Sequence record: KF147891.1
Source: Pseudomonas phage PaBG
Length of the DNA stretch: 64,000 nucleotides
Direction: 5' to 3' (one strand)
Within the stretch, counting starts at the first letter, position 1, and the number at the start of each line of letters is the position of its first letter. This document shows, one piece after another, positions 1 to 64,000 of the stretch. Made by a program: the position numbers and the translations under genes. The notes beneath the pieces are model-generated. The model searched no databases. It was not told where the DNA came from and saw only the letters and a program-made list of their open reading frames with translations.

Positions 1-866
1 CGGCACCGGTGACGGTAGCGCTGACTTGCGCGGTATCGCCGATGGTCAGTGCAGCTTGACCGTTCGGGTAGTTCACCGAGATGGTGCTGATGGTCGGTAC
101 GGCCTGGTTCAGAGTGATGCTGTTGTCGGAGACTTTGACGGCACCGTCGGTACCCAGAGCGTTCTGTGCGGTGAGCGATACCGCTTGCGAGCCAGTACGG
201 TTCGCCACGACAAACGTGCCGCTGAAGGTCTTGAAGCCTGCGCCTGCGCTGTCATTCGCACCGAAGGTGGAAATGTTGCCGGAGGCAGCAGCACCCGAGT
301 TGGCGACGGCGATAGACACGGCACCGTTGGCCACGACGCCGGTGATCGGCATAACGTCGCCTGCTTTGGCTTCGGTCTGGCTGCCCGGGTAGGCGCCGAT
401 GGTCGCAGTGGAGATCACAGGACCTTCGGTAGCTACGGTCAGGGTCACCGTGTAGGTAGCACCAGTGTCGGACTCTACGGTGATGTCACCGCTCTCAGCC
501 ATCACGATGTCTGCCGTACCCTGGAACAGATCGTTACCGCCAGCTACGGCAGTGAAGTTGGCGATGGCCGTGCCGTTCACAGTCACGTTGGGTGCCAGGA
601 ACAACGCACCTTGAGCGAGTACAGTCACGCGGACGTTCTCGGTGTCGGATACGGCGCTGACCAGCAGCTTGTTGGCGGGAACCGTGGGTGCGTAGACTTT
701 CTGGGCAACAATGCCAGAACCCGACGGTACGATGTCTGCAACGAACGCGGGCTTCACAGGCGCGCGAGCGTCGAGGTCTTGAAGACGCACACCGTGACTC
801 GGGTCGCTAGGCGCCTTAGTCAAAGTGAGGTCACCAATGACCTTGGGATTGTGGATTTCAGGCATG
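1..866 (-). CDS. virion structural protein, fibre-like, partial (continues beyond left edge)
   Basis: The minus-strand ATG at 866 has an AGGAGAG Shine-Dalgarno, and the frame is open to position 1 with strong GC3 bias. Translation starts MPEIHNPKVIGDLTLTKAPSDP and is rich in T/V/G/A/N repeats with beta-strand character, typical of tail-fibre or decoration proteins. The plus ORF 26..910 is the antisense artefact. Confidence 0.6.
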
Positions 867-960
867 AAAAGCTCTCCTGTCGAGGTCGTAGTGGAATACT
901 ACACCAGTAAATTACGACAGGTAAAACAAAAAGACCCAGCCGAAGCCAGGTCTTTTGGTG

Positions 961-1326
961 TTAGCCTTTCAGCGTAACGACGATGCGGATGCCGGACTGC
1001 GTGAGCTCCGTCGGAACATCCGTCAGCAGCTTGTGCAGGCTTTCTTCGACTTCGGACATCTGATCAAACAGTCGTTGGCGCTCGATCTGGGTCGTTGCTC
1101 GTTCCAGGTCCTGCTTCAACCGAAGGTTCTTTTGCTCCAGATCACGCTGCTTGACATCGCGCTGCACGATGTAGTCACCCAGGAACTGCTTTGCTTCGGC
1201 ATGCGCCAGCAGCGCTTGGAGTTCCGGGCGAGTCAGGTGGATCGCTTTGACCGTGGAGCGGGAGTTCATGCAGCTTTGCAGCAACTGGCGAAACTCCTGG
1301 CTGATGTCATTGTAGACGATACGCAT
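961..1326 (-). CDS. hypothetical coiled-coil protein
   Basis: 121 aa with a GAGGTAG Shine-Dalgarno and heptad-like charged sequence. The overlapping plus ORF 955..1647 is L/R-rich antisense junk. Confidence 0.6.
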   Translation of the reverse strand: MRIVYNDISQEFRQLLQSCMNSRSTVKAIHLTRPELQALLAHAEAKQFLGDYIVQRDVKQRDLEQKNLRLKQDLERATTQIERQRLFDQMSEVEESLHKLLTDVPTELTQSGIRIVVTLKG

Positions 1327-1329
1327 TGG

Positions 1330-1512
1330 CTACCTCAGGTAAGTCGAAGGGTTTTCGGAGAGATACCGCGACTTCGGCTTACCGAGGAGCGGCTTGCGCT
1401 TGACGAACATGGAGTGGCGTTGTGCGTGTACCGTACCCAGAGGATCGGATTGCTTGACACCCCAAATCAAGTCGCCGGAAAGGAAACTACGAGAACTGAA
1501 CTCACTCGCCAT
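1330..1512 (-). CDS. small hypothetical protein
   Basis: 60 aa with a GGGAG Shine-Dalgarno, tightly packed between neighbouring minus-strand genes. Confidence 0.4.
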   Translation of the reverse strand: MASEFSSRSFLSGDLIWGVKQSDPLGTVHAQRHSMFVKRKPLLGKPKSRYLSENPSTYLR

Positions 1513-1822
1513 GATTTTGCTCCCAGGTTAGGCCAACTTTATCAGCCTTCTGTGTGTACACGGAACCCATGCACACGTAATCGTCTTCCACCGTGTGCGA
1601 GGAGTCGTTCCAGATTTCCTCGATCTGGAATTGCTGCAGGTCTTTAACGATGCGCAATGCCAAACCGATATGCTGCTGTTCTGGCTGCATCGTGTCAAAC
1701 ACAGCAGCGCGAATCTGTTCGTCTGTCGCTGGCCACTTATCAATCTGCCACAGACTCAGGCCTTTGCCGAGTTCGTAGTAGGTCTTCTTCGTGTGGTTAA
1801 TCGCGTAGTAGAGCACACCCAT
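1502..1822 (-). CDS. hypothetical protein
   Basis: 106 aa with an AAGAGG Shine-Dalgarno 6 nt upstream of the ATG. Confidence 0.6.
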   Translation of the reverse strand: MGVLYYAINHTKKTYYELGKGLSLWQIDKWPATDEQIRAAVFDTMQPEQQHIGLALRIVKDLQQFQIEEIWNDSSHTVEDDYVCMGSVYTQKADKVGLTWEQNHGE

Positions 1823-1831
1823 GATGACCTC

Positions 1832-2530
1832 TTAGTTGTGGCAGCCTCTGGCGCACTCGTCTCCAGTGAACACAGGTCTGCCCAAGCCTGTGCGCTGCTT
1901 TGGATCACGGGCATCACACCGAGCTATGTATCCGTGGATGGCGGCGTACACGTCCGTGAACGACTCGCCGTTCGGGATTCCATTGACTCCGTACCAGTAA
2001 ACGCAGTATTCACCGCGCTCGTAGCGAAGGAACACGTAGCCGTCGTCTTTGACGTGATCCATGCCCTTGGTAACAAGGCAATGCAGAACATCACGAATGT
2101 CGGGATCGTTGGATGTCCAGGGCGTTCGTGAGATAAAGGCGCGCGTCGCTTTACGCAGTTGCTCGCTCGTCGGAGGGATCGGGCGTACCCACTTCTTCCG
2201 CCGATAGTCATATCCAACGGCAGAGTAAAATTCCCAGATAGACGAATGCACGAACATTGGCAACTGGCGTCTCGGATTGACCTCTGGGGCATATACTCGA
2301 TCCCCGCCTTGCATATCGATTTCCCACTCACTCTCTGTACGAAGAGACACACGATAGCCTTGAATCCTACCGAGGAATGCCAGCTTGGCATTCCGCTCGC
2401 TGAATGCGTTGTAGCTGCCGATTGCCCGATAATGGCTTTGCTCAGGCGTGGGCTCCATGGTGAACTTGTGGACTTCTACTTCATCACCATGCAGCCAGAC
2501 GAGTGCGTAGTACCAACGTGGCTCTATCAT
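1832..2530 (-). CDS. hypothetical protein
   Basis: 232 aa with a GGTGAGGAC Shine-Dalgarno. Its ATG overlaps the upstream stop in an ATGA arrangement, indicating translational coupling. Confidence 0.65.
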   Translation of the reverse strand: MIEPRWYYALVWLHGDEVEVHKFTMEPTPEQSHYRAIGSYNAFSERNAKLAFLGRIQGYRVSLRTESEWEIDMQGGDRVYAPEVNPRRQLPMFVHSSIWEFYSAVGYDYRRKKWVRPIPPTSEQLRKATRAFISRTPWTSNDPDIRDVLHCLVTKGMDHVKDDGYVFLRYERGEYCVYWYGVNGIPNGESFTDVYAAIHGYIARCDARDPKQRTGLGRPVFTGDECARGCHN

Positions 2531-2928
2531 GGCTTGAAGTCCTCACCGTCTTTCAGGAAGCGCTTGCGTTTGATGTCGTAGCGAATGGCGTGGTAGAACT
2601 CAGCAAGGTTCGCGTGCTTGAACCGCGGCAGGTCTGCGAACATGAGCGGCAGCTCCATAGCGAACACTGCGTCGACCTCTGCCCAATTCGTGCGAACGCT
2701 CTTAAACGTCGCGGGCAACTGCCACCCATTGCCTGCCTTCTGCGACTTCGCCAACTGTGCAGAAAAGGCTCTGCGCATTCGCTGACGGAACGCACTGTAC
2801 GAGCGATAAGTGTTGTTGACACCATTGACTCGCCCAAACGGAGGCAGCTCAAAGAAATGGAGTTCCTTGTGCTTACCTCCTACGGAGACTATGGCGTAGA
2901 TGGTGTTCTCGGTGAACTGTTCTTCCAT
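2527..2928 (-). CDS. hypothetical protein
   Basis: Start moved to the internal ATG (MEEQFTENTIY) because it sits 6 nt after an AAGGAG and does not overlap the upstream gene; 133 aa. Confidence 0.55.
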   Translation of the reverse strand: MEEQFTENTIYAIVSVGGKHKELHFFELPPFGRVNGVNNTYRSYSAFRQRMRRAFSAQLAKSQKAGNGWQLPATFKSVRTNWAEVDAVFAMELPLMFADLPRFKHANLAEFYHAIRYDIKRKRFLKDGEDFKP

Positions 2929-2938
2929 GTTGGTCTCC

Positions 2939-3748
2939 TTAACCGTTGGTCTCGGAGCGCGCACATTCGATCCGATGAACTTGCGCAATTTTCTCGAAGC
3001 GGTTCTTGCCAACGACCAGCATATCGTTGCCGTTGATGACAGTCTTGCGGTTGCCCTCGACAAGCATCGTCTGGTCGCCAGTGACGTGGATGTGGCGGTT
3101 ACCAGCTTGTGCTGGACCGAGCAAACCAGTGAACTCGATTTCCTTGGCAGGCTTCGGCGACAGGCGGCTGAGCACCGTATCAGGTGCGTTCAGCAGATAG
3201 CCGGAAATCAAACCCTTGGTGTCGGAGACGACGAGCTGCTGGTTGCCGACGATGTACTGGTTAACGTCACCCAGGATCGTGATGTCCACGTCGCCTGGGT
3301 TGTTGAAGAAGATTTCGTTGGTCTTTGTATCGATGATGATGTACATGCCGTTGCTGAACTTCACAACGGCGCGGTCTGGGTAGTTCTTCTTGCGTTCAGG
3401 AAGAGCCACCTGCTCATCGACGGTGTACGGACCCCAGACACACCGATGCGGGTCAGCAGTTGGGAAGCGCAGACCTACCTTGTGCTTGTTCTTCGGTACC
3501 ATGAACGTACCGGCGCGATCCGTTGCATCGCCTCCCGGGTTGTATGCACCATCAGCGTGATGATACATAGGAACAGCCCAAGGCAGATGATCGTCAGGGA
3601 TGCCATCAAACACCCCGTCAATACGAGCCTGTATGCGACCGAGTTGTCGGGGATCGTTGTTATTAACCACATGTGCTTCATAGGTCATCTTTGGGTCAAG
3701 CCCCTGTTGGGACATGAACCGAGTAATGTTGAGTGGGCCACCAGCCAT
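2939..3748 (-). CDS. baseplate spike / central hub-like protein (gpV/gp5 family-like)
   Basis: 269 aa. Beta-helix-like repeats (ITILGDVNQYIVGNQQLVV, VTGDQTMLVEGNRKTVINGNDMLVVG) and its position in the morphogenesis block support the call. Family assignment is from memory, not a search. Confidence 0.4.
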   Translation of the reverse strand: MAGGPLNITRFMSQQGLDPKMTYEAHVVNNNDPRQLGRIQARIDGVFDGIPDDHLPWAVPMYHHADGAYNPGGDATDRAGTFMVPKNKHKVGLRFPTADPHRCVWGPYTVDEQVALPERKKNYPDRAVVKFSNGMYIIIDTKTNEIFFNNPGDVDITILGDVNQYIVGNQQLVVSDTKGLISGYLLNAPDTVLSRLSPKPAKEIEFTGLLGPAQAGNRHIHVTGDQTMLVEGNRKTVINGNDMLVVGKNRFEKIAQVHRIECARSETNG

Positions 3749-3960
3749 TATCGCACCATTTCGACAGTGGCGATCAAGTCGTCAATGTCGCCTTTAAGGA
3801 CGTACTCTTTCAGGTTGTTGAGCACGGCCTCATACAGCGTTTGGTCGGCACGGGCAGTCTCAACGAGTTTGGCAGTTGCCAGGGAGAACTGCCCTTCCTG
3901 TATCAGGTTCGACACTTGGCGGGTGAGTTCTAGTACGGCATTCGCAGATTCAGCAGTCAT
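3748..3960 (-). CDS. small hypothetical protein
   Basis: 70 aa; its stop overlaps the next start in a TAATG arrangement. Confidence 0.5.
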   Translation of the reverse strand: MTAESANAVLELTRQVSNLIQEGQFSLATAKLVETARADQTLYEAVLNNLKEYVLKGDIDDLIATVEMVR

Positions 3961-4592
3961 GATGCTTCCAATTCCATAGCGTCACAGGTGACAAAGGCTT
4001 TTCGCCGATGCCGGACGACGTTCACGATGCACACGTCGAAGCCGTGTGCCATGCCGATCGTGTGCAACACGCGCTCGAACGATGCTCTGATCGTTGGATG
4101 CGCCAGATTGTCTGGAGTGAACTTGGCGAGTTCGCCTGTACGAATCTTCGACCGATACACGCGGTCCAGTACGTCTTCGCCCGTATGGATGATCAACGGG
4201 TTTCGGCTGGACGGTAGTTGCAAGTAGTCGCTCATTGGCTCGGAGTTCGCAGGTGTAACAAACACGCTGCGCAAGCCCGGAAGGCGCACGTCAAAGTCTT
4301 CGTAGTTCTCGCTCACGGAACCCATATACAGGCGCAAGGCATGTTTCAGGATTCGTTTCTTGTTGTGCTTTCGTCGGCACGCCAAAAACATGACGGCCAG
4401 ATTCTCAGGCAACGCCAGGAAGGACACGTTCCTGGACTGCAAATAGTCCATGATGACCTTACGGCGATGCACCATGTCGTAAAAGATGGAAGCATAGACG
4501 TCGGTCGTGACGAATATCGGTACGACCAACACATCGGCCGCCTGGAAGAGGTCGGCCGGATTGATCGGCTCGTAAATGATCTTGACCTGCAT
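3957..4592 (-). CDS. hypothetical protein
   Basis: 211 aa with a GGGAGAAG Shine-Dalgarno. Confidence 0.6.
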   Translation of the reverse strand: MQVKIIYEPINPADLFQAADVLVVPIFVTTDVYASIFYDMVHRRKVIMDYLQSRNVSFLALPENLAVMFLACRRKHNKKRILKHALRLYMGSVSENYEDFDVRLPGLRSVFVTPANSEPMSDYLQLPSSRNPLIIHTGEDVLDRVYRSKIRTGELAKFTPDNLAHPTIRASFERVLHTIGMAHGFDVCIVNVVRHRRKAFVTCDAMELEAS

Positions 4593-4645
4593 AGTTCTTC
4601 TCCCACCGGTCCTACTGCGGAGAAATTACTTGCAGGTCAAGTAAT

Positions 4646-4984
4646 TCACGGTGCAAAGTCGGCGATTACGTTCCAGATGATGCGCCCGCGTAAGTCCAGC
4701 GGCGCGGTTGCGTAGTTCCAATAGAAGCGGTCGGACGTCTCGTCTGATCGGCACTCCTCATCGCTCAACCCTTTGTAGGTGATGATGGCGATGTCACTGT
4801 TCATGTACTTCACGTACAGGCGGCGCTGCTCCTCAGTGAGCTTCGCTTCACACCGCGCGATCAGGTTGAGGTCATACGGCGTAGGCGATTCGGTTGGCGA
4901 CAGATCGTGCAGGACGTTCGCCAGAAGCCAAGCTACCTTCTCCTCTGTGGAATATTCGTGCCACTGTGTAACTGTCGAGGTCAT
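4646..4984 (-). CDS. hypothetical protein
   Basis: 112 aa; ATGA overlap with the upstream gene. Confidence 0.55.
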   Translation of the reverse strand: MTSTVTQWHEYSTEEKVAWLLANVLHDLSPTESPTPYDLNLIARCEAKLTEEQRRLYVKYMNSDIAIITYKGLSDEECRSDETSDRFYWNYATAPLDLRGRIIWNVIADFAP

Positions 4985-5373
4985 TCTTCTGTCTCCCCGA
5001 TGTCGCCAGCCAGTACGGAGATGGCCTCTTTAAAGGCACCCCAGTCCATGAGACGTTGTGTGAATCGGCGAGCAACCTGCCCGACAGTAGCGTACACCAG
5101 CAAGGCGTCAAACTCGTTGGACACATGCGACAAGGGCGTGCGATGTTTGCCTTGTGAATCGCAGCGCACCATAGAAACTTCCATGGTGAACGCAGGCCCG
5201 TCTTCCACAAACGTCACACCCACTTTGAGGGTTTCGTTCGTGGTGTTGATCAGGAACGAACACTTGTGGCGAAGTTCATCCAGAGGGATTTTCGCCATGT
5301 CTTCGATGTGGAAGCTGTCCAACGCGGCACCCAGGGTGGTCACGTTAGTTTCTGTCTCGTTTGACTTCGGCAT
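4981..5373 (-). CDS. hypothetical protein
   Basis: 130 aa with an AGAGGAG Shine-Dalgarno. Confidence 0.55.
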   Translation of the reverse strand: MPKSNETETNVTTLGAALDSFHIEDMAKIPLDELRHKCSFLINTTNETLKVGVTFVEDGPAFTMEVSMVRCDSQGKHRTPLSHVSNEFDALLVYATVGQVARRFTQRLMDWGAFKEAISVLAGDIGETEE

Positions 5374-5896
5374 AGAAGTACAACTCCTCTTGTTTCACAT
5401 GTGCCATGCGATACTTGGTAATCGCAACGCCCGGTCCTTTCTCATCGTCACGGTGCTCCATGAGCAGCTTGCCGTGGATGTTCTTACCGTCACCGTTGCG
5501 GCCAGTACCAAAATAATCGTCCCAGGGCGCGTCTTCGATCAACTTGGCGTTGCCGGTTTCAGTCAACCAACGCTGGAGTAGCGGGTTCTGATGGAACTGA
5601 TAGCGGATCGCTTCGCGCATGATGTCCTTGCGCCGAGCATCGAAGCCTTCGACAATCGGACAGCCGGATTTGGCGCTGCCAAAGTATTTCGCACGGCTGC
5701 CTTCACTGGCGTTGATGATCAGGCTACGGAACGCCTTGTCCTTGGTCTTGTGTGCTTGGTAATAGTGTTCGCGCGAACGGAACAGCACCAGCTTCTTACC
5801 CAAGGGAGCAATGAAGGGTGCTTGGAAGAACGCGCTCAACCATGCGTATTCGTACACACGGCTGTTGAAGCGAATCTCTTTAACCTTCTTGGCCAT
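5345..5896 (-). CDS. NADAR-domain protein (YbiA-like; candidate ADP-ribosyl glycohydrolase / anti-defence)
   Basis: Start set at MAKKVKEIRF, which has a GAGGAG Shine-Dalgarno. Motifs REHYYQAHKT and AKLIEDAPWDDYFGTGRNGDGKNIHGKLLMEHR match the YbiA/NADAR family signatures E-x-Y-x-Q-x-x-K and the W-G-x-G-x-x-G-x-N-x-L-G block. Confidence 0.75.
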   Translation of the reverse strand: MAKKVKEIRFNSRVYEYAWLSAFFQAPFIAPLGKKLVLFRSREHYYQAHKTKDKAFRSLIINASEGSRAKYFGSAKSGCPIVEGFDARRKDIMREAIRYQFHQNPLLQRWLTETGNAKLIEDAPWDDYFGTGRNGDGKNIHGKLLMEHRDDEKGPGVAITKYRMAHVKQEELYFYAEVKRDRN

Positions 5897-6143
5897 CGAA
5901 CGGCTCCTCGTGCGCAACGGTGAGTTTGATTTGCACATGCTCCGCAGGCTTCAACACCTGAAGTTGCGTATTGGCTCCACGAAGTGCGCGTTCGCGGTTA
6001 AACGTGCCTCCGTTGCGGGTACAGCAGCCTTGGATAAAACCCACCAGCTTGGTTTGATCACCGCTCATTTCCGCATCTACGCGAAGGCGACGAATCTCTT
6101 CCAGATCGGCAGGAGTAACATAAACAACCATTGATTCGGACAT
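5880..6143 (-). CDS. hypothetical protein
   Basis: Start at MSESMVVYV, 7 nt after an AAGGAGG; 87 aa. An AAACTGTAAAA phage-promoter-like motif lies about 22 nt upstream. Confidence 0.5.
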   Translation of the reverse strand: MSESMVVYVTPADLEEIRRLRVDAEMSGDQTKLVGFIQGCCTRNGGTFNRERALRGANTQLQVLKPAEHVQIKLTVAHEEPFDGQEG

Positions 6144-6354
6144 GGGGAATCCTCCTTTGTGTAGTTTTACAGTTTCGGAGGCCAAAAAAAGGGCGACTAC
6201 CGTTAGGTAGCCACCCAAGTCGTAAGTCCCTCTCAGGACGAGCAGGCACGATCGGACGCGAAAGGAGTAACGCTCGCCGCCTTTCCGAAGCTCGCAGCAA
6301 CACCGGAAGTGGCGATTAACCGATCGTGCCTGCTCTTACTTCACGAAATTAGCA

Positions 6355-8232
6355 TCAGAACTCGATGTGACGAGCCTTGGTGCTGTGCGTAAGCGGAGTG
6401 CGTTGGTTGCGTGTGATGTCAGCCAACTGGCGTGCAATCTTGCGGTTGACACGCTCATTCGCCAGCTTCTGGTTTGGCAACCAGCGACGTTTGCCGTCGT
6501 GTGTCTCGCCAGCAACTTCCATTGCCTCGCCGAAATTGCGTTGAGCCAGTGCTTTCATGCGACCAGTACCTTCACTGAGCACGGAGCCACGAACGCCACG
6601 GTTGTAGTTCTCGTAGAACAGGTCAGTACGTGCCATTGCAGCAGCAAGTGCTTCGTCACCCCCGCCGGCAGAGTCACCTTCAGGCATGTACTCCTTCTTA
6701 ACGTCGGCGAGACGCTTCTGGTACTTGCCGATACGCTTGAGCAGCTCGAAGTCGTCTTCCTGGTCAGCGAGCAAGGCGTCGAGGTTGAACCCGCCGGCAG
6801 CAGCCATAGCGCGAAGAGGCACAGGAACGCCTTTCTCGGTCAGAGCTTGCAGCATATCGAGATACGCCTGATCGCCTTCAGGCTTGAGCTGCTTGGCCCA
6901 GTGCACCGACGGAATCAACAGGCGAGAACCGTCCTGCAGAATCTCATGGTTGGACATCGAATCAAACTTGTCCAGCATGTTGCCTTTGATGGACAGCTTG
7001 CCGCTACGGTTCACGGTGAATCCGTGCAGCGCCGACACCAGCGGGAAGATTTTGTTGTAGAACAGCTTCGTGGTGATCGTGTCACGATACGAACGCAGAG
7101 CTTCGATGAACACGGTCAGCGACGTGTCCGCGTTGGAGTACGTGGCCTCACCGCTCAGGAAGGACTCGGAGATACCCAGGGCGCGCAGCTTCATCGCCAT
7201 GGTTTGATCCCAGATGTCCGTTACCTTCCAGAAGTCACCACCTTGGCGAATCTCCTCAGTGCTAATACCCATACGGGTTGCGATAACCGCACCCAGTGGG
7301 TCAGCGTCAGCGTTCTGGAACAGCTCCATAGCCATCTGCATATCGGCCATGGTCGGTTCCCACTGGTCACCGTCACCCAAGGTGAGGTGCAGGATACCGC
7401 GCTGACGACGGGCCGACTCCACTAGCGTCCCGCGGAACAGGTTCTTTTCCAGCAGCCAGATTGGCAGGATGCGACGGAAGTACGACACACCAGTCGAATT
7501 GGTGAACGACTTGCGTGGGATGTAGATGGTCGACAGCGGGTCCAGCTCCAGTGCATCGTTACTGATCTGCTTGACGACTTCCGCACCAAGGTACTCGCGC
7601 AGCTTCTTGATCCGTGGACTGTCGCTGCCCATAACTGCCTTGTGGCTGTCAGGGAATGCCACAGTAATCAACGGGTCCTGCGAATAGAACGGCAGCGGAT
7701 CAACCTTGCAGTTCTCATACTGGTGACAGATGAGGTCTACGAAGGTGTTCTTCTGCGGGTTGTACAGCATGTTCGCAACGAACGCGCCAGTCACCTGGTG
7801 GTCAATGGACAACTCGGGCAGCAGCGTACGGATGTTCAGACGTTCGATCACTTCCTCGAACGCTGCACTCACCTTTGGGTTCTGAATGCCGCCGATGTTG
7901 AAGTCGGAGAACGGCAATGTGGACGTCAGGTCAACGCACGATCCACCGATCGGGTCGTTGTAGTAGATGTCCTTGTACAGGCGCATGATGAGCTTCTTTT
8001 GTTCAAGGTCTTCGGAGAAGACGATGTCCTTAAGAAGCGGATCAATGTCGATTTCCAGGGGGAGCGAGGACACGCTGGTGTTTTTCAGCGGAGTACCTGC
8101 GGTAGCCTCAAACCCTTTGCCGCCTTTGCCTCGACGACCTGTATCATGGACACCAATATCGCGTGACGAGGTTGTGCCTGTACTTTGCGGCGCACCCTGA
8201 TGGATGAAACTCTGTTTGGACTTGATGCGCAT
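6355..8232 (-). CDS. putative portal protein (large virion protein encoded downstream of terminase)
   Basis: 625 aa, real-looking coding sequence immediately following the terminase and a 184-aa gene. The size and position fit a portal, but no motif was verified. Confidence 0.35.
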   Translation of the reverse strand: MRIKSKQSFIHQGAPQSTGTTSSRDIGVHDTGRRGKGGKGFEATAGTPLKNTSVSSLPLEIDIDPLLKDIVFSEDLEQKKLIMRLYKDIYYNDPIGGSCVDLTSTLPFSDFNIGGIQNPKVSAAFEEVIERLNIRTLLPELSIDHQVTGAFVANMLYNPQKNTFVDLICHQYENCKVDPLPFYSQDPLITVAFPDSHKAVMGSDSPRIKKLREYLGAEVVKQISNDALELDPLSTIYIPRKSFTNSTGVSYFRRILPIWLLEKNLFRGTLVESARRQRGILHLTLGDGDQWEPTMADMQMAMELFQNADADPLGAVIATRMGISTEEIRQGGDFWKVTDIWDQTMAMKLRALGISESFLSGEATYSNADTSLTVFIEALRSYRDTITTKLFYNKIFPLVSALHGFTVNRSGKLSIKGNMLDKFDSMSNHEILQDGSRLLIPSVHWAKQLKPEGDQAYLDMLQALTEKGVPVPLRAMAAAGGFNLDALLADQEDDFELLKRIGKYQKRLADVKKEYMPEGDSAGGGDEALAAAMARTDLFYENYNRGVRGSVLSEGTGRMKALAQRNFGEAMEVAGETHDGKRRWLPNQKLANERVNRKIARQLADITRNQRTPLTHSTKARHIEF

Positions 8233-8239
8233 GATTACC

Positions 8240-8794
8240 TCAATCGCTGACCTTGTATTGCTTCTTCACTTCGCGGATGCGGTAGATGAAGAAACGACCT
8301 TGGCTCTCGGCGGCTTCGAGTTGCTTGGCGAGCTTCAAGGACACATCCTCGTAAACCCAGTGAACGTCGCTGTGGAAGACGACGTGTAGTTCCTTTGCCT
8401 TCTTGTCGAGCCAGGCGCGTGCCAGATTGGACGAGTCGATCTGTAGGACGTACAGGTTCGGATCGTTCTTGTCAGGCACATTGGAGGGCGTGCGCTTTCC
8501 CTTGCTGGATTTGACAGGAGCGTCAAGGCCACCCGTGCCCGCTTCAACAGGCACAGAACGAATCTTACCCTTCCAGCCTCTGGAGTTGTTGATAATGCGC
8601 TTGGCATCTTTTTCCTTGATCTTGAAGCGCACGTCGAGGTCGGAGCGCGCAACGACGTAGTGGTTGGCGCCGATCTTGCGATAGCCGAACTTGGCTTCTT
8701 TAACCAACTGGAGGTCGAACTCTGGATGATCAGTCACCAGCACCACATCGCGGCCCTGATACAGGAACCATTTATACCGTGAAATGTCGATCAT
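8240..8794 (-). CDS. hypothetical protein
   Basis: 184 aa with a TAGGTGAT Shine-Dalgarno. Confidence 0.55.
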   Translation of the reverse strand: MIDISRYKWFLYQGRDVVLVTDHPEFDLQLVKEAKFGYRKIGANHYVVARSDLDVRFKIKEKDAKRIINNSRGWKGKIRSVPVEAGTGGLDAPVKSSKGKRTPSNVPDKNDPNLYVLQIDSSNLARAWLDKKAKELHVVFHSDVHWVYEDVSLKLAKQLEAAESQGRFFIYRIREVKKQYKVSD

Positions 8795-8798
8795 GTTA

Positions 8799-10961
8799 TC
8801 ACCTACGTGCGCTGCCCATTATACCGAGGGTTCCGATGCCACCAGAGCCTCCGCCGATACCTCCACCGCCGCCAGAATATAGGCGAGACGCCGCGATTGC
8901 TACTGGGCGTGTGTTTGCTACAGCCTCGGGGGCAGCCATTAGAATGGCTTGATATTCCTCTTCCTGCAATCCACGAACTGCGAGCGACATGGCTCGGTAG
9001 GTATCGTCAGTGTACCCATCAGCTTTGTCCACCATGCGTGTGGTGTCTTTGACTGTAGCCATCTGCATCAGCAGGTGAGACACCGGCTGCCCATCGAAGC
9101 AGAGCGGGTAGTGCTCATCGTCAAACTCAATGCACTCGCGGAACGTCTGGCGCTCGGCCACAGGTAGTACCAACTCACCCTGTTGGAGAAGCGTCTTGAC
9201 TGCGAACATGTCCTTGTACTTCAAGGAATACTGCTCGGCGATTTCAAGTTCTTCCCGAAGAATCTTGGCGTCCTGCAACAACTTCACAGAGTTCCAGCGG
9301 TCGGCCAGCAGGATTCGCACGTTGCGCGCTTCCATGATGGGCATGATCACTTCGGTGAAGATGCGACTGTGGTTCAGCGGTGCGCCGCGCTCTGGGATGA
9401 TTTCAAACACGCACTCGATCTGGACCTTGTTGTAGTCGTCTAGTCGAGCACAAACACCTGCGAAAGAGTTGTTCGTGAGTCCGGCGTCCAGAGCAAGGAG
9501 TGATGGGTACTTGCTCTTTTTGAGCTTCTTGATTTCGGCCCATGTAAAGGACTCGCCTCGTTTCTTAGAGTGCTTAACACGGCGAACGAGACGGATCGTA
9601 TTTTTCTTGTCACCTTGAGCATCTTCAATCTCGGTGTGATTCTGCAGGAACGTGTTGGCCGCCAGTGGAGGCACGGCACCGTAGTCACGTTCCGCGTTAA
9701 GTGGGTCTGTGCGATACGCCTCGGAAATGACCTTGGAGTTTCGCGGCAGGGTTGGGTTCACTTCCCAAGTGGGGCGCACAACACCGTACATGATGTCCGA
9801 GTGCTCTGCACGACGTACCAGGGTCATGATCATATCGTTCCGACTCGCAGGCGACGACACGTTCATGGCGTACCCAGGGTAGACATCATCGTACCCAAGG
9901 TTGATCAGACGTTCAGCGGCACCACGAACAGTCAGCAATGAACGGTCGAGAGCGCCCGCCACTTCGTGGGCGTTGTCCTTTACCTTCTTGGTGTCACGGT
10001 TCGCATCGAAGTAGCCGATTTCGTCGATTGCGGTGAAGTAACGAGTACGACCACGGAGAACCCGCTTGTCCGGGCCAGCCGGATAGGCCATCAGACCACG
10101 GCTCGGGTAAGCCACGTAGGTATCGTTGAACTTCAGGAGCTTCTCGCCGTACTTTTCCTCGTAATGACGCAGCATGCCGTGATACTCGCGGAACCATTGC
10201 GATTCCGTGAGCGTGGCATAGAAGTTCTGCCACAAGGTGTCTTTCGCCTGCGCGTAGGTCAGCGCAACGAAGGTACAGTGAAGCATGGTGCCCGTCTTCA
10301 ACCCGTAGAATGCGTTCGGGTTTTGCAACTTGAGGAGGCGATGCGTATGGTAGGGTGCAAAGTAACCGGCGATGGACAGAGACTTACCAGAACGCTGGCC
10401 GGCACAGACCGCCAACTCCTGGATAAACTTCATCTTGCCTTTCTTGATGAGCTTCGACCGACCCCATCCGCAATGCGGGCAGACGCCGTGCTCAAGCATG
10501 GCTACCTTGCGCTCCAGTTTACGGTAGGTATCATCCACCTTGTGATCGACGTACAGATACTCTACGTCGGAACACCGTGGGCAATACTCGTTGAACGTGA
10601 TGATGCCCCAGGTCAACTGCTCGATGTACGGCTTCTCACCGTTGGTCATCGCAAAGCGGTCGTTGGTACACCATTCGTACACGTTCTTCGCTACCGGAAT
10701 GCCGGAGTCGTCAATCTTCATATCACGAGGTACGAGGATTTTGGAATCCACGACCTCGCGAATGGTGCGGGCAATGTCGATTTCCTGCTCGTCAAAATTG
10801 CCGGCAGTGATCGCGTGCGCCGCCTTGTTCATGTTCTCTGGATCGAAGTCTTGCGCGGCTACTTCACCGCCACGCAGACCACTCAAGAACTTGAACGGGT
10901 CAGCTAGGGCAACATCGTACGGATTTGCTCCTTTTAGATTCTTGCCCTTTTTGATCTTCAT
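8799..10961 (-). CDS. terminase large subunit (ATPase + RNaseH-like nuclease), with N-terminal zinc-ribbon insert
   Basis: ATG at 10961 with a GAGGAAG Shine-Dalgarno (the track start is GTG). The protein has a Walker A (VCAGQRSGKS), a Walker B (YFTAIDEIGYFD), and a downstream nuclease domain (LALDAGLTNN..., ILLADRWNS). It also carries CPRC...CPHC cysteine pairs and a Gly-rich C-terminus (SGGGGGIGGGSGGIG). Confidence 0.75.
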   Translation of the reverse strand: MKIKKGKNLKGANPYDVALADPFKFLSGLRGGEVAAQDFDPENMNKAAHAITAGNFDEQEIDIARTIREVVDSKILVPRDMKIDDSGIPVAKNVYEWCTNDRFAMTNGEKPYIEQLTWGIITFNEYCPRCSDVEYLYVDHKVDDTYRKLERKVAMLEHGVCPHCGWGRSKLIKKGKMKFIQELAVCAGQRSGKSLSIAGYFAPYHTHRLLKLQNPNAFYGLKTGTMLHCTFVALTYAQAKDTLWQNFYATLTESQWFREYHGMLRHYEEKYGEKLLKFNDTYVAYPSRGLMAYPAGPDKRVLRGRTRYFTAIDEIGYFDANRDTKKVKDNAHEVAGALDRSLLTVRGAAERLINLGYDDVYPGYAMNVSSPASRNDMIMTLVRRAEHSDIMYGVVRPTWEVNPTLPRNSKVISEAYRTDPLNAERDYGAVPPLAANTFLQNHTEIEDAQGDKKNTIRLVRRVKHSKKRGESFTWAEIKKLKKSKYPSLLALDAGLTNNSFAGVCARLDDYNKVQIECVFEIIPERGAPLNHSRIFTEVIMPIMEARNVRILLADRWNSVKLLQDAKILREELEIAEQYSLKYKDMFAVKTLLQQGELVLPVAERQTFRECIEFDDEHYPLCFDGQPVSHLLMQMATVKDTTRMVDKADGYTDDTYRAMSLAVRGLQEEEYQAILMAAPEAVANTRPVAIAASRLYSGGGGGIGGGSGGIGTLGIMGSARR

Positions 10962-10963
10962 GG

Positions 10964-11746
10964 TCACTTCCTCGATGCACGAACACCCACTGTGTTCTGC
11001 GGCATGTGCTCCATGTCAGGATCAACTCCTGACTTGGTAACAGTTGCCGCATAGTGTTTGGTCATTGCAGCGATGGCGTCTGGGATGCGCTTGCGGTTCA
11101 GAGCGAGAATCACCTCGTCGGCCGTCTTGATTGACAGGCGCATCAGCAGGGTATTCTTCATCTTCTCCGGGAGCGACATCTGGTTGACTATGGAGGTCAC
11201 TATGTTGAGGCGCGAGATTGGCACCAAAGCGTCAGGGATCGCTTCGTCCAACTCGATTTCCATGTCCAGACCATCACGCAATGCTGCTTCTACGAAATTA
11301 GAAGCATCGTGGTGTGCGAACAGAAGGGATGCCGACTCTAGCAGAGTGTTGCGCAGCACTTCCTCTTTGGCCTGTGTGCCCTCACGCACTTCGGCCAATA
11401 TGTGGTCTGGAACTTCGATTTCGTTCTCACCTTTGACCGGATACTCGGTTGGGCGATAGTTGATACCGTCGTGCATCTTGTTGTGTTGGTGCCCATCATC
11501 ATCTGGGAACTCAACTTCGATTTCCATTACCTCTGGGAAATCGTCATCGTCGTCTTGCGGAGGCACTGTGACGTATTCTGGCTCTGGAGCGACAGTCGGT
11601 TTTGGCTTAGAAACGACTGTGCCGAGAGTAGGCAGTTTCTTGGCCTTTTCTCGGCAGACAGTTGTTGGGATGGTAAGCTCAGGGTTATAACGAACCCCGT
11701 GGAAAGCCAAACTGGGGACATTGTCCCCAGTGTGGTTTTCGAGCAT
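10964..11746 (-). CDS. hypothetical protein (candidate terminase small subunit by position)
   Basis: The true start is probably the internal ATG (MLENHTGDNVP) just past the stop of the helicase gene. The track N-terminus is the K/R-rich alternate frame of the helicase tail. The protein has an acidic central region and a helical C-terminus. Confidence 0.35.
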   Translation of the reverse strand: MLENHTGDNVPSLAFHGVRYNPELTIPTTVCREKAKKLPTLGTVVSKPKPTVAPEPEYVTVPPQDDDDDFPEVMEIEVEFPDDDGHQHNKMHDGINYRPTEYPVKGENEIEVPDHILAEVREGTQAKEEVLRNTLLESASLLFAHHDASNFVEAALRDGLDMEIELDEAIPDALVPISRLNIVTSIVNQMSLPEKMKNTLLMRLSIKTADEVILALNRKRIPDAIAAMTKHYAATVTKSGVDPDMEHMPQNTVGVRASRK

Positions 11747-11762
11747 TCCGAAGAGAGCCGCA

Positions 11763-13229
11763 CTAAGCGAGAGCGTAGTCTCCTGCGACTTCTTCCTCTT
11801 CGTCTCCGCTTCGTTTCTTTTTCTTGGATTTCCGAGGCTCATCGTCAGACTCGCTTCGTTTTCCTTTCTTGCCTTTCTTGGACTTGTCGCCTTTCCGTTT
11901 CTTGGAAGGCGCATCTTCTTCGTCATCCTCTGATGAGTAGTCAACCTGCGCATCGGGCATGTTCTCAGCGGTCATGATGTCGTACCGCTCAGCCAGCTCG
12001 AAGTTAAACACCTCACCGTCACGGTCTTTCTCAACCCGAATCGGCAAGATGCGCAGTTCACGTTGCTCTTGCTTGGTGTAGTTCCACTGCCACATGGTGT
12101 CGGCGTGTTCTTTGATACCCTTCGAGTAGCGCAGCTTATCTGTGGTATCGTCCAACTGAGCAAGGATAACCACAAGGCACTTGCTGCCTTCACGACTGAA
12201 TCGCTTGGACACGGCCGCAACTTCGGAGAGCTTGAACCACTGAGACTCGTGGTCCATGCCAGCGAGAAGGCCGATGTAGTCGATCATCACGATCTGGTAG
12301 CTGAACGGCTTGATCATGCGGTACACGTCGTCAATCGACATGGCTCGCGTTGGGCTGATCGTGGTGTAGACGATGCCGTGCTTCTGCCCGTGCTCACTGA
12401 ACAGACGGAAGGCTTCCTTGATCTTGTGCTTGTCGCCGGAGGTGAGCTTGTTCTCCTTAAACTTGTTGAACGGAATCTTCGTCAGGTGCGACGCAAGCCT
12501 TCGTGTCTCTTGTTCCTCGTCCATTTCCAAACTGATCCGACACACGGACTTGTTGGACTTGCGGTAGAGGTAAACACTCAGGTTCATCGCAACGGTCGAT
12601 TTACCACCGGACGTAGTTGCCGAGATAATGAACACGCCATGTTCTGGCAGGCCGCCGTTTCGCTTGTCGTACTCAGCATAGCCAGTCTTGATTCGCGGCT
12701 CGACCGTTCGGTTGATGATGTTGTCCACGATTTGCGCGGACGAGTCATTCGTACCGAAGTTGAGGAAGAACTGGTCATCGGCAAGGCTGGCGTTGGCGCG
12801 GCTCACAGCTTCCGTTACGTCGGAGAGCAGAGAATCAACGTCGATGTCTGGCTTGTCGAGAGCCGCGAAGCTGTCTTGGGCAATCGCGTAAATCGCACGA
12901 ATCTTGCGGTACCGCTCAAGTACATCCAGCAGGTTGCCTATCTGCTTTTTGTTCTTGCACGGCTTGGCCTTTTTAATCTGGGACTTCAATGCGTCCCGCA
13001 GGTCTTCATCGATTACAGGATCGGCAGCCAGGCTGTTGAAGTCAACGATTTCAAATCGCTTCTTGGCCAGGGTGTCGATCCGCTTGAATGCTTCGAGCGT
13101 AGGAGCATTGTGGAAATGCTCCTTACTCAGCTTACCGAGAAGGGTGCTGCGGACGCCAGCAGGGATGGACTCGTCGGTCAGTGTCTTGATGCACCGAACT
13201 TCGGAGTCCTGATCATATAGCAGCGCCAT
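11763..13229 (-). CDS. replicative DNA helicase (DnaB / T4 gp41 family) with K/E-rich C-terminal tail
   Basis: The RecA-like C-terminal domain has a Walker A (ISATTSGGKSTVAMNL) and a Walker B (IVMIDYIGLL); the N-terminal domain is helical. The tail reads SKKRKGDKSKKGKKGKRSESDDEPRKSKKKKRSGDEEEE. Confidence 0.7.
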   Translation of the reverse strand: MALLYDQDSEVRCIKTLTDESIPAGVRSTLLGKLSKEHFHNAPTLEAFKRIDTLAKKRFEIVDFNSLAADPVIDEDLRDALKSQIKKAKPCKNKKQIGNLLDVLERYRKIRAIYAIAQDSFAALDKPDIDVDSLLSDVTEAVSRANASLADDQFFLNFGTNDSSAQIVDNIINRTVEPRIKTGYAEYDKRNGGLPEHGVFIISATTSGGKSTVAMNLSVYLYRKSNKSVCRISLEMDEEQETRRLASHLTKIPFNKFKENKLTSGDKHKIKEAFRLFSEHGQKHGIVYTTISPTRAMSIDDVYRMIKPFSYQIVMIDYIGLLAGMDHESQWFKLSEVAAVSKRFSREGSKCLVVILAQLDDTTDKLRYSKGIKEHADTMWQWNYTKQEQRELRILPIRVEKDRDGEVFNFELAERYDIMTAENMPDAQVDYSSEDDEEDAPSKKRKGDKSKKGKKGKRSESDDEPRKSKKKKRSGDEEEEVAGDYALA

Positions 13230-13236
13230 GTGTCAG

Positions 13237-13638
13237 TCACTCATCAACCCAGATGGAAAGCTCCGGATACTTCTCGGTAACGGCCTTCACCCAGACGTTC
13301 CAAGGCGCACAGTCCTCGACAACATTCAGGTGAACTACTTGCCGCGTGTTGTTCGACGTCGGATTCATATCCGAGGCCGAGACGCTGCGTCGCTTGTACT
13401 TGTTGATCTTGAGGCGCTTGAACGGCGTCTCAAGAGCACGAACGGCTGCCTCGAAGTCGGGACGGTTGACGACGATGCGGTCGCTAACAATACCGAAGGC
13501 ACGGTTCGTGGTGATGTTTTGATTCTCCTTGACCACTTTGCTGATGTGAAGGAACAGCAGTCGCTTGAAGCTGTCCTCTGTTACACCGCTGAAACAGGCG
13601 AATGCAGCCTTTTCCAGAATCCAAGCGTCGGTACTCAT
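13237..13638 (-). CDS. hypothetical protein
   Basis: 133 aa; ATGA coupling with the upstream gene and a CAGGAGCG Shine-Dalgarno. Confidence 0.55.
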   Translation of the reverse strand: MSTDAWILEKAAFACFSGVTEDSFKRLLFLHISKVVKENQNITTNRAFGIVSDRIVVNRPDFEAAVRALETPFKRLKINKYKRRSVSASDMNPTSNNTRQVVHLNVVEDCAPWNVWVKAVTEKYPELSIWVDE

Positions 13639-14768
13639 GCAACGCTCCTGTGCTTGATCAATTCAGTTCCAACCTTTCTCAGGAACTTAGTCAGTCTCTC
13701 TTTACACACTCCGAGGTGATCGGCGAGGTGAGGGACCACATTTTCGTGTTTGGTGCGGGAAACAAAATCCGCACAATCTTCATCCAGCTTGATGAACCCA
13801 CGCGCTCGCAGGTAGCGAGTAAAGCGCGAGTCGTCTTGGCCGCTAACGATCAGAATGGCACGACGCCGTACTCGGGACTTTCCAAGTGCGCTGACAACCC
13901 GCTCGAAGTTCAGGTCAGACAGCATCTTGCTGGAGTCGTTTTGGTTCGCCGCGTTAAGCGTACCCTCGTAACTGAAAAGCTCCTCTCCGTCGATCACGGC
14001 GAGTTGGTTCTCAGAAACACAGGTCAGGCTGAAACTCTGCCCGCCGAATCCGTCGCTCCCTGCATTGTTCATGCGACGGCGTTTGTCCGATGTCTTAGCG
14101 CTGATGATGTTGAGCGCGTGGTTGGTGCAGGTCGATCGCAGGTAGTTCAGGATGTGCGCCTGCGACTTATCGGACGGTACCATCATGTAATACGCCTTGA
14201 TGGCTTTGTACAGCAACTCGCCGTTGAAGTCCGAAAACTCCGCGTTCTCGGCGTTGACCAGGAACTTGAGCTTGCGGAAGGTCTTCTGGCGAACGTGCTT
14301 CATCAACTCAGGGTACATATCGTTGAAGTCGCGCTGCGCACGCTCTACGCTGCCTTCTTCGATGTCCTCTGGTTTCAAGGACTTGACCCTTGCGGATTTC
14401 CGCATTGACCTGCGGAACTTCGCATCCTCGAACGCACGGCGCAACAACACCGCGTCATTGCGGACAATCTCGAACGCATTGGCGAAGTGGTGGATGGTGT
14501 CCACGTTCACTGCCGACTTGCAGAGGTTGAGCGCCATGAACTTGACGTTCAAGGTGAAGTACGACTTTTCGATCAGGCTCAGGCGAAAATCTTTTGCGCT
14601 GATGTCCAGATCGCGGAAGCGTACATTGTCTTTCAGGAAATGCTGGTACGCATAAGCATCGCACACGCCACACAGGTAACGGAGCGTCTCCTGTGCAACA
14701 CGGATCGCACGCGGCTGATCCAAGTCCAACTTGAGGACGTGGCGAAGTGCAGAACACAAACTTTCCAT
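13635..14768 (-). CDS. hypothetical protein (possible transcription regulator)
   Basis: 377 aa with a GGGAGATTAACC Shine-Dalgarno and a C-terminal HTH-like helical region. Function not established. Confidence 0.5.
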   Translation of the reverse strand: MESLCSALRHVLKLDLDQPRAIRVAQETLRYLCGVCDAYAYQHFLKDNVRFRDLDISAKDFRLSLIEKSYFTLNVKFMALNLCKSAVNVDTIHHFANAFEIVRNDAVLLRRAFEDAKFRRSMRKSARVKSLKPEDIEEGSVERAQRDFNDMYPELMKHVRQKTFRKLKFLVNAENAEFSDFNGELLYKAIKAYYMMVPSDKSQAHILNYLRSTCTNHALNIISAKTSDKRRRMNNAGSDGFGGQSFSLTCVSENQLAVIDGEELFSYEGTLNAANQNDSSKMLSDLNFERVVSALGKSRVRRRAILIVSGQDDSRFTRYLRARGFIKLDEDCADFVSRTKHENVVPHLADHLGVCKERLTKFLRKVGTELIKHRSVA

Positions 14769-14773
14769 GTTGG

Positions 14774-15607
14774 TTAATCTCCCGATACGCTGATGATTAC
14801 GTCCCCACCGGAATCGTTGCGGCTCTTACGGGGCTTGTAGCCCTTGGCTTCACGTTCCATGTTGCGACCTTCCATCATGCCGTTCACGAGGTCAACCAGG
14901 TCAATGGTCTTCTTCTGCTTACGGCGCGGGAGTTTGTTCTCTTTGAACACCGTGTCGATGGTGGTGATCTGCCCACCTGCCGACTCGTTGGTCATGTTGA
15001 GGTCGTACTCTTCCTCACAACGCAGACGCTTGGTCAGCAACCGAGTCGTGTCAGGATCGACGAGGCGGCTCTTCGCAACCATCTTCTGGCGCAGCTCGTT
15101 GAACTCTTCCACGGTGAAAATGTGGTCTTCGTTCGTGGAGCGAGCGAAAGTGAGGTTGCACTTGCCGTCCTGAGAGGTGAGGCGGATGTACTCACTGCTC
15201 ACCGACATGATCCGCGCGATCATGAAGTTGGACAGGTAGTTGGCACCAGCAGCACCACGGTAGCGTACATAAACCTTCTGGCCGAAGTGGAACCCTGCTT
15301 TTCGAGTTTTCTTCTCGTTATACAAAAGCGAGGCCAACGCACGAAGGCCTTCTTCTGGGACCGCTTGGAATAGGGACACCAGACCGTCGAAAGCATCCCG
15401 CTTCATGAGCGGTTGTAGCGCTTTCGTGTCTGCGATGAAATGCGGGCAGGCTGCCGAGGTTGAAGTCTTGTCGATCTTCGAGCATACCTGCTTGTTATCT
15501 GCGATTAGCTTTTCACACTTGAAGCCAACGCATTCACCACAGCGGGGTTGGAGGCTTTTTAGACTTGCCTTTACCTGCTTGCGTGTGCGTGTTGTCATGT
15601 CCATCAT
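14774..15607 (-). CDS. hypothetical zinc-finger protein
   Basis: 277 aa. The N-terminus carries a C-x2-C...C...C...C-P-H cysteine cluster. Confidence 0.5.
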   Translation of the reverse strand: MMDMTTRTRKQVKASLKSLQPRCGECVGFKCEKLIADNKQVCSKIDKTSTSAACPHFIADTKALQPLMKRDAFDGLVSLFQAVPEEGLRALASLLYNEKKTRKAGFHFGQKVYVRYRGAAGANYLSNFMIARIMSVSSEYIRLTSQDGKCNLTFARSTNEDHIFTVEEFNELRQKMVAKSRLVDPDTTRLLTKRLRCEEEYDLNMTNESAGGQITTIDTVFKENKLPRRKQKKTIDLVDLVNGMMEGRNMEREAKGYKPRKSRNDSGGDVIISVSGD

Positions 15608-16064
15608 TCAAGTAACCCTTTTTCTTTAGTGTCTCAGCGAGACAGAGGAGCAGAGCTTGGTCCAGATTCCGAAGCCCTGAATCGATCTTGTACAGATGCA
15701 ATGCTTTATGCACCGCGTCTGGGATGCGCGAACTTACCATCCACTCCTTACCAGCAACCGAGTTATCGATGGCCGACAGGATGGAGTTCACGAGGATTTC
15801 CAGATAGGGTTTTGCGTTTAGTTCTTCATTTTCGTTCGCCCAGTAGCGGCGTTTGATGCTCCGTCCAGTTCTCGTCCTTGCCACAATAGCCTCAGCATGA
15901 GCATGAAGCTGGTTGTGGCACTGTGCGCACAGCGGAATCTGCAGGCTATCTTTTCCTCCCAGAGCCTGCGGAACCGTGTGGTGCCAATGGAGCAAGGTGA
16001 AATACTTCGTGCAAATGAAGCAGTTGCCCGAGTCGTACTTCACCAACTTGGCTGTGTTACTCAT
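15534..16064 (-). CDS. HNH homing-type endonuclease
   Basis: A C-x2-C ... HWHH ... C-x2-C-H HNH core (CFICTKY, LHWHHTVPQALGG, CAQCHNQLH). Its 3' end overlaps the start of the next gene by about 74 nt, as expected for an inserted free-standing endonuclease. Confidence 0.65.
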   Translation of the reverse strand: MSNTAKLVKYDSGNCFICTKYFTLLHWHHTVPQALGGKDSLQIPLCAQCHNQLHAHAEAIVARTRTGRSIKRRYWANENEELNAKPYLEILVNSILSAIDNSVAGKEWMVSSRIPDAVHKALHLYKIDSGLRNLDQALLLCLAETLKKKGYLNDGHDNTHTQAGKGKSKKPPTPLW

Positions 16065-17064
16065 CTTCGTTGAGGCTAAACGGCAGCCCCCAATCAACCT
16101 CGACCGTTCGCAGTGTCAGGTCGAGGGCTTTGCGCTGTCGCTCGTCCACGATCCACGCCAACCACAGATTTGGGTTGCGTGGGTTGGGGACAAACTTCGT
16201 GCTCGCCAGTGCGTACCGAGTGTGCGATCGGCTGTTCACCTGTTCCAACAACTCGATGATCTTGTCGTTGGCTTCGGTAGCCGCGATTTCGCGCTTCGGC
16301 CCCGAGCGTTTGGCGATCTTGAATCCGCCTTTGACCTTGCGAACGCCGGAGTCGATGCCCAGCTTCTTGTGGTCAAACGCGAAGATGTACTGTTGTTCCA
16401 ACACCAGGTAACCGTCGCCAACGCGAGTCACCTTGAAGCCTGCCCGTTCGAGCTTGGAGGGGTCGATCTGTGCGCCGAGGTCTTTGAACAGCGGCGTGAC
16501 CGGCATCTGGAATGCCAAGAACGGCAGACCCTTCGTCGAATTTGGGAGTTTGGTGTAGAACTTACCGTAGGAAGCCGCCAGGTTCGCAATCGCCTTATCG
16601 GCGTCTGCGTCGGTGCCCATCTTCTTGCTGGTGCGGTGAGAGCGCACTTGAGCGATGTGGGCGTCCAAAGCGGACTTGATGTCGTCGTACGGGAAAGAGT
16701 CCATATAGCTCTGGACAAGTTCGCGCGTAGAGAGCCGATCATCACGGTCAGCGAAGATGGTGTTGTTGGCCAACTCCGTGGTAACGCGCAAGGTGCGAGT
16801 CAGGAGCTTGTTGATGCCAACCGGCACCAGCTCACGGGTTTCTTCGTTTGCACGATAGCCCTTGAGTTGCTGCTCAGCATCTTGTACGTCGGTGATGATG
16901 GAAGTGAGAGCCAAACGTAGCTGGCTCATTTTGATGGTGTTGCCCTGCTTAGTACCTTCGATCAGGTTGTTCAGCAGTGTGGTGGATTTCCACAGATCAA
17001 CGAGTGACCGCGGTAGTTCCGGATTTTCATTGCGCTCCAACTCTGCAATGTAAGAGTCGATCAT
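16057..17064 (-). CDS. hypothetical protein
   Basis: 335 aa with a CAGGGGAC Shine-Dalgarno. It is preceded by a roughly 260-nt leader. Confidence 0.55.
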   Translation of the reverse strand: MIDSYIAELERNENPELPRSLVDLWKSTTLLNNLIEGTKQGNTIKMSQLRLALTSIITDVQDAEQQLKGYRANEETRELVPVGINKLLTRTLRVTTELANNTIFADRDDRLSTRELVQSYMDSFPYDDIKSALDAHIAQVRSHRTSKKMGTDADADKAIANLAASYGKFYTKLPNSTKGLPFLAFQMPVTPLFKDLGAQIDPSKLERAGFKVTRVGDGYLVLEQQYIFAFDHKKLGIDSGVRKVKGGFKIAKRSGPKREIAATEANDKIIELLEQVNSRSHTRYALASTKFVPNPRNPNLWLAWIVDERQRKALDLTLRTVEVDWGLPFSLNEDE

Positions 17065-17329
17065 GGCATGTCCCCTGTTGCCAGATGTGATAAGGACTTA
17101 AATTATCTAGGCCCTTATCAGGTTGCAGCGCGGGCTTGTCAGAATCCGTGTCCTGACTTCGCTAGACACGCTGGTTAATGCAGAACGCCGACCTGTAAAA
17201 GCATCGACGTTCTGGTATTGGCTAGGTGTGCAAACTTTTTGGTGATCTTCGTCACTGTGTTTACACACTTGCTAAACCTCAACTATCAGCGGCACCACTA
17301 TTGCAGACGCTCATCGCTGACGATGCGAC

Positions 17330-17359
17330 ATTGTAGCACGTCTACAATAGCAGAGTCAA
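17330..17359 (-). promoter_or_regulatory. sigma-70-type promoter (TTGACT-N18-TGcTACAAT), minus strand
   Basis: Read by eye on the reverse complement: -35 TTGACT at 17359..17354, an extended -10 TGcTACAAT at 17338..17330. It sits directly downstream of the hairpin AGCTGGTCAaaaattTGACCAGCT that follows the recombinase gene. Confidence 0.45.
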
Positions 17360-17388
17360 GCTGGTCAAAAATTGACCAGCTAGCCAAC

Positions 17389-18894
17389 TTACTCGTCGTC
17401 CGCTTCTTCGCTGATGTCATCGGCCTGACGGCCTTTGGTGTTCTCGGCCTTGATCGCCAACTTCAGGAGCTTGTAGCCTTCGCCGGAGCGAACTTGCTTA
17501 CGGCACCATTCGTACAGGCGGAACGGCTTGACCTTGAACTTGGTGCAGCCCTTCTTGATCAGATCGGGCGAACCATCGATCAGTGCCTTGAACTCGATCC
17601 ACGACACGGTCTTGCCTTCGAGCGGACCGGTGAGGAACTTGAGCTTCTTGCGATTGCCGCCGAGCTGCCCAGTGTTCTTGAGGTACTGATAGGCGTCCCA
17701 GACTCGGCAGAAGCCTTTCGCGTTACCATCGGCATCGCTCACGCAGATGCGCAGCGAAATCTCTGCGGCTTGCGGACCGCCGAGCTTGTTCTTGTGCACC
17801 TTGCATTTCAGGTAACGGTACTTGTCAACGCCTTCACCGGTGATGGTGTCTTCTTCCTCGAACTGGCCCTTGGCGTGGGGAACGCTGACCGAGGTCATCT
17901 TGAGGCGGCAGTCAGAGTAGAAACGCAGCGCCTTACCGCCAGGCTCTTGTTCGGTCGGGCCGTACATTGCCATGGGGATGTCACGCAACTGGTTGATGCC
18001 CAGTACGATGATCCGCTTGGAACGCATTGCACCCTTCACGCGCGGCAGGTTTGCAGCGTGCATACGAGCCTGGGCGCCGAGCGACTTGTCACCCTCGTCC
18101 TTATCGTCGGTCTGCTTCGGCACCATTGCCGGGTACGAGTCGACCAGCACGACGGCTTGGGGACTACCGTCGGGCATTTCGATTCGGAACTTGTTGGTCT
18201 TGCGGAAGTATTCCTTGTCGTACACACCGGCGAGTGCTTTCTGGTTCGCTTTGGTGTTCTCGTAGACGCAGTAGAACTTCCCGTTCTCCTGGATTTTGTC
18301 CGGGAGAATCTTTTCGAGCTTGGCGAGGTAGTTGTAGAAGTCCTCGCCGACCGACGGAGCGTAGTAACGAACGCGCGGTTGGATGACCCAGCCTTTGTCG
18401 TCCTTCACGCCGAACACGTTGTCAACGCTCAGACGCTTGCCGTGGTTCATGTAGCGGAAGATGTTCTCGGCGTAGTCGGCCTGGAACGAACCTTCGAAGT
18501 CGTGCAGCGACGCCTTGCCGTGGAACGTGCTGTCGGTTGCGATTGCACCCATGCACGTCGTGGCGAGCGTAGACTTACACGACTGCTCGCCGCCGAAGAA
18601 CGTGTACCAACCACCAGGCAGCAGGCCGCCAGCGAGTGCAACGTCGATGGAAAGCAGGCCAGTGGATAGGCGATCTTCCGATTCGCTAACCGCCATGGAG
18701 GTAAGGCCGAACTTCTTTTCCATGGAATCGATTTCGGCGTCGAGGTGAGCATACGGATCGAACGCAGCTACTGCCGTGTCGCCCTTCTTGCCTTTCTTCG
18801 CGGTACTCACGTCGATTTCGACATCACCGCCCTTGCCTTTGCCGCGCTTGCTCTTTGCGGGAGCGTCGGCTTCGGCCTTTTTCTTCTTTGCCAT
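17389..18894 (-). CDS. RecA/UvsX-family recombinase with Lys-rich N-terminal extension
   Basis: ATG at 18894 with a GGAGAT Shine-Dalgarno (the track start is GTG). LSTGLLSIDVALAGGLLPGGWYTFFGGEQSCKSTLA aligns with the RecA block [36 protein letters not shown]. The N-terminus reads MAKKKKAEADAPAKSKRGKGKGG. Confidence 0.75.
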   Translation of the reverse strand: MAKKKKAEADAPAKSKRGKGKGGDVEIDVSTAKKGKKGDTAVAAFDPYAHLDAEIDSMEKKFGLTSMAVSESEDRLSTGLLSIDVALAGGLLPGGWYTFFGGEQSCKSTLATTCMGAIATDSTFHGKASLHDFEGSFQADYAENIFRYMNHGKRLSVDNVFGVKDDKGWVIQPRVRYYAPSVGEDFYNYLAKLEKILPDKIQENGKFYCVYENTKANQKALAGVYDKEYFRKTNKFRIEMPDGSPQAVVLVDSYPAMVPKQTDDKDEGDKSLGAQARMHAANLPRVKGAMRSKRIIVLGINQLRDIPMAMYGPTEQEPGGKALRFYSDCRLKMTSVSVPHAKGQFEEEDTITGEGVDKYRYLKCKVHKNKLGGPQAAEISLRICVSDADGNAKGFCRVWDAYQYLKNTGQLGGNRKKLKFLTGPLEGKTVSWIEFKALIDGSPDLIKKGCTKFKVKPFRLYEWCRKQVRSGEGYKLLKLAIKAENTKGRQADDISEEADDE

Positions 18895-18946
18895 GTACGA
18901 ATCTCCGAAACGGGAACGGGTGGCCACATCGGCCACCCGCAGTCAC

Positions 18947-20158
18947 TTACTCGTCGTCATCATCCCAGGCAGATTTCTTGCCCTTGCCGGATTTCTTCGA
19001 CTTCTTGTCCTTGGTGGATTTGTCGGACTTGGACTTCTTGCCCTTGTCAGACTTCTTGGACTTCTTCGGAGCTTCGTCCTCGTCGTCATCAGACGATTTC
19101 TTGGACTTCTTGGCCTTCTTCTTGGGCTTGTCGTCCTCGTCATCATCGTCGTCCGACTTGGACTTGGACTTCTTGCCCTTCTTCTTGGGCTTGTCATCCT
19201 CGTCCTCGTCGTCATCATCGTCGCTGAACGCCGGCTTGGACTTTTTCTTCTTCTTGGGCTTGTCGTCTTCGTCGTCATCGTCATCGGAGAACGCTTTGGA
19301 CTTCTTCTTGCCCTTCTTGCCTTTCTTCGGCTCGTCATCGTCACCGAGACTGTAGCCGTCACCGTCGTCGTCATCGTCCGGAGTATCACCGCCGACGATT
19401 TCCATGCGCTTGAAGTCTTCCAGCGCTTGCTTGGCGTCCATGCGGCCGGTGACATCGAGCAGGGTTTCGTCGAGCTTCCAGACCAGATATGCCTTCTCGT
19501 CGTCGGTGAGCGGAGTGCGCTCGTCCTTGTCGATGGAATACTTGTCGGTACCCGGAGCCTTCGGCTTGAACTTGACACGAATGTCGCAGCCGTACTTCTC
19601 GTGCGTCACGTCGAACGCTTTCTTGGCGCCGGACTTCTTGTCCTTGGCGGTGTTGCCTTCGCCGATCTCTTGGATACGGCTCGCCATGGTGGAAGTGAAG
19701 CGGCAGACGCGCACCGGAGTCCAGGACTTCGAGCGGATGTCCTTGAAGCCGGACTTCTTCTCTTCCTTGGTGTGCTCTGCCTTCTTGCGCGGCTCATCTT
19801 CCTGCAGCTCGCGGATGATGGCGTTGCCCAGGTAGAAGAACTCGTAGCGAGCGCTGCCGTCCTTGCCGTGAGTCAGGTCGCAGTACGGGCACTTGACTTC
19901 TTTGCCCTTCGCGTCTTTGCGCGGCTCGCCTTCGTGGTTCGGGTCGAACGCGATGCAGTAGCGCGGGATGGTGATTTCTTTCTTTTCCTTACCAGCAAGG
20001 ATGCTGATCCAGTGACGCTTCACTGGCAGAATCTTGCCGGGCAGGCAACGAATCTGCGACCACTCGTCAGCCGGAAACTTGTGCAGTTCGATCACTTCAT
20101 CCAGCTTGACCGAATCCTTGTTACCGGTGCGTGGTTGGAGAGTTCCAAATCCACTCAT
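18947..20158 (-). CDS. gp32-like ssDNA-binding protein with long block-polyampholyte C-terminal tail
   Basis: The core reads IRCLPGK...RYCIAFDPNHEGEPRKDAKGKEVKCPYCDL, a C/H/C/C zinc motif with spacing like T4 gp32 (IRFLPSK...). The C-terminal roughly 170 aa alternate D5-8 blocks with K-rich blocks, for example DDDDDEDDKPKKKKKSKPAFSDDDDDEDEDDKPKKKGKK. Confidence 0.65.
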   Translation of the reverse strand: MSGFGTLQPRTGNKDSVKLDEVIELHKFPADEWSQIRCLPGKILPVKRHWISILAGKEKKEITIPRYCIAFDPNHEGEPRKDAKGKEVKCPYCDLTHGKDGSARYEFFYLGNAIIRELQEDEPRKKAEHTKEEKKSGFKDIRSKSWTPVRVCRFTSTMASRIQEIGEGNTAKDKKSGAKKAFDVTHEKYGCDIRVKFKPKAPGTDKYSIDKDERTPLTDDEKAYLVWKLDETLLDVTGRMDAKQALEDFKRMEIVGGDTPDDDDDGDGYSLGDDDEPKKGKKGKKKSKAFSDDDDDEDDKPKKKKKSKPAFSDDDDDEDEDDKPKKKGKKSKSKSDDDDDEDDKPKKKAKKSKKSSDDDEDEAPKKSKKSDKGKKSKSDKSTKDKKSKKSGKGKKSAWDDDDE

Positions 20159-20188
20159 GTTAGATAACTCCTGGGTTGAACACGTTAG

Positions 20189-21205
20189 TTATTGACAGTT
20201 TTCCTCTAGGGTGTGCTGGCGCATCAGTGCCAACTCGTCAGGAGTGAAGAACTCACCGATGTCAAGTGTGAGCCTAGCGACGCCTTCCCTATCTACTTCC
20301 TTGGCAAGCAACTGGACGAGCTGTTGCGACTCAAGCCGCTCGAAGTCCTCATCCATGACGTGACCGTCCGACAACGTAGAGTACAGCGTCCTCTCGTCAT
20401 CCTCGCCGGGCTTTTTCAGAGCGTCCAGAGAGACACTGAAATTAACCTCGGAGCTTTCGCCGACGGCTAGCTTACGCTTCTGCGATTGCGGCACGGTGTA
20501 CGCCACGCCGTATTCGTGATCTGCGCTGCAAGTTTGAGCATTGAGCACCCACCAGTTGATGTACGTGGTGAGCGCACCCTTGGACGAGTCGTACTTATCC
20601 AAGGCGACGACCATTGCTTTCAGGATCGATTGCTTTAGGTCGTGGAAGTCCAACTGTTGACCTTGGTTAGAGGTCATGTGGGACTTCGCTTGCGTGCTTG
20701 AGTGCCGCAAGTAGTTGTCTAGCGTCGCTGAACGGAACGCATAGAACTTTTCCAGGTAAGCCGATGCTTGAGTGACGATGCGGTACATGTCCGCACGCCG
20801 CGTAATGCCAGCACCGACATAAGCCATGTCGTCAACGGCCAGCTTGTTTTCATGGCTGGGGTCGACCATGAATCTTTGGTACGCCTGCAGAAAGCCTTGG
20901 TTGTCATCCAGAAAGCGCTTGATGAAACAATGGATGAACGAGCGTTCGATGCGGCAATCGCGGAACGTCCGAAACTTGAACGCACCGTCCGTGTGGGTGA
21001 GCACGGCGCACAGGTTCTCAACGAGTTCTTCGCGCGGGACCGACGACAGCTTGCGCTTGCGGTTCGTTGCGACGATTGTGAGGACGTGGGACACCTGTGA
21101 GTCAAACACGGAAGAGTACAGCATCAAAGGCTCAAGCGCCTTGTAGAGGAGCATGTCCATGACCTTCTGGATTTGTTCCCCAGTAAGGTTCTTGTCCATG
21201 CTCAT
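20189..21205 (-). CDS. phage sigma factor (sigma-70 family region 2-like)
   Basis: GALTTYINWWVLNAQ matches the sigma-70 region 2.2/2.3 signature (TYAxWWIRQ). 338 aa. Confidence 0.5.
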   Translation of the reverse strand: MSMDKNLTGEQIQKVMDMLLYKALEPLMLYSSVFDSQVSHVLTIVATNRKRKLSSVPREELVENLCAVLTHTDGAFKFRTFRDCRIERSFIHCFIKRFLDDNQGFLQAYQRFMVDPSHENKLAVDDMAYVGAGITRRADMYRIVTQASAYLEKFYAFRSATLDNYLRHSSTQAKSHMTSNQGQQLDFHDLKQSILKAMVVALDKYDSSKGALTTYINWWVLNAQTCSADHEYGVAYTVPQSQKRKLAVGESSEVNFSVSLDALKKPGEDDERTLYSTLSDGHVMDEDFERLESQQLVQLLAKEVDREGVARLTLDIGEFFTPDELALMRQHTLEENCQ

Positions 21206-21702
21206 TATCCAAGCAACTCCCGCAGTTCTTTCAACGACAGGTCGGCGTACAAGGTATCGTACAGCTTGATGTTCTGGTCAAGCGGAAGCGTTGGTTCGAT
21301 TCGTGGATCGTTACGTCGCTTCGGTGCGCCCTTTGGGGTTGGCAGGACAAACCCACCGCCGTTTCTAGTTTCAATCATCCTCGCGTAGTGATCGAAGTAG
21401 AGCATGACCCGATCGTGGCGTTCGCGCAACTGCACTTCTTCCTTGATCTTCTCGGCCAGCTTCTCTCGAAACTCCTCGACTTGTGCGCCCTTCTCCTGGT
21501 ACTGCCCGAGGAGCTTGATGTTGTTTGCGTTCACCTGTTCGAGGTTCGCGGCGACGCGCTGATTCTCGGCGATCAACGCTCGCGTCTGCTCGTTGGCTTC
21601 GGCCAGAGACGTAGCAATCCGCGCTTGACCCTCCTGCGCAATTTGCAGTTGAATCTGGAGCGCGGCAATCTTGATGTGCGGATTTTCTTGTGTGTCGCTC
21701 AT
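21205..21702 (-). CDS. hypothetical coiled-coil protein
   Basis: Start at MSDTQENPH, which is non-overlapping with the upstream gene. Q/E/A-rich heptads. Confidence 0.5.
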   Translation of the reverse strand: MSDTQENPHIKIAALQIQLQIAQEGQARIATSLAEANEQTRALIAENQRVAANLEQVNANNIKLLGQYQEKGAQVEEFREKLAEKIKEEVQLRERHDRVMLYFDHYARMIETRNGGGFVLPTPKGAPKRRNDPRIEPTLPLDQNIKLYDTLYADLSLKELRELLG

Positions 21703-21718
21703 GTTCGTGCATCCGTAG

Positions 21719-22375
21719 TTACAGGTTCTGCTCCAGAGCAATCTTGGCAAGCGCGATGATGTGCTTGCAGCAGCCTGGTGCCAGACGAGGGTTGGTGAAG
21801 TTGGGTGCTTCGCCGTTGGAGTAGATCAAGCGACTAGCACCGACCGATGCGTTGGCGTACTCGAAGACGTAGACGAAGTTTTCGCAGGTGCACTGTACCA
21901 GCACCTTGTTGTGTCGATTGACTGGTAGCTTGTCGTCGTCACCCATGCCGATGATGTACGTCTCGTGGACTCGGCGCACGCGATTCTGCCGCCAGACATC
22001 GTAGGTGACCATGTGGCCCATGATCACAGGACGATGCGTCTTGGTAAACTTGCGCTCAATCTTCTTGGCTTCAACGTCAACCGCATTGTTGATGAACAGA
22101 CGCGGAGTGGCACGAATCAGTTGACGCAGCGTCATGCCTTTCTTCGACGCAGCAGTCTCAGGCAGTTGTCGGACAGGCATTGCCTCCAAGCGCTTGAGCC
22201 TGTAAGGCATGCCGGACGCCAGACGTTCTTTCCCGGGCCGCTTCGATTTGAACACGACTGCCTTCTTCGACTTCATGCGCTCTTGCGTCTTCTCCGCGGT
22301 GCGCTTGGCATCGGACTTACGCCCTGAGGTGTTCTTGCGACTTTTGGCAAGCGGCTTGTACGGCTTCTTCGCCAT
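21719..22375 (-). CDS. SWIM-type zinc-finger protein with basic N-terminus
   Basis: A GGAGGTAGC Shine-Dalgarno. The C-terminus has CTCENF...GCCKHIIA, matching the SWIM pattern C-x-C-x(n)-C-x-H. Confidence 0.5.
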   Translation of the reverse strand: MAKKPYKPLAKSRKNTSGRKSDAKRTAEKTQERMKSKKAVVFKSKRPGKERLASGMPYRLKRLEAMPVRQLPETAASKKGMTLRQLIRATPRLFINNAVDVEAKKIERKFTKTHRPVIMGHMVTYDVWRQNRVRRVHETYIIGMGDDDKLPVNRHNKVLVQCTCENFVYVFEYANASVGASRLIYSNGEAPNFTNPRLAPGCCKHIIALAKIALEQNL

Positions 22376-22376
22376 G

Positions 22377-23102
22377 CTACCTCCGGCTCTTATGCTTGAA
22401 CTTCGTCTGGTTGAAGAACGACTCGGCCTTCTTGACCGTGGCTTGCAGCAGCAACTGGTTGCCGGTCAACAGGCGCGCACGCTTGAGAGTGTCGATAGTG
22501 GTGACCTCGCCGTTGGCTGCCATGAGCGGCGTTTCCAGTTCGGCGTCGAGCGTGCCTGCGTAACGAGTCTCGGCAAGTTCTTCAACCTCGTAAACCAAGC
22601 AGCAGGTGCTCAAGTCAACGATACCGACGCTCAACATCTGCGGACGAATGTCGGTGTAATCGACAGGACCTTCCCACGAGGTAAGGCCGAAGAAAGAGGT
22701 CTCGATCACCTCAGGTTCGCCTGTTTCTGCGCAGGTCGCCTGCTCACGGGTACTGAACGTGGCTTGCTTGTCGCGCAGAATGTCATGCAATACGGCATCT
22801 GGGAAGTAAGTCATCGACTCGAAGATGCGGCGCACCAAGGCACGGTCAGGCGGCGAGAACTTGCCGTCCATGAAAATGTGCAGGAGCTTCCCGTCGAAGT
22901 GCACCAGCTTTATGTAGCGATTGAAGATCGCGGTCAACGCCATGGTCGAATTGAGGTACGCACGCTCGTTGGTGCCCTCAATCAGGAATACGCTTTCGAG
23001 TCCGCGCTTTTGGCTTCTTTTCAGAGCCTCCTCGAACATGTGGTGCGGGAGGGCGAGTTCCCACAGAAGCGGCAGACAGGAAACGTTGGTATCGGCTTGC
23101 AT
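22377..23102 (-). CDS. hypothetical protein (start ambiguous)
   Basis: The ATG at 23102 has an AGGGA Shine-Dalgarno but would overlap the upstream gene by 125 nt. Alternative in-frame ATGs at 23039 and 22943 avoid most or all of the overlap but have no Shine-Dalgarno. Confidence 0.45.
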   Translation of the reverse strand: MQADTNVSCLPLLWELALPHHMFEEALKRSQKRGLESVFLIEGTNERAYLNSTMALTAIFNRYIKLVHFDGKLLHIFMDGKFSPPDRALVRRIFESMTYFPDAVLHDILRDKQATFSTREQATCAETGEPEVIETSFFGLTSWEGPVDYTDIRPQMLSVGIVDLSTCCLVYEVEELAETRYAGTLDAELETPLMAANGEVTTIDTLKRARLLTGNQLLLQATVKKAESFFNQTKFKHKSRR

Positions 23103-23775
23103 CTTCTACTATCCCTACGATCTTTGAATTTGGGCGTGCTCGCTGGACCGCGTCCAGAAATATGCACGAGGTGTCGAGTATGCGAGCATCTTCTGGAACG
23201 CCGAGCCCATCGAAAAATGGCTGCAGGTCCTTTACTCGCATACGCGGCAGCGATCCGGTATTCAACCCAACGACCGCTTTGTAGACGACCCCGTCATAGA
23301 CTTCCTCTCGGAATCGCAGGGGCTCATCCTTTATTTGCACTGGAGTGAATCGGTTGTGGGTTTCAAACCCGGCCAGCTTAGCCTGATACAACACGGTAGC
23401 CAGATCGACCACGTCAACAACAAACACTGCCTGACCGTCTGGCTTCAACAGCCGAAGCAAGTGCTGGAAAATCTCCATACGCTGCGTTCGCCAACCAAGA
23501 GGTGACAGTTGGTGAGACGTGGCGAATAGGTCGTACTCAGGATACGCGAACACGAGGTCCAGTGGACGCTTCAAGTGCTCAAGCACGTCGTACAGGTTAT
23601 GGTGAATCACCTTTAGCCGATCGCCGACGAGCAACTGTCTTGGGTTAGTAACTCGGAAGCTGGTACGAGAAACGACCCAGCCGTTGTGCTCACCGCAACG
23701 AGATATTACGGGAACGTCATCGCAGGTGTAGCATCCACAGCTATAGAAGTTGCGCATCGGCCATACGTCCATCAC
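22978..23775 (-). CDS. class-I methyltransferase-like protein with noncanonical motif IV
   Basis: DLVFAYPEY resembles the DNA MTase motif IV D-L-I-F-T-S-P-P-Y with PP replaced by PE, and LLRLLKPDGQAVFVV is a typical SAM-fold strand. The N-terminus has Cys pairs (CGCYTCDD...CGEH). Confidence 0.3.
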   Translation of the reverse strand: MMDVWPMRNFYSCGCYTCDDVPVISRCGEHNGWVVSRTSFRVTNPRQLLVGDRLKVIHHNLYDVLEHLKRPLDLVFAYPEYDLFATSHQLSPLGWRTQRMEIFQHLLRLLKPDGQAVFVVDVVDLATVLYQAKLAGFETHNRFTPVQIKDEPLRFREEVYDGVVYKAVVGLNTGSLPRMRVKDLQPFFDGLGVPEDARILDTSCIFLDAVQRARPNSKIVGIVEDASRYQRFLSAASVGTRPPAPHVRGGSEKKPKARTRKRIPD

Positions 23776-24179
23776 TTCAACTCAGCTTCCGGCGCATCGA
23801 GGTCATGGTCTGCCGTGATGCCGCCGTCAGTCGTCATCGCGTGCGCAGGCACAACATCCGGGTTTTCTGCAACCACGTTCTTTGCGAACGGGTGCTGTAT
23901 TTCGCCGCGAGAGTACGCCTGCATCTTGGCGACAAAATCTCCGAAGGCGGCAATCACGTCAGGCTTTACTTGCTGGATGGCTTTGATTTCGATGAAGTTT
24001 GCGTCGGCCAGTGTGTAGCCGTAGCCGAGAGAGTCCAGATCGAAGGCAGCCACGAAGCAGTACGTTGGACCGCTGGGGTCTTGGAAATGGACCACTGTGT
24101 ACGTGGCCGAGCGAAACTCCTCGACTTGTGCTTTCAACTCAAGAGCTTGGGCCACCATCTCCCGATGGGTTGGAATCAT
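23772..24179 (-). CDS. hypothetical protein
   Basis: Start at MIPTHREMVAQ with a GGAGGG Shine-Dalgarno; it overlaps the upstream gene by 41 nt. Confidence 0.45.
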   Translation of the reverse strand: MIPTHREMVAQALELKAQVEEFRSATYTVVHFQDPSGPTYCFVAAFDLDSLGYGYTLADANFIEIKAIQQVKPDVIAAFGDFVAKMQAYSRGEIQHPFAKNVVAENPDVVPAHAMTTDGGITADHDLDAPEAELK

Positions 24180-24900
24180 GTTTTCCCTCCAAGGCGTAGA
24201 GCCTGCGAGTAGAACTTTCGGAAGAGGCTGCAAACGTCACCAGATACTGCGACGTGACGGCAGCCGCTATTTGATCGTATGCGTTTACAGTTATTGCCAG
24301 ATGCTTGGCGTCGATGTTCAGCGCCTGTGCCATAGCACTGCAAAGGGCAGTGCGCGTGACGAGCTGTGGCTTTCCGTCCTGCGGCGCAAATCCAGCAACG
24401 ACATCCAGAATTTTCTCACCCTGCGGATGGGCAAAGATGTTGCGCATGATTGCAGAGTTGGACCCATCGTAGATGAGCGACCAAGCGTACTCGTAGGCGT
24501 ACTCCAGCGGTTGAACCAGCTGGTCACCTACAGCACGATCTGGGAACATGCGCAGGCCGAGGTCGTCGATATGGTTGATCAGGGATTCGATGAAGGAGAG
24601 TTCGACACGCGCCATGTCCAAGCACGGCTGTGCGATGATAAAGCGGGCGTCTGTTTCGAGAACAAAAGCCTCGGCCTGCAACTTGTTGGCCTGAGTGTCT
24701 TTGTTGTTCTGATAGTCGCGTATGGTCGCCTTGGCGTTAATCACCTTGGCCTGTGCGCGCTTCTGCTCAGCGAAGGCAGCGGCGATGGCGAACTGTCGGT
24801 CTTCTCGAAGTTCGTGGAGAATGCGATATGCTTCATCGATGATGAAGGCTTGGCCGAAAGACACGGCGTATATTTCGTACAGCGAGTGTTTCCAGTTCAT
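24139..24900 (-). CDS. hypothetical protein
   Basis: Start at MNWKHSLYEIY with a GGTGGG Shine-Dalgarno. The track start lies inside the terminator hairpin. Confidence 0.5.
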   Translation of the reverse strand: MNWKHSLYEIYAVSFGQAFIIDEAYRILHELREDRQFAIAAAFAEQKRAQAKVINAKATIRDYQNNKDTQANKLQAEAFVLETDARFIIAQPCLDMARVELSFIESLINHIDDLGLRMFPDRAVGDQLVQPLEYAYEYAWSLIYDGSNSAIMRNIFAHPQGEKILDVVAGFAPQDGKPQLVTRTALCSAMAQALNIDAKHLAITVNAYDQIAAAVTSQYLVTFAASSESSTRRLYALEGKHDSNPSGDGGPSS

Positions 24901-24923
24901 GCTTTGGTACCCACCATAAACAG

Positions 24924-24964
24924 AAAAAGCGCGCCTACTTACTTTCGTGTTGGGCGCGCTTTTT
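24924..24964. terminator. bidirectional rho-independent terminator
   Basis: AAAAAGCGCGCCtacttactttcgtgttGGGCGCGCTTTTT: a GC stem flanked by an A-run and a T-run. Confidence 0.55.
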
Positions 24965-24995
24965 CTATGCTTCAATCACCGGCGCACGCCGACGA

Positions 24996-25604
24996 TCAAT
25001 CCAGGTCGTCGAAGTCCTCGAAGTCGTCATCCGACTTCGACTTCTTGTCCGCCTTCTTGGACTTCTTGCCTTCGGCTTTTTCAGCCTTGGCCTTCTTGGC
25101 TTTCTTGTCCTTCTTGGACTCGGCCTTGGCCGACTTGTCGGACTTCTTGCCTTCGGCTTTCTCGGCCTTGGCTTTCTTGTCCTTCTTCACCGGCTTGTCG
25201 GCCTTCTCGGCTTTCTTGGACTTCTTGCTGTCGCCCTTGTCAGCCTTGGCTTTCTTGCCTTCGGCCTTCTCGGCCTTGGCCTTCTTGTCGGACTTCTTGC
25301 CTTCGCCCTTGGCCGGCTTGTCAGCCTTCTCGGCTTTCTTGGACTTCTTGCCCTCGGCTTTCTCGGCCTTGGCTTTCTTGTCCTTCTTGGCCGGCTTGTC
25401 AGCCTTGGCCTTCGCCGGAGCGGCGGCGCCGTCAGCAGTCAGCTTCTCGACGGCCTTGATCTGGGCTTGGGTGCCTTTCAGGCTTTCCTGCGCGGTCTTG
25501 AGCGCTTTCTCCAGGGCAGCAACGGTGCCCTTGGCAGCACGTTCTTCCTTACGCAGGCGGGAAACTTCCTGCTTCTTGTTGATGAGTACGTCGTTCTTGG
25601 CCAT
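24996..25604 (-). CDS. histone H1-like lysine-rich protein (coiled-coil N-terminus, KAEKAEGKKSKK repeats, acidic C-terminus)
   Basis: Start at MAKNDVLINKK. Roughly 150 aa carry repeated AKAEKAEGKKSKK units, and the protein ends DDDFEDFDDLD. Confidence 0.6.
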   Translation of the reverse strand: MAKNDVLINKKQEVSRLRKEERAAKGTVAALEKALKTAQESLKGTQAQIKAVEKLTADGAAAPAKAKADKPAKKDKKAKAEKAEGKKSKKAEKADKPAKGEGKKSDKKAKAEKAEGKKAKADKGDSKKSKKAEKADKPVKKDKKAKAEKAEGKKSDKSAKAESKKDKKAKKAKAEKAEGKKSKKADKKSKSDDDFEDFDDLD

Positions 25605-25793
25605 GTTCTTCGATTCCAGATTTGGAGGAGTAAAGGGAGCTGCTTCTATGAGCACCCGACTTGTTGAGCAACTATGAATTAGCGTGCTCAGATTTTACGA
25701 CCGAGACGCAAACTTTGTTTACGCCTCGGGTGACGCTTAGGAAGGTGCGGCCGCTCGCATGTTGCTAGGCCGCGCGCCTACCGGGCCGAGGTA

Positions 25794-26246
25794 TCAGTCG
25801 AAGTCTTCTTCGTCTTCTTCGTCTTCTTCCTCGTCGTCGTCTTCTTCTTCCTCGTCGTCCTCGTCCTCGTCCTCGTCGTCGTCCTCGTCGTCGTCATCTT
25901 CCTCGTCGTCGTCTTCTTCTTCCTCGTCGTCTTCCTCGTCGTCCTCGTCCTCGTCGTCTTCTTCCTCGTCGTCCTCGTCGTCGTCCTCGTCTTCTTCTTC
26001 CTCGTCGTCCTCGTCCTCGTCGTCTTCTTCCTCGTCGTCCTCGTCTTCTTCTTCCTCGTCGGACTCATCGTCCTCCTCGGTCACGTCGGGAGCCTGCTCG
26101 GCGACGAGTGCGATGGCCTCGTCGATGGTGTCGGCACCGGCTTCCTTCATCTGTTGCAGCAGCGAGAGCAGCGCGATGGCCAGGCCGGCGGTCAGGTCGA
26201 AGTTGATTTCTTTGGCTTTGGACTTGGTGGATTTCTTCTTGGCCAT
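25794..26246 (-). CDS. poly-acidic protein (about 100-residue Asp/Glu tract)
   Basis: Start at MAKKKSTKSKAKEINFD with a TGGAG Shine-Dalgarno. A short helical domain is followed by a continuous D/E tract encoded by a roughly 270-bp (GAN)n trinucleotide run. Confidence 0.6.
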   Translation of the reverse strand: MAKKKSTKSKAKEINFDLTAGLAIALLSLLQQMKEAGADTIDEAIALVAEQAPDVTEEDDESDEEEEDEDDEEEDDEDEDDEEEEDEDDDEDDEEEDDEDEDDEEDDEEEEDDDEEDDDDEDDDEDEDEDDEEEEDDDEEEDEEDEEDFD

Positions 26247-26348
26247 GATGGGCTCCAATTGAGTGAGTTGTTTCGAGTTTCACGTTCGAGCAGCCACAGC
26301 GCTCGTTGCAGTGGCTGTTTACACTTTTGTAAGACCGCAGATCAGGGC

Positions 26349-26933
26349 TTAGTCGTCCAGATCGTCGTCGTCTTCGTCGGCCTTTTTCTTCTTGCCCTTC
26401 TTGGACTTCTTGCCTTCGGCTTTCTCGGCCTTGGCTTTCTTGTCCTTCTTGGACTTCTTGCCTTCACCGCCGGCAGCGGCTTCGTCTTCGGCGCGAACTT
26501 CGATGCGAACATCGTCGCGTTGATACAGCTTCACAGTTTCACCGGAAGCGGTCTGGATGGTCATGATGCCACCCTTGTCTTCGACCAGGCGACCGACAAC
26601 TTCGCGGATGGCGACTTCGCGGAACACGGTCACAGCGGAGACTTCGCCGACGGCGCCGAACACTTCGACGACATCGCTACGGGAGAAGCGGCTGACCACA
26701 GTCTTCTGCGAAGCGCTGGTACGCTTGTGGCGCAGCATGACCGCGTCGGTGCCGTCTTGAACCAGGAAGCCACCGATTTCGACAGCTTGGCGAGCGAACA
26801 CGGTGAACGTGAACATCGCGGACTTGGCCTTGAAGCTGGTCTTGGCGCTGATGTTCTTCAGGCGCTTGGCGATCTTGTCGGTACGGGACAGGCGATTCGC
26901 GGTATTGCGCTTTTTCGTTTTGTCTTTTGCCAT
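26349..26933 (-). CDS. DNA-binding-like protein with tandem small beta-barrels and H1-like KAEKAEGKKSKK tail
   Basis: Start at MAKDKTKKRN with an AAGGTGAG Shine-Dalgarno. The C-terminus KKSKKDKKAKAEKAEGKKSKKGKKKKADEDDDDLDD is paralogous to the tail of 24996..25604. Confidence 0.6.
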   Translation of the reverse strand: MAKDKTKKRNTANRLSRTDKIAKRLKNISAKTSFKAKSAMFTFTVFARQAVEIGGFLVQDGTDAVMLRHKRTSASQKTVVSRFSRSDVVEVFGAVGEVSAVTVFREVAIREVVGRLVEDKGGIMTIQTASGETVKLYQRDDVRIEVRAEDEAAAGGEGKKSKKDKKAKAEKAEGKKSKKGKKKKADEDDDDLDD

Positions 26934-26941
26934 GGTGTGTA

Positions 26942-28012
26942 TCACTCACCTTCTTTTTCGAGAGAGAAAGCGACGAGGAAATCGCCGCCGTTAAACAGGG
27001 CATCAGCGTAGTCTTCACGCTCGAAGCCCGGGGCGCCTACGAACTCGCCACCTTCAACCGCGTTGCGGTAGCTGAGGATTTCGGCTTCCGGATCGTTGCT
27101 ACGAATCCAGTTGAACGCATCCAGCACCGATTGCTTCATCAGGTCCTGGCTGTAGAAGCCGACGTACACTGCGGACGGCATGCCCGCCTTGATGCCAGCC
27201 TGTTCGAGGTACTTGAAGTGGGTCTTCAAGGTCTTCTCGAACTTGTCCGACGCTTCACGCAGCAGCAGCGGGATGCGCAGGTGTACGATGAACTTCACAG
27301 TAACCGAAACGGTCTTGGTCTGCGCAGTCGGCTCGCCGGTCTGGTTGACCGACAGCAGCGGACGAACGCGGATGTACTCGTCCGCCGGCAGCATCACGGC
27401 ACCGTCTTCGCCAGCCAGTTCGATGTAGTGCTGACCGTCGGCGCTCGGGAAGTTCGCGTACAGGGTGCTCTGCGCAGCCTTCAGGTGTTCTTCGATCAGG
27501 TTCTCGACGACCAGGGCACCGGTGTCAGCAGTAACGACCAGACGTTCTTCGTTGGCCATCAGCTTGCTCAGCACGCCGACGAACTCGCGCAGCGGTTCAC
27601 GCAGGACGCCGATACGGCCGGAGCGTTCGTTGAGCTTGGAGAGCGACTGGATCAGGTTGAGCTTCTGGTCGTTGAACTCGAAGTTCGCGGTATCGATCAG
27701 CGCGTCCTGCACTTCGTCGTGGAACAGGTTGACCACGAAGTTCAGCTCGGGGTTGACGACCAGGCGCACGATGCCTTCGACACCTGCGGTTTCCTGCAGA
27801 ATCTGCGAGAAGCTGCGCGGCTGGTATTCGTCTTCGACGTCCACACCGTCGGCACCATCGACATCGGCCATTTCGACTTCTTCGATGTTGCGGGTCGGCT
27901 CGACCGCGATGCCGGCCGGGGCGCCACGTTCTTCTGCGGACGGTGCGGCTTCGCTGGCGAGTTGCTGGCTCTGACGCTCGGCATCGCCGATCAGGTTTTC
28001 TTGGTTACTCAT
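26942..28012 (-). CDS. hypothetical acidic protein
   Basis: 356 aa; ATGA coupling and an AAAGGAGAC Shine-Dalgarno. Confidence 0.55.
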   Translation of the reverse strand: MSNQENLIGDAERQSQQLASEAAPSAEERGAPAGIAVEPTRNIEEVEMADVDGADGVDVEDEYQPRSFSQILQETAGVEGIVRLVVNPELNFVVNLFHDEVQDALIDTANFEFNDQKLNLIQSLSKLNERSGRIGVLREPLREFVGVLSKLMANEERLVVTADTGALVVENLIEEHLKAAQSTLYANFPSADGQHYIELAGEDGAVMLPADEYIRVRPLLSVNQTGEPTAQTKTVSVTVKFIVHLRIPLLLREASDKFEKTLKTHFKYLEQAGIKAGMPSAVYVGFYSQDLMKQSVLDAFNWIRSNDPEAEILSYRNAVEGGEFVGAPGFEREDYADALFNGGDFLVAFSLEKEGE

Positions 28013-29388
28013 GGTTTGTCTCCTTTAGACTTCGTGTACGAGTAGCAACGCTTGATGTTCACACTTTCTGCGTATGGCCGAATGGTGAGTCCGGTCACGG
28101 TGTACTGATCATCGTAGGCTGCCTCGAACTTGGCAATGATATTATCGAGTGCAGATTTAGTAATCGCACCAGACGTATCTACCTCGTATCCGAGAATGTC
28201 AACCAACGGATGGCTCAGAGAGCGGAACCCAAGCGACTGCAAGTGAACCGCCGGCTTGATCCGCATCTGCGGACCCATGAGCTTGCCACGCTGGTACACA
28301 AACATACCGGTCGCAACAAACTGCAGGTAGTGCTCAGGCAGTGTCTTTACATACTCCGCCCGGGCCGCTTCGCGCTCTGCATTGCCGTTGGCGATTCGCG
28401 CCTCGAGCTTTGCTTTACGCTTTTCCAACTTACTGATCTTCTCGGCAAACTTTGGCTTCGCGCTGCGAGACGCATAAGATTCCAGCTTGCGAACTGTGGA
28501 TTGCAGCTCCTCCTTCATATCGGCGATAACAAAGGTGAAGTCATCGATACGGTTGCGGTCGACAGTAGCCATGTACTCGCGCAGCATATCGCTGACCGTT
28601 TTCGCATTCGGGAAGTGCTTGCGCAACTCCGAGCGCATTTTCTTCGGCACCGCCAAGGTGCCTTGAACCACGAACAGCTCGGCGCCGTGGCCGAATGGCG
28701 TGTAGTTCTGAATTACCTTGCGATAACCATTGTGCTGACCAAACTCCAGGGGAATGCCCAGGTGCCGTAGCTGGTCAAGCGTGTAGACAATCTTCTCGCC
28801 AATATGCAGGAAGGCCGCATACAGGTGAGCGTGCGTATTGCCTTCGACCTCGTATGCGCGATACACGAGGTTGATGCGAACACCGGAGAGCTTGGGTGTG
28901 ATGCACACGCCTTTTTCCAGCTTCTGGTCGGTGTACGCTTTCGGGCGGTTGCACTTGCGCAAAACTTCGTCGATGGTCTGTTCGATGGATTCCGGCCACA
29001 CCAAGCCGTCACGGGCACGCAACGCGCTTTCTCGGCGATCAGCCTTGAGTTGCTTGATCGCATCCTCGTAGGTCACGTTGTCGGCAGCATTCAAACCGGC
29101 AAACGCAGCCCATGCCTCGGCATGGGTTTGGCATTGCGGGAGACAGAAGCCAGAGTTGTACATCAGGCTTACGGTCGCCATGTCGGGCAAGTTGCCATTG
29201 ATGGCGCCCAGTACGATTTCGTCGAGCGCCTTAACGGTAAGGGCAGGCACTACGTCAATCTCCTCATCCGACAGGCGACCGTGCAGTACGAACCTGCAAT
29301 GGTAAAGCGTGTCGATGTTCGTGGAGCGTACCAGTCGATTGCGCTGGTACAGGTTGTTCAAAACTGCGTTCAGTGCGTCACTATTCAT
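28009..29388 (-). CDS. hypothetical protein; possible divergent ligase-like nucleotidyltransferase
   Basis: Start at MNSDALNAV with an AGGAGGTGG Shine-Dalgarno. TPKLSGVRINLVYRAYEVEG resembles the NAD-ligase motif I EPKLDGLAVSLRYENG, with Ser in place of the conserved Asp. Confidence 0.3.
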   Translation of the reverse strand: MNSDALNAVLNNLYQRNRLVRSTNIDTLYHCRFVLHGRLSDEEIDVVPALTVKALDEIVLGAINGNLPDMATVSLMYNSGFCLPQCQTHAEAWAAFAGLNAADNVTYEDAIKQLKADRRESALRARDGLVWPESIEQTIDEVLRKCNRPKAYTDQKLEKGVCITPKLSGVRINLVYRAYEVEGNTHAHLYAAFLHIGEKIVYTLDQLRHLGIPLEFGQHNGYRKVIQNYTPFGHGAELFVVQGTLAVPKKMRSELRKHFPNAKTVSDMLREYMATVDRNRIDDFTFVIADMKEELQSTVRKLESYASRSAKPKFAEKISKLEKRKAKLEARIANGNAEREAARAEYVKTLPEHYLQFVATGMFVYQRGKLMGPQMRIKPAVHLQSLGFRSLSHPLVDILGYEVDTSGAITKSALDNIIAKFEAAYDDQYTVTGLTIRPYAESVNIKRCYSYTKSKGDKP

Positions 29389-29408
29389 AACCACCTCCTG
29401 AGCGCAAT

Positions 29409-29753
29409 TCACACTTTATCCGGGTCTGGCAGAAGTTTGCTGACCGCGTCGGCGCCGTAGGCGTTGAGCACACTGGCGAGCGGGGAGCAGAACATACGCA
29501 CCAGCTCGATCTGGGTATCATCCAACTCGACATCGAGTTTGAGGATGAGCATGCCGTAAACTTCACTCAGCACGGACGGCACGACAACCAGATTGTCATT
29601 GGCCAGTACGGTATTTAGTTCGTGAATCTTGGCTACAACGTCCGGCTGAACAGCATGTTCGGGCGGAAACGGGTCGAGGCCAAGCATTTCGTGCGGAAGA
29701 ATGGCAAACGGCATTTCGTTATCTGCCATCACCATACGGATTTCTTCATTCAT
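29409..29753 (-). CDS. hypothetical protein
   Basis: 114 aa with a TAGAGG Shine-Dalgarno. Confidence 0.5.
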   Translation of the reverse strand: MNEEIRMVMADNEMPFAILPHEMLGLDPFPPEHAVQPDVVAKIHELNTVLANDNLVVVPSVLSEVYGMLILKLDVELDDTQIELVRMFCSPLASVLNAYGADAVSKLLPDPDKV

Positions 29754-30273
29754 CAGATAAGGCCTCTACGGATGCGTTTCGCATCGCAGCGAAAGTGGTA
29801 TGGTTGCCATTACTGACAGCCAGCACGAATTCCTTTACAGCATTCTGGTCGAACCCTCCGACCAGCGGAACGACGGCGTTCTTCTCCATCAAGAACCCAA
29901 ACCACAGGTCACGTTGGTAGGTTTCTTCGTGCTTGATCAGGAGTCCTAGCTCTTGATCGATCACTCGGTATAGCTGGTCAAGCTCGGCAGGGTCGCTTTT
30001 GACCAAGGTAGCGTGCCGAGTCCATTCGACCGTGTTGCCATTGTGCAGCAGCACGGACGCTTTGTTTGCATCGAGCGAATGGCGTAACAGCAACATGGTT
30101 TGCACCTGACCGCTGACAACAAAGCGGAGCAGTTCGATCTTGGCGCCATTGATAGTCACGGCAATCGACTCAACCGCACGATCCCACGTCGGATGTTCCG
30201 CTTCACGGTGCACCTTGATGCGGGTGTACGGCAGCTCGCTCAGTTCAAACAGACGTAGAATCTTGTCGTGCAT
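29746..30273 (-). CDS. hypothetical protein
   Basis: 175 aa with a GAGAGGTTG Shine-Dalgarno. Confidence 0.55.
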   Translation of the reverse strand: MHDKILRLFELSELPYTRIKVHREAEHPTWDRAVESIAVTINGAKIELLRFVVSGQVQTMLLLRHSLDANKASVLLHNGNTVEWTRHATLVKSDPAELDQLYRVIDQELGLLIKHEETYQRDLWFGFLMEKNAVVPLVGGFDQNAVKEFVLAVSNGNHTTFAAMRNASVEALSDE

Positions 30274-30327
30274 AACAACCTCTCGGGTGAGAGCAGGGTG
30301 AGCGAACTACGCCCACCCTGCTGCGGC

Positions 30328-31650
30328 TTACTCGGCCTCGACTTCTTCCATGCGGGCGACGTCGGCGATGGACTTGCTGCGGAACTTCAGGCTGTCCAGG
30401 TTGAGCAGCTTGACAGTTTCGTCGGCTTCGTCGTAACCAACCAGCAGGAACTCATGCTTATCTTCCTTGCCCTTGAGTACGGTCTGGCCGGGCACCATGT
30501 CGTCACCGAACTTGTCCTCGATTTCATCGCTGGCGAGATACGCCTCGACAAAACCGCGAACTTTGCCTTCGCTCAGGTTCGGAGCACGCTCGCGGATGGC
30601 GTTGACCATGTCTTCGACGCTGACGGCGTCTTCGGACTCATCTTCTTCCTCCTCGTCGTCCTCGTCCTCGTCTTCGGACTCATCGTCCTCGTCGTCTTCC
30701 AGCTCACCATCGTCATCGCCGACTTCATCTTCGTCCTCGTCGCCAGCCTCCAGTTCGACGCCAGCCTCATCTGCGGCTTCGCGGATGGCGTCATCGTCGT
30801 TGTCGTCGTCTTCGCGGATGAGGGCGATAACCGCCTCGGCGTCCATCGACTTCTTGGTGGTCAGGCCGAGCTTGCGCGCGATCTTCTTGAGGTCGGCCAC
30901 GTCGAGGTCGCCGAGAAGTTCGTCTTCCAGGCCTTCATCGTCCTCGTCGTCATCGTCCAGACCTTCATCGTCCAGGCTGTCGTCGTCCTCGTCGTCATCA
31001 GGTGCGACGTCGGTGGCTTCGCGGTGTTCGCGGATGTACGCCTTGATTTCCTTGTCGGACTTGCTGCCCGGCATCAGGGTGATGGTGACACGGAGCGCGT
31101 TCTCGTTGAACTGCGCACCTACAGCGACCGGTACCACGTCGTACACGCCGCTGGCCGACAGTGCATTGCCAAGCAGTGCAAACGCATCGTTGCTGATCGC
31201 TTCGGCGTTACGCTGATCGAACGCTTCGACCAGTTTCTTCTTGGCAGCCTTCGGCTTGGACTTCGGCGCTTCGGGCTCGTCTTTCTGCTTGGAGGTACGC
31301 GCACGCTTGCCAGCAGGTGCACCTTCTGCCTCGGCTGCTTCGCGCTTCAAGCGACGGCGACGCTGGCGTGCGGTTTCACCGGCGGGTGCATCGTCATCGT
31401 CTTTCACCTTACGGTTGCGGGCGCGAGCCGGCTTGGTCGGCTCTTCCTTGGCGGCTTTCTTGCCTTTCTTCGGAGTGTCGAAGAAGAAGCCGGGGCCGCG
31501 CTTGTAGATGCCGTCGATGTGGACGCGAGTGCCGTCCTCGGTGATAGCTTCGCCAGTCTTCACCACGATCTTCTCGACGCGGTGACGCTCACCGTCGATG
31601 GTGATGCGCTTGCCTTGCATGCCTTTCAGGTCGTCTTTAGTGATAGCCAT
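30328..31650 (-). CDS. charged low-complexity nucleic-acid-binding-like protein (KOW-like N-terminus, K/R block, SAP/Rho-N-like motif, long acidic region)
   Basis: Start at MAITKDDLKGMQGK with a TGAGGAC Shine-Dalgarno. It contains DLKKIARKLGLTTKK, which is SAP/Rho-N-like, and more than 150 residues of D/E-rich sequence. Confidence 0.5.
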   Translation of the reverse strand: MAITKDDLKGMQGKRITIDGERHRVEKIVVKTGEAITEDGTRVHIDGIYKRGPGFFFDTPKKGKKAAKEEPTKPARARNRKVKDDDDAPAGETARQRRRRLKREAAEAEGAPAGKRARTSKQKDEPEAPKSKPKAAKKKLVEAFDQRNAEAISNDAFALLGNALSASGVYDVVPVAVGAQFNENALRVTITLMPGSKSDKEIKAYIREHREATDVAPDDDEDDDSLDDEGLDDDDEDDEGLEDELLGDLDVADLKKIARKLGLTTKKSMDAEAVIALIREDDDNDDDAIREAADEAGVELEAGDEDEDEVGDDDGELEDDEDDESEDEDEDDEEEEDESEDAVSVEDMVNAIRERAPNLSEGKVRGFVEAYLASDEIEDKFGDDMVPGQTVLKGKEDKHEFLLVGYDEADETVKLLNLDSLKFRSKSIADVARMEEVEAE

Positions 31651-31723
31651 GTTCTGAGTCCTCATTAACCTAAACTAAGTTTGTAACCGTAATGCTGGAT
31701 GCAGCGTGTCGAACACGCAACCA

Positions 31724-32614
31724 TCATAGCATACGATCAGGGTTCGACGCAATGGCCACTTGCTCAAACAGCAGCGAGCTAAGCTCCGGTAGCGTCTTCT
31801 GGGTGTTGATGAGAGTGTGGGTGATTGCCTCAGCCACGTTCTTGGGCATTTTCGCGTTCTGGCCAGCGACGGTGTTAGCGTACTCGACGAATTTCTGCCA
31901 AAACTCGCCGACAACGGCCTGTACATTTCCTCGGGAAAGCGCGGCATTGGATTTCTGCACTTCCACCACAGGATGGCTGCTATGGCGAAACGGCTTCCGA
32001 ATATGGAGGGTCGTCTCGCCGCGCAACACATGCTCACGCACCTTGTCGAAAGTCTGCGCAGGCAGTTGAAGAATCGCACAACGCGGTTGATCCCCTGCCA
32101 AGTAGACGATCGGCATACCTACGGCAGCGTGCTTGTTGTCCTGTACGGACAACGCATCCTCAGCACTCCCATTTATCAGAATGGGAGGCAGGCGGAAGGC
32201 ACGACGCTCAATGCCGTGAAGCCAGATGGTATTTTTCAACACCACCGTATTTGCACCGAGGCCCAGAGCGAACAGCGGTGCAAATTGTTTGACATCGGAG
32301 TAGGCAGCCTTGTTGTCCGCGTAAAACGGCGGGTCACGCAGGAAGCTCGGGATCACATGATCCACTCCGTTGCCGATTGTTTGGATTGTGAAGTAACCGC
32401 GCTCGTCCAGAACGAGGTTCTTTGCCCGAGACATCAAGGCATACGCAAACACCAAGCTTCCGCTTATGCCTGCCATGATGTACAGAGCCTCGACTATGAT
32501 TGCCAACTCGCTGAACGTCAAACGGCGACGTTCCTCGAACGAATCGATCTGCTTGTTGGCGTAAACAATCGCCGGGGTTATTTCGTGGTCACGCTTTATG
32601 CGCTGGGCATTCAT
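31724..32614 (-). CDS. hypothetical membrane-associated protein
   Basis: 296 aa with a CAGGTGAATC Shine-Dalgarno and a hydrophobic segment (LAIIVEALYIMAGISGSLVFAYALM). Confidence 0.5.
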   Translation of the reverse strand: MNAQRIKRDHEITPAIVYANKQIDSFEERRRLTFSELAIIVEALYIMAGISGSLVFAYALMSRAKNLVLDERGYFTIQTIGNGVDHVIPSFLRDPPFYADNKAAYSDVKQFAPLFALGLGANTVVLKNTIWLHGIERRAFRLPPILINGSAEDALSVQDNKHAAVGMPIVYLAGDQPRCAILQLPAQTFDKVREHVLRGETTLHIRKPFRHSSHPVVEVQKSNAALSRGNVQAVVGEFWQKFVEYANTVAGQNAKMPKNVAEAITHTLINTQKTLPELSSLLFEQVAIASNPDRML

Positions 32615-32625
32615 AGATTCACCTG

Positions 32626-32997
32626 TTAGGTTTTTCGCCCTAACTCAGAAGGGTCCGTCCCCTCAGTTATCAGCATGTAAGGACCCTTGTTGTAAGCGGG
32701 CGCTAGCATTTTCCGTTTACGTTCCTTTTCCTTCTGCGCCAAGGCTTCGCGGCGCACCATTTCTGGATCGTCCAACTGGACGCATTTACTCGGTTTGGTT
32801 TTCCTGGCAGCTTGCGCCGACGGAATAGTTCGAGCTTTGACTGGGTCGTCGTACTCGTATGTTGGTATTTTGTTTACGGAGATTTCCTTGTCACTCGGCT
32901 TGTCGCGCTTACGCAGCGCTTTCGCCAGCTTCGCCTGTTCCTGCTCCTCACGGAGTCGTTTGGCTTTCGCTTGTGCTTTGGTCAGTCTCTTGGTCAT
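32626..32997 (-). CDS. hypothetical basic protein
   Basis: Start at MTKRLTKAQAKAK. K/R/E-rich. It overlaps the end of the secreted-protein gene by about 50 nt, so one of the two boundaries is uncertain. Confidence 0.35.
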   Translation of the reverse strand: MTKRLTKAQAKAKRLREEQEQAKLAKALRKRDKPSDKEISVNKIPTYEYDDPVKARTIPSAQAARKTKPSKCVQLDDPEMVRREALAQKEKERKRKMLAPAYNKGPYMLITEGTDPSELGRKT

Positions 32998-33310
32998 GCC
33001 CTGTCTCAGCCATGATGGTAGAAAAACACGACGGTGCAAAGCCGCCGCATTGTTTACGCAACGACTCCTTCTGCTTATGGCTAATAGCGATGATGTCGTG
33101 TGCGTGCTCCAGGTACGTCGCAACATTTGGCGAGTTGTCTGCGATGAAGCCCCAGAGCTTCCCGTGCTCTACTACAGCTTCCGCTGGAGCGGGAAGATCG
33201 TTGACCAGCACCAGTTTTGCCATGGTGTCGGTCGGAATGCTCAGGTAATACTGGTCGGCGAGAGCAGGCTGTGCTGAAACAATCGCCAGTGCAATAATCA
33301 GATTGCGCAT
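32948..33310 (-). CDS. secreted/periplasmic protein with cleavable signal peptide
   Basis: N-terminus MRNLIIALAIVSAQPALA followed by DQYY is a classic Sec signal peptide; 120 aa. Confidence 0.5.
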   Translation of the reverse strand: MRNLIIALAIVSAQPALADQYYLSIPTDTMAKLVLVNDLPAPAEAVVEHGKLWGFIADNSPNVATYLEHAHDIIAISHKQKESLRKQCGGFAPSCFSTIMAETGHDQETDQSTSESQTTP

Positions 33311-33375
33311 GTTCGAGTCCTTGAAACGATGAGTGGACCTCTCGGTCCACTCGGTTGAGCCTTTCGGCCGCTAAC

Positions 33376-33588
33376 TTAGCCCCACGTGGTGCGTCGTCCG
33401 GAACTGCCCAGTTGGGTCAGTTTGTCGTTCATGACGACGCGGTTCGCATTACGAGGTGCCTTCTTTACCTTGGACGAAGTACCTTGAGGTACCTGCCCGG
33501 TAGTTTGTCGAATGTGCCTCTCAAGGAGAAGAATCTCCCGTTGAAGTTCATCGAGCGTTGGGTCCGCCACAAACTCATCGGCACTCAT
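33376..33588 (-). CDS. small hypothetical protein
   Basis: 70 aa with a GGGGAGACG Shine-Dalgarno. Confidence 0.45.
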   Translation of the reverse strand: MSADEFVADPTLDELQREILLLERHIRQTTGQVPQGTSSKVKKAPRNANRVVMNDKLTQLGSSGRRTTWG

Positions 33589-33645
33589 ATCGTCTCCCCA
33601 TGACGGTTGTGGAGAGGCGAGCCTTAACCCGCCTCTCGTGGCGGA

Positions 33646-34071
33646 TTAGTTTGCAGCTTGCTTCGACGCGGCCTTGGCTGCCGGCTTGGCAGTTGGCTTG
33701 GTGGCTTTGGCCGGCAGCGGCTTGGCCACGGTCTTCTTGCCGACGCTCGGCTTGGCTGCCGGCTTGGTGGCTTTAGCCGGCAGCGGCTTGGCTACTTTCT
33801 TGGCTTCGGGCTTGGCAGCCGGCTTGACTGCCGGAACCTTCTTCACCGGCTTGGCAGCCACGGTGTTCGCGGCCTTGGTGGCAGCTTGTGCCTTGGTCAG
33901 CACGGCTTGCACGCCGTTGATGGCCTTGTCGAGTTCGTGCTGGGCGGCAACCAGTTTCTTCTCCAGTGCCGCCACGTTCTTCACGGCGCGAGTGTAGTTG
34001 CGACCGGCGGCGTCCAGTTCTTTGCGGACAGCTTTCGCGGAGGTCAGAGCTTGTTCGATTTTCTGAGTCAT
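33646..34071 (-). CDS. histone H1 / AlgP-like protein (coiled-coil + AKPxx repeats)
   Basis: Start at MTQKIEQALTSAKAV with an AAAGGAAC Shine-Dalgarno. The C-terminus has repeated KPAAKP / KPLPAKATKP units. Confidence 0.55.
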   Translation of the reverse strand: MTQKIEQALTSAKAVRKELDAAGRNYTRAVKNVAALEKKLVAAQHELDKAINGVQAVLTKAQAATKAANTVAAKPVKKVPAVKPAAKPEAKKVAKPLPAKATKPAAKPSVGKKTVAKPLPAKATKPTAKPAAKAASKQAAN

Positions 34072-34150
34072 GTTCGATGTTCCTTTATGTTGGTATTCAA
34101 ACTGTGCGCCACATGCACACATCGAGTGGCACCCGAAGATGCCACTGAAT

Positions 34151-34375
34151 CTATGCAGGCTGGGCAATCGTGTCCGCTGCGGCGAGAACCGCGTCTACAA
34201 ACTTTTTGCGTGCCCGTTGTTCAAGCAGGTTTCTCTTGGCGTGGGTGGTGTCCAACTTCTGGAGTTCCTCCAACTTCACCAGTTGTGCCCAAAGAAACGT
34301 GGCTTGTATAGGTCCGAGTTGGCATCGCACACTTCCGTTGGTGCTATCGAACGTCACTGTTACATGCTGCGTCAT
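34151..34375 (-). CDS. small hypothetical early protein
   Basis: Start at MTQHVTVTFD after the conserved leader GGTTACGGACTTAGTTGAGGTTAAG of repeat copy A. It lies directly downstream of the early promoter. Confidence 0.5.
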   Translation of the reverse strand: MTQHVTVTFDSTNGSVRCQLGPIQATFLWAQLVKLEELQKLDTTHAKRNLLEQRARKKFVDAVLAAADTIAQPA

Positions 34376-34500
34376 CTTAACCTCAACTAAGTCCGTAACC
34401 ACTATCGCTACAGCACATGCTGCTAACGTGATGTCATTATAGCATACCGGCGGTACCCACGTGAAGGCGTTTAGTGGTTATGTTTTTAGCTCAGGTATTT
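34376..34500 (-). repeat. early promoter cassette, copy A (sigma-70-like TTCACG-N18-TGcTATAAT plus conserved leader)
   Basis: -10 TATAAT at 34441..34436, -35 at 34465..34460. It shares conserved blocks with 38078..38200 and 44775..44910: TAACCTCANCTAAGTCCNTAACCA, ACCGGCGG and GGTTATGTTTNTAGCNCAGGTA. Confidence 0.55.
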
Positions 34501-35367
34501 GACGTACCGACTTACGGTGCTGCGAATCGCGTTGGCTTCTAATGCTTTACAGATGAAGTGGATCATCTTGGTATCTGGTTTCCCAGGCACCAGCTTCGAC
34601 AACTTGATCGGCATGATGTCTCGATGAATCGTAACCAGACGCCGGATGAGGCGGAACCGTTCGCGTGCTGCCTCGAAGTTTGCGCGTTGGGTCTTGTTGA
34701 GCACTGAGAGGTCAGCGTCCTCGATACGCTTCGACGTAGCCACGAGTTTGACGATAGCCGCAGGGCCGATTGCTTCGACGCCTGGAATGTTGTCCACCTT
34801 GTCACCTTGCATCATCAACATGCACGGGATGCGGCTTGGCTTAACCAGATAGTGCTCAGCGCAATTCTTGCGCGTGATTTCCAGGTAGTCTTTAGTGTCC
34901 TGCTGGTATTTCAGCAGAGTCACCTTGCCCTTGTCGAGAAGCTGGGCCATGTCCTTGTCGTTGCTGACAATCTCGACCTCCATGTCAGCTTCAACACCCA
35001 GGCGAGTCAACGTGCCGATGATGTCATCCGCCTCGACGCCAGCTTTGTGTACCACCTTGATCCCCATTGCGGTCAGCAGATCATACATGGGCTTGCGCTG
35101 CGGTATCAGGCGAGCTTGCTGCTCAGGGTCTTTCTCTCGATTGCCCTTGTATGCCTTGAATATCTTGTGGCGGTGCGTCGGTGCTTTGCGGTCCATGACG
35201 AACGCAATGTGCGTTGGTTGGCGAGCCAACACGACACTCACCACGATGTTGACGACGCCTTTGATTGCGTTGGTGTGGAACCCTTTCGAGGTCACCAGCT
35301 GAGGTACGGCAAAGAAGGCACGCATCAACACGTTCGAGCCGTCGAAGATCAGGAGCTTCTGTTTCAT
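34486..35367 (-). CDS. 5'-3' exonuclease / flap endonuclease (FEN, T4 RNase H / Pol I 5'-exo family)
   Basis: LLIFDGSNVLMRAFF, AFVMDRKAPTHRHKIFKAYKGNRE, GVEADDIIGTL and IVSNDKDMAQL match the FEN motifs. ATGA coupling with the upstream gene. Confidence 0.8.
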   Translation of the reverse strand: MKQKLLIFDGSNVLMRAFFAVPQLVTSKGFHTNAIKGVVNIVVSVVLARQPTHIAFVMDRKAPTHRHKIFKAYKGNREKDPEQQARLIPQRKPMYDLLTAMGIKVVHKAGVEADDIIGTLTRLGVEADMEVEIVSNDKDMAQLLDKGKVTLLKYQQDTKDYLEITRKNCAEHYLVKPSRIPCMLMMQGDKVDNIPGVEAIGPAAIVKLVATSKRIEDADLSVLNKTQRANFEAARERFRLIRRLVTIHRDIMPIKLSKLVPGKPDTKMIHFICKALEANAIRSTVSRYVKYLS

Positions 35368-35654
35368 TGGATGGTGTACCACTTTGGTATGTACATGCGC
35401 CGACGTGCGTTCGCCTCAATCAGGAAGAAGTCTCCGTCATCGGAGAGCACTTCTATCTCACCGAGAAAAGCTGGAACGCACCGTTGGGATAGGCGGATGT
35501 TGCGGATGGTGTTGTTGTCGCTCTCAGCGATTGCGCGTGCATACTCCACCCAATGCTCAGGTGTTTTGCACGCGAATCCCTCGACAGTGATCACCACTGG
35601 CTGCGGTGGTTGAATTACGACAACCATCAACAGCGCAACCAGAAAGAGTCTCAC
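35364..35654 (-). CDS. small membrane-anchored protein
   Basis: N-terminal transmembrane segment MRLFLVALLMVVVIQ; 96 aa. ATGA-coupled at both ends. Confidence 0.5.
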   Translation of the reverse strand: MRLFLVALLMVVVIQPPQPVVITVEGFACKTPEHWVEYARAIAESDNNTIRNIRLSQRCVPAFLGEIEVLSDDGDFFLIEANARRRMYIPKWYTIQ

Positions 35655-36064
35655 GGCTGAGCCTGCAAGGCACGCTCCCAGAGCAACGTCTGCGGGCCGG
35701 CCTTATCGAAATAGTTGGGAGAGCTGTACATGACCTTGGCGTCCTGTACGAACTCGATCACGAACAGCGTGCCGTTGAGGGTGCGAATAGGCGCATACCC
35801 GAGAACGTCGAGCGGGTGGGTGTTGTTCAGGAAGCGGCAGCGATTGGCCTTTCGGGCATCACGCACGAATTGCACAAACTCTGCGCTCTGGTTGTTGCCG
35901 GCGAGAGCAACGATGGCTTTGGCGTCCACAGAGGCATCACACACGATGGCATCGGGATTACCCGTGTCGGCAAAGGCAGGTATCGGCGTGAAAGACGAAT
36001 CGCCTTTGGGTTGAGTAGCGCAAGCAGCAAGCGCAATGGTAGCAAGCAAAGCCAACTTTTTCAT
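35651..36064 (-). CDS. lipoprotein
   Basis: Start at MKKLALLATIALAACATQ, a lipobox of LAAC followed by the lipidated Cys, with a GAGGAATAAC Shine-Dalgarno; 137 aa. Confidence 0.6.
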   Translation of the reverse strand: MKKLALLATIALAACATQPKGDSSFTPIPAFADTGNPDAIVCDASVDAKAIVALAGNNQSAEFVQFVRDARKANRCRFLNNTHPLDVLGYAPIRTLNGTLFVIEFVQDAKVMYSSPNYFDKAGPQTLLWERALQAQP

Positions 36065-36065
36065 G

Positions 36066-36287
36066 TTATTCCTCGTCCGAATGTTCTGCAATTGTTTGTG
36101 GCGTGATCATGGCCACCTGCACCCAATGAGCGATGACCAGAGTAACGACCAGAGCTGCGCACAGTGCGAGCCTTGGAACCGACGGGTCGGGCGTCTGTTC
36201 AAGCACGCCGAAGATAATCAGTAACGCCATCAGGTACATCATGGCGTAGTAGCGGTGTACGATAAACTTCAGGCTTGGTCGGTTCAT
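36066..36287 (-). CDS. small two-TM membrane protein (holin-like)
   Basis: 73 aa with two hydrophobic helices and a charged C-terminus (AEHSDEE). No clear Shine-Dalgarno. Confidence 0.4.
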   Translation of the reverse strand: MNRPSLKFIVHRYYAMMYLMALLIIFGVLEQTPDPSVPRLALCAALVVTLVIAHWVQVAMITPQTIAEHSDEE

Positions 36288-36300
36288 GTTCGTGTGATGC

Positions 36301-37110
36301 CTAGAGAATGTTCCATATACGATCGTGGATAGACCACAGGGCGAAAGCCTCGGGTTTGGCTTTCTTTCTGTGCCTGTTGATCACTGCTGGGATGTGAGGC
36401 ACGTTGCGTTTCGAGTGAGCGCGTCGCGCCTCTTTGTAGCTATTGTATTCACGGCTCGGCGGGTAGCCATCGAGTTCGATGGTGTACGTCGCCTTGTCCT
36501 TCTTGTCGAGCCGATCCTGTGCGTCGTCATGCAACGTCGTGAAGTAGTTGAGACGGTTGCGGTAGCGACCACGAGTTGCAGCCACGCGAGCCTCGTATTC
36601 CCGCTCCAGCGAATCGAGCTCCTCGATCATCTGCGCGTGCAGGTCAGCCTTCAGGTTGGTCAACGTCTTCGGATCGAGCGCTGCAATGTACTCAGCAAAC
36701 GCCAGATCAAGTTTGCGCTGGTTGGGCTTGCACCAGTGAGCCAGTGCATCAGAGAACGAGCCGACAAACAAGCCGCCTGCAAACTCACCAGACATTCGGA
36801 AGACCCCGACTGCCCACTGGGTGGCTGCGTTCTTGATCGGCAGGTCGAAGCCCTGTGGCGGGGCATTACCGCGGAACAGGGCGAACACCAGGTCGCTGTC
36901 GAACGGCCGCAGCTTGAACACTGGGCTCGGCTTACCGCGCTGCGCAAACACAGCATCTACGCACACGGAAAACGGCTCGTCTAAGCGAAGGTCTTCCCAG
37001 TAGTTGTTTGGCCAGTCAAGCGGAGTTCGCGCCTTGAGGAGAGCACTCTGGCCGAGCCTGTTCAACAGGGCGGAGTGCGTTTGCGCAACCGAGAGAGACT
37101 TGAGTTTCAT
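36301..37110 (-). CDS. hypothetical protein
   Basis: 269 aa with a GAGGGTTACGA Shine-Dalgarno. It is adjacent to the membrane-protein cluster, but no lysozyme motif was recognised. Confidence 0.5.
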   Translation of the reverse strand: MKLKSLSVAQTHSALLNRLGQSALLKARTPLDWPNNYWEDLRLDEPFSVCVDAVFAQRGKPSPVFKLRPFDSDLVFALFRGNAPPQGFDLPIKNAATQWAVGVFRMSGEFAGGLFVGSFSDALAHWCKPNQRKLDLAFAEYIAALDPKTLTNLKADLHAQMIEELDSLEREYEARVAATRGRYRNRLNYFTTLHDDAQDRLDKKDKATYTIELDGYPPSREYNSYKEARRAHSKRNVPHIPAVINRHRKKAKPEAFALWSIHDRIWNIL

Positions 37111-37153
37111 TCGTAACCCTCAAAAGGCGACCCGAAGGCCGCCCAAGCGTATG

Positions 37154-38077
37154 TTAGAAGAGGAGTGTCCAGACGCAGCGCTCGGCGTCATACGTGGCGT
37201 ACTTGTGCCAAACGCCAGCGCCGTCTACGTCTGTCTCTTTTACAGTCCACAAGATCGTGGCGTCGATCATGCCGTGCTCACGTTCGTGGCGAGCCATCAG
37301 GCCGCGCACGCTCTTGACCGCAGTTGTGCGCAGAGGCGTCTTGTCATTGTTCGATCCGAGCACCAGACCGTACACGCGCGTGGCGTCATTCTCTTCCTGC
37401 CACTGCGCCTCTTCCGCATGAATCAACTGCGCCTGTTGTGCGGCCCACTGTTCGATCAGCTTTTTCCGCTGGGTGCGCCACTCCTCATCCAGCTTCTGGA
37501 GTTTGTGGTCACGATGCACGGTCACCGACTTGTTCATCTTTGGTAGCAAGCCCGAAGTCTCTTCGGCCATTTGTTTGCGCACCAGCTTTATCAGGTCAGC
37601 GTGCGAGGCGTTGATGAACTCGTACAGGCAATGGTCCCAGTCGCCCATGAAAACGTGGGCTTGTTCGTTGTTGTTGCTTACGTCAACCACAACCCAGCCG
37701 TACTCATTCATGTTGGTACTGTTGGGATTGACACACATGGTGGGCGCCAATGCAGCGCGCTGGTGAAGTGAGTCACTCCACGGAAACACGGAAGCGGCAC
37801 CACGAAGTTCGCAGTTGCTCGGCATCAGGTAGCGAGTGTGCGACCAGAGCGAACGCCAGAAGGCGTGGACAATGTCGCCGTCGATGTTGTACCAGCGGTC
37901 CCGCGTTGGGAAGCCGATTGGGGTACGCAGGTCGAAAGCCGCCTGCTCTGGTGCTTTCGTACCGTGGTAGCCTGCACGAACCAGATTGCCGTCAGGCAGT
38001 GCGAACACTCCCATCAGCTCGCACAGGCTTTCCGGAGTTTCGTAACCGCTAGTGTCTACAGTCGCACGTTCAGTCAT
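37154..38077 (-). CDS. hypothetical early protein
   Basis: Start moved to the second in-frame ATG (MTERATVD), 6 nt after the GAGGTTAGAT of the conserved leader, to match copy A. The track start at 38089 lacks a Shine-Dalgarno. The gene is driven by promoter copy B. Confidence 0.5.
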   Translation of the reverse strand: MTERATVDTSGYETPESLCELMGVFALPDGNLVRAGYHGTKAPEQAAFDLRTPIGFPTRDRWYNIDGDIVHAFWRSLWSHTRYLMPSNCELRGAASVFPWSDSLHQRAALAPTMCVNPNSTNMNEYGWVVVDVSNNNEQAHVFMGDWDHCLYEFINASHADLIKLVRKQMAEETSGLLPKMNKSVTVHRDHKLQKLDEEWRTQRKKLIEQWAAQQAQLIHAEEAQWQEENDATRVYGLVLGSNNDKTPLRTTAVKSVRGLMARHEREHGMIDATILWTVKETDVDGAGVWHKYATYDAERCVWTLLF

Positions 38078-38200
38078 ATCTAACCTCATCTAAGTCCATA
38101 ACCAATATACAATACAAGCATGATGCTTGCCCGTGCTCAGTATAACACACCGGCGGATGAGTGTCGATGGAGATAGCGGTTATGTTTATAGCGCAGGTAA
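38078..38200 (-). repeat. early promoter cassette, copy B (TCGACA-N17-TGtTATACT plus conserved leader)
   Basis: -35 at 38165..38160 and -10 at 38142..38137, read on the reverse complement. See copy A for the shared blocks. Confidence 0.55.
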
Positions 38201-38230
38201 CGACAAACCCCGACACTAGGCCGGGGTTTG
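38201..38230. terminator. bidirectional terminator hairpin
   Basis: ACAAACCCCGacactaggCCGGGGTTTGTTT. A near-identical hairpin occurs at 44066..44100. Confidence 0.45.
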
Positions 38231-38233
38231 TTT

Positions 38234-38392
38234 GATCACAGTTCGCGCAGTTCGCGCTGGATTTCACGATCAGCAATGCGGCGCTCCGCTCTATGGCAGA
38301 GGGTCTTGAGTTCGCGCCCGTAGCCGATGCTACTGAACGGGCGACGACTCCAGAACTCGCCGGGTTGTTTGCTGCCGTGTTTGGTTCTGCTC
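38234..38392 (-). CDS. small Arg-rich protein (52 aa)
   Basis: Hand-translated: MSRTKHGSKQPGEFWSRRPFSSIGYGRELKTLCHRAERRIADREIQRELREL. A GGAGAG Shine-Dalgarno lies 7 nt upstream. It is not in the ORF track because it is under 60 aa. Confidence 0.4.
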
Positions 38393-38403
38393 ATGGTGGT
38401 TCT

Positions 38404-38431
38404 CCGAATATGACGGGAATGTCATATTCGG
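38404..38431 (-). promoter_or_regulatory. perfect 11-bp-arm inverted repeat overlapping the RBS of the 52-aa ORF, preceded by an 8-codon leader ORF
   Basis: CCGAATATGACgggaatGTCATATTCGG. The tiny ORF MTNRTIRI (38422..38448) has an AAGGAGGT Shine-Dalgarno, and its stop codon lies inside the 5' arm. Confidence 0.45.
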
Positions 38432-38465
38432 ATAGTACGGTTGGTCATAGCGGACCTCCTTGGTG

Positions 38466-38951
38466 TTATATCACGTTGCCGACATCGATGTTCTTCTGCG
38501 ACGCGAAGTCAGCAGGTCGCTTGTACTGTTCCTGCGGAATGTGACGGCCGTCTTCGTCGAGGTAACCCCACTCGTACTCTTTGGGCTTGCGTGGATGAAC
38601 GATGATCGTCCAGACGCCGCCCTTGGGGATACTGATGATGCGATGATAGCGCAGCCGTGCGATGTTGCACCAGCGGAACGCGGTGTGCAGCACCTCGCGA
38701 GTCACAGGCTTTTGACAATCGCAGTCGGGCACAGTGACGACCTGCTCCTCGACATACCAGCCTTTGACAACCATCGACTTGAACCCGTACGGGTGGTTGT
38801 GATGGATGCGAGTGTCGACCATCTTGATGTGGTGCAGCCGCACGCAAAACGGCAGATTCCACTCAGGCGGTACGATGTACCAGCGGTCCATGTAGCGACC
38901 GATGTTACGGTTGCGGTGCAGACCAATCAGTGCTTTGAATTTTTGCAACAT
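38466..38951 (-). CDS. hypothetical His-rich protein
   Basis: Start at MLQKFKALIG, 5 nt after the upstream stop. The track N-terminus would overlap the upstream gene by more than 200 nt. Confidence 0.45.
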   Translation of the reverse strand: MLQKFKALIGLHRNRNIGRYMDRWYIVPPEWNLPFCVRLHHIKMVDTRIHHNHPYGFKSMVVKGWYVEEQVVTVPDCDCQKPVTREVLHTAFRWCNIARLRYHRIISIPKGGVWTIIVHPRKPKEYEWGYLDEDGRHIPQEQYKRPADFASQKNIDVGNVI

Positions 38952-38956
38952 TCTGA

Positions 38957-39472
38957 TCACCCCAGGTAATGCGCTTTGCCGCAGTTGCACGGCTTTGGCG
39001 ACACGGCCTTCTTGACTTCGGTGAACAGCTTGTTGGTGGAAGACACGGAGAAATACGCATCGGTATTCACGCCGTTCTTCTCGCGGTAGCGGCGGTTCAC
39101 ATCCGCGCTGTTGAACATCGCGCCGTACGGCCACGATTGCTGATTCGCCTTTTCCCACATCGGGATGTCGAAGGCTTCCCGCTCGATTGCGCTCAGTTGG
39201 CTGGGTGCAACCTTCTGGTCGACCTTGGCACGGTTGGCTTTCAGCAAGCGGCCGTTGTCGGAGACCATCATCATTGCAGACATTTCGATCTTGCTATTGA
39301 TGATGGTGTACGAAACGCTGTCTCTCGACTCCTTGCGGATTGCAGGAACCTTGAACCAGGTGTCGCCGGTGAATTGGTGCTCAGGAATTTCCGGGCAGTA
39401 CCAGTTACGCATGAACACATACAGGACGGAGTTGAACTCCAAGCCCTGCGGATTGTCGTGTACATAGATCAT
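38957..39472 (-). CDS. hypothetical protein
   Basis: ATG at 39472 with a GAGGTAACG Shine-Dalgarno; 171 aa. Confidence 0.5.
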   Translation of the reverse strand: MIYVHDNPQGLEFNSVLYVFMRNWYCPEIPEHQFTGDTWFKVPAIRKESRDSVSYTIINSKIEMSAMMMVSDNGRLLKANRAKVDQKVAPSQLSAIEREAFDIPMWEKANQQSWPYGAMFNSADVNRRYREKNGVNTDAYFSVSSTNKLFTEVKKAVSPKPCNCGKAHYLG

Positions 39473-39981
39473 CACGTTACCTCAAATGGGAGGAAGACAG
39501 GCCGACGGCCAGCTCCGATAAAGAGCGCGCACGGGTCCATTGAATAGGAGTAGTGCGCGTAGTTCGTGATGCGTCTAACTTCAAGCACTTCCAAGTGGTC
39601 GTACTCTTTGACGCCGTTGTTGAAACGCAGGCCGTTGTACACCTGGCACGGCTGCACTTCGATCAGATGGTGAGAGTTCAGGCGGACGTGGCGTATCGAG
39701 GTCATGAACGACACGATCTGCCCATTCGACTCCCGCATCCGAAGCGCGTAGGCTTCACTGCCGAACGCGCCTATCTGGATACGCACAGCAATCTCGCCGT
39801 CTGGCCCAAGCACGCGATGGACGTGGTTGTTGGGTTTCGACATAGCGAGTTCGCTGACACGAATCGGTGTGCCATTCGGGCGGAGCACGAAGCATCCGCC
39901 GCAAATGGTGTTCTGACTCAGAGGCATCGGGCGCAGCGATTGCAGGTTTACGCCTTTGTTGAAGCCATTGGTGAGCGGCAT
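39472..39981 (-). CDS. hypothetical protein
   Basis: Start at MPLTNGFNKG, 4 nt after the stop of the topoisomerase gene; 169 aa. Confidence 0.45.
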   Translation of the reverse strand: MPLTNGFNKGVNLQSLRPMPLSQNTICGGCFVLRPNGTPIRVSELAMSKPNNHVHRVLGPDGEIAVRIQIGAFGSEAYALRMRESNGQIVSFMTSIRHVRLNSHHLIEVQPCQVYNGLRFNNGVKEYDHLEVLEVRRITNYAHYSYSMDPCALFIGAGRRPVFLPFEVT

Positions 39982-39985
39982 GATG

Positions 39986-41602
39986 TCAGGCAAACTCCAG
40001 GCCAGACTTGTTCTTGTCAGGGTTCTTGAGGTACGACTTGACGCGAGCTTCGGTGTCACGCGCTGCTCGGGCACCCGGGGCCTTGAGGTCTTTGGCGAGC
40101 TGCTTCAATTCGTCCTTGAGCTCCTTGATCTTCTCCTTGAGCGCGGCCGCTTCCAACTTGGCAAGCTGGCGAACTTTTCGGTCGAGGATGATGATCGCGT
40201 CTTCGACCGGAATCTTCAACGCCTTGGCGAGTGCTGCGTTCGGGTCGTTGCTCACCAAAACTTTCGGCAATGCCTTGAGCAGTTGCTCCATGTTCTCGAC
40301 GGCGAACAGGTAGACCTCGTTGATGTGCAGGTCACGCTCAGCGCGCTTGGTCAGATACTTGATCAGCCGCACTTCCAGCTTGGTGCGATAGTTGATCCAC
40401 TTGGTGAAGAAGTCCACGTAGTTCAGGTACTTGAACTCGTTCGCCTCTTCCGCCTTACGGATCGTGACACCCAGGCGGTAGTTCACGGAGCTGGTGGTTG
40501 CCTTCTCAACGGCTTCCACGATGTCAGCGAAGCGATCCTCGCCGACGTTGCGACCGCACTCGACGATGAACAGGGCGCCGTACGGACCAGAGCCCTTCGA
40601 CTTCTTGCCCTGCTTGGAAAAGGTCTTCTTCACGCCGTTGATGGCGCTCAACTTCTCCAGGGTCTTGTCGATGGTCTTGGTCGACGACAGGCCTGCGGGT
40701 ACGAACGAGCGAATCTGGATCGTGCGGGTTTTGAAGTCCGCATTCATCAGCGGTGCGTACACGATGTTGCCGCGGCCGGTCTTGAGCATTTCGGCGAACT
40801 GGCTGCCGGCAGTGATGTCCTCGCAACCGAACGGGTGCTGAATCTTCAACACCTTGGCGAGTTGCTTGGCGTTGAACTCCTTGCCGTTCAGCATATCGAT
40901 GACGACGCGCGCCACAGACTTGAACGAGAAGCTCGGGTTGCCAGCGCGCACGCCGTACGCAGGTGCAGGCACGTTGCCGTTAAACAGCACGTACGGGAGC
41001 AGCGCAGGCAGGAACAGCGGGATCACGTCGTCGCCGGAGAAGTTGGGGACTTTCGGCACGACTTCCAGGTACTTGGTGTCCAGCAGGAACATGTGCGAGA
41101 ACTTCGACATCCGCGCTTCGGTGTAACGCTGTGCGGCTGCCGGGTTGATCGGAGTACCCCAGTTACCCTGACCATCGACAGCAGGCGGCATGGTGTTCGC
41201 AATCGTCACCATCGCACCGTATGCTGCGGCGTCGCCGTGCGGGTGGTACTTACCGATGGTGTCACCGACAGTACGTGCCGACTTCTTGTAGCCGCTCGAC
41301 GGACGCAACGACAGACCAGCGAGCGACCAGAGCAGCGAACGGTGAACTGGCTTCAACCCGTCACGGATGTCAGGCACAGCACGGTCTTCAACCACGTAGC
41401 TGCCGTAGGTGAACATGGCTTCGGCAGTGTACTGATCGATGGTGGTGGTCTGCACGGTGTTTGCTTTCAACGGAAAGCGGTCTTCGGCATGCAGTACCTT
41501 GCCTTTGCCTTTCTTCACCTTCTTGTTGCTGACTTCAATCTGCACGTCAGCAGCAGCAGCGCCGCGGGTTTTTTCTTTCTTGGTTTTCTTGACCTTGGCC
41601 AT
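39986..41602 (-). CDS. type II DNA topoisomerase, DNA-cleavage subunit (GyrA/ParC N-terminal / T4 gp52-like)
   Basis: HRSLLWSL...KKSARTVGDTIGKYHPHGDAAAYGAMV matches the GyrA catalytic-tyrosine region KSARIVGDVIGKYHPHGD. Confidence 0.85.
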   Translation of the reverse strand: MAKVKKTKKEKTRGAAAADVQIEVSNKKVKKGKGKVLHAEDRFPLKANTVQTTTIDQYTAEAMFTYGSYVVEDRAVPDIRDGLKPVHRSLLWSLAGLSLRPSSGYKKSARTVGDTIGKYHPHGDAAAYGAMVTIANTMPPAVDGQGNWGTPINPAAAQRYTEARMSKFSHMFLLDTKYLEVVPKVPNFSGDDVIPLFLPALLPYVLFNGNVPAPAYGVRAGNPSFSFKSVARVVIDMLNGKEFNAKQLAKVLKIQHPFGCEDITAGSQFAEMLKTGRGNIVYAPLMNADFKTRTIQIRSFVPAGLSSTKTIDKTLEKLSAINGVKKTFSKQGKKSKGSGPYGALFIVECGRNVGEDRFADIVEAVEKATTSSVNYRLGVTIRKAEEANEFKYLNYVDFFTKWINYRTKLEVRLIKYLTKRAERDLHINEVYLFAVENMEQLLKALPKVLVSNDPNAALAKALKIPVEDAIIILDRKVRQLAKLEAAALKEKIKELKDELKQLAKDLKAPGARAARDTEARVKSYLKNPDKNKSGLEFA

Positions 41603-43618
41603 TTAGTCCTCCAGACCCAGCAGACGGCGACGGTATACAGCATCTTCTGCAACGACGCCACGGAACCAGAGTTCTTGCTCGTGGTTGGCGAACGGATTGA
41701 TGCGAATGAGATTGCGGTGTTCAGGCGAGAACGCGATCGGTTCTAGGAAAGTCTCATCGACCTCACCCCAGCCCTTGATGCGAACGATGTCCTTGTCCTT
41801 GACTGCCTTGGGTGCGGCTTTACGGCACTCATCGAAGGTCATGCCACCGTAGAGTTTGCCGTCATGGAGCACAGCATACAGCGGAGCCTTGACGCACCAG
41901 ACGCGGCCTTCTTTGAACAGGTCTGGCAGCAGTCGGTAGATCGCCGCTAGGAACAGTACGGCAATGTGCCCACCATCCGGGTCCGGATCGACCAGGAAGA
42001 TGATGTTGCCAGTACGCAGATTGTCGGTCGACAGACGCGGGTTCTCAGCTTTCGGATCGAGCGTCTTGATGTCGGCGCCCAGGCTGATGAGCATGTTCTG
42101 GATTTCTTCGTGACCCAGAATCTTCGCCAGGGTCGCTTTCAGTGCGTTCAGTGGCTTACCGCCAGCACCCAGCACTTCCTGATAGTTCGCGTCTCGGGCG
42201 TCGATTGCAGTACCTGCGGCCGAGTCACCCTCAACGATGAACAGCTCGCGCTCATGTGGCTTGGCCTTGTCGGCGACAGCAAGTGCGCTCGGCAGACTGG
42301 AGCCCTTGATCGACTTCTTCGCGTCAGCCATGGACTTGACGACAGCAGCGAGTTCTTCACGGCCCTTGTTCATCACCAGTGCGCGCTTGATGATGGTCTT
42401 CGCAACGCGCTGGTTGGCTTTGAAGTACTCCTCGAACACTGGCAGCATTGCCTCGTGAACTTCGCGGTCGACCTTCGAAGCCAGCTTGTCTTTCACCTGC
42501 GAGGTGTACTGGGCGCCGTGCATACGCCAGTCAAACATACCAACCAGACCGATCAGCAGGTCAGAACCAGAGAATCCATTGCCGCCTTTCTTCTTGCCCT
42601 TGGGCTGAGTCATGTACGGCTTGATCGCAGCCATCAGGGCGCTGGTAAATCCGGTGACGTGCCAGCCACCATCGACAGTCGGCGACGTGTTCACGAACGT
42701 CAGGAAGTGGTCGGCATCCGGATGGTCAGCCCACACGACAGAGCAACTGATGTTGTCGGTCTTGAACGTCATGGGCTTGCCGATCATGCCCAGTTCGCGT
42801 TCCTCACACATTGCCTTGGGTACCCAAGCCAAGTCCTTCTTGTTCAGGAAGGTAAACGCTTTGGTCTTGCCGCCCTTGATGACCTTGAAGCGAATCTCCA
42901 GACCTGGGTTCAGGTTCGCCATGTTCTTCAACCACATGGCAATCGGCTTGGCCTGGGGCGAGGCATGCACATAATCTTTCGGCAGGGCCTTACCACGACG
43001 GGCAGACTCAGACACGACGGTCTGGTCGAGCTTGCCCGCGATGATGGTGCCGTACTTGCTCTGCTTCATCGACAGGCGCGAGGCCACGTCCTTGTCGATG
43101 CTCTTGACCTTGATCGGGTCTTTACCCTTGGTTGTGATTTCGCCTTTCGAGAACGACTGGAAGGCGCACTTGCCGTTGTACATACTCCAGACACGCAACT
43201 CCTCGCACACGGCGTTCACCGCCGCAACACCAACGCCGTGAGTACCGGCCGAAGTCTTGTACGAATCGGAGTTGAACTTGCCACCTGCGTGGGCGCGAGA
43301 GAACGCGGCCGTCATGATGGTCTCTTTCGTCCCGTCTTTCAACTTCTTGTAGTCGGTCGGGATACCGCCAGCAGCGTCGGCGACGATGTGGAAGTCGGCG
43401 TCGTAGTCGAGGATGACCTCGATCAACTTGTTACGACCGGCGATGGCCTCGTCGTATGCGTTGTCTACCTCTTCCTTGATGACACGGTACGCCATGTCAT
43501 GACCGAGGTTACCCAAGTACATCGTGGGGTTTATACGGATGCCTTGGAGGCCCTCCGCGATGACGAAGCCCTCCTGAGAGGCAGACTTCTTCCCCTTCTT
43601 GATCTTTTCCTTAGCCAT
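41603..43618 (-). CDS. type II DNA topoisomerase, ATPase + Toprim subunit (GyrB / T4 gp39-like)
   Basis: N-terminal NAYDEAIAG and THGVGVAAVNAV are GHKL ATPase motifs; FIVEGDSAAG is the Toprim motif. The stop abuts the start of the partner subunit. Confidence 0.85.
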   Translation of the reverse strand: MAKEKIKKGKKSASQEGFVIAEGLQGIRINPTMYLGNLGHDMAYRVIKEEVDNAYDEAIAGRNKLIEVILDYDADFHIVADAAGGIPTDYKKLKDGTKETIMTAAFSRAHAGGKFNSDSYKTSAGTHGVGVAAVNAVCEELRVWSMYNGKCAFQSFSKGEITTKGKDPIKVKSIDKDVASRLSMKQSKYGTIIAGKLDQTVVSESARRGKALPKDYVHASPQAKPIAMWLKNMANLNPGLEIRFKVIKGGKTKAFTFLNKKDLAWVPKAMCEERELGMIGKPMTFKTDNISCSVVWADHPDADHFLTFVNTSPTVDGGWHVTGFTSALMAAIKPYMTQPKGKKKGGNGFSGSDLLIGLVGMFDWRMHGAQYTSQVKDKLASKVDREVHEAMLPVFEEYFKANQRVAKTIIKRALVMNKGREELAAVVKSMADAKKSIKGSSLPSALAVADKAKPHERELFIVEGDSAAGTAIDARDANYQEVLGAGGKPLNALKATLAKILGHEEIQNMLISLGADIKTLDPKAENPRLSTDNLRTGNIIFLVDPDPDGGHIAVLFLAAIYRLLPDLFKEGRVWCVKAPLYAVLHDGKLYGGMTFDECRKAAPKAVKDKDIVRIKGWGEVDETFLEPIAFSPEHRNLIRINPFANHEQELWFRGVVAEDAVYRRRLLGLED

Positions 43619-43708
43619 GTTCGATTGAACTCCGTTGGTTCGGTATGAGGACTAGAGCGAAAGTGTTGGACCTGATTGCAGGCCGTACGTAAGCTGTTTA
43701 CACTTACG

Positions 43709-44041
43709 TCATTTTCGAGTTGTGGTTTGTTTGGCCTTGTCGAGTTTTGCTTTTTCCTTCTTCGCCCAGGTGTAACCAGAGTCGCCGCCCCAAAGCAGCC
43801 ATGCGATATAGCCGTTGCTGGGGTTGGCTCGATTGCCAAAATTTGCCGCACGTTTGTCCACTTCATGGCGGGCGAAGAAGGAGACCATGCGACGTATCAC
43901 AGCATCGCTGACGGTGCGACCCTGCGACAACTGGCGGGCGCGTGCCCAGCCAACCTTCGTACCTCCCCTCTTAAACTCTTTGTGCAAAGTCAAGCCAAGA
44001 GCGGCAGCACGTCGAACGGATGCAGGTGCAGTGCGAGACAT
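43709..44041 (-). CDS. hypothetical basic protein
   Basis: Start at MSRTAPASVRR with an AAAGGAC Shine-Dalgarno; 110 aa. Confidence 0.45.
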   Translation of the reverse strand: MSRTAPASVRRAAALGLTLHKEFKRGGTKVGWARARQLSQGRTVSDAVIRRMVSFFARHEVDKRAANFGNRANPSNGYIAWLLWGGDSGYTWAKKEKAKLDKAKQTTTRK

Positions 44042-44085
44042 AGCGAGTAGTCCTTTGAGGTGAGAGAAAAACGACAAACCCAGCA

Positions 44086-44469
44086 CTAGGCTGGGTCGGT
44101 CTGTTGGCGTATGAATATTGGATCGATGTGGCCTTCGATGTACCAGCACACGTCATCTGGTCGGTGTGCGGGATCGTCGTTGTCGTAACTTCGCCACTCT
44201 GGGTCCGGCCGTAAGGTTGACTTGAACAGCGAAACGTCCACTTCAAGAACGACAGCATCAGGGCCTTTGAAGAAGGCGGCGTTCAACGTATCGTCGGTCA
44301 ACACGTCCGCATCGAGCGCGAGAAACACGCGCCCTGCAACTTCGCCGCCGTCTGTGGCGCGCGGCATGTTCGGCAGTAAGCCGTCACGCAGAATTGCGCT
44401 CACGTTGTCACGATGCGTAACGTGAACAAGCACGTCTGGGATATGGTCCATGAGAGTCTTCGCCGTCAC
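44086..44469 (-). CDS. hypothetical acidic protein
   Basis: 127 aa; ATGA coupling with 44466..44768. Confidence 0.5.
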   Translation of the reverse strand: MTAKTLMDHIPDVLVHVTHRDNVSAILRDGLLPNMPRATDGGEVAGRVFLALDADVLTDDTLNAAFFKGPDAVVLEVDVSLFKSTLRPDPEWRSYDNDDPAHRPDDVCWYIEGHIDPIFIRQQTDPA

Positions 44470-44768
44470 AGGTCTATGATGGCGCCGACAATCGGCATTT
44501 GGAGTTCGTCGTCTTCGTGGCAGCCCATGCTAGCCATCCAGTCGAGAACTTCTTCCTCGGTCAGGATGCCAGGCTCAGATGCGCCCGTTTCACGCAGCAG
44601 GTCAGGCAACACAGCCGCAGACAACGCCTCAGTTACATGCTTGCCATTCATGACTTCGGCATTGCCGTCAGCCAGTTCAGCCGTCAGGTGCAGAATCAAG
44701 CTGGACGGCAACAGGCCATCGACATCACCAGACTCCAGTGCCGCTTTGACGTGTTCGTAGTTGGACAT
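44466..44768 (-). CDS. small hypothetical early protein
   Basis: ATG at 44768 with a TAAGGAGT Shine-Dalgarno; the track start is TTG. Driven by promoter copy C. Confidence 0.5.
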   Translation of the reverse strand: MSNYEHVKAALESGDVDGLLPSSLILHLTAELADGNAEVMNGKHVTEALSAAVLPDLLRETGASEPGILTEEEVLDWMASMGCHEDDELQMPIVGAIIDL

Positions 44769-44774
44769 GTGCAA

Positions 44775-44910
44775 ACTCCTTAAACGTAACCTATGAGCGT
44801 AACCAATATAGTTGACACAATCTAGGTGTCACGCATCCAGTATATCACACCAGACACACGCAGACAAGCGCCTTAATGGTTACGCCCATAGTTGACGTAT
44901 CAGGACTGCT
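44775..44910 (-). repeat. early promoter cassette, copy C (TTGTCT-N17-TGaTATACT)
   Basis: -35 at 44867..44862 and -10 at 44844..44839, read on the reverse complement. It shares blocks with copies A and B: GTAACC...GTAACCAATATA, AGTATATCACACCAG, GGTTACGCCCATAG. Confidence 0.5.
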
Positions 44911-45778
44911 GGGCCACACCGTAAACGATGTCGTCGATCACGTCGCTGAGGTACTGGCCAGGTTGCAGTACCACATGCACGCAGCCCTGTTGCTTGGCAC
45001 ACGACTCCAGGAACTTGTCCCAGTTGGTGTACATCAAATCGAGGAAGGCTTTCGGGCTACCGCGGTTCAGATAGCGCAGCATGTAGTCATCCTTCTGATC
45101 TGCGGTCGGGTAGACCAGGATGAAGTCGAAGCCTTGTTCTTCCAGCTCGTCGCGCACCTCGAAATGGCTGGACACCAGAGTCACATCGTTCTTGGGTGCA
45201 ATCTCCCGAATGTGGGCAATGTAGTTGTTCGGGAAGTCATCCTTCGGGAACTGCGACGAATCACTGTCGGAACAGACCAGGCCCTTCAGGTGACACAGTG
45301 CAGACTTGCCAATGCCAGGAAAGCCGCTGATGATCACCGGGCCTTTTCCAGCAGCAGTAGCAGCCAGCCGGCGGATGCGACGCTTGCCAGAAGTGAGCTG
45401 ATTGCTGCGGCCGCCAGCACTTGCAGCAGCCTCTTCGGAGTCTTCGGAGTCTTCGTCCTCTTCTTCGCCTTCATCGGATTCGTCTCCGGAATCGGCGTCT
45501 TCGTCAGAGTCATCCTCTTCTTCCTCTTCCTCGCTGTCATCGCCGCCGCCGAGGTCTTCATCTTCCTCTTCGGCATCACCGTCGGCTTTGGGCTTCTCTT
45601 TTTCCTTGACCTTTTTCTTGGCCAGTTCGAGTTCCTCAGCCTTGCGGTTCTTTTCGATCTGCTCCAGTTCTTCGTCACTGGGTAGCAGTTGTTGGGCGCC
45701 ACGACCAGCAGTTTGATCGACAGTGCCGTACATGTTGGAATTGGCCTCGGCGGAACTGAGCGGTACGTTGATCTTCAT
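44900..45778 (-). CDS. P-loop kinase (NMP / polynucleotide-kinase-like) with K/acidic-rich N-terminus
   Basis: A TAGGAGTTCC Shine-Dalgarno. Walker A PVIISGFPGIGKSALCHL. The N-terminal region reads KKKVKEKEKPKADGDAEEEDEDLGGGDDSEEEEEEDDSDED. Confidence 0.5.
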   Translation of the reverse strand: MKINVPLSSAEANSNMYGTVDQTAGRGAQQLLPSDEELEQIEKNRKAEELELAKKKVKEKEKPKADGDAEEEDEDLGGGDDSEEEEEEDDSDEDADSGDESDEGEEEDEDSEDSEEAAASAGGRSNQLTSGKRRIRRLAATAAGKGPVIISGFPGIGKSALCHLKGLVCSDSDSSQFPKDDFPNNYIAHIREIAPKNDVTLVSSHFEVRDELEEQGFDFILVYPTADQKDDYMLRYLNRGSPKAFLDLMYTNWDKFLESCAKQQGCVHVVLQPGQYLSDVIDDIVYGVAQQS

Positions 45779-45786
45779 TGGAACTC

Positions 45787-46836
45787 CTACGCGCGTGCGA
45801 TGATTTCGGGTTTGACCTCATCAGGCATCCGCGCTATCAACTTGTCGCGGGCCTCGTCGGTGTATTTGATTTCCTTGAGCAGCTTCTTGAGTTCGATGTC
45901 CAGGCCAGGCTTGAAGCAGATGCCGAGCAGCGGGCATTCGTCGTAGAAGTTGATTTCGTCCTCGTACTGAGCCAAGCAACTGCACGGCTTGGCTTTGATC
46001 GCGGCTTTTGGATCACGGGAGAAGAACGACTGCACGCCAGCGCGGAATTTCTTCTTCTCGTCCTTGATGACCTGGGCGATGCGGCGATCCCAAGTTGGCG
46101 ACCAGTGCTCGGCGTACTCGAAGAACTCGAATGGGTTGTCGCGGCTCAGGTACAACAGGCTGAACCCTTTGACGTCCATCTTGTACTTCTTCTTGAGGAC
46201 ATAGCAGTACGTCGGAATCTGCTTAAGGTGAGCCTTGTGCGGCAGATGCCCTTTCTTGTTTATCTGGAACTTGGTTGTGGTCTTGTAGTCAGCCACCCAC
46301 CAGCCGCCGCCATCGAGTTTGACGATGGCATCGATGTGGCCCTTAAGGCCTTTGTACTTGATGCACTTCTCGACGTATTCCATCGGGTGAGAGCACTTCG
46401 GGCATTTGTTGTTCACCGTGTTCTTACGGGTCAACTTACCTTTGCGCCAGCACACGCCGTTTTCGTCGAACAGGTCCTGCGCGTCGTGCCGCTTCTGGCA
46501 GGTCGGGTTCTTGCACTTCCAGTCACCCCACACCTTGCCGCTTTGGCCGATGTAATACTGGATGTTCTCATGCGCGGCCGTCCCGACTGAGGTGAAGTAG
46601 CCGCCACTAGTGGACATACGCCCCTCGAAGTAACCCAGGTGAGCACCCTTCGCAAGACGGAGCATCGTGAGAATCGAGCAGGTCGGGAACGAACTGGGTC
46701 GATATTCCGGACCGCGCCCATAGCTAACAGTGACCGACTCATCCATTGTCTTCTGGTACAGACGGCCGAACATCGAGGCAATCGTACCCTTTGGCTGGAG
46801 GTCGAATGCCTTTTTAGGTTTTAGGTTTGCGAACAT
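45787..46836 (-). CDS. PD-(D/E)xK nuclease with zinc-ribbon and C-terminal Cys cluster (Cas4/RecB-like)
   Basis: Start at MFANLKPKK with an AAGGCAGAGG Shine-Dalgarno. GHIDAIVKLDGGGWWVADYKTTTK carries the D...D/E-x-K nuclease motif. It also has CQKRHD...CPKCSH...C and a C-terminal CSC...C...C cluster. Confidence 0.45.
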   Translation of the reverse strand: MFANLKPKKAFDLQPKGTIASMFGRLYQKTMDESVTVSYGRGPEYRPSSFPTCSILTMLRLAKGAHLGYFEGRMSTSGGYFTSVGTAAHENIQYYIGQSGKVWGDWKCKNPTCQKRHDAQDLFDENGVCWRKGKLTRKNTVNNKCPKCSHPMEYVEKCIKYKGLKGHIDAIVKLDGGGWWVADYKTTTKFQINKKGHLPHKAHLKQIPTYCYVLKKKYKMDVKGFSLLYLSRDNPFEFFEYAEHWSPTWDRRIAQVIKDEKKKFRAGVQSFFSRDPKAAIKAKPCSCLAQYEDEINFYDECPLLGICFKPGLDIELKKLLKEIKYTDEARDKLIARMPDEVKPEIIARA

Positions 46837-46892
46837 TTGCCTCTGCCTTATCTGTAAACAGAGAGAAATTAGACGAATTGCTGGCGATTCAC

Positions 46893-47954
46893 ATGGCAAA
46901 CAAATCAATCACGAAAGCGCGCAGCCCGCTTGCTACCAAAGGTGACAAGAACAAGGTCGTGGAAAAAGACCCGGGCATCATTGTCGATGACCTGACTCAC
47001 GTCCTTGAAGAGTTGCAGGAGTACGGAGGCCGCACGAAGCAGATGGGCTCTAACGTCCATGTGCTCTGTCCATTCCACGGCGAGAAGACGCCGTCATGTT
47101 CAATCAACCTGAGTCGCGAGGCTGACGTTCCGATCGGTGCGTTCTTCTGCTTCGGTTGCGGTGAGAAAGGCGCCTGGAACAAGTTTGCCAACCAGACTGG
47201 GTTGAAGAAGCTCAAGAAGTGGCAGCAGTTTGAATCAAACACCGACGGCGGAAAGCTGCGATTCTCGAAGCGGCAGATCGAGTTGATGGGCGCGAACAAC
47301 ATGTCCATCCAACGGTTGTTCGATGAGGTCGGTAACGCTGTAATCCCGTGGCCGCCTGAGCGTAAATGGCGTTCGTACTCAGGGAAGTTGATCAGCCGCA
47401 TCGGTGGGTATTGCTACAACGACGACCATCGCGATGAGCTGATGTTGGTGTTTCCTGTTTACACTAACGGCAGGTACCGTGGCGGTGTTCGGGCCTTCTT
47501 TGAGAAGCAAGACAATGGCTTGTCGTACCTGACGACCAAAGGCGACTGGGTAAAGTCGTACGGGCTGCTTGGGTACGACTACATGATGAAGAAGGACCTG
47601 TGGGGTTGCAAGAGCATCGTCCTTGTTGAAGGTCCGCGTGACTGGTTGCGCCTTGTGAAGAACAAGATTCCGTCTTGCGGTATTCTCGGTTCCAACATGT
47701 TTGACGCGAAGAAGTTGCAACTCCTCGTGGCGTTGGGAATCAAGAAAATCTTCGTCATGCCGGATAACGACAGAGCAGGCAAAAAGATGGCGAATCTGGT
47801 GAAAGGGTTCGCCAAGGAATTTGGCATAGACTGCGAGTATCTGAAACTGCCTCGTCCGATCAACGAGAAAGGCGAAGTGGTAAAACTCGACCCAGACAAC
47901 TGCGACCAGAAGATCATCGACAAGGTGAAAGAGCTGGTGTACGCGGTACGGTGA
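46893..47954 (+). CDS. DNA primase (DnaG/T4 gp61-like: CHC2 zinc finger + Toprim)
   Basis: Start at MANKSITKAR, downstream of a TCTGTAAACAG motif. The zinc finger reads CPFHGEKTPSCSIN...CFGCG, and the Toprim reads IVLVEGPRDWL...VMPDNDRAGKK. Confidence 0.8.
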   Translation: MANKSITKARSPLATKGDKNKVVEKDPGIIVDDLTHVLEELQEYGGRTKQMGSNVHVLCPFHGEKTPSCSINLSREADVPIGAFFCFGCGEKGAWNKFANQTGLKKLKKWQQFESNTDGGKLRFSKRQIELMGANNMSIQRLFDEVGNAVIPWPPERKWRSYSGKLISRIGGYCYNDDHRDELMLVFPVYTNGRYRGGVRAFFEKQDNGLSYLTTKGDWVKSYGLLGYDYMMKKDLWGCKSIVLVEGPRDWLRLVKNKIPSCGILGSNMFDAKKLQLLVALGIKKIFVMPDNDRAGKKMANLVKGFAKEFGIDCEYLKLPRPINEKGEVVKLDPDNCDQKIIDKVKELVYAVR

Positions 47955-48229
47955 CGAAAGTGATTGAGCTAGTAGGCGTAGAGCAGTTGCACATTGGAAA
48001 GTTGACACCTGCGGAGATTAAGCGTGACTACCACCGTTACCTGATCGAGGACGTGTCGTCGCTGTTCTACGAATACCGCAATCGCCAAGTCGCACGCGAC
48101 GAAGTGCAAGAGATTAGACGACGAGTGGAGTTTCTTGAGGAAGCGTACCACAGCATCAACGGCAGGACATTCGGAATCATGTTCAACACGCATGACGGAT
48201 ACTTGGATATGTTGCTGTACCCACTGTAA
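47951..48229 (+). CDS. hypothetical protein
   Basis: GTG start overlapping the primase stop (GTGA); 92 aa. It is followed by the terminator at 48235. Confidence 0.4.
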   Translation: MTKVIELVGVEQLHIGKLTPAEIKRDYHRYLIEDVSSLFYEYRNRQVARDEVQEIRRRVEFLEEAYHSINGRTFGIMFNTHDGYLDMLLYPL

Positions 48230-48234
48230 TACTG

Positions 48235-48257
48235 GGGAGTCTTCGGACTCCCTTTTT
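48235..48257 (+). terminator. rho-independent terminator GGGAGTCttcgGACTCCC-TTTTT
   Basis: Perfect 7-bp stem with a TTCG loop and a T5 run. An identical copy sits at 63718..63740. Confidence 0.6.
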
Positions 48258-48296
48258 ATGGCCTGCGGAAAGTCCACAAACTATTCGGTGGAGACC

Positions 48297-48328
48297 TAAA
48301 AAAGGGAGAGCACATGCTCTCCCTTTTT
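48297..48328. terminator. bidirectional terminator AAAAAGGGAGAGcacatgCTCTCCCTTTTT
   Basis: Palindromic hairpin flanked by A and T runs, between convergent genes. Confidence 0.6.
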
Positions 48329-48346
48329 GTTTGGCGCTGGATGGGA

Positions 48347-49018
48347 TTACTGGCCTTCGGGGCGAGTTTCTTCTTCCAGCTTCATTTCTTCCAGCTGCTC
48401 GGCAGCGTAGGTCTTGATTTCGGCATTGCCGGCGTGCTTGCTGATGTACTCCAGATCAGCCAGAGTCAGCGTGTGCAGCTTGCCGTCGATTTCGCTGATC
48501 AGGTCAGCGGCATCTTCATCGCCTTTCGAACGGCCGACGATGTTCTCGACGAACGGGTTCTCGCTGCCGGCGCCCAGCTTCTCGCTCAGGCTGCGAGCGT
48601 GCGAGTCGTCGATGTTGGCTTCGGCGCCCAGGATCGGATCGTTGCCTTCTTCGATGACCTCGTAGATACGCTTGGTCTCGGAGATACCGCGCGGATCGGT
48701 CTCGATGAACTTCTGGGCTTGATCCGGATCGACCAGCTTGAACAGACCCTTGGCCACCAGGCGGCGGAAGGTCGGGTCGCGCAGGACGGAGGTCTTCTCG
48801 GCGAAGTTGGCGAGGTCGACCGGTGCGCTGGTGACGGGCACAGTGATGACCTGGCGCTGACCGGCGCTGTCGGTGATGTTGAAGTTGACGTTGGCGCTCG
48901 GATTGCTGCGATTCAGCACGAACAGTCGGCTGTCTTCGGATACTTCGGCGTCACGGATGGAAATGAGAGTGAACTTAACCTTGGCCACGATGAGAGGTCC
49001 TCGTTTTGGTGAAAGCAT
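48347..49018 (-). CDS. hypothetical acidic protein
   Basis: Start at the ATG for MLSPKRGPL (alternatively a GTG at 48988 with a GAGGACC Shine-Dalgarno). It overlaps the upstream gene by 14-44 nt. Confidence 0.45.
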   Translation of the reverse strand: MLSPKRGPLIVAKVKFTLISIRDAEVSEDSRLFVLNRSNPSANVNFNITDSAGQRQVITVPVTSAPVDLANFAEKTSVLRDPTFRRLVAKGLFKLVDPDQAQKFIETDPRGISETKRIYEVIEEGNDPILGAEANIDDSHARSLSEKLGAGSENPFVENIVGRSKGDEDAADLISEIDGKLHTLTLADLEYISKHAGNAEIKTYAAEQLEEMKLEEETRPEGQ

Positions 49019-49532
49019 CGACCACTGTCTCCAACTCCTTTGGCGTCCACCTGAACAGCAGATGAATGGCGAAGCGATTGAAGTCTGGGACGATTCGGTT
49101 TGCGTACTCAGGGTTGAGCACAAATGGGAGCATCCAGACTTGAATGTCCAAATGCTTTATACGGAACAGCTTACTGCGGAAGGACTTCTTCAACAACTGC
49201 TTGGCTTCGCTCGGAAGCTGCCGCATCATGTGAGAGTTTAGTCCATGCTCAGGCCGCTCGTTATTCTGAACGTGCCGAACAACTTGGTTGAGCGCAAGCA
49301 CTGCCTGCACTCGACTTACTGCTCGCTTCCGTATGGAAGCGACTTCCCGTTGGCTGTGGTTCGGGAACTTAAAGATCACCAGCTCGGCGTCGCTCATGCT
49401 CTTGTCATTTGCGGCAAAGCTGGTGTCCATACTCAGGCAACGACTCGGTGTCTTCTCGTTGTACATCTTGCACGTGGCGATTCGACACTGGGTCTTGAAG
49501 CGGTATGCGTCGTGAAGTGGGCATTGTTTCAT
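48975..49532 (-). CDS. hypothetical Cys-rich protein
   Basis: 185 aa. N-terminal CPLH...C...C cluster. An AAACTGTAAAGG motif lies about 39 nt upstream of the ATG. Confidence 0.5.
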   Translation of the reverse strand: MKQCPLHDAYRFKTQCRIATCKMYNEKTPSRCLSMDTSFAANDKSMSDAELVIFKFPNHSQREVASIRKRAVSRVQAVLALNQVVRHVQNNERPEHGLNSHMMRQLPSEAKQLLKKSFRSKLFRIKHLDIQVWMLPFVLNPEYANRIVPDFNRFAIHLLFRWTPKELETVVDAFTKTRTSHRGQG

Positions 49533-49594
49533 GGCAAATCTCCATAGACACCTTGGTGTCCCTGGGATGCCTTTACAGTTTGCCTACAAACTCC

Positions 49595-50233
49595 TTAGGA
49601 CTTCCGCCGGCGCTTCTTGGTCTTTTTCTGCTTGGGTAAATGCGCAGGCAGAAAGTTGATCGGAGGTGCAGAGGACAATGCCTTGAGTAGTTTCGCCTCT
49701 TTCTCGCGTGTATCGATGAAGGAGAAAGGACGCACACCCAGCAGCTTGCAGCCGACGTAGATGCCGAGCAACATCGAATCCAGTTGGTGGATGGCGATCT
49801 TGGTCAGCTTCTCTTTACGCAGGTCAGCAAGGTCAAGGTACATTTCCTTCAGGTCGGCGTATCGATTGAACTCGTTCTTCCACACACCTGCCGTGATGAA
49901 GTCGGCGTTCTTGATGTGGTTAGACTGCTGAGCCATGCAGCCCAACATGCAGTTCACGGACTCAATCGTTGGACCTTTACCGCCACGAGCTTGGAAGCGC
50001 TCTGCTACAAACGCATCCAGATTCTCAACCTCGAACAACGGTTGGACGTAATCGCGGAACGTATTCAACGAACTCCGCATGGTCTTCATATCTTTCAGCA
50101 GACGCTGCGGATCAAGCATCGTCGTGCCTTCGCACTTGAACTGGAATCGGTTGTTTGCCCATCGCAAGCGCATGATCGACACTGCGAAATTGGATGTTCC
50201 TGGGTCCATTGCGAGAATGCGCAGATCAGTCAT
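49595..50233 (-). CDS. RuvC-like Holliday-junction resolvase with basic C-terminal tail
   Basis: Start at MTDLRILAMDPGTSNFAVSIM with a GAAGGAGTG Shine-Dalgarno; this N-terminus is the RuvC-family motif (IlGIDPG...G). The C-terminus reads KQKKTKKRRRKS. Confidence 0.55.
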   Translation of the reverse strand: MTDLRILAMDPGTSNFAVSIMRLRWANNRFQFKCEGTTMLDPQRLLKDMKTMRSSLNTFRDYVQPLFEVENLDAFVAERFQARGGKGPTIESVNCMLGCMAQQSNHIKNADFITAGVWKNEFNRYADLKEMYLDLADLRKEKLTKIAIHQLDSMLLGIYVGCKLLGVRPFSFIDTREKEAKLLKALSSAPPINFLPAHLPKQKKTKKRRRKS

Positions 50234-50324
50234 TGCATCACTCCTTCGAATATGAGGGCAAATAACTATCTCATGGTTCGCAGCTCGGTCGTGTAATTTA
50301 CTCACAGATTCGGAGGAACAACCA

Positions 50325-51446
50325 ATGGCAATCAAACGAGGCACGAACACGATCCGCCGCGAACACGCTCGGAACTACACGCACGTTCAGGCGCAAAAGA
50401 GGCTGGATGAGGCAGTGGCTCCGTTCAATCGGCAGGTCGAAAACTCGCTGGCTGTGGATGCAGTAGAAATCGACTACTACCACATTCAACAGAAGACAGG
50501 CATCCCGTGCACCTGCGAGAAGGTGGCACTTGAGCCGCTGATCGACGACCTGGAAGAAACCAACATCCCGCCGATCATCCCAACGGCAGACGATGACAAC
50601 ACAGGCATCAAGGTCAAGTTTCAGGACGACGAAATCTTCGGTGACAGCATCGCCGAGAAAATCTTCAACGACGGGCCTGATACCATTATCGATGTCACAG
50701 GAGACAGCGGCCGTTCGACGTTCCAAGAACTCAAGGCCATGGGTGAGGACAACTTCGCCGATGGGCTACTCGGCGGAGGAAGTGTCGATTGTGGCGTGTG
50801 TTACCGTACAGGCTTCCAACCGCCGTACAAAGCATACGGCAAGCAGCGTTTCATCTTCACCAATTATCAGATCGAAGGTGCTAGTGGGTACCGAGTAAAC
50901 ACCACAAAGCAACCTCACACAATCGAGCGGCATTCGCCGAGCACGCCAGGCTACGTCATGTTCAAGACGCTGGTGCCGAAGTATTTCGTGTCGTTGACCT
51001 ACAGCATCCGAGATAACCTCGTGTATCTGGTCAGCGACAAACTGTTCCGTACCGACGGCGAGCCGTTGCGTGCAGAAGACGTGCGGTCGTTTGCCGGACG
51101 TGAAATGGAGTTCTTGGTCAAGGCTGAGTGCTTCACGCACATTGTCCTTGAGTTTGAACTCGACGTACCAAAGCTGCTGGCGAATATCAGCGGGGAAGTT
51201 GCGGCCCTTGACTACGAGCGGCTGGTGACCATCGGAGACATCAACGTCATCCTACCGCCGTCACTCGCCGAAGTCGAGAACGGGGACATTCTCATAATCA
51301 AGAAACGCAACCTGGCATTGAAGGTGCGCGATAAGGACCGCAAGATCACGGCAGACAAACGTCGGCTGGAGTGGAGCGTTTCTACTCGCGTGCTGCAACC
51401 AACAGAGGCACTGCGCAACATTGCCGCAGGCTTCAAGCTCTACTGA
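50325..51446 (+). CDS. hypothetical protein
   Basis: A GGAGGAACAACCA Shine-Dalgarno; 373 aa. Divergent from the RuvC-like gene. Confidence 0.6.
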   Translation: MAIKRGTNTIRREHARNYTHVQAQKRLDEAVAPFNRQVENSLAVDAVEIDYYHIQQKTGIPCTCEKVALEPLIDDLEETNIPPIIPTADDDNTGIKVKFQDDEIFGDSIAEKIFNDGPDTIIDVTGDSGRSTFQELKAMGEDNFADGLLGGGSVDCGVCYRTGFQPPYKAYGKQRFIFTNYQIEGASGYRVNTTKQPHTIERHSPSTPGYVMFKTLVPKYFVSLTYSIRDNLVYLVSDKLFRTDGEPLRAEDVRSFAGREMEFLVKAECFTHIVLEFELDVPKLLANISGEVAALDYERLVTIGDINVILPPSLAEVENGDILIIKKRNLALKVRDKDRKITADKRRLEWSVSTRVLQPTEALRNIAAGFKLY

Positions 51447-51454
51447 GGTGATGT

Positions 51455-51706
51455 ATGGGAATCACAGTGATTGTAGTGCGGCAAGACGGACGTAGCGTCG
51501 CATCGTCTCTTGCGACCAACAACACGGTGGTTGTTGAAAATCTTGGAGGCCTGCGCCACGTTGTTCGAGGACGTAGCGTCTCCAAGGTCATACTGGTAGA
51601 CCTGAAACGCAGCGAGCTGAATGGCGAACTGGCAGATACGATTCAGGCCGGCACCAAAACACACGAACTCGAAACTGGGGCTCCTGTCCCGTACCTGGAG
51701 GTTTGA
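51455..51706 (+). CDS. small hypothetical protein
   Basis: A GAGGTGA Shine-Dalgarno 4 nt upstream; 83 aa. Confidence 0.5.
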   Translation: MGITVIVVRQDGRSVASSLATNNTVVVENLGGLRHVVRGRSVSKVILVDLKRSELNGELADTIQAGTKTHELETGAPVPYLEV

Positions 51707-51708
51707 CA

Positions 51709-52152
51709 ATGGACCAACGTGACATCAAAATCATGGGCAACATGGTTGCTCTCGCCCGTCGAGGCAAAGGCAAAGGTGCCGGGTCGAAGCGTAGCCTGAT
51801 GCTGCGCACCATTCTGCCGCACCTGTCGAAAGAAACTGGCGACCTGTTGGCGAACGCGATTCAGCAGGGCAACACAGCCAAGTTCAACAACATCTGGAAC
51901 AAGGTACGCGACGAAATCTCCACGAAGATTGCTCACCGTCACGCTGCGCACGCAGGCAACGAGGAGTACGAAGGCCTGGGTATCGCTTTGGCGGGCGAGT
52001 CTGGCTTCTTCAAAGTCTTCGGCGAAGAGTTCGGTCGCATGATGGACGAAATCAACGCCAAGCGTAACGAGGAAATCGCACAGGGCCGTATTCATCCGAA
52101 GGGCAGCCCGCTCTATCGAGCAGAGGATGACCCGATCGCTCACCTGCCGTAA
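51709..52152 (+). CDS. hypothetical protein
   Basis: ATG at 51709 with a GGAGG Shine-Dalgarno (the track start is TTG); 147 aa. It is followed by a terminator. Confidence 0.55.
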   Translation: MDQRDIKIMGNMVALARRGKGKGAGSKRSLMLRTILPHLSKETGDLLANAIQQGNTAKFNNIWNKVRDEISTKIAHRHAAHAGNEEYEGLGIALAGESGFFKVFGEEFGRMMDEINAKRNEEIAQGRIHPKGSPLYRAEDDPIAHLP

Positions 52153-52160
52153 TTCCTGCG

Positions 52161-52197
52161 AAAACCCGAGTAGTGCTCTGTGCCTGCTCGGGTTTTT
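52161..52197 (+). terminator. rho-independent terminator
   Basis: AAAACCCGAGtagtgctctgtgcctgCTCGGGTTTTT. Confidence 0.6.
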
Positions 52198-52199
52198 CA

Positions 52200-53629
52200 T
52201 TTTGGGCGTCATTGGCGATTTCTGGTACAAGACGCCATTAAGATAGCGCAGACCCAGTGATCTGCGGAAACGTCCTAGAGGATGCGATTCAAGGAAACGC
52301 GCCGCGATGACCCCGTACGCCTGACAAGGCATAACGTAGGTTCGTTTCTTCGCAAAGTGCCCTGCTTTTCCTGTGTCAGTCACACTCGTTCAAACGCCCG
52401 TTTGAAAATATTTTTCGTCGATTGATCACTTTTTGTACAGCATTTTTGTGACCACGGATTTGGTAAAATGGCAGGTCCTACGCAGCGGGGCGCCATCAGG
52501 TTACAACCTTCCGTACGTTTTTCGCAAAGGTGCAAGGTTTGACTACTGATTGCAGTAGCGGACGATTCCGCAAAACACGCATTCTATGCGAAGGACCTAG
52601 TGAAACTTGCGAAGGACCTGCCGTTCTGCGGAAACGCAAAAATCGGAGCACTCGTTTTGACTACTGATTGCAGTAACAGATTCGTGTGGGTAGCATGTGA
52701 CCGAAAAAGGACCCACCTAAAGTCGAGACCTTTTGCACATAGGATTACCACGGGGCGGTCCTACGGCATGGCATTTCCCGTGACCATCGACCTCGCTGGA
52801 GAGCGCGTAGAATCTAGCTTCCAGAGCGGTTGGTGAAAAAATGTCCAACCTGTCCAAAAAATAACCAAAAAGCAGGGAAATCGAAAAAATGGATAGTGTC
52901 AAGTACCACGAAGTTACTTCGCATCTTCTCCTTCCAGTCTCTTCCAGTCAAGCTGACAAGCTCGTCTCGTCCCTCGCCTCCCTCTCGTACAACTTCGTCG
53001 CTCACCAGTGTGGTTAACTCGCATCACAGGATTACTCCAAGCGGAGCGTTAGCGTAGCGCAGGAGAGAATTGAAGAAGGCTTTCGCCGCAGGCGAAACGC
53101 GCAGAGCGCCAGCGATGCGCCTTACGCCTCTGCAATTCCCTGTGCGCAATGGCGACGATTAAAGAGCGCGGATGCTTACTTTGCCTCATTTAGCAGTGAT
53201 GCAACGTAAGCGTCTTCGCTCAAGTATCTGGGTACAAGTCTGCTTCCTTACCTCACGGAGTGAGCAGGTCGCCTGCGAAACGACGTTTTCCGAAATTTTC
53301 TGGATGAACAGGACACACTGGATGGGAGCCTTGGGAGTCTGGGTCGTCGCACATAGACACTTAGGAGTTCGCTGGCGCTCACTCCTTGTGAGCTTCGCTC
53401 ACGGAATTTCTTTAGCCTACGGCAGGAGTCGCTGCGCTCCTCTGGTTCGCTGGCGCTCACGGGTGACGCTCATAGACTACCGGACGTTCAAACGGCGAAG
53501 CGAGCTGGCGCTCAAACGCCAAGAGCATATTCCGCCCCGCCCGCCGCCGGATTCCCGCCGGAAACTGTGAAAATAGTTTGCACGCCACAATAAACGCCGG
53601 GCGAAAGCCTCGCAATAAGGACATCGAAC
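52200..53629. promoter_or_regulatory. 1.4-kb non-coding, lower-GC region with several direct-repeat families, palindromes and an AT-rich core (origin-like / regulatory hub)
   Basis: No convincing ORF on either strand. TTGACTACTGATTGCAGTA occurs twice (about 52540 and 52651) and contains the palindrome TACTGattgCAGTA. TGCGAAGGACCT occurs twice in tandem (52593, 52609). CTGCGGAAACG occurs twice, and TTCGCAAAG occurs twice. GTTCGCTGGCGCTCA occurs three times (53380, 53449, 53507). An AT-rich stretch lies at 52390-52470. Confidence 0.5.
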
Positions 53630-54436
53630 ATGGGAATCTACCTTCGCGTCACCGATCAGGCGCTGATCGACGCTGTTTCAAACATGAGAGGGAACACCAC
53701 CCTCGTTCAGGACAAGACTCTGCTGGAGCTGTGCAAGGCTGCCAGCCATGTGCATTACGAGAATGGCGAGCCAGTGGGTTTGCTGGTCGATCACACCATG
53801 CGAAAATCGGAGCTGACTGCGCACAGCCTGGAAGGGCTTGTGTTGCGACGTGACGACGTTCCGTGTTTCGGCCGTTTGTGCTCGCTGTACGTTCCGAATC
53901 GCAGGACGATCATCGGAAAAGAGATTGCGTCTATCATGGATGCAATCTCCCAGTCGTCTCGCGTTGCGCGCTACGCTGTTGACTTGGTTGCGCCCAGGAT
54001 CAAATCCAAAATCGCCATCGATGACTTCCAGTTCGACTACCGCGCCCAGGCCCGCGTTCACTTCATCGCCGGCAACCTGTACATCGGCATGGCGGGTGTC
54101 AGCATCGTTAAGCATGTGTATGACGTTGGGCATGGTGTGGAGTTGATCGAACGTGCCGAGTATCGCGCCGCAGTGAAGCAACATCAGGTATCCGCACACA
54201 ACCATCTGTTCAACGAGAACGACAGTCTGGTGCACCGTGCGAAAGCCGCGCTCGACCCATTCCTGCCGCTTGATTTGGCTGTGGTTAGTTCGCTGCTGAC
54301 CGACATCTATCAACGGGTGATCGTCAAACCAAAGGACATCGCCCATTACATTCCGCATGTGTTGCTGGAGCGCGAGCTGATGTATGTCTACGCCTCGCTC
54401 GTTGCGATACTGCATGCCTTCTACGGGGTGGAGTGA
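53630..54436 (+). CDS. hypothetical protein (first gene of a 4-gene coupled operon)
   Basis: An AAGGAC Shine-Dalgarno; 268 aa. A CTGTGAAAAT motif lies about 60 nt upstream. Confidence 0.55.
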   Translation: MGIYLRVTDQALIDAVSNMRGNTTLVQDKTLLELCKAASHVHYENGEPVGLLVDHTMRKSELTAHSLEGLVLRRDDVPCFGRLCSLYVPNRRTIIGKEIASIMDAISQSSRVARYAVDLVAPRIKSKIAIDDFQFDYRAQARVHFIAGNLYIGMAGVSIVKHVYDVGHGVELIERAEYRAAVKQHQVSAHNHLFNENDSLVHRAKAALDPFLPLDLAVVSSLLTDIYQRVIVKPKDIAHYIPHVLLERELMYVYASLVAILHAFYGVE

Positions 54437-54777
54437 TGAACACCGTACTGCTTCTGGGCTTGGCAGTTTTCCTGTTCTTCTGGCTGACCGTCATCTGGAG
54501 CCGCTTCGTCACTGACGTGTATCTGAATGTGGCGCAAGCGGCAATCGATGCCTCTCGGTGCTGCATGTTGTTCGACCAGATCACTGCCGGCGATTGGGAT
54601 TTCTCTACGGTCTGCAACTCCTGCGAGTTTGACCTTCCATTCGTTGACTTTGCCTCGCAGCCTATCTCTTGGTGGCCTGCTGTCTGGGTGTGGGATTTCA
54701 TCGGACGGCAGATCGTCATGGAGCACAGCGCCAGCAACATGGAGCTCGATTGGGCTGGCGTGGAGTTCTCGGTATGA
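54436..54777 (+). CDS. small membrane protein with Cys cluster
   Basis: ATG at 54436 (TGATG overlap). N-terminal transmembrane segment LLLGLAVFLFFWLTVIW, plus CC...C..C in the soluble part. Confidence 0.5.
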   Translation: MNTVLLLGLAVFLFFWLTVIWSRFVTDVYLNVAQAAIDASRCCMLFDQITAGDWDFSTVCNSCEFDLPFVDFASQPISWWPAVWVWDFIGRQIVMEHSASNMELDWAGVEFSV

Positions 54778-55451
54778 CTGAGCATCAGGTATTGCCTGAG
54801 GAAATCGCCAATAACCAACGGCTGCTGCGCATCCACATTTCGCTGACGTCCGAAGAACTGCGTGAGTATTTTGCCATGCGCTCTGCGTGCCGAGAGCTTC
54901 CAGCAGGATCGGAAGCCCAACGTGCTCTCGTTGGCAATTTCACCCAACGCTTCTCTGATTTCGTGGCTGACTGGAAGACGTTTGGTGTTACGCAGTACCC
55001 GACGCCGCTGCTTCCGTCGCTGCCGTACAACTACTTCGCCACGATCGACCGTGAGCACGCATCTGGTGCCGTGCTCTTTCTGCTAGCGAACCCGTCGCCG
55101 CAGAGTCGCGCAATCTACGCCCATTGGGCGACGTGGAGAGCAATGCTGGCTGCGGTTGGTTTAGGTTCGTTGCATGACGATCTGTGCCAGTGGAGTTCGT
55201 ACTTGCAAGTCATGCGCAAGGTCTGCTCGCAGAAGACGTTCCCGCGTCAAACCCTCTGGGCTGAACTGATTCCGCAACTGGTGATGCGCCGCGACTTGGT
55301 AGACGGCCGCGTAACTGGCGTCGTTGCTTATGTTGCCCGCTGCATCCGAGACTGCCTTGGGTTGGATCGTAATTCCGATCGTCTGATAATCAGCGACACC
55401 GGTCTGGTAGTTGACGGACCTGCCCTTACCATTGAACGGAGACTCCCATGA
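54774..55451 (+). CDS. hypothetical protein
   Basis: Start at MTEHQVLPEE (ATGA coupling); 225 aa. Confidence 0.5.
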   Translation: MTEHQVLPEEIANNQRLLRIHISLTSEELREYFAMRSACRELPAGSEAQRALVGNFTQRFSDFVADWKTFGVTQYPTPLLPSLPYNYFATIDREHASGAVLFLLANPSPQSRAIYAHWATWRAMLAAVGLGSLHDDLCQWSSYLQVMRKVCSQKTFPRQTLWAELIPQLVMRRDLVDGRVTGVVAYVARCIRDCLGLDRNSDRLIISDTGLVVDGPALTIERRLP

Positions 55452-56098
55452 TGGAAAACTTCCTCACGCACGACGACATCGTAACCTTCTTCTCGGACAT
55501 GGATGTCAGCGTGCAAATCCTGCAGCAACACCAGGGTTCGCAGTACACCGACATCAACGGCCAGCAGGCTGTCGCTGCGTTCGCAGAGTTCAGCGGTCAC
55601 ATTCCTTTCCCGAACACTGACGGTGATCTGCGCGAAGCGGCCGCAGCGCTCAAGCGCAAACTGCGCGAAGCTCGTGGCGACGCCAACACCGTACTGGTTC
55701 GTTCCATGGTCGCCACCTCGGCACCCACAGGCGTGTCCTTGTTCGCACACTGCGCCTTCGTCAAGGCCTTCGTCGAAGTCGATCCGCGCACTGAGCGCGT
55801 TCGTCGTTTGGTTGAGCGCGGCGAGTGCTGCAACGTCGGCGATGTGGCTCACGCTCTGATCCTCGGCTATCGCTGCGCCCGACCTACGTGGGAGAACGAT
55901 GCGTTCATCTACCTGCAGAACGCGAGCGAGTTCAAGGTCAATCGCGCACCTCTGCTCGGTATTTTCCCCGAGGGCACCAACATCAAGTTCGAGGCGCACA
56001 TCGATCAGTACCAAGACGACGGCAGTGTTCGCGTCTGGTCGCCGAGTGTTGCCGACATCCTGGCCACCGACTGGATCATCCTGGCTCACGAAGTGTGA
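55448..56098 (+). CDS. hypothetical protein
   Basis: ATGA coupling and a GGAGAC Shine-Dalgarno; 216 aa. Confidence 0.55.
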   Translation: MMENFLTHDDIVTFFSDMDVSVQILQQHQGSQYTDINGQQAVAAFAEFSGHIPFPNTDGDLREAAAALKRKLREARGDANTVLVRSMVATSAPTGVSLFAHCAFVKAFVEVDPRTERVRRLVERGECCNVGDVAHALILGYRCARPTWENDAFIYLQNASEFKVNRAPLLGIFPEGTNIKFEAHIDQYQDDGSVRVWSPSVADILATDWIILAHEV

Positions 56099-56227
56099 CA
56101 GCCGAAGTCGAAAATGCTAATTGACTAAGCACTGAAAAGTGTAAACAAAGTTCACTGGTCACTGCGAGTGCGTCGGAAGTCCCCCGACATTCAACCGATG
56201 CCCACACTCCTCGCAGTGATCCTTTTT

Positions 56228-56303
<76 letters not shown>

Positions 56304-56325
56304 TATTCTCTGGAGATACACGAAC

Positions 56326-56799
56326 ATGCCGCAAGTTTCTGCGCCAGAAGGCGATGCGCTACTCGACCTCGCCAACATGCCTGATCCTGCCATCGACGAT
56401 GCGTTCGATCTTCACCTGATCGAGGCGAATGACGGCGTATGTCGTGCGGTCGCGCCGATCTTCAAGTCCCTGCAACTGGCGCTGTCCGATATGAGTTACA
56501 CGGACAACGGTGCGCAGTACAAGGAAGAAACTGGACATCGCGGTGCGCTGACGCTGGAGTTCTTCAACAACGTCGGTGGTCAGCAGTGGATCGACGGTTG
56601 CGACGCGCTCATCGCCGAACTCGATGCCGTTGTATTCCACGTGTACCATGCCAACGGCGAGCTGTACAGCGAACTCCGCTTCTCTGGCTTGACCGAGCCG
56701 GAGTTCACCCGCGAGTTCTCGCACAGCGATCCGACAGTGCAGGTCCTGCAGTACGTCTGGCTGTTTGCCGACGTCAAGGAAACTGTGAAAGAGCAGTAA
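56326..56799 (+). CDS. hypothetical acidic protein
   Basis: A GGAGAT Shine-Dalgarno; 157 aa. Confidence 0.55.
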   Translation: MPQVSAPEGDALLDLANMPDPAIDDAFDLHLIEANDGVCRAVAPIFKSLQLALSDMSYTDNGAQYKEETGHRGALTLEFFNNVGGQQWIDGCDALIAELDAVVFHVYHANGELYSELRFSGLTEPEFTREFSHSDPTVQVLQYVWLFADVKETVKEQ

Positions 56800-57111
56800 A
56801 GAACATCCGACCGCCGATTGCGTGCTCGTCCCACGTGATCGACGGTTTTGGCAGCGACTCCGCTAAGCTGCCGACCAGATGGGTGTGCGGAAGGGTTCGG
56901 CGGAGGTAGCAACTTCGCCGTCGATTGGCCAGTGCAGCGCGTCCTCAGCGTACTCGTCCTACGCAGTCCTCAGCGCTGTACCGCCGTTAGCGTTTACCAA
57001 GCGCCTGCCGAATGCCTGCTCGTCCCAGGATTGGCTGGCCAAAAGACGCAAAGCCCTGCTCGACTTTCCGGTGGAGTAGTAACCGGCTCGATTACTTGAA
57101 GGAGAACAGGC

Positions 57112-57348
57112 ATGTTCCTTTCGCTTTGCCTTGGGCTTGCTCTGGTGTGCGTTGAGCCGACTGCTCCGCCTACACGACCAGATGTCGTGTACTACCAGAC
57201 AGAGACCCGCATGGTTGCTGTTCGGGAATACACCGAACCAAAAGAAGTCGCCGCACTTCCGGAACAGAGTGGCGGTGCGCCCTATCCACGATCAGCGCCT
57301 AACGACCGCGGTCGTGAAGGCCACCGATGTACCATCGGGGTTGCCTAG
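57112..57348 (+). CDS. small secreted/lipoprotein-like protein
   Basis: An AAGGAGAAC Shine-Dalgarno 6 nt upstream. N-terminus MFLSLCLGLALVC; 78 aa. Confidence 0.35.
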   Translation: MFLSLCLGLALVCVEPTAPPTRPDVVYYQTETRMVAVREYTEPKEVAALPEQSGGAPYPRSAPNDRGREGHRCTIGVA

Positions 57349-58105
57349 CTGTCCGGAGCTTCCGCGATCCCGCCCCAAACCGAAACACCACATCGCTAGG
57401 CTTAACGGCCAACAAAATCGCTGAGAGCGAATGAAGTGCGCGAGAAATCGTAGGCACTAAGAAAGGGCAAGGCGGCACGTTAGAGAACAAGGCAAGAGGC
57501 TGACTCGCTGGATTTAGCGACCAGATGCGCCGGGAAACAAACCTCTGCCGCCTGCCAACCTAAAGCGGACTGATGAGTGGTTCAAGTCCACATGGCGAAA
57601 GCCTCGGGTGAAAGGCCCACGAAACTCAAACGAGTATCCGCATGAACGCCGCTCCTGGATGAGCGGTGGGTTCAAGTACACCGACCCACTAATCGGGTCG
57701 TTTCTCGGAGCTGCTTCTGCTGAGATTTCTGTGCGTAGTGAGAAGCCATAGGAGCCTTCGGATACCTGGTCGGCTCATGCCGATAGCGCTTTTTCATCGG
57801 CGCTATCGTACAGGGTTATGGTGGTCATGTGAAACACAAGCACATGCACGCTGCACTCGTTCCCGCCCGCGAGTTCCACCATGCCTGCGGTGAAAGCCAC
57901 AGGTGCAGCCTATTTATGCCATCACGCTCGGCAACGTGCTGAGAAGAAAGAAACGATAAGGCGAGTCTACATACGCCGATCGGCCGCATAGCAGCCCATT
58001 GTGGCAGCCGCATAGTGCCGATTGCCGTTGCGACCAAGCACTTGGACACAAACGCTTCTTGAGTCGTCGAGCGTGATGGCACCCTATTGAACAGAGGTAA
58101 CACGT

Positions 58106-58288
58106 ATGTGTATTTGCCGCCGTGCATGGTTCCTGATTGTCGTCAGCGCATTGTACCTGTTGGGTTGCGTTGTCGCATGGTCCATGGGTTGTCTGAATGT
58201 TTACGTCAACCCGGCACAGCTGGTATACGTTGCCGTTCTCTCTGTTCCGCTGTGGTGCAAGTCAGTAGGACGTTTGCTTCACATGTGA
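58106..58288 (+). CDS. small hydrophobic membrane protein
   Basis: A GAGGTAACACGT Shine-Dalgarno; 60 aa with two hydrophobic helices. Preferred over the overlapping-frame ORF 58087..58296. Confidence 0.35.
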   Translation: MCICRRAWFLIVVSALYLLGCVVAWSMGCLNVYVNPAQLVYVAVLSVPLWCKSVGRLLHM

Positions 58289-58294
58289 GTCTGT

Positions 58295-58388
58295 GACCCA
58301 GTAGCTCAGTTGGTAGAGCGCGTGAACGCCTGCGCCGATAGCGGGAGTAACGTCATAGAGGTCGAGAGTTCAAATCTCTCCTGGGTCT
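58295..58388 (+). tRNA. aberrant tRNA-like gene (94 nt, extra roughly 20 nt between D-arm and T-arm; identity unresolved)
   Basis: Perfect 7-bp acceptor (GACCCAG/CTGGGTC), canonical D-arm GCTCAGTTGGTAGAGC and T-arm GAGAG-TTCAAAT-CTCTC. The 43-nt middle does not fold into a standard anticodon arm plus variable loop; a possible CCTGC-GCCGATA-GCGGG arm would need 8-9 extra nt. Confidence 0.4.
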
Positions 58389-58605
58389 GCCTATTTCTGT
58401 AAAGGATGTACACGATGTTGCCGTCAATGCACTTTCCACTAAAGCGTCCTGTGCTTACTCCAGAAGAAGCCAGTGCGTCGCGTGCCAGAACCCTTGAGGC
58501 TATTCGCAAATGCCGCGAAGCCCAAGCTGAACTGGAGCGAGTTTGCCGTGAGAAAGGCATTGAGATTCCGGTGATGGTCTGTCGTTCTAGTTTCCGAGTT
58601 CGTTC

Positions 58606-58681
58606 GGGTCGTTAGCTCAGTTGGTAGAGCATGGCGCTTTTAACGCCGTGGTCGTTGGTTCGAGTCCAACACGACCCACCA
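58606..58681 (+). tRNA. tRNA-Lys (anticodon UUU)
   Basis: Acceptor GGGTCGT/ACGACCC, anticodon stem TGGCG/CGCCG with loop CTTTTAA, T-arm GTTGG-TTCGAGT-CCAAC, and an encoded CCA. Confidence 0.65.
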
Positions 58682-58689
58682 GTTTCATA

Positions 58690-58765
58690 GGCCCCATAGT
58701 CGAGCGGTTAAGACGCTTGCCTGTCACGCAAGAAATCGCGGGTTCGATTCCCGCTGGGGTCGCCA
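58690..58765 (+). tRNA. tRNA-Asp (anticodon GUC)
   Basis: Acceptor GGCCCCA/TGGGGTC (one G-U pair), anticodon stem CTTGC/GCAAG with loop CTGTCAC, T-arm CGCGG-GTTCGAT-TCCCG, and CCA. Confidence 0.65.
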
Positions 58766-58766
58766 T

Positions 58767-58843
58767 AGGACGTTAGCTCAGTTGGTTAGAGCATCTGACT
58801 TTTAATCAGAGGGTCCTGGGTTCGAGTCCCAGACGTCCTACCA
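58767..58843 (+). tRNA. second tRNA with UUU anticodon (Lys)
   Basis: Acceptor AGGACGT/ACGTCCT, anticodon stem TCTGA/TCAGA with loop CTTTTAA, T-arm CTGGG-TTCGAGT-CCCAG, and CCA. It differs in sequence from the first Lys tRNA. Confidence 0.6.
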
Positions 58844-59128
58844 TATAAATGCCGCCGCCCACATTCTAGCTTGGTCGCCTGATTAGGCGGAGGCAACGCA
58901 GCAGCTTGTTCAGTTTCGTCACGGCTTCTGAACTACCTTGCAGCCAAGAGCGGGAAGAGCGCTCACCTATCCTGGCCTGTAGTCCGGAACACTCGGGCTC
59001 GACGGTGCACTCCTCGACAAGTGCGCTGTGACTGTGATTAGACTGACCGGTGTCGAGAGGATCGCCAGTGGCCGGTATATCTTCAGGGAGTGGAAGGAAA
59101 AACTCCCTTAGCCTTTTTGGAGATTGTG

Positions 59129-59326
59129 ATGCTTGCCCAATTGTTGAAGACGGCACGTAGAAAGTGGTACGACTTCTGGGATTACCAGATCGTTCGCGTT
59201 TGGCACCAAGACAGCCCTGGTGTTCGTGTGTACGTCAGTCGAAATTGGTTGCAGCGCATGATCTACAGCAAGGAGTTCTCTCACGTTGGTGAGAGGCACC
59301 TTGAACAGAATCAACCTGCCAGTTGA
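59129..59326 (+). CDS. small hypothetical protein
   Basis: Start at MLAQLLKTARRKWYDF with a GGAGATTGTG Shine-Dalgarno; 65 aa. Confidence 0.4.
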   Translation: MLAQLLKTARRKWYDFWDYQIVRVWHQDSPGVRVYVSRNWLQRMIYSKEFSHVGERHLEQNQPAS

Positions 59327-59375
59327 TGCCTGCTTTGTTGCATAGCCCAAGTCTACGGAAAGACATCTACCTCAG

Positions 59376-59400
59376 CGGCGGCCTTCGGGTCGCCGTTTTT
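59376..59400 (+). terminator. rho-independent terminator GCGGCCttcgGGTCGCC-GTTTTT
   Basis: GC stem with a TTCG loop and a T-run. A paralogous hairpin lies at 59886..59908. Confidence 0.55.
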
Positions 59401-59427
59401 GTTTGGTTCAACCCAAGGAGATACCCA

Positions 59428-59880
59428 ATGGCGTCTAACGTCTTTTCCAACTTCGACACGCGCCAGCTGGAGCGTCGTCTGTACATGCTGCTGGATGAGT
59501 TCTCCGCAGTCGATCCTGTGTTCGGCAAGATCACCGCGGCGAAACACTTCCTGACCAACTACGCCTCCATCGACATCTTCCACAACATCTGGCTGTTCGT
59601 GTTCTACGCGCTGCTCGCCGACTACGGTGACAAGTCCGCCACGATCCACGACTGGCTGTACTCCGGATATGGCATCACGCAGGCTGACGGTAGCATCTAC
59701 TACCCGACGCGCAAGGAATGCGACCAGATCATGTATCGGCTACTTCGTGCTGAGGGTGTCGCCCGATGGCGAGCGTGGATGTTCTACGCAGGTGTCCGTA
59801 TTGGCGGCAATAGCCACTACACGCAATTCGCAGATCGCGCCATGATCGAAGTGCGCGCTGCTGACTATATCGACGCATGA
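59428..59880 (+). CDS. hypothetical protein
   Basis: Start at MASNVFSNFD with an AAGGAGATACCCA Shine-Dalgarno; 150 aa. Confidence 0.6.
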   Translation: MASNVFSNFDTRQLERRLYMLLDEFSAVDPVFGKITAAKHFLTNYASIDIFHNIWLFVFYALLADYGDKSATIHDWLYSGYGITQADGSIYYPTRKECDQIMYRLLRAEGVARWRAWMFYAGVRIGGNSHYTQFADRAMIEVRAADYIDA

Positions 59881-59885
59881 ATCTA

Positions 59886-59908
59886 GGCGGCCTCCGGGTC
59901 GCCTTTTT
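59886..59908 (+). terminator. rho-independent terminator GGCGGCCtccGGGTCGCC-TTTTT
   Basis: As described; it is followed immediately by a TTCTGTAAATG promoter-like motif. Confidence 0.55.
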
Positions 59909-59948
59909 CATTTCTGTAAATGAAGCGCAACAACATGGAGGCTTCGCA

Positions 59949-60419
59949 ATGAAGTGCAACATCAAGATTATGTGGCAGGACATCTTCGCCCGCGATACTT
60001 TGTTTGAGGCGCTGACGCCGCATACGAAGAAATTCAGCGTCTCCACGGAAGTGGATGATGGAGTTTACTGGCTTGGTGCCGATGCGGTGCAAGAGCGGAT
60101 CAGCGTGAACGTGTACGCAGCCTCTTTGGGCCGAGACAACGATGCCGTGGCCGACCGCATTGTCGAACTCTACCGAACTCGCAACGTGCGTTACGTGGCG
60201 CTCGACACTCGACACGTCAACCAAGACGTGTACCACGCCTGGCTGGAGAAACTGCAGGCGCGACTGCCCGATCCGATATACGTCTTCGACCCGTCAGTCG
60301 GCGGGCCTTACTTCGATCAACTCATTCAGGACATGAACGATGGTGTCACACGAATCCCAGAAAGAGCACTTCCAGACGCTTCGGCAACTGGCCGCGACAA
60401 TGGGGAAGAACATTGGTGA
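59949..60419 (+). CDS. hypothetical protein
   Basis: Start at MKCNIKIMWQD with a GGAGGCTTCGCA Shine-Dalgarno; 156 aa. Confidence 0.6.
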   Translation: MKCNIKIMWQDIFARDTLFEALTPHTKKFSVSTEVDDGVYWLGADAVQERISVNVYAASLGRDNDAVADRIVELYRTRNVRYVALDTRHVNQDVYHAWLEKLQARLPDPIYVFDPSVGGPYFDQLIQDMNDGVTRIPERALPDASATGRDNGEEHW

Positions 60420-60621
60420 GTTCGTCAACAGCGGCAACGTCTTCCATCGGCCGTGTGCTGATTATCAAGGTAAAGGCGCAACGCTGACGATTACTGCCCG
60501 CGGGACCATACGCGCAAGTGTCCACACGCCAACACCCACAGGCATCGAGACTTTCTGGGGATGGACCTACATGGACGATCAACCCGGACTCAAGCGCCTG
60601 ATCAAGCGCATCGCACTCTAG
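60340..60621 (+). CDS. possible small overlapping ORF
   Basis: 93 aa in another frame, overlapping the previous gene by 80 nt; no good Shine-Dalgarno. Confidence 0.2.
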   Translation: MVSHESQKEHFQTLRQLAATMGKNIGEFVNSGNVFHRPCADYQGKGATLTITARGTIRASVHTPTPTGIETFWGWTYMDDQPGLKRLIKRIAL

Positions 60622-60688
60622 GGAGCCAATGGCTCCCTTTTCCTTTGGCCGTGGTAATTTCTCCGAATCGAACATGAGGAGATTTGCC

Positions 60689-61192
60689 ATGCTTGGATTA
60701 TTCGGCAACGTGACTGTGAAGAAAGGCAAGCGGAAACGCAAATTCAAGAAGTACCGCCAGTACGAATACGATTTCTACGGGCGCAAGCTGGTGCTGCAAG
60801 GCTACGAAGCACAAGCGCTTGAGTACCTTGTCGAAGTCGGCGGGTTCGATCCTGCGGACATCAAGACCGAGTGCGAGTTCGGCGACGCCCTGAACATCCG
60901 TTACAAGTATTCGGGCAAATGGCGTTCCTACATGCCTGACATTTTCATCCGCAACCACAACATCATCGTCGAAGTGAAGTCGAAATCCACGATGGGCTTG
61001 TTGAACAACAAGAAGCGTGGTTGGTCGATGAACCAAGCCAAGGCGAAGGCGTGCCATGCCCGCGGTTTCAAGTTCTGCGTGCTTCTGATGACCGACTCAG
61101 GCAAGCGCATTCCGCTGCCGAAGAACTGGCCGCTGATGAAGAAGGCGGAGTGCCTGCGCATCATGCGTGAGGAGCTTGGAGTTCGCATCTAA
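60689..61192 (+). CDS. PD-(D/E)xK endonuclease, T7 endonuclease I / TnsA-N-like (candidate junction-resolving or homing nuclease)
   Basis: Start at MLGLFGN after an ATGAGGAGATTTGCC Shine-Dalgarno. YMPDIFIRNHNIIVEVKSKS carries the D-x9-E-V-K core. Confidence 0.5.
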   Translation: MLGLFGNVTVKKGKRKRKFKKYRQYEYDFYGRKLVLQGYEAQALEYLVEVGGFDPADIKTECEFGDALNIRYKYSGKWRSYMPDIFIRNHNIIVEVKSKSTMGLLNNKKRGWSMNQAKAKACHARGFKFCVLLMTDSGKRIPLPKNWPLMKKAECLRIMREELGVRI

Positions 61193-61231
61193 ACTGTAAA
61201 CTCCAGCTATACCAACACAGAGCACACGGAC

Positions 61232-61879
61232 ATGAGCATTACCTACAAGTACGGAAACGGCAAGTTGATCGGCTACCGTTCCGTAGACAAGTTTCATGGT
61301 GGCCTGTCGTTCAAGTTTCATCCAGACGGCGGAGACTCGTTCGATCGGTTCATCGACAAGGGTTTGATTCTCGAAATCAAAACTCAGTACGGTGAGCAAA
61401 CGATCGCGCTGAAACGGAACGACTACCGCGTAGTTCCCGAGCTGTGGAACTGCACCACGCTGATTTTCCAGAGTAACGAGTTGGCGCGCTCGCTCCACCT
61501 TGCTCTCGACGTTGAAGGCTTCCTGCACGTTTCGACACACAGCACGGCGACCCTTGCCGCTGAGTTGGCGAGCACCATCACGCACCAGCTGGCAACACCG
61601 TTCATGAAGCGCAAGCAGATTGACGTGCATCTGCGTAGTGAGCCCAGCGTCATCGCGCATTCCATTCTTCGGTGCATCGGGCTCAACCGATTCGCACCCG
61701 GCATGGACGTCAAGACGTTCTACCAACAGCATACGCCAGAAGCAGCCTACTCTGCGCTGTGTGCGTGGCTGAGCAACAAAGACCTTCGCGTGAACTTCCT
61801 GCCGCATGATGGCACGAAGCGCGCCGCATTCGTTTCTCGCATTGGCGAGAATGTTTTGGAGTTCGCCGAACAGGCGTAA
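61232..61879 (+). CDS. hypothetical protein
   Basis: 215 aa. An AAACTGTAAACTCC motif lies 31 nt upstream. Confidence 0.55.
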   Translation: MSITYKYGNGKLIGYRSVDKFHGGLSFKFHPDGGDSFDRFIDKGLILEIKTQYGEQTIALKRNDYRVVPELWNCTTLIFQSNELARSLHLALDVEGFLHVSTHSTATLAAELASTITHQLATPFMKRKQIDVHLRSEPSVIAHSILRCIGLNRFAPGMDVKTFYQQHTPEAAYSALCAWLSNKDLRVNFLPHDGTKRAAFVSRIGENVLEFAEQA

Positions 61880-61896
61880 GCAAATAGGACCCATCA

Positions 61897-62693
61897 TGGC
61901 AGCCGTACGTAAACTATCCGACCTGAAAGAAGCTGGCTACAACCCGCGCGTCATCAGCAGCAAGCGCCTCAGCAACCTGCACAAGTCCATGACGACCTAC
62001 GGCGACCTGAGCGGCGTCGTGTTCAACGTCAAGACCAAGACCCTGATTTCCGGCCACCAGCGCCTCAAGCCGCTGCGTGATGCTGGCATCAAAGTCGAAA
62101 TCAAGACCAAGCCCATCACCGACAAGTTCGGCACTGTAGCCGAAGGCTACGTCGTCGCCAAGACCAGCGCCGGCGAGCTGCGCATCCCGTACCGCGAAGT
62201 ATCCTGGAGCGACAAGAAAGCCGAGTACGCTGCCAACATCGCTGCAAACGCTCACGGCGGTGACTTCGACCGCACCAAGCTCGGTACCCTGCTGGCTGCT
62301 CTGGAGAAGGGCAAGTCGTTCGACATCGACGTTCTGGGTCTCGATCCGTTGAGCGTGCGCAGCCTGATGCCGAAGATGCCGAACGTCGAAGGTAGCGGTG
62401 ACGATGACGGTGAATCGTTCCAAGAGTACGGCGAGGACAGCTTCGAGTTCGATCATCAGTGCCCGAAGTGCAAGTTCCAGTTCAACTCCAGCTCTGCAAG
62501 CAAGCCCAAGAAGGACAAGCCGCAACCCAAGGCGCCGAAGCTCGACGTGAAGAAGGCCAAAGCCGAAGTCAAAGCCAAGAAGATCAAGGCTGAGAAGAAG
62601 ACCGACAGCAAGGCCAAGTCCAGCGCCGCAAAAGAATCGCTGAAAAAAGCGAAGTCCAGTAAGCTCAAGGCCAAGATCAAGAAGGCCAAGTAA
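61897..62693 (+). CDS. ParB-like nuclease-domain protein with zinc ribbon and histone-like Lys-rich tail
   Basis: Start at MAAVRKLSDLKEAGYNPR. ISGHQRLKPLRDAGI matches the ParB/Srx signature GxRRxxA. CPKCKFQF is a zinc ribbon. The tail reads KPKKDKPQPKAPKLDVKKAKAEVKAKKIKAEKK... Confidence 0.6.
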
Positions 62694-62704
62694 GTAGGTC
62701 AGCC

Positions 62705-63712
62705 ATGGAAAAGAAAATCGTCAAGATACCTTCGATGAAGAAGATCAACGCTCTTCCGAAGGCATTCAAAGGCATCAGTTCGTTCTCCGGTTGTGGCGGG
62801 AGCTCCACTGGTGTGAAGATGGCTGGCGTCCAAGTGCTGCTCGCAACCGAGTTCATCAAGCCAGCCATCGAAACCTACGAGAAGAACCACAAAGGCACCA
62901 TCGTCATCGGTGAAGACATTCGCAAGGTCGACTGGGAGTCGTGGCGCAAGGAGCTCAAGCTCAAGCGCGGCCAGCTGGACTTCTCCGAAGGCAGTCCGCC
63001 GTGCAAGTCCTTCTCGACCTCTGGCACTGGCAGTGACGACTGGGGCAAGGAGAAACTCTACTCTGAGAACGTCTACCAGCGCACCGATGACCTCTTCTAC
63101 GAGGAAATGCGCAAGCTGGAAGCGTTCATGCCCAAGGTCTTCGTCTGCGAGAACGTCAAGGGCATGGTTGAGGGTGACGCCAAGGGTTACTTCATCGAAA
63201 TCCTGCGTGACCTTAAAGCAATCGGGTATAGCGTGAAGGCGCAGGTGTTGAACGCTGCCCGTCTCGACGTACCCCAAGCCCGCGAGCGCGTGATCTTCGT
63301 TGGTGTGCGTAACGACTTGGTGAAGAAAGGCTTTGAGCCTGTGTTCCCCAAAGCGAAGCCGTACGAGGTGAACGTCAACGACGTCCTACCTCACATTGCG
63401 TACCTCAAGTCGAAGTACCGAGGCGACATCAAGTACGTCCCAGCTTCGATCCCGAGTCCTACGATCGTGGCGAGCGATGGTACCAACAGTGAGACTGCCG
63501 GCTTCTCGTCTGGCGGCTTCATTGAGACTGTCGATGGCGAGCGCCGCAAGTACACCATCGACGAGTTGAAGAAGATTTTCACCTTCCCGGATGACTTCAT
63601 CTTCACTGGTACCTACAAGCAGCAGTTCGAGCGTCTCGGCCGCTCAGTTCCGCCACTCATGATGTATCGCGTAGTCGCGGAGCTTCGCCGCCAGATTCTG
63701 GAGAAGCTGTAA
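62705..63712 (+). CDS. DNA C5-cytosine methyltransferase-family enzyme with Arg in place of the conserved motif-X Asn
   Basis: Motif I FSGCGGSSTG, motif IV GSPPCKSFS (the PC catalytic Cys), motif VI ENVKG, motif VIII QARERVIFVG. The C-terminus reads RLGRSVPPLM where the canonical motif is G-N-(S/A)-V. Confidence 0.75.
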   Translation: MEKKIVKIPSMKKINALPKAFKGISSFSGCGGSSTGVKMAGVQVLLATEFIKPAIETYEKNHKGTIVIGEDIRKVDWESWRKELKLKRGQLDFSEGSPPCKSFSTSGTGSDDWGKEKLYSENVYQRTDDLFYEEMRKLEAFMPKVFVCENVKGMVEGDAKGYFIEILRDLKAIGYSVKAQVLNAARLDVPQARERVIFVGVRNDLVKKGFEPVFPKAKPYEVNVNDVLPHIAYLKSKYRGDIKYVPASIPSPTIVASDGTNSETAGFSSGGFIETVDGERRKYTIDELKKIFTFPDDFIFTGTYKQQFERLGRSVPPLMMYRVVAELRRQILEKL

Positions 63713-63717
63713 CCCAA

Positions 63718-63740
63718 GGGAGTCTTCGGACTCCCTTTTT
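63718..63740 (+). terminator. rho-independent terminator GGGAGTCttcgGACTCCC-TTTTT (identical to 48235)
   Basis: Exact repeat of the terminator following the primase-operon gene. Confidence 0.6.
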
Positions 63741-63793
63741 ATGGCCTCCGAAACTGTAAATCCACAGTATAATCCATTGGTTGGAGCCTAAAC

Positions 63794-64000
63794 ATGAGCC
63801 AAGAACCTGTAGTAGACAACCACGTCCCAGGCGAACGCTGGGAGTTCAACGAGGACGTAGCCAAGCAGTTCGACCTGATGCTGGAGAAGTCGATCCCCGG
63901 CTACGGACAGATGCGTGATCTGGTGTATCGCATCGGCAAGCGTTTCGTTCAGTCGCCGTCGAACGTCATCGATCTGGGTGCTAGCCGTGGTGAAGCCGTG
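63794..64000 (+). CDS. CmoA-like carboxy-S-adenosylmethionine synthase-family protein, partial (continues beyond right edge)
   Basis: GERWEFNEDVAKQFDLMLEKSIPGYGQMRDLVYRIGKRFVQSPSNVIDLGASRGEA aligns closely with the remembered E. coli CmoA N-terminus [55 protein letters not shown]. A TGGAG Shine-Dalgarno precedes it, and an AAACTGTAAATCC motif lies 33 nt upstream. Confidence 0.55.
   Translation, partial: MSQEPVVDNHVPGERWEFNEDVAKQFDLMLEKSIPGYGQMRDLVYRIGKRFVQSPSNVIDLGASRGEAV

What the first reader, a model, noticed from the sequence alone, without database searches (positions are those of the whole stretch)
11763..62693. Proteome-wide decoration of DNA-metabolism proteins with Lys-rich and Asp/Glu-rich low-complexity extensions
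Beyond the dedicated H1-like genes, charged low-complexity tails are appended to many DNA-metabolism enzymes:
- The DnaB-like helicase has a K/E-rich C-terminus.
- The RecA/UvsX recombinase has a K-rich N-terminus.
- The SSB has its block tail.
- The P-loop kinase has a K-block followed by an acidic N-terminus.
- The SAP-motif protein 30328..31650 carries such a region.
- The AKP-repeat protein 33646..34071 carries one.
- The RuvC-like resolvase ends KQKKTKKRRRKS.
- The ParB-like protein has an H1-like tail.
Several end in acidic tips (DDLD, DDDE, DYALA) reminiscent of SSB-tip interaction motifs. This looks like a shared addressing or partitioning code, for example recruitment into a common replication compartment or condensate, or onto DNA, rather than independent accidents.
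Basis: seen in the sequence. Interest (0 to 1): 0.7.

Follow-up and report, generated by a model that had tools for sequence, protein, structure and literature searches.

The report
Charged tails on phage replication proteins
In the giant Pseudomonas phage PaBG and its whole clade of relatives, many DNA-handling enzymes carry floppy lysine-rich or alternating lysine/aspartate tails whose sequence drifts freely while their charge and a few short end motifs are kept, which points to a selected electrostatic "belonging" tag and not to chance.

Summary
The window is Pseudomonas jumbo phage PaBG, bases 64001-128000.

**In the window**
- Of 73 annotated proteins, 13 carry a terminal K/R-rich stretch, against 4 expected. 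That is 9 of 17 DNA-related proteins and 4 of 56 others.
- Five proteins end in acidic tips.

**Across relatives**
- All but 2 of 120 listed RecA homologs (42-99% identity) have an N-terminal tag of about 30% K/R.
- Almost all listed TopoII-A homologs have one too.
- 94 of 136 tailed SSB-family representatives have alternating K/D block tails.
- Tag sequence decays to the shuffled baseline while composition stays constant.
- The RuvC tag sits at the C-terminus here and at the N-terminus in Lu11.
- In Lu11, tags sit on 12 of 24 DNA enzymes and on none of 34 structural or metabolic proteins.
- T4 orthologs lack them.

**New finding:** a short motif, [VIL][DE][VIL][ST] (for example IDVSG), is embedded between K blocks and is shared by tags of unrelated enzymes.

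**Most likely mechanism (inferred):** disordered polycationic DNA/polyanion tethers, together with acidic interaction tips like the C-terminal domain of T4 gp32, form a multivalent charge network at replicating phage DNA. A dedicated address signal or a condensate remains possible but untested.

I found no earlier description. I class it as a new variant of a known kind.

The parts
11766..11948 (-). DnaB helicase C-terminal tail (aa 428-488): an acidic run, K blocks, an acidic run, then the conserved end motif [DE]YALA
   Evidence: PF03796 covers aa 180-415 only. The tail is net neutral and blocky (kappa ~0.58, z=7.7). In relatives with ~82% core identity the K/D part is rearranged, but the ..YS[SE]ED.. 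entry and the ..[DE]YALA end are kept. Lu11 has a non-alignable K-rich tail.
18763..18894 (-). RecA N-terminal tag (aa 1-44): K block, then VEIDVS, then K block
   Evidence: AF2 gives pLDDT<50 for aa 1-40 and about 90 for the core. 115 homolog tags are 0.30±0.05 K/R and net positive in 112 of 115; tag identity falls to the shuffled baseline. The motif occurs in 40 of 115 tags against 4.6 expected.
17392..17418 (-). RecA acidic C-terminal tip (..DDISEEADDE)
   Evidence: pLDDT<50 for aa 493-501. Nearly all listed homologs end ..DDE, DEE or AED.
18950..19393 (-). SSB tail (aa 256-403): alternating D blocks and K blocks, ending in the conserved tip WDDDDE
   Evidence: The core has the gp32 fold (Foldseek 2a1k E=2e-6, 1gpc E=1.4e-5). 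The tail has pLDDT ~50 and no secondary structure. NCPR is -0.02, kappa ~0.53, z=11.6. A 63-nt tandem unit is present. 94 of 136 tailed family representatives have >=4 alternating blocks. The tip is kept in close relatives.
22226..22375 (-). SWIM-like protein gp120: K/R-rich N-terminal tag (about 50 aa)
   Evidence: 9 K/R in 20. Orthologs in Lu11, NCTB and JA29 have N-tags; the BcepSauron ortholog has a basic C tail instead.
24999..25412 (-). H1-like protein gp124: K/A/E-rich repeat region plus the acidic-aromatic tip DDDFEDFDDLD
   Evidence: phrog_36478, with no Pfam histone family hit. 42-51-nt tandem units are present. The repeat region varies while the tip DDDF[DE]DFD[DE]L[DE] is kept in relatives. 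Charges are well mixed, kappa ~0.13.
25797..26246 (-). Polyacidic protein gp125: K-rich N-tag MAKKKSTKSKAKE, a short helical segment, and about 100 aa of D/E ending EEDFD
   Evidence: Lu11 gp164 has the same architecture. The gene lies between the H1-like gene and gp126.
26352..26933 (-). gp126 (Lu11 gp163-like): K-rich N-tag, folded middle, K-rich C tail, and the acidic tip DEDDDDLDD
   Evidence: phrog_22271. Tagged at both ends (N 9, C 12 of 20). The tip DDDLDD is kept in relatives. No solved homolog was found by sequence.
14777..14947 (-). TopoIB-like protein (Lu11 gp183 homolog): basic C-terminal region ending ..GDVIISVSGD
   Evidence: Relatives end ..KIDVSGE..RIDVSGD or ..LIISVSGD. This is the same motif as in the RecA and TopoII-A tags.
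30610..31437 (-). gp131: K/R-rich region (31228-31437) and two long acidic regions (30610-31020) flanking a helical LKKIARKLGL motif
   Evidence: Charge is strongly segregated (z=11.8). Lauda_095 is a related acidic protein that lies between SSB and RecA in phage Lauda.
33649..33876 (-). gp136: A/K/P-rich C-terminal tail behind a helical N-domain
   Evidence: Lu11 gp154 has the same layout. Its N-domain is weakly similar to that of gp124.
41480..41602 (-). Topoisomerase II subunit A N-terminal tag (aa 1-41): K block, then VQIEVS, then K block
   Evidence: PF00521 starts at aa 74. Nearly all 120 homologs (56-99% identity) have K-rich N-tags. The motif [VIL][DE][VIL][ST] occurs in 17 of 100 distinct tags against 1.5 expected.
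43577..43618 (-). Topoisomerase II subunit B short N-terminal tag MAKEKIKKGKKSAS
   Evidence: The Lu11 ortholog has a longer tag of about 35 aa.
45422..45646 (-). P-loop protein gp151: K block followed by a long acidic run, N-terminal to the Walker A fold
   Evidence: Walker A GFPGIGKS at aa 152. Low-complexity segments found. z=5.3.
49598..49645 (-). RuvC-like resolvase C-terminal tag AHLPKQKKTKKRRRKS
   Evidence: phrog_18317. 20 of 26 homologs have >=8 K/R in the last 20 aa, behind a conserved ..LPK... Lu11 carries the tag at the N-terminus, BcepSauron at both ends, and JA29 at neither.
60704..60769 (+). TnsA/Vsr-like endonuclease N-terminal tag ..VKKGKRKRKFKKYRQ..
   Evidence: PF08722/DUF7487. 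10 K/R in 20.
62484..62690 (+). ParB-like nuclease C-terminal K-rich tail containing ..KAPKLDVKKAK..
   Evidence: phrog_620 covers aa up to about 230. 10 K/R in 20. The motif is flanked by K blocks on both sides.

Best explanation
The tails are selected, intrinsically disordered charge modules. They are a clade-wide trait of PaBG/Lu11-type jumbo phages (the 'Lupandier' group and its wider relatives). They fall into three classes.

1. **Net-positive K/A-rich tags.** These sit on RecA, topoisomerase II A and B, RuvC, the ParB-like and TnsA-like nucleases, the SWIM protein and others. They most likely act as non-specific polyanion (DNA) tethers that keep these enzymes concentrated on replicating phage DNA.
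2. **Net-neutral blocky K/D tails.** These sit on the gp32-type SSB and on DnaB, in the position of the acidic protein-interaction domain of T4 gp32. They offer many acidic, tip-like sites and end in conserved short motifs (WDDDDE, [DE]YALA) that probably dock partner proteins.
3. **Polyanionic proteins (gp125, gp131, gp151) and the H1-like/gp126 proteins with acidic-aromatic tips.** These supply the counter-charges.

Together they would form a multivalent electrostatic network, a replication/recombination 'factory' around phage DNA.

Shown here: presence, disorder, compositional conservation, restriction to DNA-transaction proteins, positional flexibility, and conserved end motifs. Inferred: DNA or polyanion binding, K-tag to acidic-block pairing, and any factory or condensate. 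The tails arise and turn over by tandem duplication of short units.
For: **Conservation without sequence**
- RecA tags in 115 homologs are 0.30±0.05 K/R, against 0.14 in the core. They are net positive in 112 of 115.
- Tag identity is 0.21-0.25, at the shuffled baseline of 0.20, once core identity drops below 65%.
- TopoII-A tags behave likewise.
- SSB block tails are found in 94 of 136 tailed family representatives.
- The tails are also present in Lu11, NCTB, JA29, BcepSauron, Motura, Lauda and RHEph12.

**Specificity**
- Window: 9 of 17 DNA-related proteins tagged against 4 of 56 others, p=1e-4.
- Lu11: 12 of 24 DNA enzymes against 0 of 34 structural plus metabolic proteins, p=3e-6.
- T4 orthologs are untagged.

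**Position independence:** RuvC carries the tag at the C-terminus here and at the N-terminus in Lu11. For primase, Lu11 and JA29 have C tags while PaBG has a weak N extension.

**Disorder:** AF2 pLDDT is below 50 for the RecA tag and tip, and about 50 for the SSB tail.

**SSB**
- The core has the gp32 fold, so the tail replaces the acidic C-terminal domain of gp32.
- 22 of 136 relatives end in a DDIPF-like bacterial SSB tip (Motura).

**Charge patterning:** SSB tail NCPR -0.02 with kappa ~0.53 (z=11.6). DnaB tail kappa ~0.58.

**Conserved end motifs in otherwise hypervariable tails**.

**Origin:** tandem repeat units of 15-63 nt underlie the tails.

**General precedent:** K-rich low-complexity regions are typical of DNA-binding proteins (topoisomerases, Ku, histone-like proteins) and bind DNA non-specifically (PMC6821194).
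Against: - There is no binding, localisation or genetic evidence for any of these proteins.
- Several core DNA enzymes lack tags: FEN, sigma, and in Lu11 Pol I, the clamp, the clamp loader, the ligase and topo I. Tagging is therefore not a general requirement for acting on phage DNA.
- Some tagged proteins are not obvious DNA binders: the polyacidic gp125 and the Lu11 peptidase gp123. A plain DNA tether does not explain these well.
- A DNA tether would not distinguish phage DNA from host DNA.
- The embedded, conserved [VIL][DE][VIL][ST] motif suggests something more specific than bulk charge.
- The enrichment inside this single window is moderate at the lenient threshold (13 against 4.1, shuffle maximum 11).
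Confidence: 0.5

Rival explanations
1. **Specific address signal.** The K block-[VIL][DE][VIL][ST]-K block unit is a linear, transferable targeting motif. A phage-encoded hub or receptor reads it, or a compartment boundary does. The motif, not bulk charge, brings the enzymes together.
For: - The motif occurs in 40 of 115 RecA tags against 4.6 expected (maximum 12 of 500).
- It occurs in 17 of 100 TopoII-A tags against 1.5 expected (maximum 7 of 500).
- It is at the extreme C-end of the topoIB-like protein in 5 of 6 relatives.
- It is in the tags of Lu11 peptidase gp123, RuvC and DnaB, in the ParB-like tail here, and in PaBG gp198 outside the window.
- Both exact IDVS occurrences found in the stored PaBG proteome file lie inside N-terminal K tags.
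- Tags on non-DNA-binding proteins fit an address better than a tether.
Against: - Most tags lack a recognisable copy (75 of 115 RecA tags, 83 of 100 TopoII-A tags).
- The motif is short and degenerate.
- The counts include related sequences, so they are not independent events.
- Within one genome there are only 2-5 instances.
- No candidate receptor was identified.
- Jumbo phages outside Chimalliviridae are described as unlikely to build a protein nucleus, and known phage-nucleus import does not use terminal linear signals (PMC13282480).
Confidence: 0.2
2. **Phase-separated replication compartment.** The blocky SSB and DnaB tails, together with the polycation/polyanion pairs (H1-like gp124 with polyacidic gp125), drive complex coacervation. 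The K tags are client signals that partition enzymes into this condensate.
For: - The SSB and DnaB tails are net neutral with strongly segregated charge (kappa 0.53-0.58, 0 of 1000 shuffles reach it).
- Genes for a polycation and a polyanion are adjacent, and this is conserved in Lu11.
- There are multiple acidic, tip-like repeats per SSB.
- Precedents: E. coli SSB phase separation through its disordered linker (bioRxiv 10.1101/2022.01.17.476650, listed), and metazoan replication initiator disordered regions that co-partition with DNA (PMC8813052, listed).
Against: - The argument is purely compositional.
- High-charge disordered regions can stay soluble at cellular salt.
- H1-like gp124 is well mixed (kappa 0.13).
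- No imaging exists for this phage group.
- This rival overlaps with the best explanation and is not separable from it by sequence.
Confidence: 0.15
3. **Polyphosphate binding.** The K-rich tags and the PASK-like (acidic/Ser/Lys) SSB tail bind polyphosphate. This ties the replication machinery to polyP granules or to phage-made polyP.
For: - Lu11 encodes a putative polyphosphate kinase (gp158) inside the syntenic module.
- The host's own H1-like protein AlgP localises to polyP granules in P. aeruginosa (PMC9239181).
Against: - No PPK homolog is in this window: no window protein hits Lu11 gp158.
- K tags would bind any polyanion.
- There is no evidence that infection induces polyP.
Confidence: 0.07
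4. **Capsid targeting or pro-peptide.** The K tag plus motif directs proteins into the prohead to be co-packaged and injected with the DNA, or is a cleavable pro-peptide.
For: - PaBG virion proteins are proteolytically processed, and a helicase-like protein (gp202) is a major virion band (PMC7412058).
- PaBG gp198 and Lu11 gp104 carry the K tag plus IDVSG-like motif and lie next to head genes.
- Lu11 peptidase gp123 is tagged.
Against: - None of the 14 major virion bands is a tagged protein of this window.
- SSB, DnaB, primase and RuvC are classical intracellular replication proteins.
- Many tags are C-terminal or are long block tails.
- The motif sits in the middle of the tags, so cleavage there would leave half a tag.
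Confidence: 0.05
5. **Neutral by-product.** The tails are slippage-generated low-complexity junk tolerated at protein ends. Alternatively, MAK... starts merely boost translation initiation.
For: - Tandem DNA repeat units underlie the tails.
- Tail lengths and sequences turn over fast.
- Protein termini are generally hotspots for low-complexity regions (PMC11285758, listed).
- Some proteins gain or lose tags: Lu11 peptidase gp123 is tagged and PaBG gp182 is not; JA29 RuvC is untagged.
Against: - Presence and composition persist from 99% down to about 30% core identity.
- There is a strong bias towards DNA-transaction proteins, with none on 34 structural or metabolic proteins.
- End motifs are strictly conserved within variable tails.
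- The tag is retained when it moves to the other terminus.
- Lys codons in tags are 76% AAG, the same as elsewhere, so there is no AAA run or A-rich ramp. C-terminal tags cannot affect initiation.
- The stringently defined low-complexity regions of that survey are rare in phages, 116 in 102 proteomes (PMC6821194).
Confidence: 0.05

Closest known systems
T4/RB69 gp32 acidic C-terminal domain, and the bacterial SSB disordered linker plus acidic tip (SSB-Ct, ..DDDIPF)
   Same: - The SSB core here has the gp32 fold.
- The tail sits where gp32 carries its acidic, disordered, protein-recruiting C-terminal domain (role from established knowledge of T4).
- It ends in a conserved acidic tip.
- 22 of 136 family representatives, and phage Motura, end in a DDIPF-like tip as in bacterial SSB. 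E. coli SSB recruits at least 17 partners through that tip (PMC10018359, listed).
   Different: - The tail is 150 aa or more of alternating D blocks and K blocks. It is net neutral, unlike the purely acidic gp32 domain or the Gly/Gln/Pro-rich bacterial linker.
- The PaBG tip WDDDDE lacks the terminal hydrophobic residues.
- Many relatives end in a basic block instead (47 of 136).
Lysine-repeat tails of actinobacterial DNA proteins (Streptomyces/Mycobacterium topoisomerase I, Ku, HU/HupB), and K-rich low-complexity regions of DNA-binding proteins in general
   Same: They are terminal, disordered, K/A/P-rich low-complexity extensions on DNA enzymes, with composition conserved but not sequence. 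They are reported to give non-specific DNA binding and processivity (PMC6821194 and the references cited there).
   Different: - Here the host is a phage clade.
- A dozen different enzymes are decorated in concert: RecA, type II topoisomerase, RuvC, helicase, nucleases.
- The tags are often N-terminal.
- They are paired with acidic blocks, tips and dedicated polyanionic proteins.
- They contain a shared short motif.
T7 gp4 helicase and gp2.5 SSB acidic C-terminal tails
   Same: The helicase and the SSB both end in acidic tails with a conserved terminal motif, which in T7 dock onto basic patches of the polymerase (established knowledge, not tested here). PaBG DnaB ends ..EEEEVAGDYALA and its SSB ends ..WDDDDE, and both ends are conserved.
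   Different: The PaBG tails also contain long K blocks, and their partners are unknown.
Linker histone H1 / prothymosin-alpha type polycation-polyanion pairs, and the bacterial H1-like proteins (Chlamydia Hc1, Pseudomonas AlgP)
   Same: gp124 and gp136 have K/A/P-rich H1-like tails. An extreme polyacidic protein (gp125) is encoded next to gp124. AlgP of the host genus is a comparable H1-like protein (PMC9239181). An H1-like gene has been noted in another jumbo-phage lineage (PMC12619734).
   Different: No Pfam histone H1/Hc1 family matches, so the resemblance is compositional. gp124 carries its own acidic-aromatic tip. The function is untested.
Disordered regions of metazoan replication initiators (ORC, Cdc6, Cdt1) that co-partition on DNA
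   Same: Several replication proteins share a class of disordered region. This makes them assemble together with DNA (PMC8813052, abstract listed).
   Different: That system is eukaryotic, has a different composition, and is experimentally shown. Here there is only sequence evidence.
Protein import into the chimallin phage nucleus (Imp1/PicA)
   Same: It is also a jumbo-phage solution for gathering replication and recombination enzymes around phage DNA.
   Different: That import uses surface features, not terminal linear signals. Chimallin phages form a separate monophyletic family with their own RNA polymerases (PMC13282480). PaBG and Lu11 use a sigma factor. Chimallin was not searched for here.

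Membership tests
K-rich low-complexity DNA-binding tails | A terminal, low-complexity, lysine-rich extension outside the catalytic domain | tested here: met
   The domains found by Pfam and PHROGs exclude the tags. K/R is >=8-12 of 20 within 50 aa of an end.
K-rich low-complexity DNA-binding tails | Intrinsic disorder | tested here: met
   AF2 pLDDT is below 50 and no secondary structure is predicted for RecA aa 1-40. The SSB tail has pLDDT ~50.
K-rich low-complexity DNA-binding tails | Composition conserved among homologs while sequence is not | tested here: met
K-rich low-complexity DNA-binding tails | Non-specific DNA binding by the tail | not testable with these tools
   This needs gel-shift or anisotropy assays with and without the tags.
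gp32-type SSB with an acidic C-terminal interaction domain | gp32 core fold | tested here: met
   Foldseek gives RB69 gp32 2a1k at E=2e-6 (probability 1.00) and T4 gp32 1gpc at E=1.4e-5. phrog_15004 matches at E=2e-154.
gp32-type SSB with an acidic C-terminal interaction domain | A purely acidic C-terminal domain | tested here: not met
   The tail is net neutral (f+ 0.32, f- 0.34) with alternating blocks.
Bacterial SSB-Ct tip | An extreme C-terminus of acidic residues followed by hydrophobic residues (..DDDIPF) | tested here: not met
   PaBG ends ..SAWDDDDE. The motif is met in Motura (..DDDIPF) and in 22 of 136 family representatives.
Histone H1 / Hc1 family | A match to the family profile (for example PF07432 or PF00538) | tested here: not met
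   Pfam gave no family for gp124, and only weak coiled-coil hits below threshold for gp136.
Blocky polyampholyte (phase-separating) disordered region | A high fraction of charged residues, near-zero net charge, and strong charge segregation | tested here: met
   SSB tail kappa ~0.53 (z=11.6). DnaB tail kappa ~0.58 (z=7.7). None of 1000 shuffles reach these values.
Blocky polyampholyte (phase-separating) disordered region | Actual phase separation | not testable with these tools
   This needs purified protein or live-cell imaging.
Chimallin-type phage nucleus with selective import | The genome encodes chimallin and the Imp1/PicA import factor | not tested
   Only 64 kb of PaBG and 200 kb of Lu11 were examined, and no chimallin query sequence was available. 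The literature places chimallin phages in a separate family.
Chimallin-type phage nucleus with selective import | Cargo is recognised by surface patches, not by terminal linear signals | tested here: not met
   Here the shared feature is a terminal linear tag. The defining property is taken from PMC13282480.
Classical bipartite nuclear localisation signal | Two basic clusters separated by a spacer of about 10-12 aa | tested here: inconclusive
   The RecA tag (KSKRGKGK-11 aa-KKGKKG) and the TopoII-A tag (KKTKKEKTR-13 aa-KKVKKGKGK) look like this, but the pattern is easily met by any K-rich tag.
Classical bipartite nuclear localisation signal | Read by importin in a eukaryotic host | tested here: not met
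   The hosts are bacteria: PaBG infects P. aeruginosa and Lu11 infects P. putida.

The most novel reading that the evidence does not exclude
The K block-[VIL][DE][VIL][ST]G-K block unit is a genuine, transplantable localisation signal. A still unidentified phage factor would read it, and the blocky SSB tail and the polycation/polyanion proteins would act as scaffold. On this reading, PaBG/Lu11-type jumbo phages, which are not known to build a chimallin shell, would assemble a membrane-less replication compartment addressed by a linear peptide code. That would be a bacterial-virus counterpart of nuclear localisation signals.
Probability: 0.18. Interest if true: 0.85.

Novelty: new variant of a known kind. 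Interest (0 to 1): 0.62.

Why it matters
How large phages without a protein nucleus organise replication, recombination and packaging in the cytoplasm is essentially unknown. This clade infects Pseudomonas, Erwinia, Dickeya, Burkholderia, Achromobacter, Rhizobium and other hosts. It offers a sequence-readable handle on the question:

- a set of about a dozen enzymes marked by the same kind of disordered charge tag;
- an SSB whose interaction domain has been expanded into a multivalent K/D block copolymer;
- dedicated polycationic and polyanionic proteins;
- conserved short end motifs.

This makes several questions directly testable with short peptides and GFP fusions:

- Do phages use polyelectrolyte networks or condensates as replication factories?
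- Is there a linear targeting code?
- How do disordered regions evolve under compositional constraint?

If the tags prove portable, they could also serve as tools to deliver proteins to phage DNA. If the tags turn out to be plain DNA tethers, the result is still a clean natural example of coordinated tail acquisition, but it would be of more modest interest.

Tried and rejected
- **Naive longest-ORF gene calling.** It picked many antisense ORFs in this 55% GC DNA. I replaced it with codon-usage scoring, a ribosome-binding-site check of starts, and finally the published PaBG gene list.
- **A lenient low-complexity threshold of 6 K/R in 12.** It was uninformative: 24 observed against 14-17 in shuffles. 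I replaced it with terminal windows of 20 aa and stricter cut-offs.
- **Megablast against the phage collection.** It found almost nothing. PaBG itself is apparently not in that collection. Identity came from an exact protein match and from the coordinates in the paper's supplement.
- **Eukaryotic-virus or nuclear-localisation reading.** Rejected: the hosts are bacteria, and the gene content is that of a tailed phage (terminase, portal, gp5-like spike).
- **Membrane-targeting amphipathic helices.** Rejected on composition (K, A, V, E, S, P, T, G) and on the absence of any predicted helix.
- **Translation-ramp idea for MAK... starts.** Rejected by codon usage and by the existence of C-terminal tags.
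- **T4-type prohead-protease cleavage motif ([LI]xE).** It does not fit IDVS-type motifs (reasoning only).
- **Sequence search of solved structures for gp126 and for SSB.** Nothing found.
- **Pfam.** No family for gp120, gp124, gp125, gp126 or gp131.
- **Rfam.** Only the five tRNAs.
- **Virion proteomics list beyond the 14 major bands.** Not among the held supplements, so the packaging rival could not be tested further.
- **Literature searches.** None found any description of these tags in this phage group.

Full report
**What the window is.** The 64-kb window is a replication, recombination and packaging module of a jumbo phage.
- Its RuvC-like protein is 100% identical to the Holliday junction resolvase of Pseudomonas phage PaBG.
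- The gene coordinates in the PaBG re-annotation equal window coordinates plus 64000. For example, RecA PaBG_00116 at 81389-82894 is window 17389-18894.
- The closest record in the phage collection is Pseudomonas phage Lu11. It is syntenic but inverted, with 30-68% protein identity.
- PaBG, Lu11, NCTB and the Dickeya and Erwinia jumbo phages form the 'Lupandier' group (PMC7412058).
- Pfam and PHROGs confirm DnaB, RecA, type II topoisomerase subunits A and B, primase, a 5'-3' exonuclease, a PD-(D/E)XK nuclease, a C5 methylase, a RuvC-like resolvase, a ParB-like protein, a TnsA-like endonuclease, a sigma factor, the terminase and an SSB.
- An AF2 model of the SSB (core pLDDT above 90) matches the RB69 and T4 gp32 cores.

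So do both topoisomerase II subunits, the SWIM-like gp120, gp126, the TnsA-like endonuclease and the topoIB-like protein.
- Using the published gene calls, 13 of 73 proteins have at least 8 K/R in a 20-aa window within 50 aa of a terminus, against 4.1 in proteome shuffles.
- At thresholds of 9 and 10 the counts are 10 against 1.07 and 6 against 0.25.
- On my own gene calls (61 proteins), five end in acidic tips against 0.56 in proteome shuffles, whose maximum in 500 also reached 5.
- Tags fall on 9 of 17 DNA-related proteins and on 4 of 56 others (p=1.1e-4).
- The same measure applied to the T4 replication region flags none of gp39, gp41, UvsX, gp61, Dda, gp43, gp44/62, gp45 or gp46/47, although T4 has more lysine overall.
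- 'Proteome-wide' overstates the case. FEN, sigma, the Cas4-like nuclease, primase and the methylase are untagged or weakly tagged here.

**The tails are a conserved clade trait, not accidents.**
- *Named relatives.* In Lu11 the DnaB tail, the RecA tag and tip, the SSB block tail, both topoisomerase tags, and the SWIM, gp163, polyacidic and H1-like proteins all have the same kind of extension, though none of it aligns. The same holds in NCTB, JA29 and BcepSauron, and in the more distant Motura, Lauda and RHEph12, down to about 30% RecA identity.
- *RecA.* Of 120 listed homologs (42-99% identity), all but two, which are apparently N-terminally truncated (402 and 426 aa), start with a basic tag. 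Nearly all end in an acidic tip.
- *RecA tag numbers.* Over the 115 tags of 10-130 aa, the median length is 38 aa (range 12-128). K/R fraction is 0.30±0.05 against 0.14 in the core. Net charge is positive in 112. Pairwise tag identity is at the shuffled baseline (0.21-0.25 against 0.20) once core identity is below 65%.
- *TopoII-A.* Homologs show the same pattern.
- *SSB family.* Of 150 representatives, 136 have tails. 103 of these are rich in both K/R and D/E, and 94 have at least four alternating blocks.
- *Close relatives.* At about 82% core identity the tails differ by indels and block rearrangements, but the end motifs are strictly kept: DnaB ..[DE]YALA, SSB ..WDDDDE, H1-like ..DDDF[DE]DFD[DE]L[DE], gp126 ..DDDLDD.
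- *Position can change while presence is kept.* The RuvC tag is C-terminal in PaBG and in most of its 26 homologs. It is N-terminal in Lu11, at both ends in BcepSauron, and absent in JA29.
- *Lu11 proteome.* Over 243 proteins in 1-200 kb, tags occur on 12 of 24 annotated DNA enzymes, on 0 of 26 structural or lysis proteins, and on 0 of 8 metabolic enzymes (p=3e-6).

**A shared short motif inside the tags.**
- Many tags have the layout K block, then [VIL][DE][VIL][ST], then K block.
  - RecA: ..KGKGGDVEIDVSTAKKGKKG.. here. Elsewhere IDVSG, LDLSPK and VDLKESV.
  - TopoII-A: ..AADVQIEVSNKKVKKGKGK.. here. Elsewhere IDVSG, VDVST and VELSS.
- The motif occurs in 40 of 115 RecA tags against 4.6 expected, and in 17 of 100 distinct TopoII-A tags against 1.5 expected.
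- It forms the extreme C-terminus of the topoIB-like protein: IISVSGD here and IDVSG[DE] in relatives.
- It recurs in the ParB-like tail here, in the Lu11 RuvC, DnaB and peptidase tags, and in PaBG gp198 outside the window.
- These counts include related sequences and the motif is short. I treat it as a strong lead, not as an established signal.

**Physical nature of the tails.**
- AF2 predicts the RecA tag (aa 1-40) and tip (aa 493-501) as disordered, with pLDDT below 50 next to a confident core. The SSB tail has pLDDT ~50 and no secondary structure.
- The segments fall into three classes:
  - net-positive tags;
  - net-neutral, strongly charge-segregated tails (SSB kappa ~0.53, z=11.6; DnaB kappa ~0.58);
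  - polyanions (gp125, gp131, gp151).
- H1-like gp124 is a well-mixed polycation with an acidic-aromatic tip.
- The SSB tail occupies the position of the acidic protein-interaction domain of gp32. It contains several internal tip-like junctions (..KAFSDDDDD.., ..PAFSDDDDD..).
- Relatives such as Motura end in the canonical bacterial SSB tip DDDIPF.
- At the DNA level the tails are built from tandem units of 15-63 nt.
- Lys codons in the tails are 76% AAG, as elsewhere.

**Interpretation.**
- The best-supported reading is that these are selected, disordered charge modules.
- The polycationic tags most plausibly tether the enzymes to DNA or to another polyanion. This is the established role of K-rich low-complexity tails in topoisomerases, Ku and histone-like proteins (PMC6821194).
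- The acidic blocks and conserved tips of SSB, DnaB, gp124 and gp126 would provide docking sites, as in gp32, bacterial SSB and T7 gp4/gp2.5.
- Together with the dedicated polyanionic proteins, this gives a multivalent electrostatic network around replicating phage DNA.
- Presence, disorder, conservation, specificity and positional flexibility are shown. Binding and assembly are inferred.
It is untested, so I give it lower weight.
- The other rivals each have some support and clear weaknesses: polyphosphate binding (Lu11 encodes a PPK2, and host AlgP sits on polyP granules), capsid targeting, and neutral slippage or translation effects.

**Novelty.**
- K-rich DNA-binding tails, SSB acidic tips and H1-like bacterial proteins are all known. 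An H1-like gene has been noted in another jumbo-phage lineage (PMC12619734).
- I found no description of coordinated charge tagging of the DNA-transaction enzymes in this phage clade, of the K/D block tail as a hallmark of its gp32-type SSB family, or of the shared motif. I looked in the PaBG paper, two jumbo-phage reviews and full-text searches.
- The PaBG annotation labels the polyacidic protein 'similar to Utp1' and the H1-like protein 'hypothetical'.
- The stringently defined low-complexity regions of one large survey are otherwise rare in phages, 116 in 102 proteomes.
- I therefore class this as a new variant of a known kind, of moderate to high interest. Its value depends on whether the tags prove to be more than DNA tethers.

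Noticed in passing
window 56228-56303, 58295-58388, 58606-58681, 58690-58765, 58767-58843: PaBG is reported to have exactly five tRNA genes, and all five are here: Thr-UGU, Ala-UGC, Lys-UUU twice, and Asp-GUC. Lys, Ala and Asp are the residues that dominate the tags. The low-complexity segments are 7% of codons but hold 23% of all Lys. The tRNA-Ala is unusually long (94 nt) and scores lowest in Rfam (48.9 bits).
   Followed up: partly
window 52153-53629 and about 56800-59128: The published annotation has two CDS-free stretches: one of 1.5 kb, and one of about 2.3 kb around the tRNA cluster. Rfam finds nothing there apart from the tRNAs.
   Followed up: partly
L002 (IMG/VR 3300001592_000028) 3297-4975 and 16298-19850; Lu11 gp188; proteins P0118, P0119, P0164, P0207: Relatives carry intein-like insertions in the same genes. 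The SWIM-protein gene in L002 is split by an insert ending ..VIAHN. TerL is 1183 aa in L002 and 976 aa in Lu11, against 720 aa here. Some RecA and TopoII-A homologs carry the intein domain PF14890.
   Followed up: no
window 55448-56098 (+): This protein has a Tad2-like (Thoeris anti-defence 2) domain, PF11195, E=2.8e-12. It is annotated as hypothetical in PaBG.
   Followed up: no
window 14774-15607 (-): The published start of PaBG_00113 (window 15406) is probably too far downstream. Orthologs in Lu11 and in five IMG/VR relatives align from the upstream start at 15607, which adds a Cys-rich N-terminal region. The published product name, 'topoisomerase 4 subunit A', is not supported by Pfam.
   Followed up: partly
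window 30328-31650 (-); L014 3727-4533 (phage Lauda): gp131 and Lauda_095 are acidic proteins that repeat a helical motif of the type D[LV]xxLKK[IL]A[RK]xLG..K..D.EA[VI]IA (SAP/HeH-like). In Lauda the gene lies between SSB and RecA. Pfam finds no family.
   Followed up: no
window 24996-25604 (-) and 33646-34071 (-): The helical N-domains of the two H1-like tail proteins, gp124 and gp136, are weakly similar: 47% identity over 36 aa, pairwise E=5e-4. They may be paralogs.
   Followed up: partly
window 24996-26933 (-): Three neighbouring genes encode a polycation with an acidic tip (gp124), an extreme polyanion with a K tag (gp125), and a protein with K tags at both ends plus an acidic tip (gp126). 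The order and architecture are conserved in Lu11 gp165, gp164 and gp163. This looks like a dedicated charge-scaffold cassette.
   Followed up: partly
PaBG 146334-147146 (outside the window); Lu11 75761-76528: PaBG gp198 begins MPKLKTKTKGDRRIDVSGVDVDERG.. and continues K-rich. Its Lu11 counterpart gp104 sits beside an HNH gene and the head genes. It is the same tag-plus-motif design in a possible head-associated protein.
   Followed up: no
Lu11 93938-95104 compared with PaBG 130572-131537: Lu11 peptidase gp123 carries a long K tag with two motif copies (LDLQ and IDVSG). The PaBG Zn-metalloprotease gp182, which I take to be its ortholog from annotation and gene order only (not aligned), has none. 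If so, tags are gained and lost on individual proteins.
   Followed up: partly

What the first reader, a model, noticed from the sequence alone, without database searches (positions are those of the whole stretch)
18947..19500. ssDNA-binding protein carries a roughly 170-residue block-polyampholyte tail of alternating poly-Asp and poly-Lys blocks
The gp32-like SSB ends with at least five cycles of an acidic block (5-8 D/E) followed by a basic block (8-12 K-rich), for example DDDDDEDDKPKKKKKSKPAFSDDDDDEDEDDKPKKKGKKSKSKSDDDDDEDDKPKKKAKK. It terminates in DDDDE. Canonical SSB and gp32 tails are purely acidic. A strictly alternating charge-block architecture is the textbook sequence grammar for complex coacervation, and it could drive condensate or replication-factory formation, or self-regulate ssDNA binding.
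Basis: seen in the sequence. Interest (0 to 1): 0.7.

Follow-up and report, generated by a model that had tools for sequence, protein, structure and literature searches.

The report
Charge-striped disordered tail on phage SSB
A jumbo-phage single-stranded-DNA-binding protein with the T4 gp32 fold carries a 146-residue disordered tail of alternating poly-Asp and poly-Lys blocks. The same pattern recurs in hundreds of related phage SSBs and appears undescribed, so it is a good candidate for testing how phage replication proteins cluster by charge.

Summary
Window 18947..20158 (- strand) encodes a 403-aa protein.

**Core and tail**
- Residues 258-403 form a predicted-disordered tail of 48 K, 43 D and 8 E. 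Its net charge is about zero.
- The tail has five acidic-to-basic cycles plus an acidic tip, SAWDDDDE.
- Charge segregation is far beyond chance: kappa 0.51 against 0.11±0.03 for shuffles, and no shuffle out of 5000 reached it.
- The tail is 146 residues, not about 170.

**Not an artefact**
- An identical relative occurs in three independent assemblies.
- Relatives with 97-98% identical cores differ in the tail only by in-frame indels and mostly synonymous changes.

**A family hallmark**
- 243 of 250 homologues (core identity about 30-100%) have tails of at least 30 aa. The set includes phages Lu11, HRDY3, Yoloswag, NCTB, phiRSL1, BcepSauron and Motura.
- Median family values are 146 aa, 67% charged residues and kappa 0.54.
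- The repeat is directional: Pro, then a Lys block, then a hydrophobic residue, then an acidic block.
- Canonical gp32 tails are short and net acidic.
- The phage's DnaB-like helicase and RecA-like recombinase carry similar charged extensions.

**Function**
Function is inferred only. The tail is most likely a multivalent electrostatic hub or condensate-type scaffold. I found no published description.

The parts
18947..20158 (-). SSB gene, 403 aa plus stop codon (gp32-fold core plus charge-block tail)
   Evidence: ORF. PHROG 15004 at E=2e-154 over residues 3-403. 125 homologues at E<=1e-5 and 439 50%-identity clusters at E<=1e-3.
20168..20172 (-). Ribosome-binding site AGGAG, 9 nt upstream of the ATG at 20158
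   Evidence: Read directly from the sequence.
19388..20158 (-). Folded core, residues 1-257: gp32-type OB-fold ssDNA-binding domain
18950..19387 (-). Disordered block-polyampholyte tail, residues 258-403 (146 aa): five acidic-to-basic cycles plus an acidic tip
   Evidence: Composition 48 K, 43 D, 8 E, 19 S. Charged fraction 0.68, net charge per residue -0.02, kappa 0.51, z=11.7 against shuffles. pLDDT 42-53 and no secondary structure in the full-length model.
19050..19294 (.). 63-nt (21-codon) tandem repeat array that encodes the central D-block/K-block cycles
   Evidence: Tandem Repeats Finder: period 63, 2.3-3.0 copies, 77-81% matches. Charge autocorrelation peaks at lags 21 and 42.
18950..18973 (-). 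C-terminal tip SAWDDDDE (aromatic residue plus acidic run)
   Evidence: The tip xWDDDDE is conserved in the closest ~27 homologues. Across 250 family members the tip is aromatic+acidic in 88..PF in 36, acidic in 31, basic in 59 and other in 36.
18918..18938 (-). GC-rich hairpin GGGTGGCC-GATGT-GGCCACCC between the SSB stop codon and the recombinase start; no T-run follows
   Evidence: Read from the sequence. Not called as a terminator by the consensus scan. Function unknown.
17389..18894 (-). RecA/UvsX-like recombinase immediately downstream. It has a Lys-rich N-terminal extension (MAKKKKAEADAPAKSKRGKGKGG..KKGKKGD) and an acidic C-terminus (..DDISEEADDE). It is a candidate electrostatic partner.
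   Evidence: Pfam RecA 1.5e-24, PHROG 97 UvsX-like 4.8e-63. Likely start is the ATG at 18894 with GGAG upstream. The same basic N-terminus and acidic tip occur in HRDY3, Lu11 and NCTB.
11763..13229 (-). DnaB-like replicative helicase with its own C-terminal charge-block extension (..SSEDDEEDAPSKKRKGDKSKKGKKGKRSESDDEPRKSKKKKRSGDEEEEVAGDYAL.). It is a candidate partner.
   Evidence: Pfam DnaB_C 8.8e-24, PHROG 19. Found by the tail scan. Comparable K-rich/acidic C-termini occur in the Lu11, HRDY3, NCTB and JA29 helicases.

Best explanation
The gene encodes the phage's replication and recombination SSB, a distant structural relative of T4 gp32. In this lineage the short, net-acidic C-terminal 'A domain' of gp32 has been replaced by a long, disordered, near-neutral repeat. 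Each repeat unit reads Pro, then a Lys-rich block, then a hydrophobic or aromatic residue, then a poly-Asp/Glu block. The tail ends in an aromatic+acidic tip.

I propose that the tail is a multivalent electrostatic hub with three activities:
- Acidic blocks of one SSB bind Lys blocks of neighbouring SSBs. This gives tail-mediated self-association and cooperativity on ssDNA and, at high local concentration, condensate-like clustering.
- Lys blocks add non-specific contacts with nucleic acid.
- The hydrophobic+acidic modules and the tip recruit partners that carry complementary Lys-rich or acidic extensions. Here those partners are the RecA/UvsX-like recombinase and the DnaB-like helicase.

Together these would concentrate the replication-recombination machinery around ssDNA.

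**Shown:** the gp32 fold, predicted disorder, extreme charge segregation, family-wide conservation of the pattern, in-frame evolution under purifying selection, and similar extensions on helicase and recombinase.

**Inferred:** every binding and assembly step.
For: **Fold and disorder**
- gp32 fold of the core.
- Tail predicted disordered.

**Charge pattern**
- Kappa is 0.51, z=11.7, with none of 5000 shuffles reaching it.

**Conserved as a pattern, not as a sequence**
- 243 of 250 homologues carry tails of at least 30 aa. Medians are 146 aa, charged fraction 0.67, net charge per residue -0.05 and kappa 0.54.
- 236 of 243 tails have z>=4. The median tail has 10 alternating blocks of about 9-10 residues.
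- Different lineages use different, independently duplicated units and differ in K versus R and D versus E usage.

**Selection**
- Relatives with 97-98% identical cores differ in the tail only by gap runs that are multiples of 3.
- Window against L019 shows 26 synonymous and 11 non-synonymous codon differences.
- The identical protein P0004 is found in three independent assemblies.

**Directional module and tips**
- Pro occurs at 68% of acidic-to-basic junctions. A hydrophobic residue occurs at 62% of basic-to-acidic junctions, although hydrophobic residues are about 7% of tail composition.
- All four aromatic residues of the window's tail sit just before acidic runs.
- Tip types resemble the SSB C-terminal tip.

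**Candidate partners**
- Helicase and recombinase of this phage and of Lu11, HRDY3, NCTB and JA29 carry Lys-rich/acidic extensions.
- The sigma factor-SSB-RecA gene order is conserved.

**Precedent**
- Alternating charge blocks drive phase separation of the Caulobacter RNase E C-terminal domain (10.1101/272286) and of Ki-67 (PMC9106583).
- E. coli SSB condenses through its disordered linker and tip (PMC7584906).
- T4 gp32 and UvsX form droplets in vitro with PEG (PMC11951158).
Against: - There is no experimental or localisation evidence of any kind.
- gp32-type SSBs are monomers (established knowledge), so all valence must come from the tail.
- Blocks of 8-10 charges may interact only weakly at cytoplasmic ionic strength. 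RNase E droplets dissolve above about 200 mM NaCl (10.1101/272286), and the Ki-67 study found that average block size converges on about 30-40 residues (PMC9106583).
- Tail length is loosely constrained: 117-158 aa among relatives with 93-100% identical cores.
- Seven of 250 members have almost no tail and seven of 243 have unsegregated tails, so the tail is not needed for basic SSB function.
- 59 of 250 members end in a basic tip rather than an acidic one.
- A high-kappa neutral chain could mainly collapse on itself rather than bridge molecules.
Confidence: 0.45

Rival explanations
1. The tail is an intramolecular regulator only. It acts as an enlarged version of the gp32 acidic 'flap'. Acidic blocks with their preceding aromatic residue mimic ssDNA and occupy the cationic cleft of the same molecule. 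Lys blocks neutralise them or bind DNA. The tail therefore tunes on-rates, helix destabilisation and cooperativity without higher-order assembly or condensates.
For: - The core has the gp32 fold, a net charge of +7 and a tail of -3.
- In T4 gp32 the acidic C-domain binds internally at or near the DNA-binding site (PMC5892887 abstract).
- In E. coli SSB the C-terminal peptide competes with ssDNA for the OB fold (PMC7584906).
- Aromatic residues sit immediately before the acidic runs.
- By polyampholyte theory (established knowledge), high-kappa neutral chains favour self-collapse.
Against: - One acidic segment would be enough for a flap. This model does not explain five or more repeats, an equal mass of Lys blocks, or matching extensions on helicase and recombinase.
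- AlphaFold does not dock any tail segment on the core, although pLDDT of 42-53 makes that weak evidence.
Confidence: 0.25
2. The tail is a spacer with a functional tip. The striped region is only a flexible, highly soluble linker, like the poorly conserved linker of bacterial SSB. It exposes the C-terminal aromatic/acidic tip, which is the only specific partner-binding element. The stripes arise because slippage expands a neutral K/D unit.
For: - Tip motifs are conserved within sub-clades: xWDDDDE, DDDIPF, DDDF.
- Tail length and unit number vary rapidly.
- The 63-nt tandem array indicates slippage or unequal recombination.
- The length and composition of the bacterial SSB linker are not conserved either (PMC7584906).
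Against: - A mere spacer need not keep charge segregation in 236 of 243 tails across about 30-100% core identity and through independent repeat origins.
- It need not keep junction-specific Pro and hydrophobic residues.
- It need not keep a synonymous-over-non-synonymous excess.
- 59 of 250 members have a basic tip and 36 have no recognisable tip.
Confidence: 0.15
3. The tail is directed at the host. It mimics host factors, using an SSB-C-terminal-tip-like end and polyanion/polycation stretches. It would sequester host SSB-interacting proteins, nucleoid proteins or nucleases and defence proteins, rather than organising phage replication.
For: - 36 of 250 relatives end in ..PF, including DDDIPF in phage Motura. 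This is identical in type to the E. coli SSB tip that binds many host proteins (PMC7145534 abstract).
- Acidic runs can act as DNA mimics (established knowledge of phage anti-restriction proteins).
Against: - The window protein ends in WDDDDE, not ..IPF.
- The gene sits in a conserved sigma factor-SSB-RecA replication/recombination module.
- Phage-encoded partners carry complementary tails.
- There is no match to defence-related families, but PADLOC was not searched.
Confidence: 0.1
4. The tail is an artefact or neutral junk: a mis-assembled or frame-shifted simple repeat, or a non-functional low-complexity expansion.
For: The region is a low-complexity tandem repeat, which is a typical site of assembly errors.
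Against: - The same architecture occurs in finished genomes of isolated phages (Lu11, phiRSL1, Yoloswag, Motura, BcepSauron and others).
- An identical protein occurs in three independent assemblies.
- All indels against close relatives are multiples of 3, and synonymous changes are in excess.
- The conserved tip follows the repeat in frame.
Confidence: 0.03

Closest known systems
Bacteriophage T4 / RB69 gp32 (gene 32 ssDNA-binding protein)
   Same: - The core ends at about residue 255, as in T4 (253).
- A disordered C-terminal extension carries acidic segments.
- The gene sits in a replication/recombination module next to a RecA/UvsX-type recombinase.
- Iyer et al. list the T4 gp32-orthologous SSB as a feature of the jumbo-phage group whose subgroup 2.2 includes Lu11, NCTB and phiRSL1 (PMC7824862).
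   Different: - Only 13-16% identity, and no Pfam gp32 hit.
- No basic N-terminal cooperativity motif.
- Zn-ligand residues are not conserved in the family.
- The tail is 146 aa, near neutral and 33% basic, with kappa 0.51. The T4 tail is 48 aa, 6% basic, net -0.25 per residue, with kappa 0.25.
Bacterial SSB tail: intrinsically disordered linker plus acidic C-terminal tip (E. coli SSB)
   Same: - The layout is an OB-fold domain, then a long disordered linker of poorly conserved sequence, then an acidic/hydrophobic tip.
- Some family members end in DDDIPF-type tips.
- E. coli SSB forms condensates through its linker and tip, regulated by ssDNA (PMC7584906).
   Different: - The core fold and oligomeric state differ (gp32-type monomer against homotetramer).
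- The E. coli linker is Gly/Gln/Pro-rich and almost uncharged, not a polyampholyte.
- The window protein's tip is WDDDDE, not DDDIPF.
Charge-block disordered regions that drive phase separation: Caulobacter RNase E C-terminal domain, Ddx4, Ki-67 repeats, NPM1/Nopp140/Treacle
   Same: - Alternating positive and negative blocks lie in a disordered region, and the pattern is conserved without sequence conservation.
- RNase E blocks are 10-30 residues with ±2 to ±8 net charge per 10 residues (10.1101/272286). Here blocks are about 8-13 residues.
- PDB sequence hits of the family profile were nucleolar K/D/E tails: RPA43, Nop58 and an RNase E fragment.
- One phage homologue is even annotated 'Nop14-like'.
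   Different: - There is no homology; this is analogy only.
- The blocks here are shorter and denser (almost pure D or K) and are built from a regular 21-residue tandem unit.
- The blocks are attached to an ssDNA-binding domain of a virus.
- No phosphorylation control is known, and phase separation is untested.
T7 gp2.5 acidic C-terminal tail with terminal aromatic residue
   Same: An acidic run plus an aromatic residue acts as a candidate ssDNA-mimicking and partner-binding element (established knowledge, recalled and not tested here). Relatives end in DDDF or DWDE.
   Different: gp2.5 has a different core, a single short acidic tail and no Lys blocks or repeats.

Membership tests
PHROG 15004 (jumbo-phage 'single strand DNA binding protein') | Significant full-length match to the family profile | tested here: met
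   E=2e-154, residues 3-403 against profile positions 7-421 of 421. The profile itself includes the tail.
T4 gp32-type SSB | gp32 core fold (OB fold with gp32-specific elaborations) | tested here: met
   [not shown]
T4 gp32-type SSB | Sequence-profile membership (Pfam gp32 family or PDB gp32 by sequence) | tested here: not met
   No Pfam family at E<=0.1. The family profile against PDB sequences found no gp32, only low-complexity tail hits.
T4 gp32-type SSB | Zn-binding subdomain (His plus three Cys ligands) | tested here: inconclusive
   The window protein has C68, H75, C90 and C93 in the corresponding region. Only C90 is conserved in at least 90% of the family. Lu11 has CPYM and phiRSL1 has no Cys there. 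Ligand geometry in the model was not measured.
T4 gp32-type SSB | Basic N-terminal domain with a (Lys/Arg)3(Ser/Thr)2 motif for cooperative binding | tested here: not met
   The N-terminus is MSGFGTLQPRTGNKDSVKLDE, with three scattered basic residues and no such motif, and pLDDT of 57-67. An exact [KR]3[ST]2 motif is also absent from the tail (read).
T4 gp32-type SSB | Short, net-acidic C-terminal domain | tested here: not met
   The tail is 146 aa, 33% basic and 35% acidic, with net charge per residue -0.02. The T4, K571, S-SCSM2R and Cba120 tails are 6-9% basic and net acidic.
T4 gp32-type SSB | Binds ssDNA cooperatively and interacts with replisome and recombination proteins | not testable with these tools
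   Only context is available: conserved sigma factor-SSB-RecA order.
Bacterial SSB (OB tetramer + disordered linker + SSB C-terminal tip) | C-terminal D-D-D-I-P-F type tip | tested here: not met
   The window protein ends in SAWDDDDE. 36 of 250 relatives do end in ..PF, for example Motura with DDDIPF.
Bacterial SSB (OB tetramer + disordered linker + SSB C-terminal tip) | Single small OB-fold core homologous to bacterial SSB | tested here: not met
   [not shown]
Block-polyampholyte disordered regions (RNase E C-terminal domain / Ddx4 / Ki-67 type); a functional class, not a homologous family | Intrinsic disorder | tested here: met
   pLDDT is 42-53 with no secondary structure for residues 258-403. 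Composition is D, K, S, G, E and P.
Block-polyampholyte disordered regions (RNase E C-terminal domain / Ddx4 / Ki-67 type); a functional class, not a homologous family | High charged fraction, near-zero net charge, and opposite charges segregated into alternating blocks well beyond random | tested here: met
   Charged fraction 0.68, net charge per residue -0.02, kappa 0.51 against 0.114±0.034. Family medians are 0.67, -0.05 and 0.54.
Block-polyampholyte disordered regions (RNase E C-terminal domain / Ddx4 / Ki-67 type); a functional class, not a homologous family | Salt-sensitive self-association or phase separation that depends on the block pattern | not testable with these tools
   Requires purified protein or a validated coarse-grained simulation.

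The most novel reading that the evidence does not exclude
Non-nucleus-forming jumbo phages of the Lu11/phiRSL1/Yoloswag lineage use a shared 'charge-stripe code'. Striped or Lys-rich/acidic disordered extensions on the SSB, the replicative helicase, the recombinase and several unknown proteins co-assemble into a membrane-less replication-recombination compartment around ssDNA. This would be an electrostatic alternative to the protein-shelled phage nucleus. Repeat number would tune its material properties.
Probability: 0.2. Interest if true: 0.85.

Novelty: new variant of a known kind. Interest (0 to 1): 0.62.

Why it matters
SSBs act as organising hubs of DNA metabolism. How their disordered tails work, and whether SSB condensates matter in vivo, is actively debated for E. 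coli SSB and T4 gp32.

This family offers a natural, extreme and evolutionarily replicated case:
- At least about 360 clusters at 50% identity carry a gp32-fold core (E<=1e-10).
- In 243 of the 250 members examined, that core is fused to a near-ideal block polyampholyte.
- Block number, block length and tip type vary between close relatives, which amounts to a ready-made mutational series.
- Several members belong to culturable phages: Lu11, phiRSL1, Yoloswag, Motura and BcepSauron.

The idea that charge patterning organises phage replication is therefore directly testable.

The work also flags a practical annotation problem. These tails attract spurious labels such as 'Nop14-like' and are masked in BLAST, so the feature has gone unnoticed.

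Tried and rejected
- **Sequence-level membership in gp32.** There was no Pfam hit. A family-profile search of PDB sequences returned only low-complexity matches to nucleolar proteins and an RNase E fragment. Membership therefore rests on fold only.
- **Near-identical phage genome.** Megablast of window 15000-24000 against 50,697 phage records found only a 52-nt, 92% match inside the Lu11 tail. I read this as codon-level convergence of D/K repeats, not homology. The window is a new phage with at most 50% SSB identity to HRDY3 and Lu11.
- **Artefact or frameshift.** Rejected.
- **The long + strand ORFs overlapping the gene** (18776..20167, 18745..19227, 18855..19355) and the - strand alternative frame (18943..19578). 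These are low-complexity mirror translations with no homologue support.
- **Charged single alpha-helix.** Rejected. The tail is D-rich with Pro, Gly and Ser, and AlphaFold predicts no helix.
- **gp32-style (K/R)3(S/T)2 motif moved into the tail.** There is no exact match.
- **Terminator after the gene.** The consensus scan found none on the - strand. There is only a GC hairpin without a T-run.
- **Sequence charge decoration as a metric.** It was only weakly discriminating (z=-2.3), because the blocks are short and periodic.
- **Literature.** Eight full-text searches found no description of this tail, nor did a term search of the 2026 jumbo-phage review or the Iyer et al. comparative paper. The library does not cover most subscription journals, so a prior description cannot be excluded.
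Full report
**1. What is there**

Window 18947..20158 on the - strand is a 403-codon ORF. It has an AGGAG ribosome-binding site 9 nt before its ATG and ends in TAA. It lies between a phage sigma-factor gene (20189..21205) and a RecA/UvsX-like recombinase gene (17389..18894). The window also encodes a large terminase, a portal protein and a DnaB-like helicase, so it comes from a large tailed phage.

The protein matches PHROG 15004 'single strand DNA binding protein' at E=2e-154 over its whole length. It has no Pfam hit. The closest isolated phages are Pseudomonas phages HRDY3 (49% identity) and Lu11 (46%), then Erwinia phage Yoloswag and phage NCTB. No near-identical phage genome exists in the phage collection.

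**2.

Residues 258-403 read:

DTPDDDDDGDGYSLGDDDE-PKKGKKGKKKSKAFS-DDDDDEDD-KPKKKKKSKPAFS-DDDDDEDEDD-KPKKKGKKSKSKS-DDDDDEDD-KPKKKAKKSKKSS-DDDEDE-APKKSKKSDKGKKSKSDKSTKDKKSKKSGKGKKSAW-DDDDE.

- That is five acidic-to-basic cycles plus an acidic tip.
- The tail is 146 residues (window 18950..19387), not about 170.
- Composition is 48 K, 43 D, 19 S and 8 E. The charged fraction is 0.68 and net charge per residue is -0.02.
- Kappa is 0.51 against 0.114±0.034 for 5000 shuffles of the same composition (maximum 0.288; z=11.7).
- Charge autocorrelation has a 21-residue period, which matches a 63-nt tandem array at the DNA level.
- Sequence charge decoration is only modestly extreme (z=-2.3), as expected for many short blocks.

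**3. The core is gp32-like by fold, not by sequence**

- An AlphaFold2 model of residues 1-257, built on 69 homologues, has mean pLDDT 90.4.
- The five best Foldseek hits in the PDB are all RB69 or T4 gp32 (E 8e-5 to 5e-3).
- Identity is 13-16%.
- Iyer et al. describe the T4 gp32-orthologous SSB as a feature of this jumbo-phage group, and they place Lu11, NCTB and phiRSL1 in its subgroup 2.2 (PMC7824862).
- The basic N-terminal motif of gp32 is absent. Candidate Zn ligands (C68, H75, C90, C93) are present here, but only C90 is conserved in the family.
- In a full-length model the tail has pLDDT 42-53 and no secondary structure.

**4. It is not an artefact**

- The protein of a close relative (P0004) is encoded identically in three independent metagenome assemblies with the same gene order.
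- I aligned the tail DNA of the window with two relatives whose cores are 97-98% identical. Every gap run is a multiple of three, and all three end in the same ...WDDDDE-TAA.
- Window against L019 shows 26 synonymous and 11 non-synonymous codon differences.
- Tail length nevertheless ranges from 117 to 158 residues among relatives with 93-100% identical cores. Units are gained and lost quickly but always in frame.

**5. The striped tail is a hallmark of the whole family**

- A word-indexed search found 125 clusters. An exhaustive phmmer search of 1.84 billion representatives with the core alone found 439 clusters at 50% identity with E<=1e-3, of which 360 have E<=1e-10.
- Of 250 retrieved members with a complete core (about 30-100% identity), 243 have a tail of at least 30 residues.
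- Family medians are tail length 146.5, charged fraction 0.67, net charge per residue -0.05 and kappa 0.54. In 236 of 243 tails, kappa exceeds shuffles by z>=4.
- The median tail has 10 alternating blocks. The median acidic block is 10 residues and the median basic block is 9. The period ranges from about 19 to 49 residues.
- Lineages use different, independently duplicated units. Examples are PPRSRKKPVAKKSSKW-DEDDDD... in P0033 and EAPPKRGAKPAAKSKKVV-DEDDDDFDD... in P0110. They also differ in K versus R and D versus E usage. The pattern is conserved rather than the sequence.
- Finished genomes of isolated phages show the same tail: Lu11, HRDY3, Yoloswag, NCTB, phiRSL1, BcepSauron, Motura, RHph_N46 and GR7B.
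- Canonical gp32 tails (T4, Vibrio K571, S-SCSM2R, Cba120) are 48-103 residues, 6-9% basic and net acidic, with kappa 0.19-0.30.

**6. The repeat is more than charge**

- Junctions are asymmetric. Of 552 non-redundant acidic-to-basic junctions, 68% contain Pro. Of 563 basic-to-acidic junctions, 62% contain a hydrophobic residue and 27% an aromatic one. Hydrophobic residues make up only about 7% of tail composition.
- In the window all four aromatic residues (Y, F, F, W) sit just upstream of an acidic run.
- C-terminal tips across the family are aromatic+acidic in 88..PF in 36 (including DDDIPF in Motura), purely acidic in 31, basic in 59 and other in 36.
- The unit therefore looks like Pro, a Lys block, a hydrophobic residue and an acidic block. 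The last half resembles the partner-binding tips of bacterial SSB and T7 gp2.5 (the latter recalled, not tested).

**7. The neighbours speak the same language**

- A scan of all ORFs in the window for mixed-charge segments found further cases.
- The DnaB-like helicase has a C-terminal extension with acidic, Lys-rich, acidic, Lys-rich and acidic segments.
- Two proteins of unknown function (24996..25655 and 26349..26945) have long K/A/E/D tails that end in DDDFEDFDDLD and DEDDDDLDD.
- Inspecting the neighbouring recombinase sequence showed a Lys-rich N-terminus and an acidic C-terminus.
- Comparable extensions occur on the helicases of Lu11, HRDY3, NCTB and JA29, and on the recombinases of HRDY3, Lu11 and NCTB.

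**8. How it most likely works (inference)**

The tail replaces the acidic A domain of gp32 with a multivalent polyampholyte. I favour a hub model at confidence 0.45:
- Acidic and Lys blocks of neighbouring SSB molecules pair.
- Lys blocks add nucleic-acid contacts.
- Hydrophobic+acidic modules and the tip recruit the recombinase and helicase through their own charged extensions.
- Together these produce cooperative, possibly condensate-like clustering of the replication-recombination machinery on ssDNA.

Precedents:
- Alternating charge blocks are necessary for assembly of Caulobacter RNase E bodies, whose droplets dissolve above about 200 mM NaCl (10.1101/272286).
- Charge blockiness governs Ki-67 phase separation (PMC9106583).
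- E. coli SSB condenses through its linker and tip and is dissolved by stoichiometric ssDNA (PMC7584906).
- T4 gp32 and UvsX form droplets in vitro, but only with PEG (PMC11951158).

Against the model:
- There are no experiments.
- The gp32 fold is monomeric.
- The blocks are short for cytoplasmic ionic strength.
- Repeat number is loosely constrained.
- A few family members lack the tail.

Rivals are an intramolecular flap or affinity tuner (0.25), a soluble spacer with only the tip functional (0.15), host-directed mimicry (0.10) and artefact or junk (0.03).

**9. Novelty**

The gene family is known and annotated as SSB, and its gp32 relationship has been noted. I found no description of the striped tail in eight full-text searches or in two jumbo-phage overviews. 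That library omits most subscription journals.

I rate it a new variant of a known kind: a gp32-type SSB with a conserved block-polyampholyte tail. Interest is moderately high because the feature is extreme, replicated across hundreds of lineages, naturally variable, and testable in culturable phages.

Noticed in passing
window 11763..13229 (-): The DnaB-like replicative helicase (Pfam DnaB_C 8.8e-24) ends in its own alternating acidic/Lys-rich extension (..SSEDDEEDAPSKKRKGDKSKKGKKGKRSESDDEPRKSKKKKRSGDEEEEVAGDYAL.). Similar charged C-termini occur in the Lu11, HRDY3, NCTB and JA29 helicases.
   Followed up: partly
window 17389..18936 (-); likely true start is the ATG at 18894: The RecA/UvsX-like recombinase has a disordered-looking Lys-rich N-terminal extension of about 40 residues and an acidic C-terminal tip (..DDISEEADDE). 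The same layout occurs in HRDY3, Lu11 and NCTB. The mechanical ORF start (GTG at 18936) is probably 14 codons too early.
   Followed up: partly
window 24996..25655 (-) and 26349..26945 (-): Two proteins of unknown function (phrog_36478 and phrog_22271) carry long K/A/E/D repeat tails. They share a near-identical KKAKAEKAEGKKSKK module and end in acidic/hydrophobic tips (SDDDFEDFDDLD and ADEDDDDLDD). They may be further members of the same charge-tail network.
   Followed up: no
window 18918..18938 (-): An 8-bp GC-rich hairpin (GGGTGGCC-GATGT-GGCCACCC) lies in the 52-nt gap between the SSB stop codon and the recombinase ATG. No T-run follows it. It could be an attenuator or an RNA-stabilising element.
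   Followed up: no
locus L007 2441..3724 (Rhizobium phage RHph_N46, MW980063.1): The SSB homologue is annotated 'Nop14-like family protein'. This is almost certainly a spurious label caused by the K/D/E low-complexity tail. The family profile likewise hits the nucleolar proteins RPA43 and Nop58 in the PDB sequence search.
   Followed up: partly
window 19236..19287 vs Lu11 NC_017972.1 131423..131474: A 52-nt stretch of the tail is 92% identical to the Lu11 SSB tail, although the cores are only 46% identical in protein. This looks like codon-level convergence of GAC/GAT and AAG repeats rather than shared ancestry of that segment.
   Followed up: no
locus L019 1..1429 (ENA ERZ27298644 contig k119_227114): In a close relative's contig, a 562-residue gene about 1.5 kb upstream of the SSB gene has a Pfam Intein_splicing hit. 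The corresponding window region was not examined.
   Followed up: no
window 30328..31665 (-), residues ~62-114: A 445-aa protein with no PHROG or Pfam hit has an internal mixed-charge segment (..PKKGKKAAKEEPTKPARARNRKVKDDDDAPAGETARQRRRRLKREAAEAE..).
   Followed up: no
window 6355..8232 (-) and 8799..10967 (-): A portal protein (phrog_16240, E=3e-290) and a large terminase (phrog_17415, E=0) lie in the same window as the replication genes. This confirms the window is a phage genome segment of the Lu11/HRDY3-like jumbo group.
   Followed up: no
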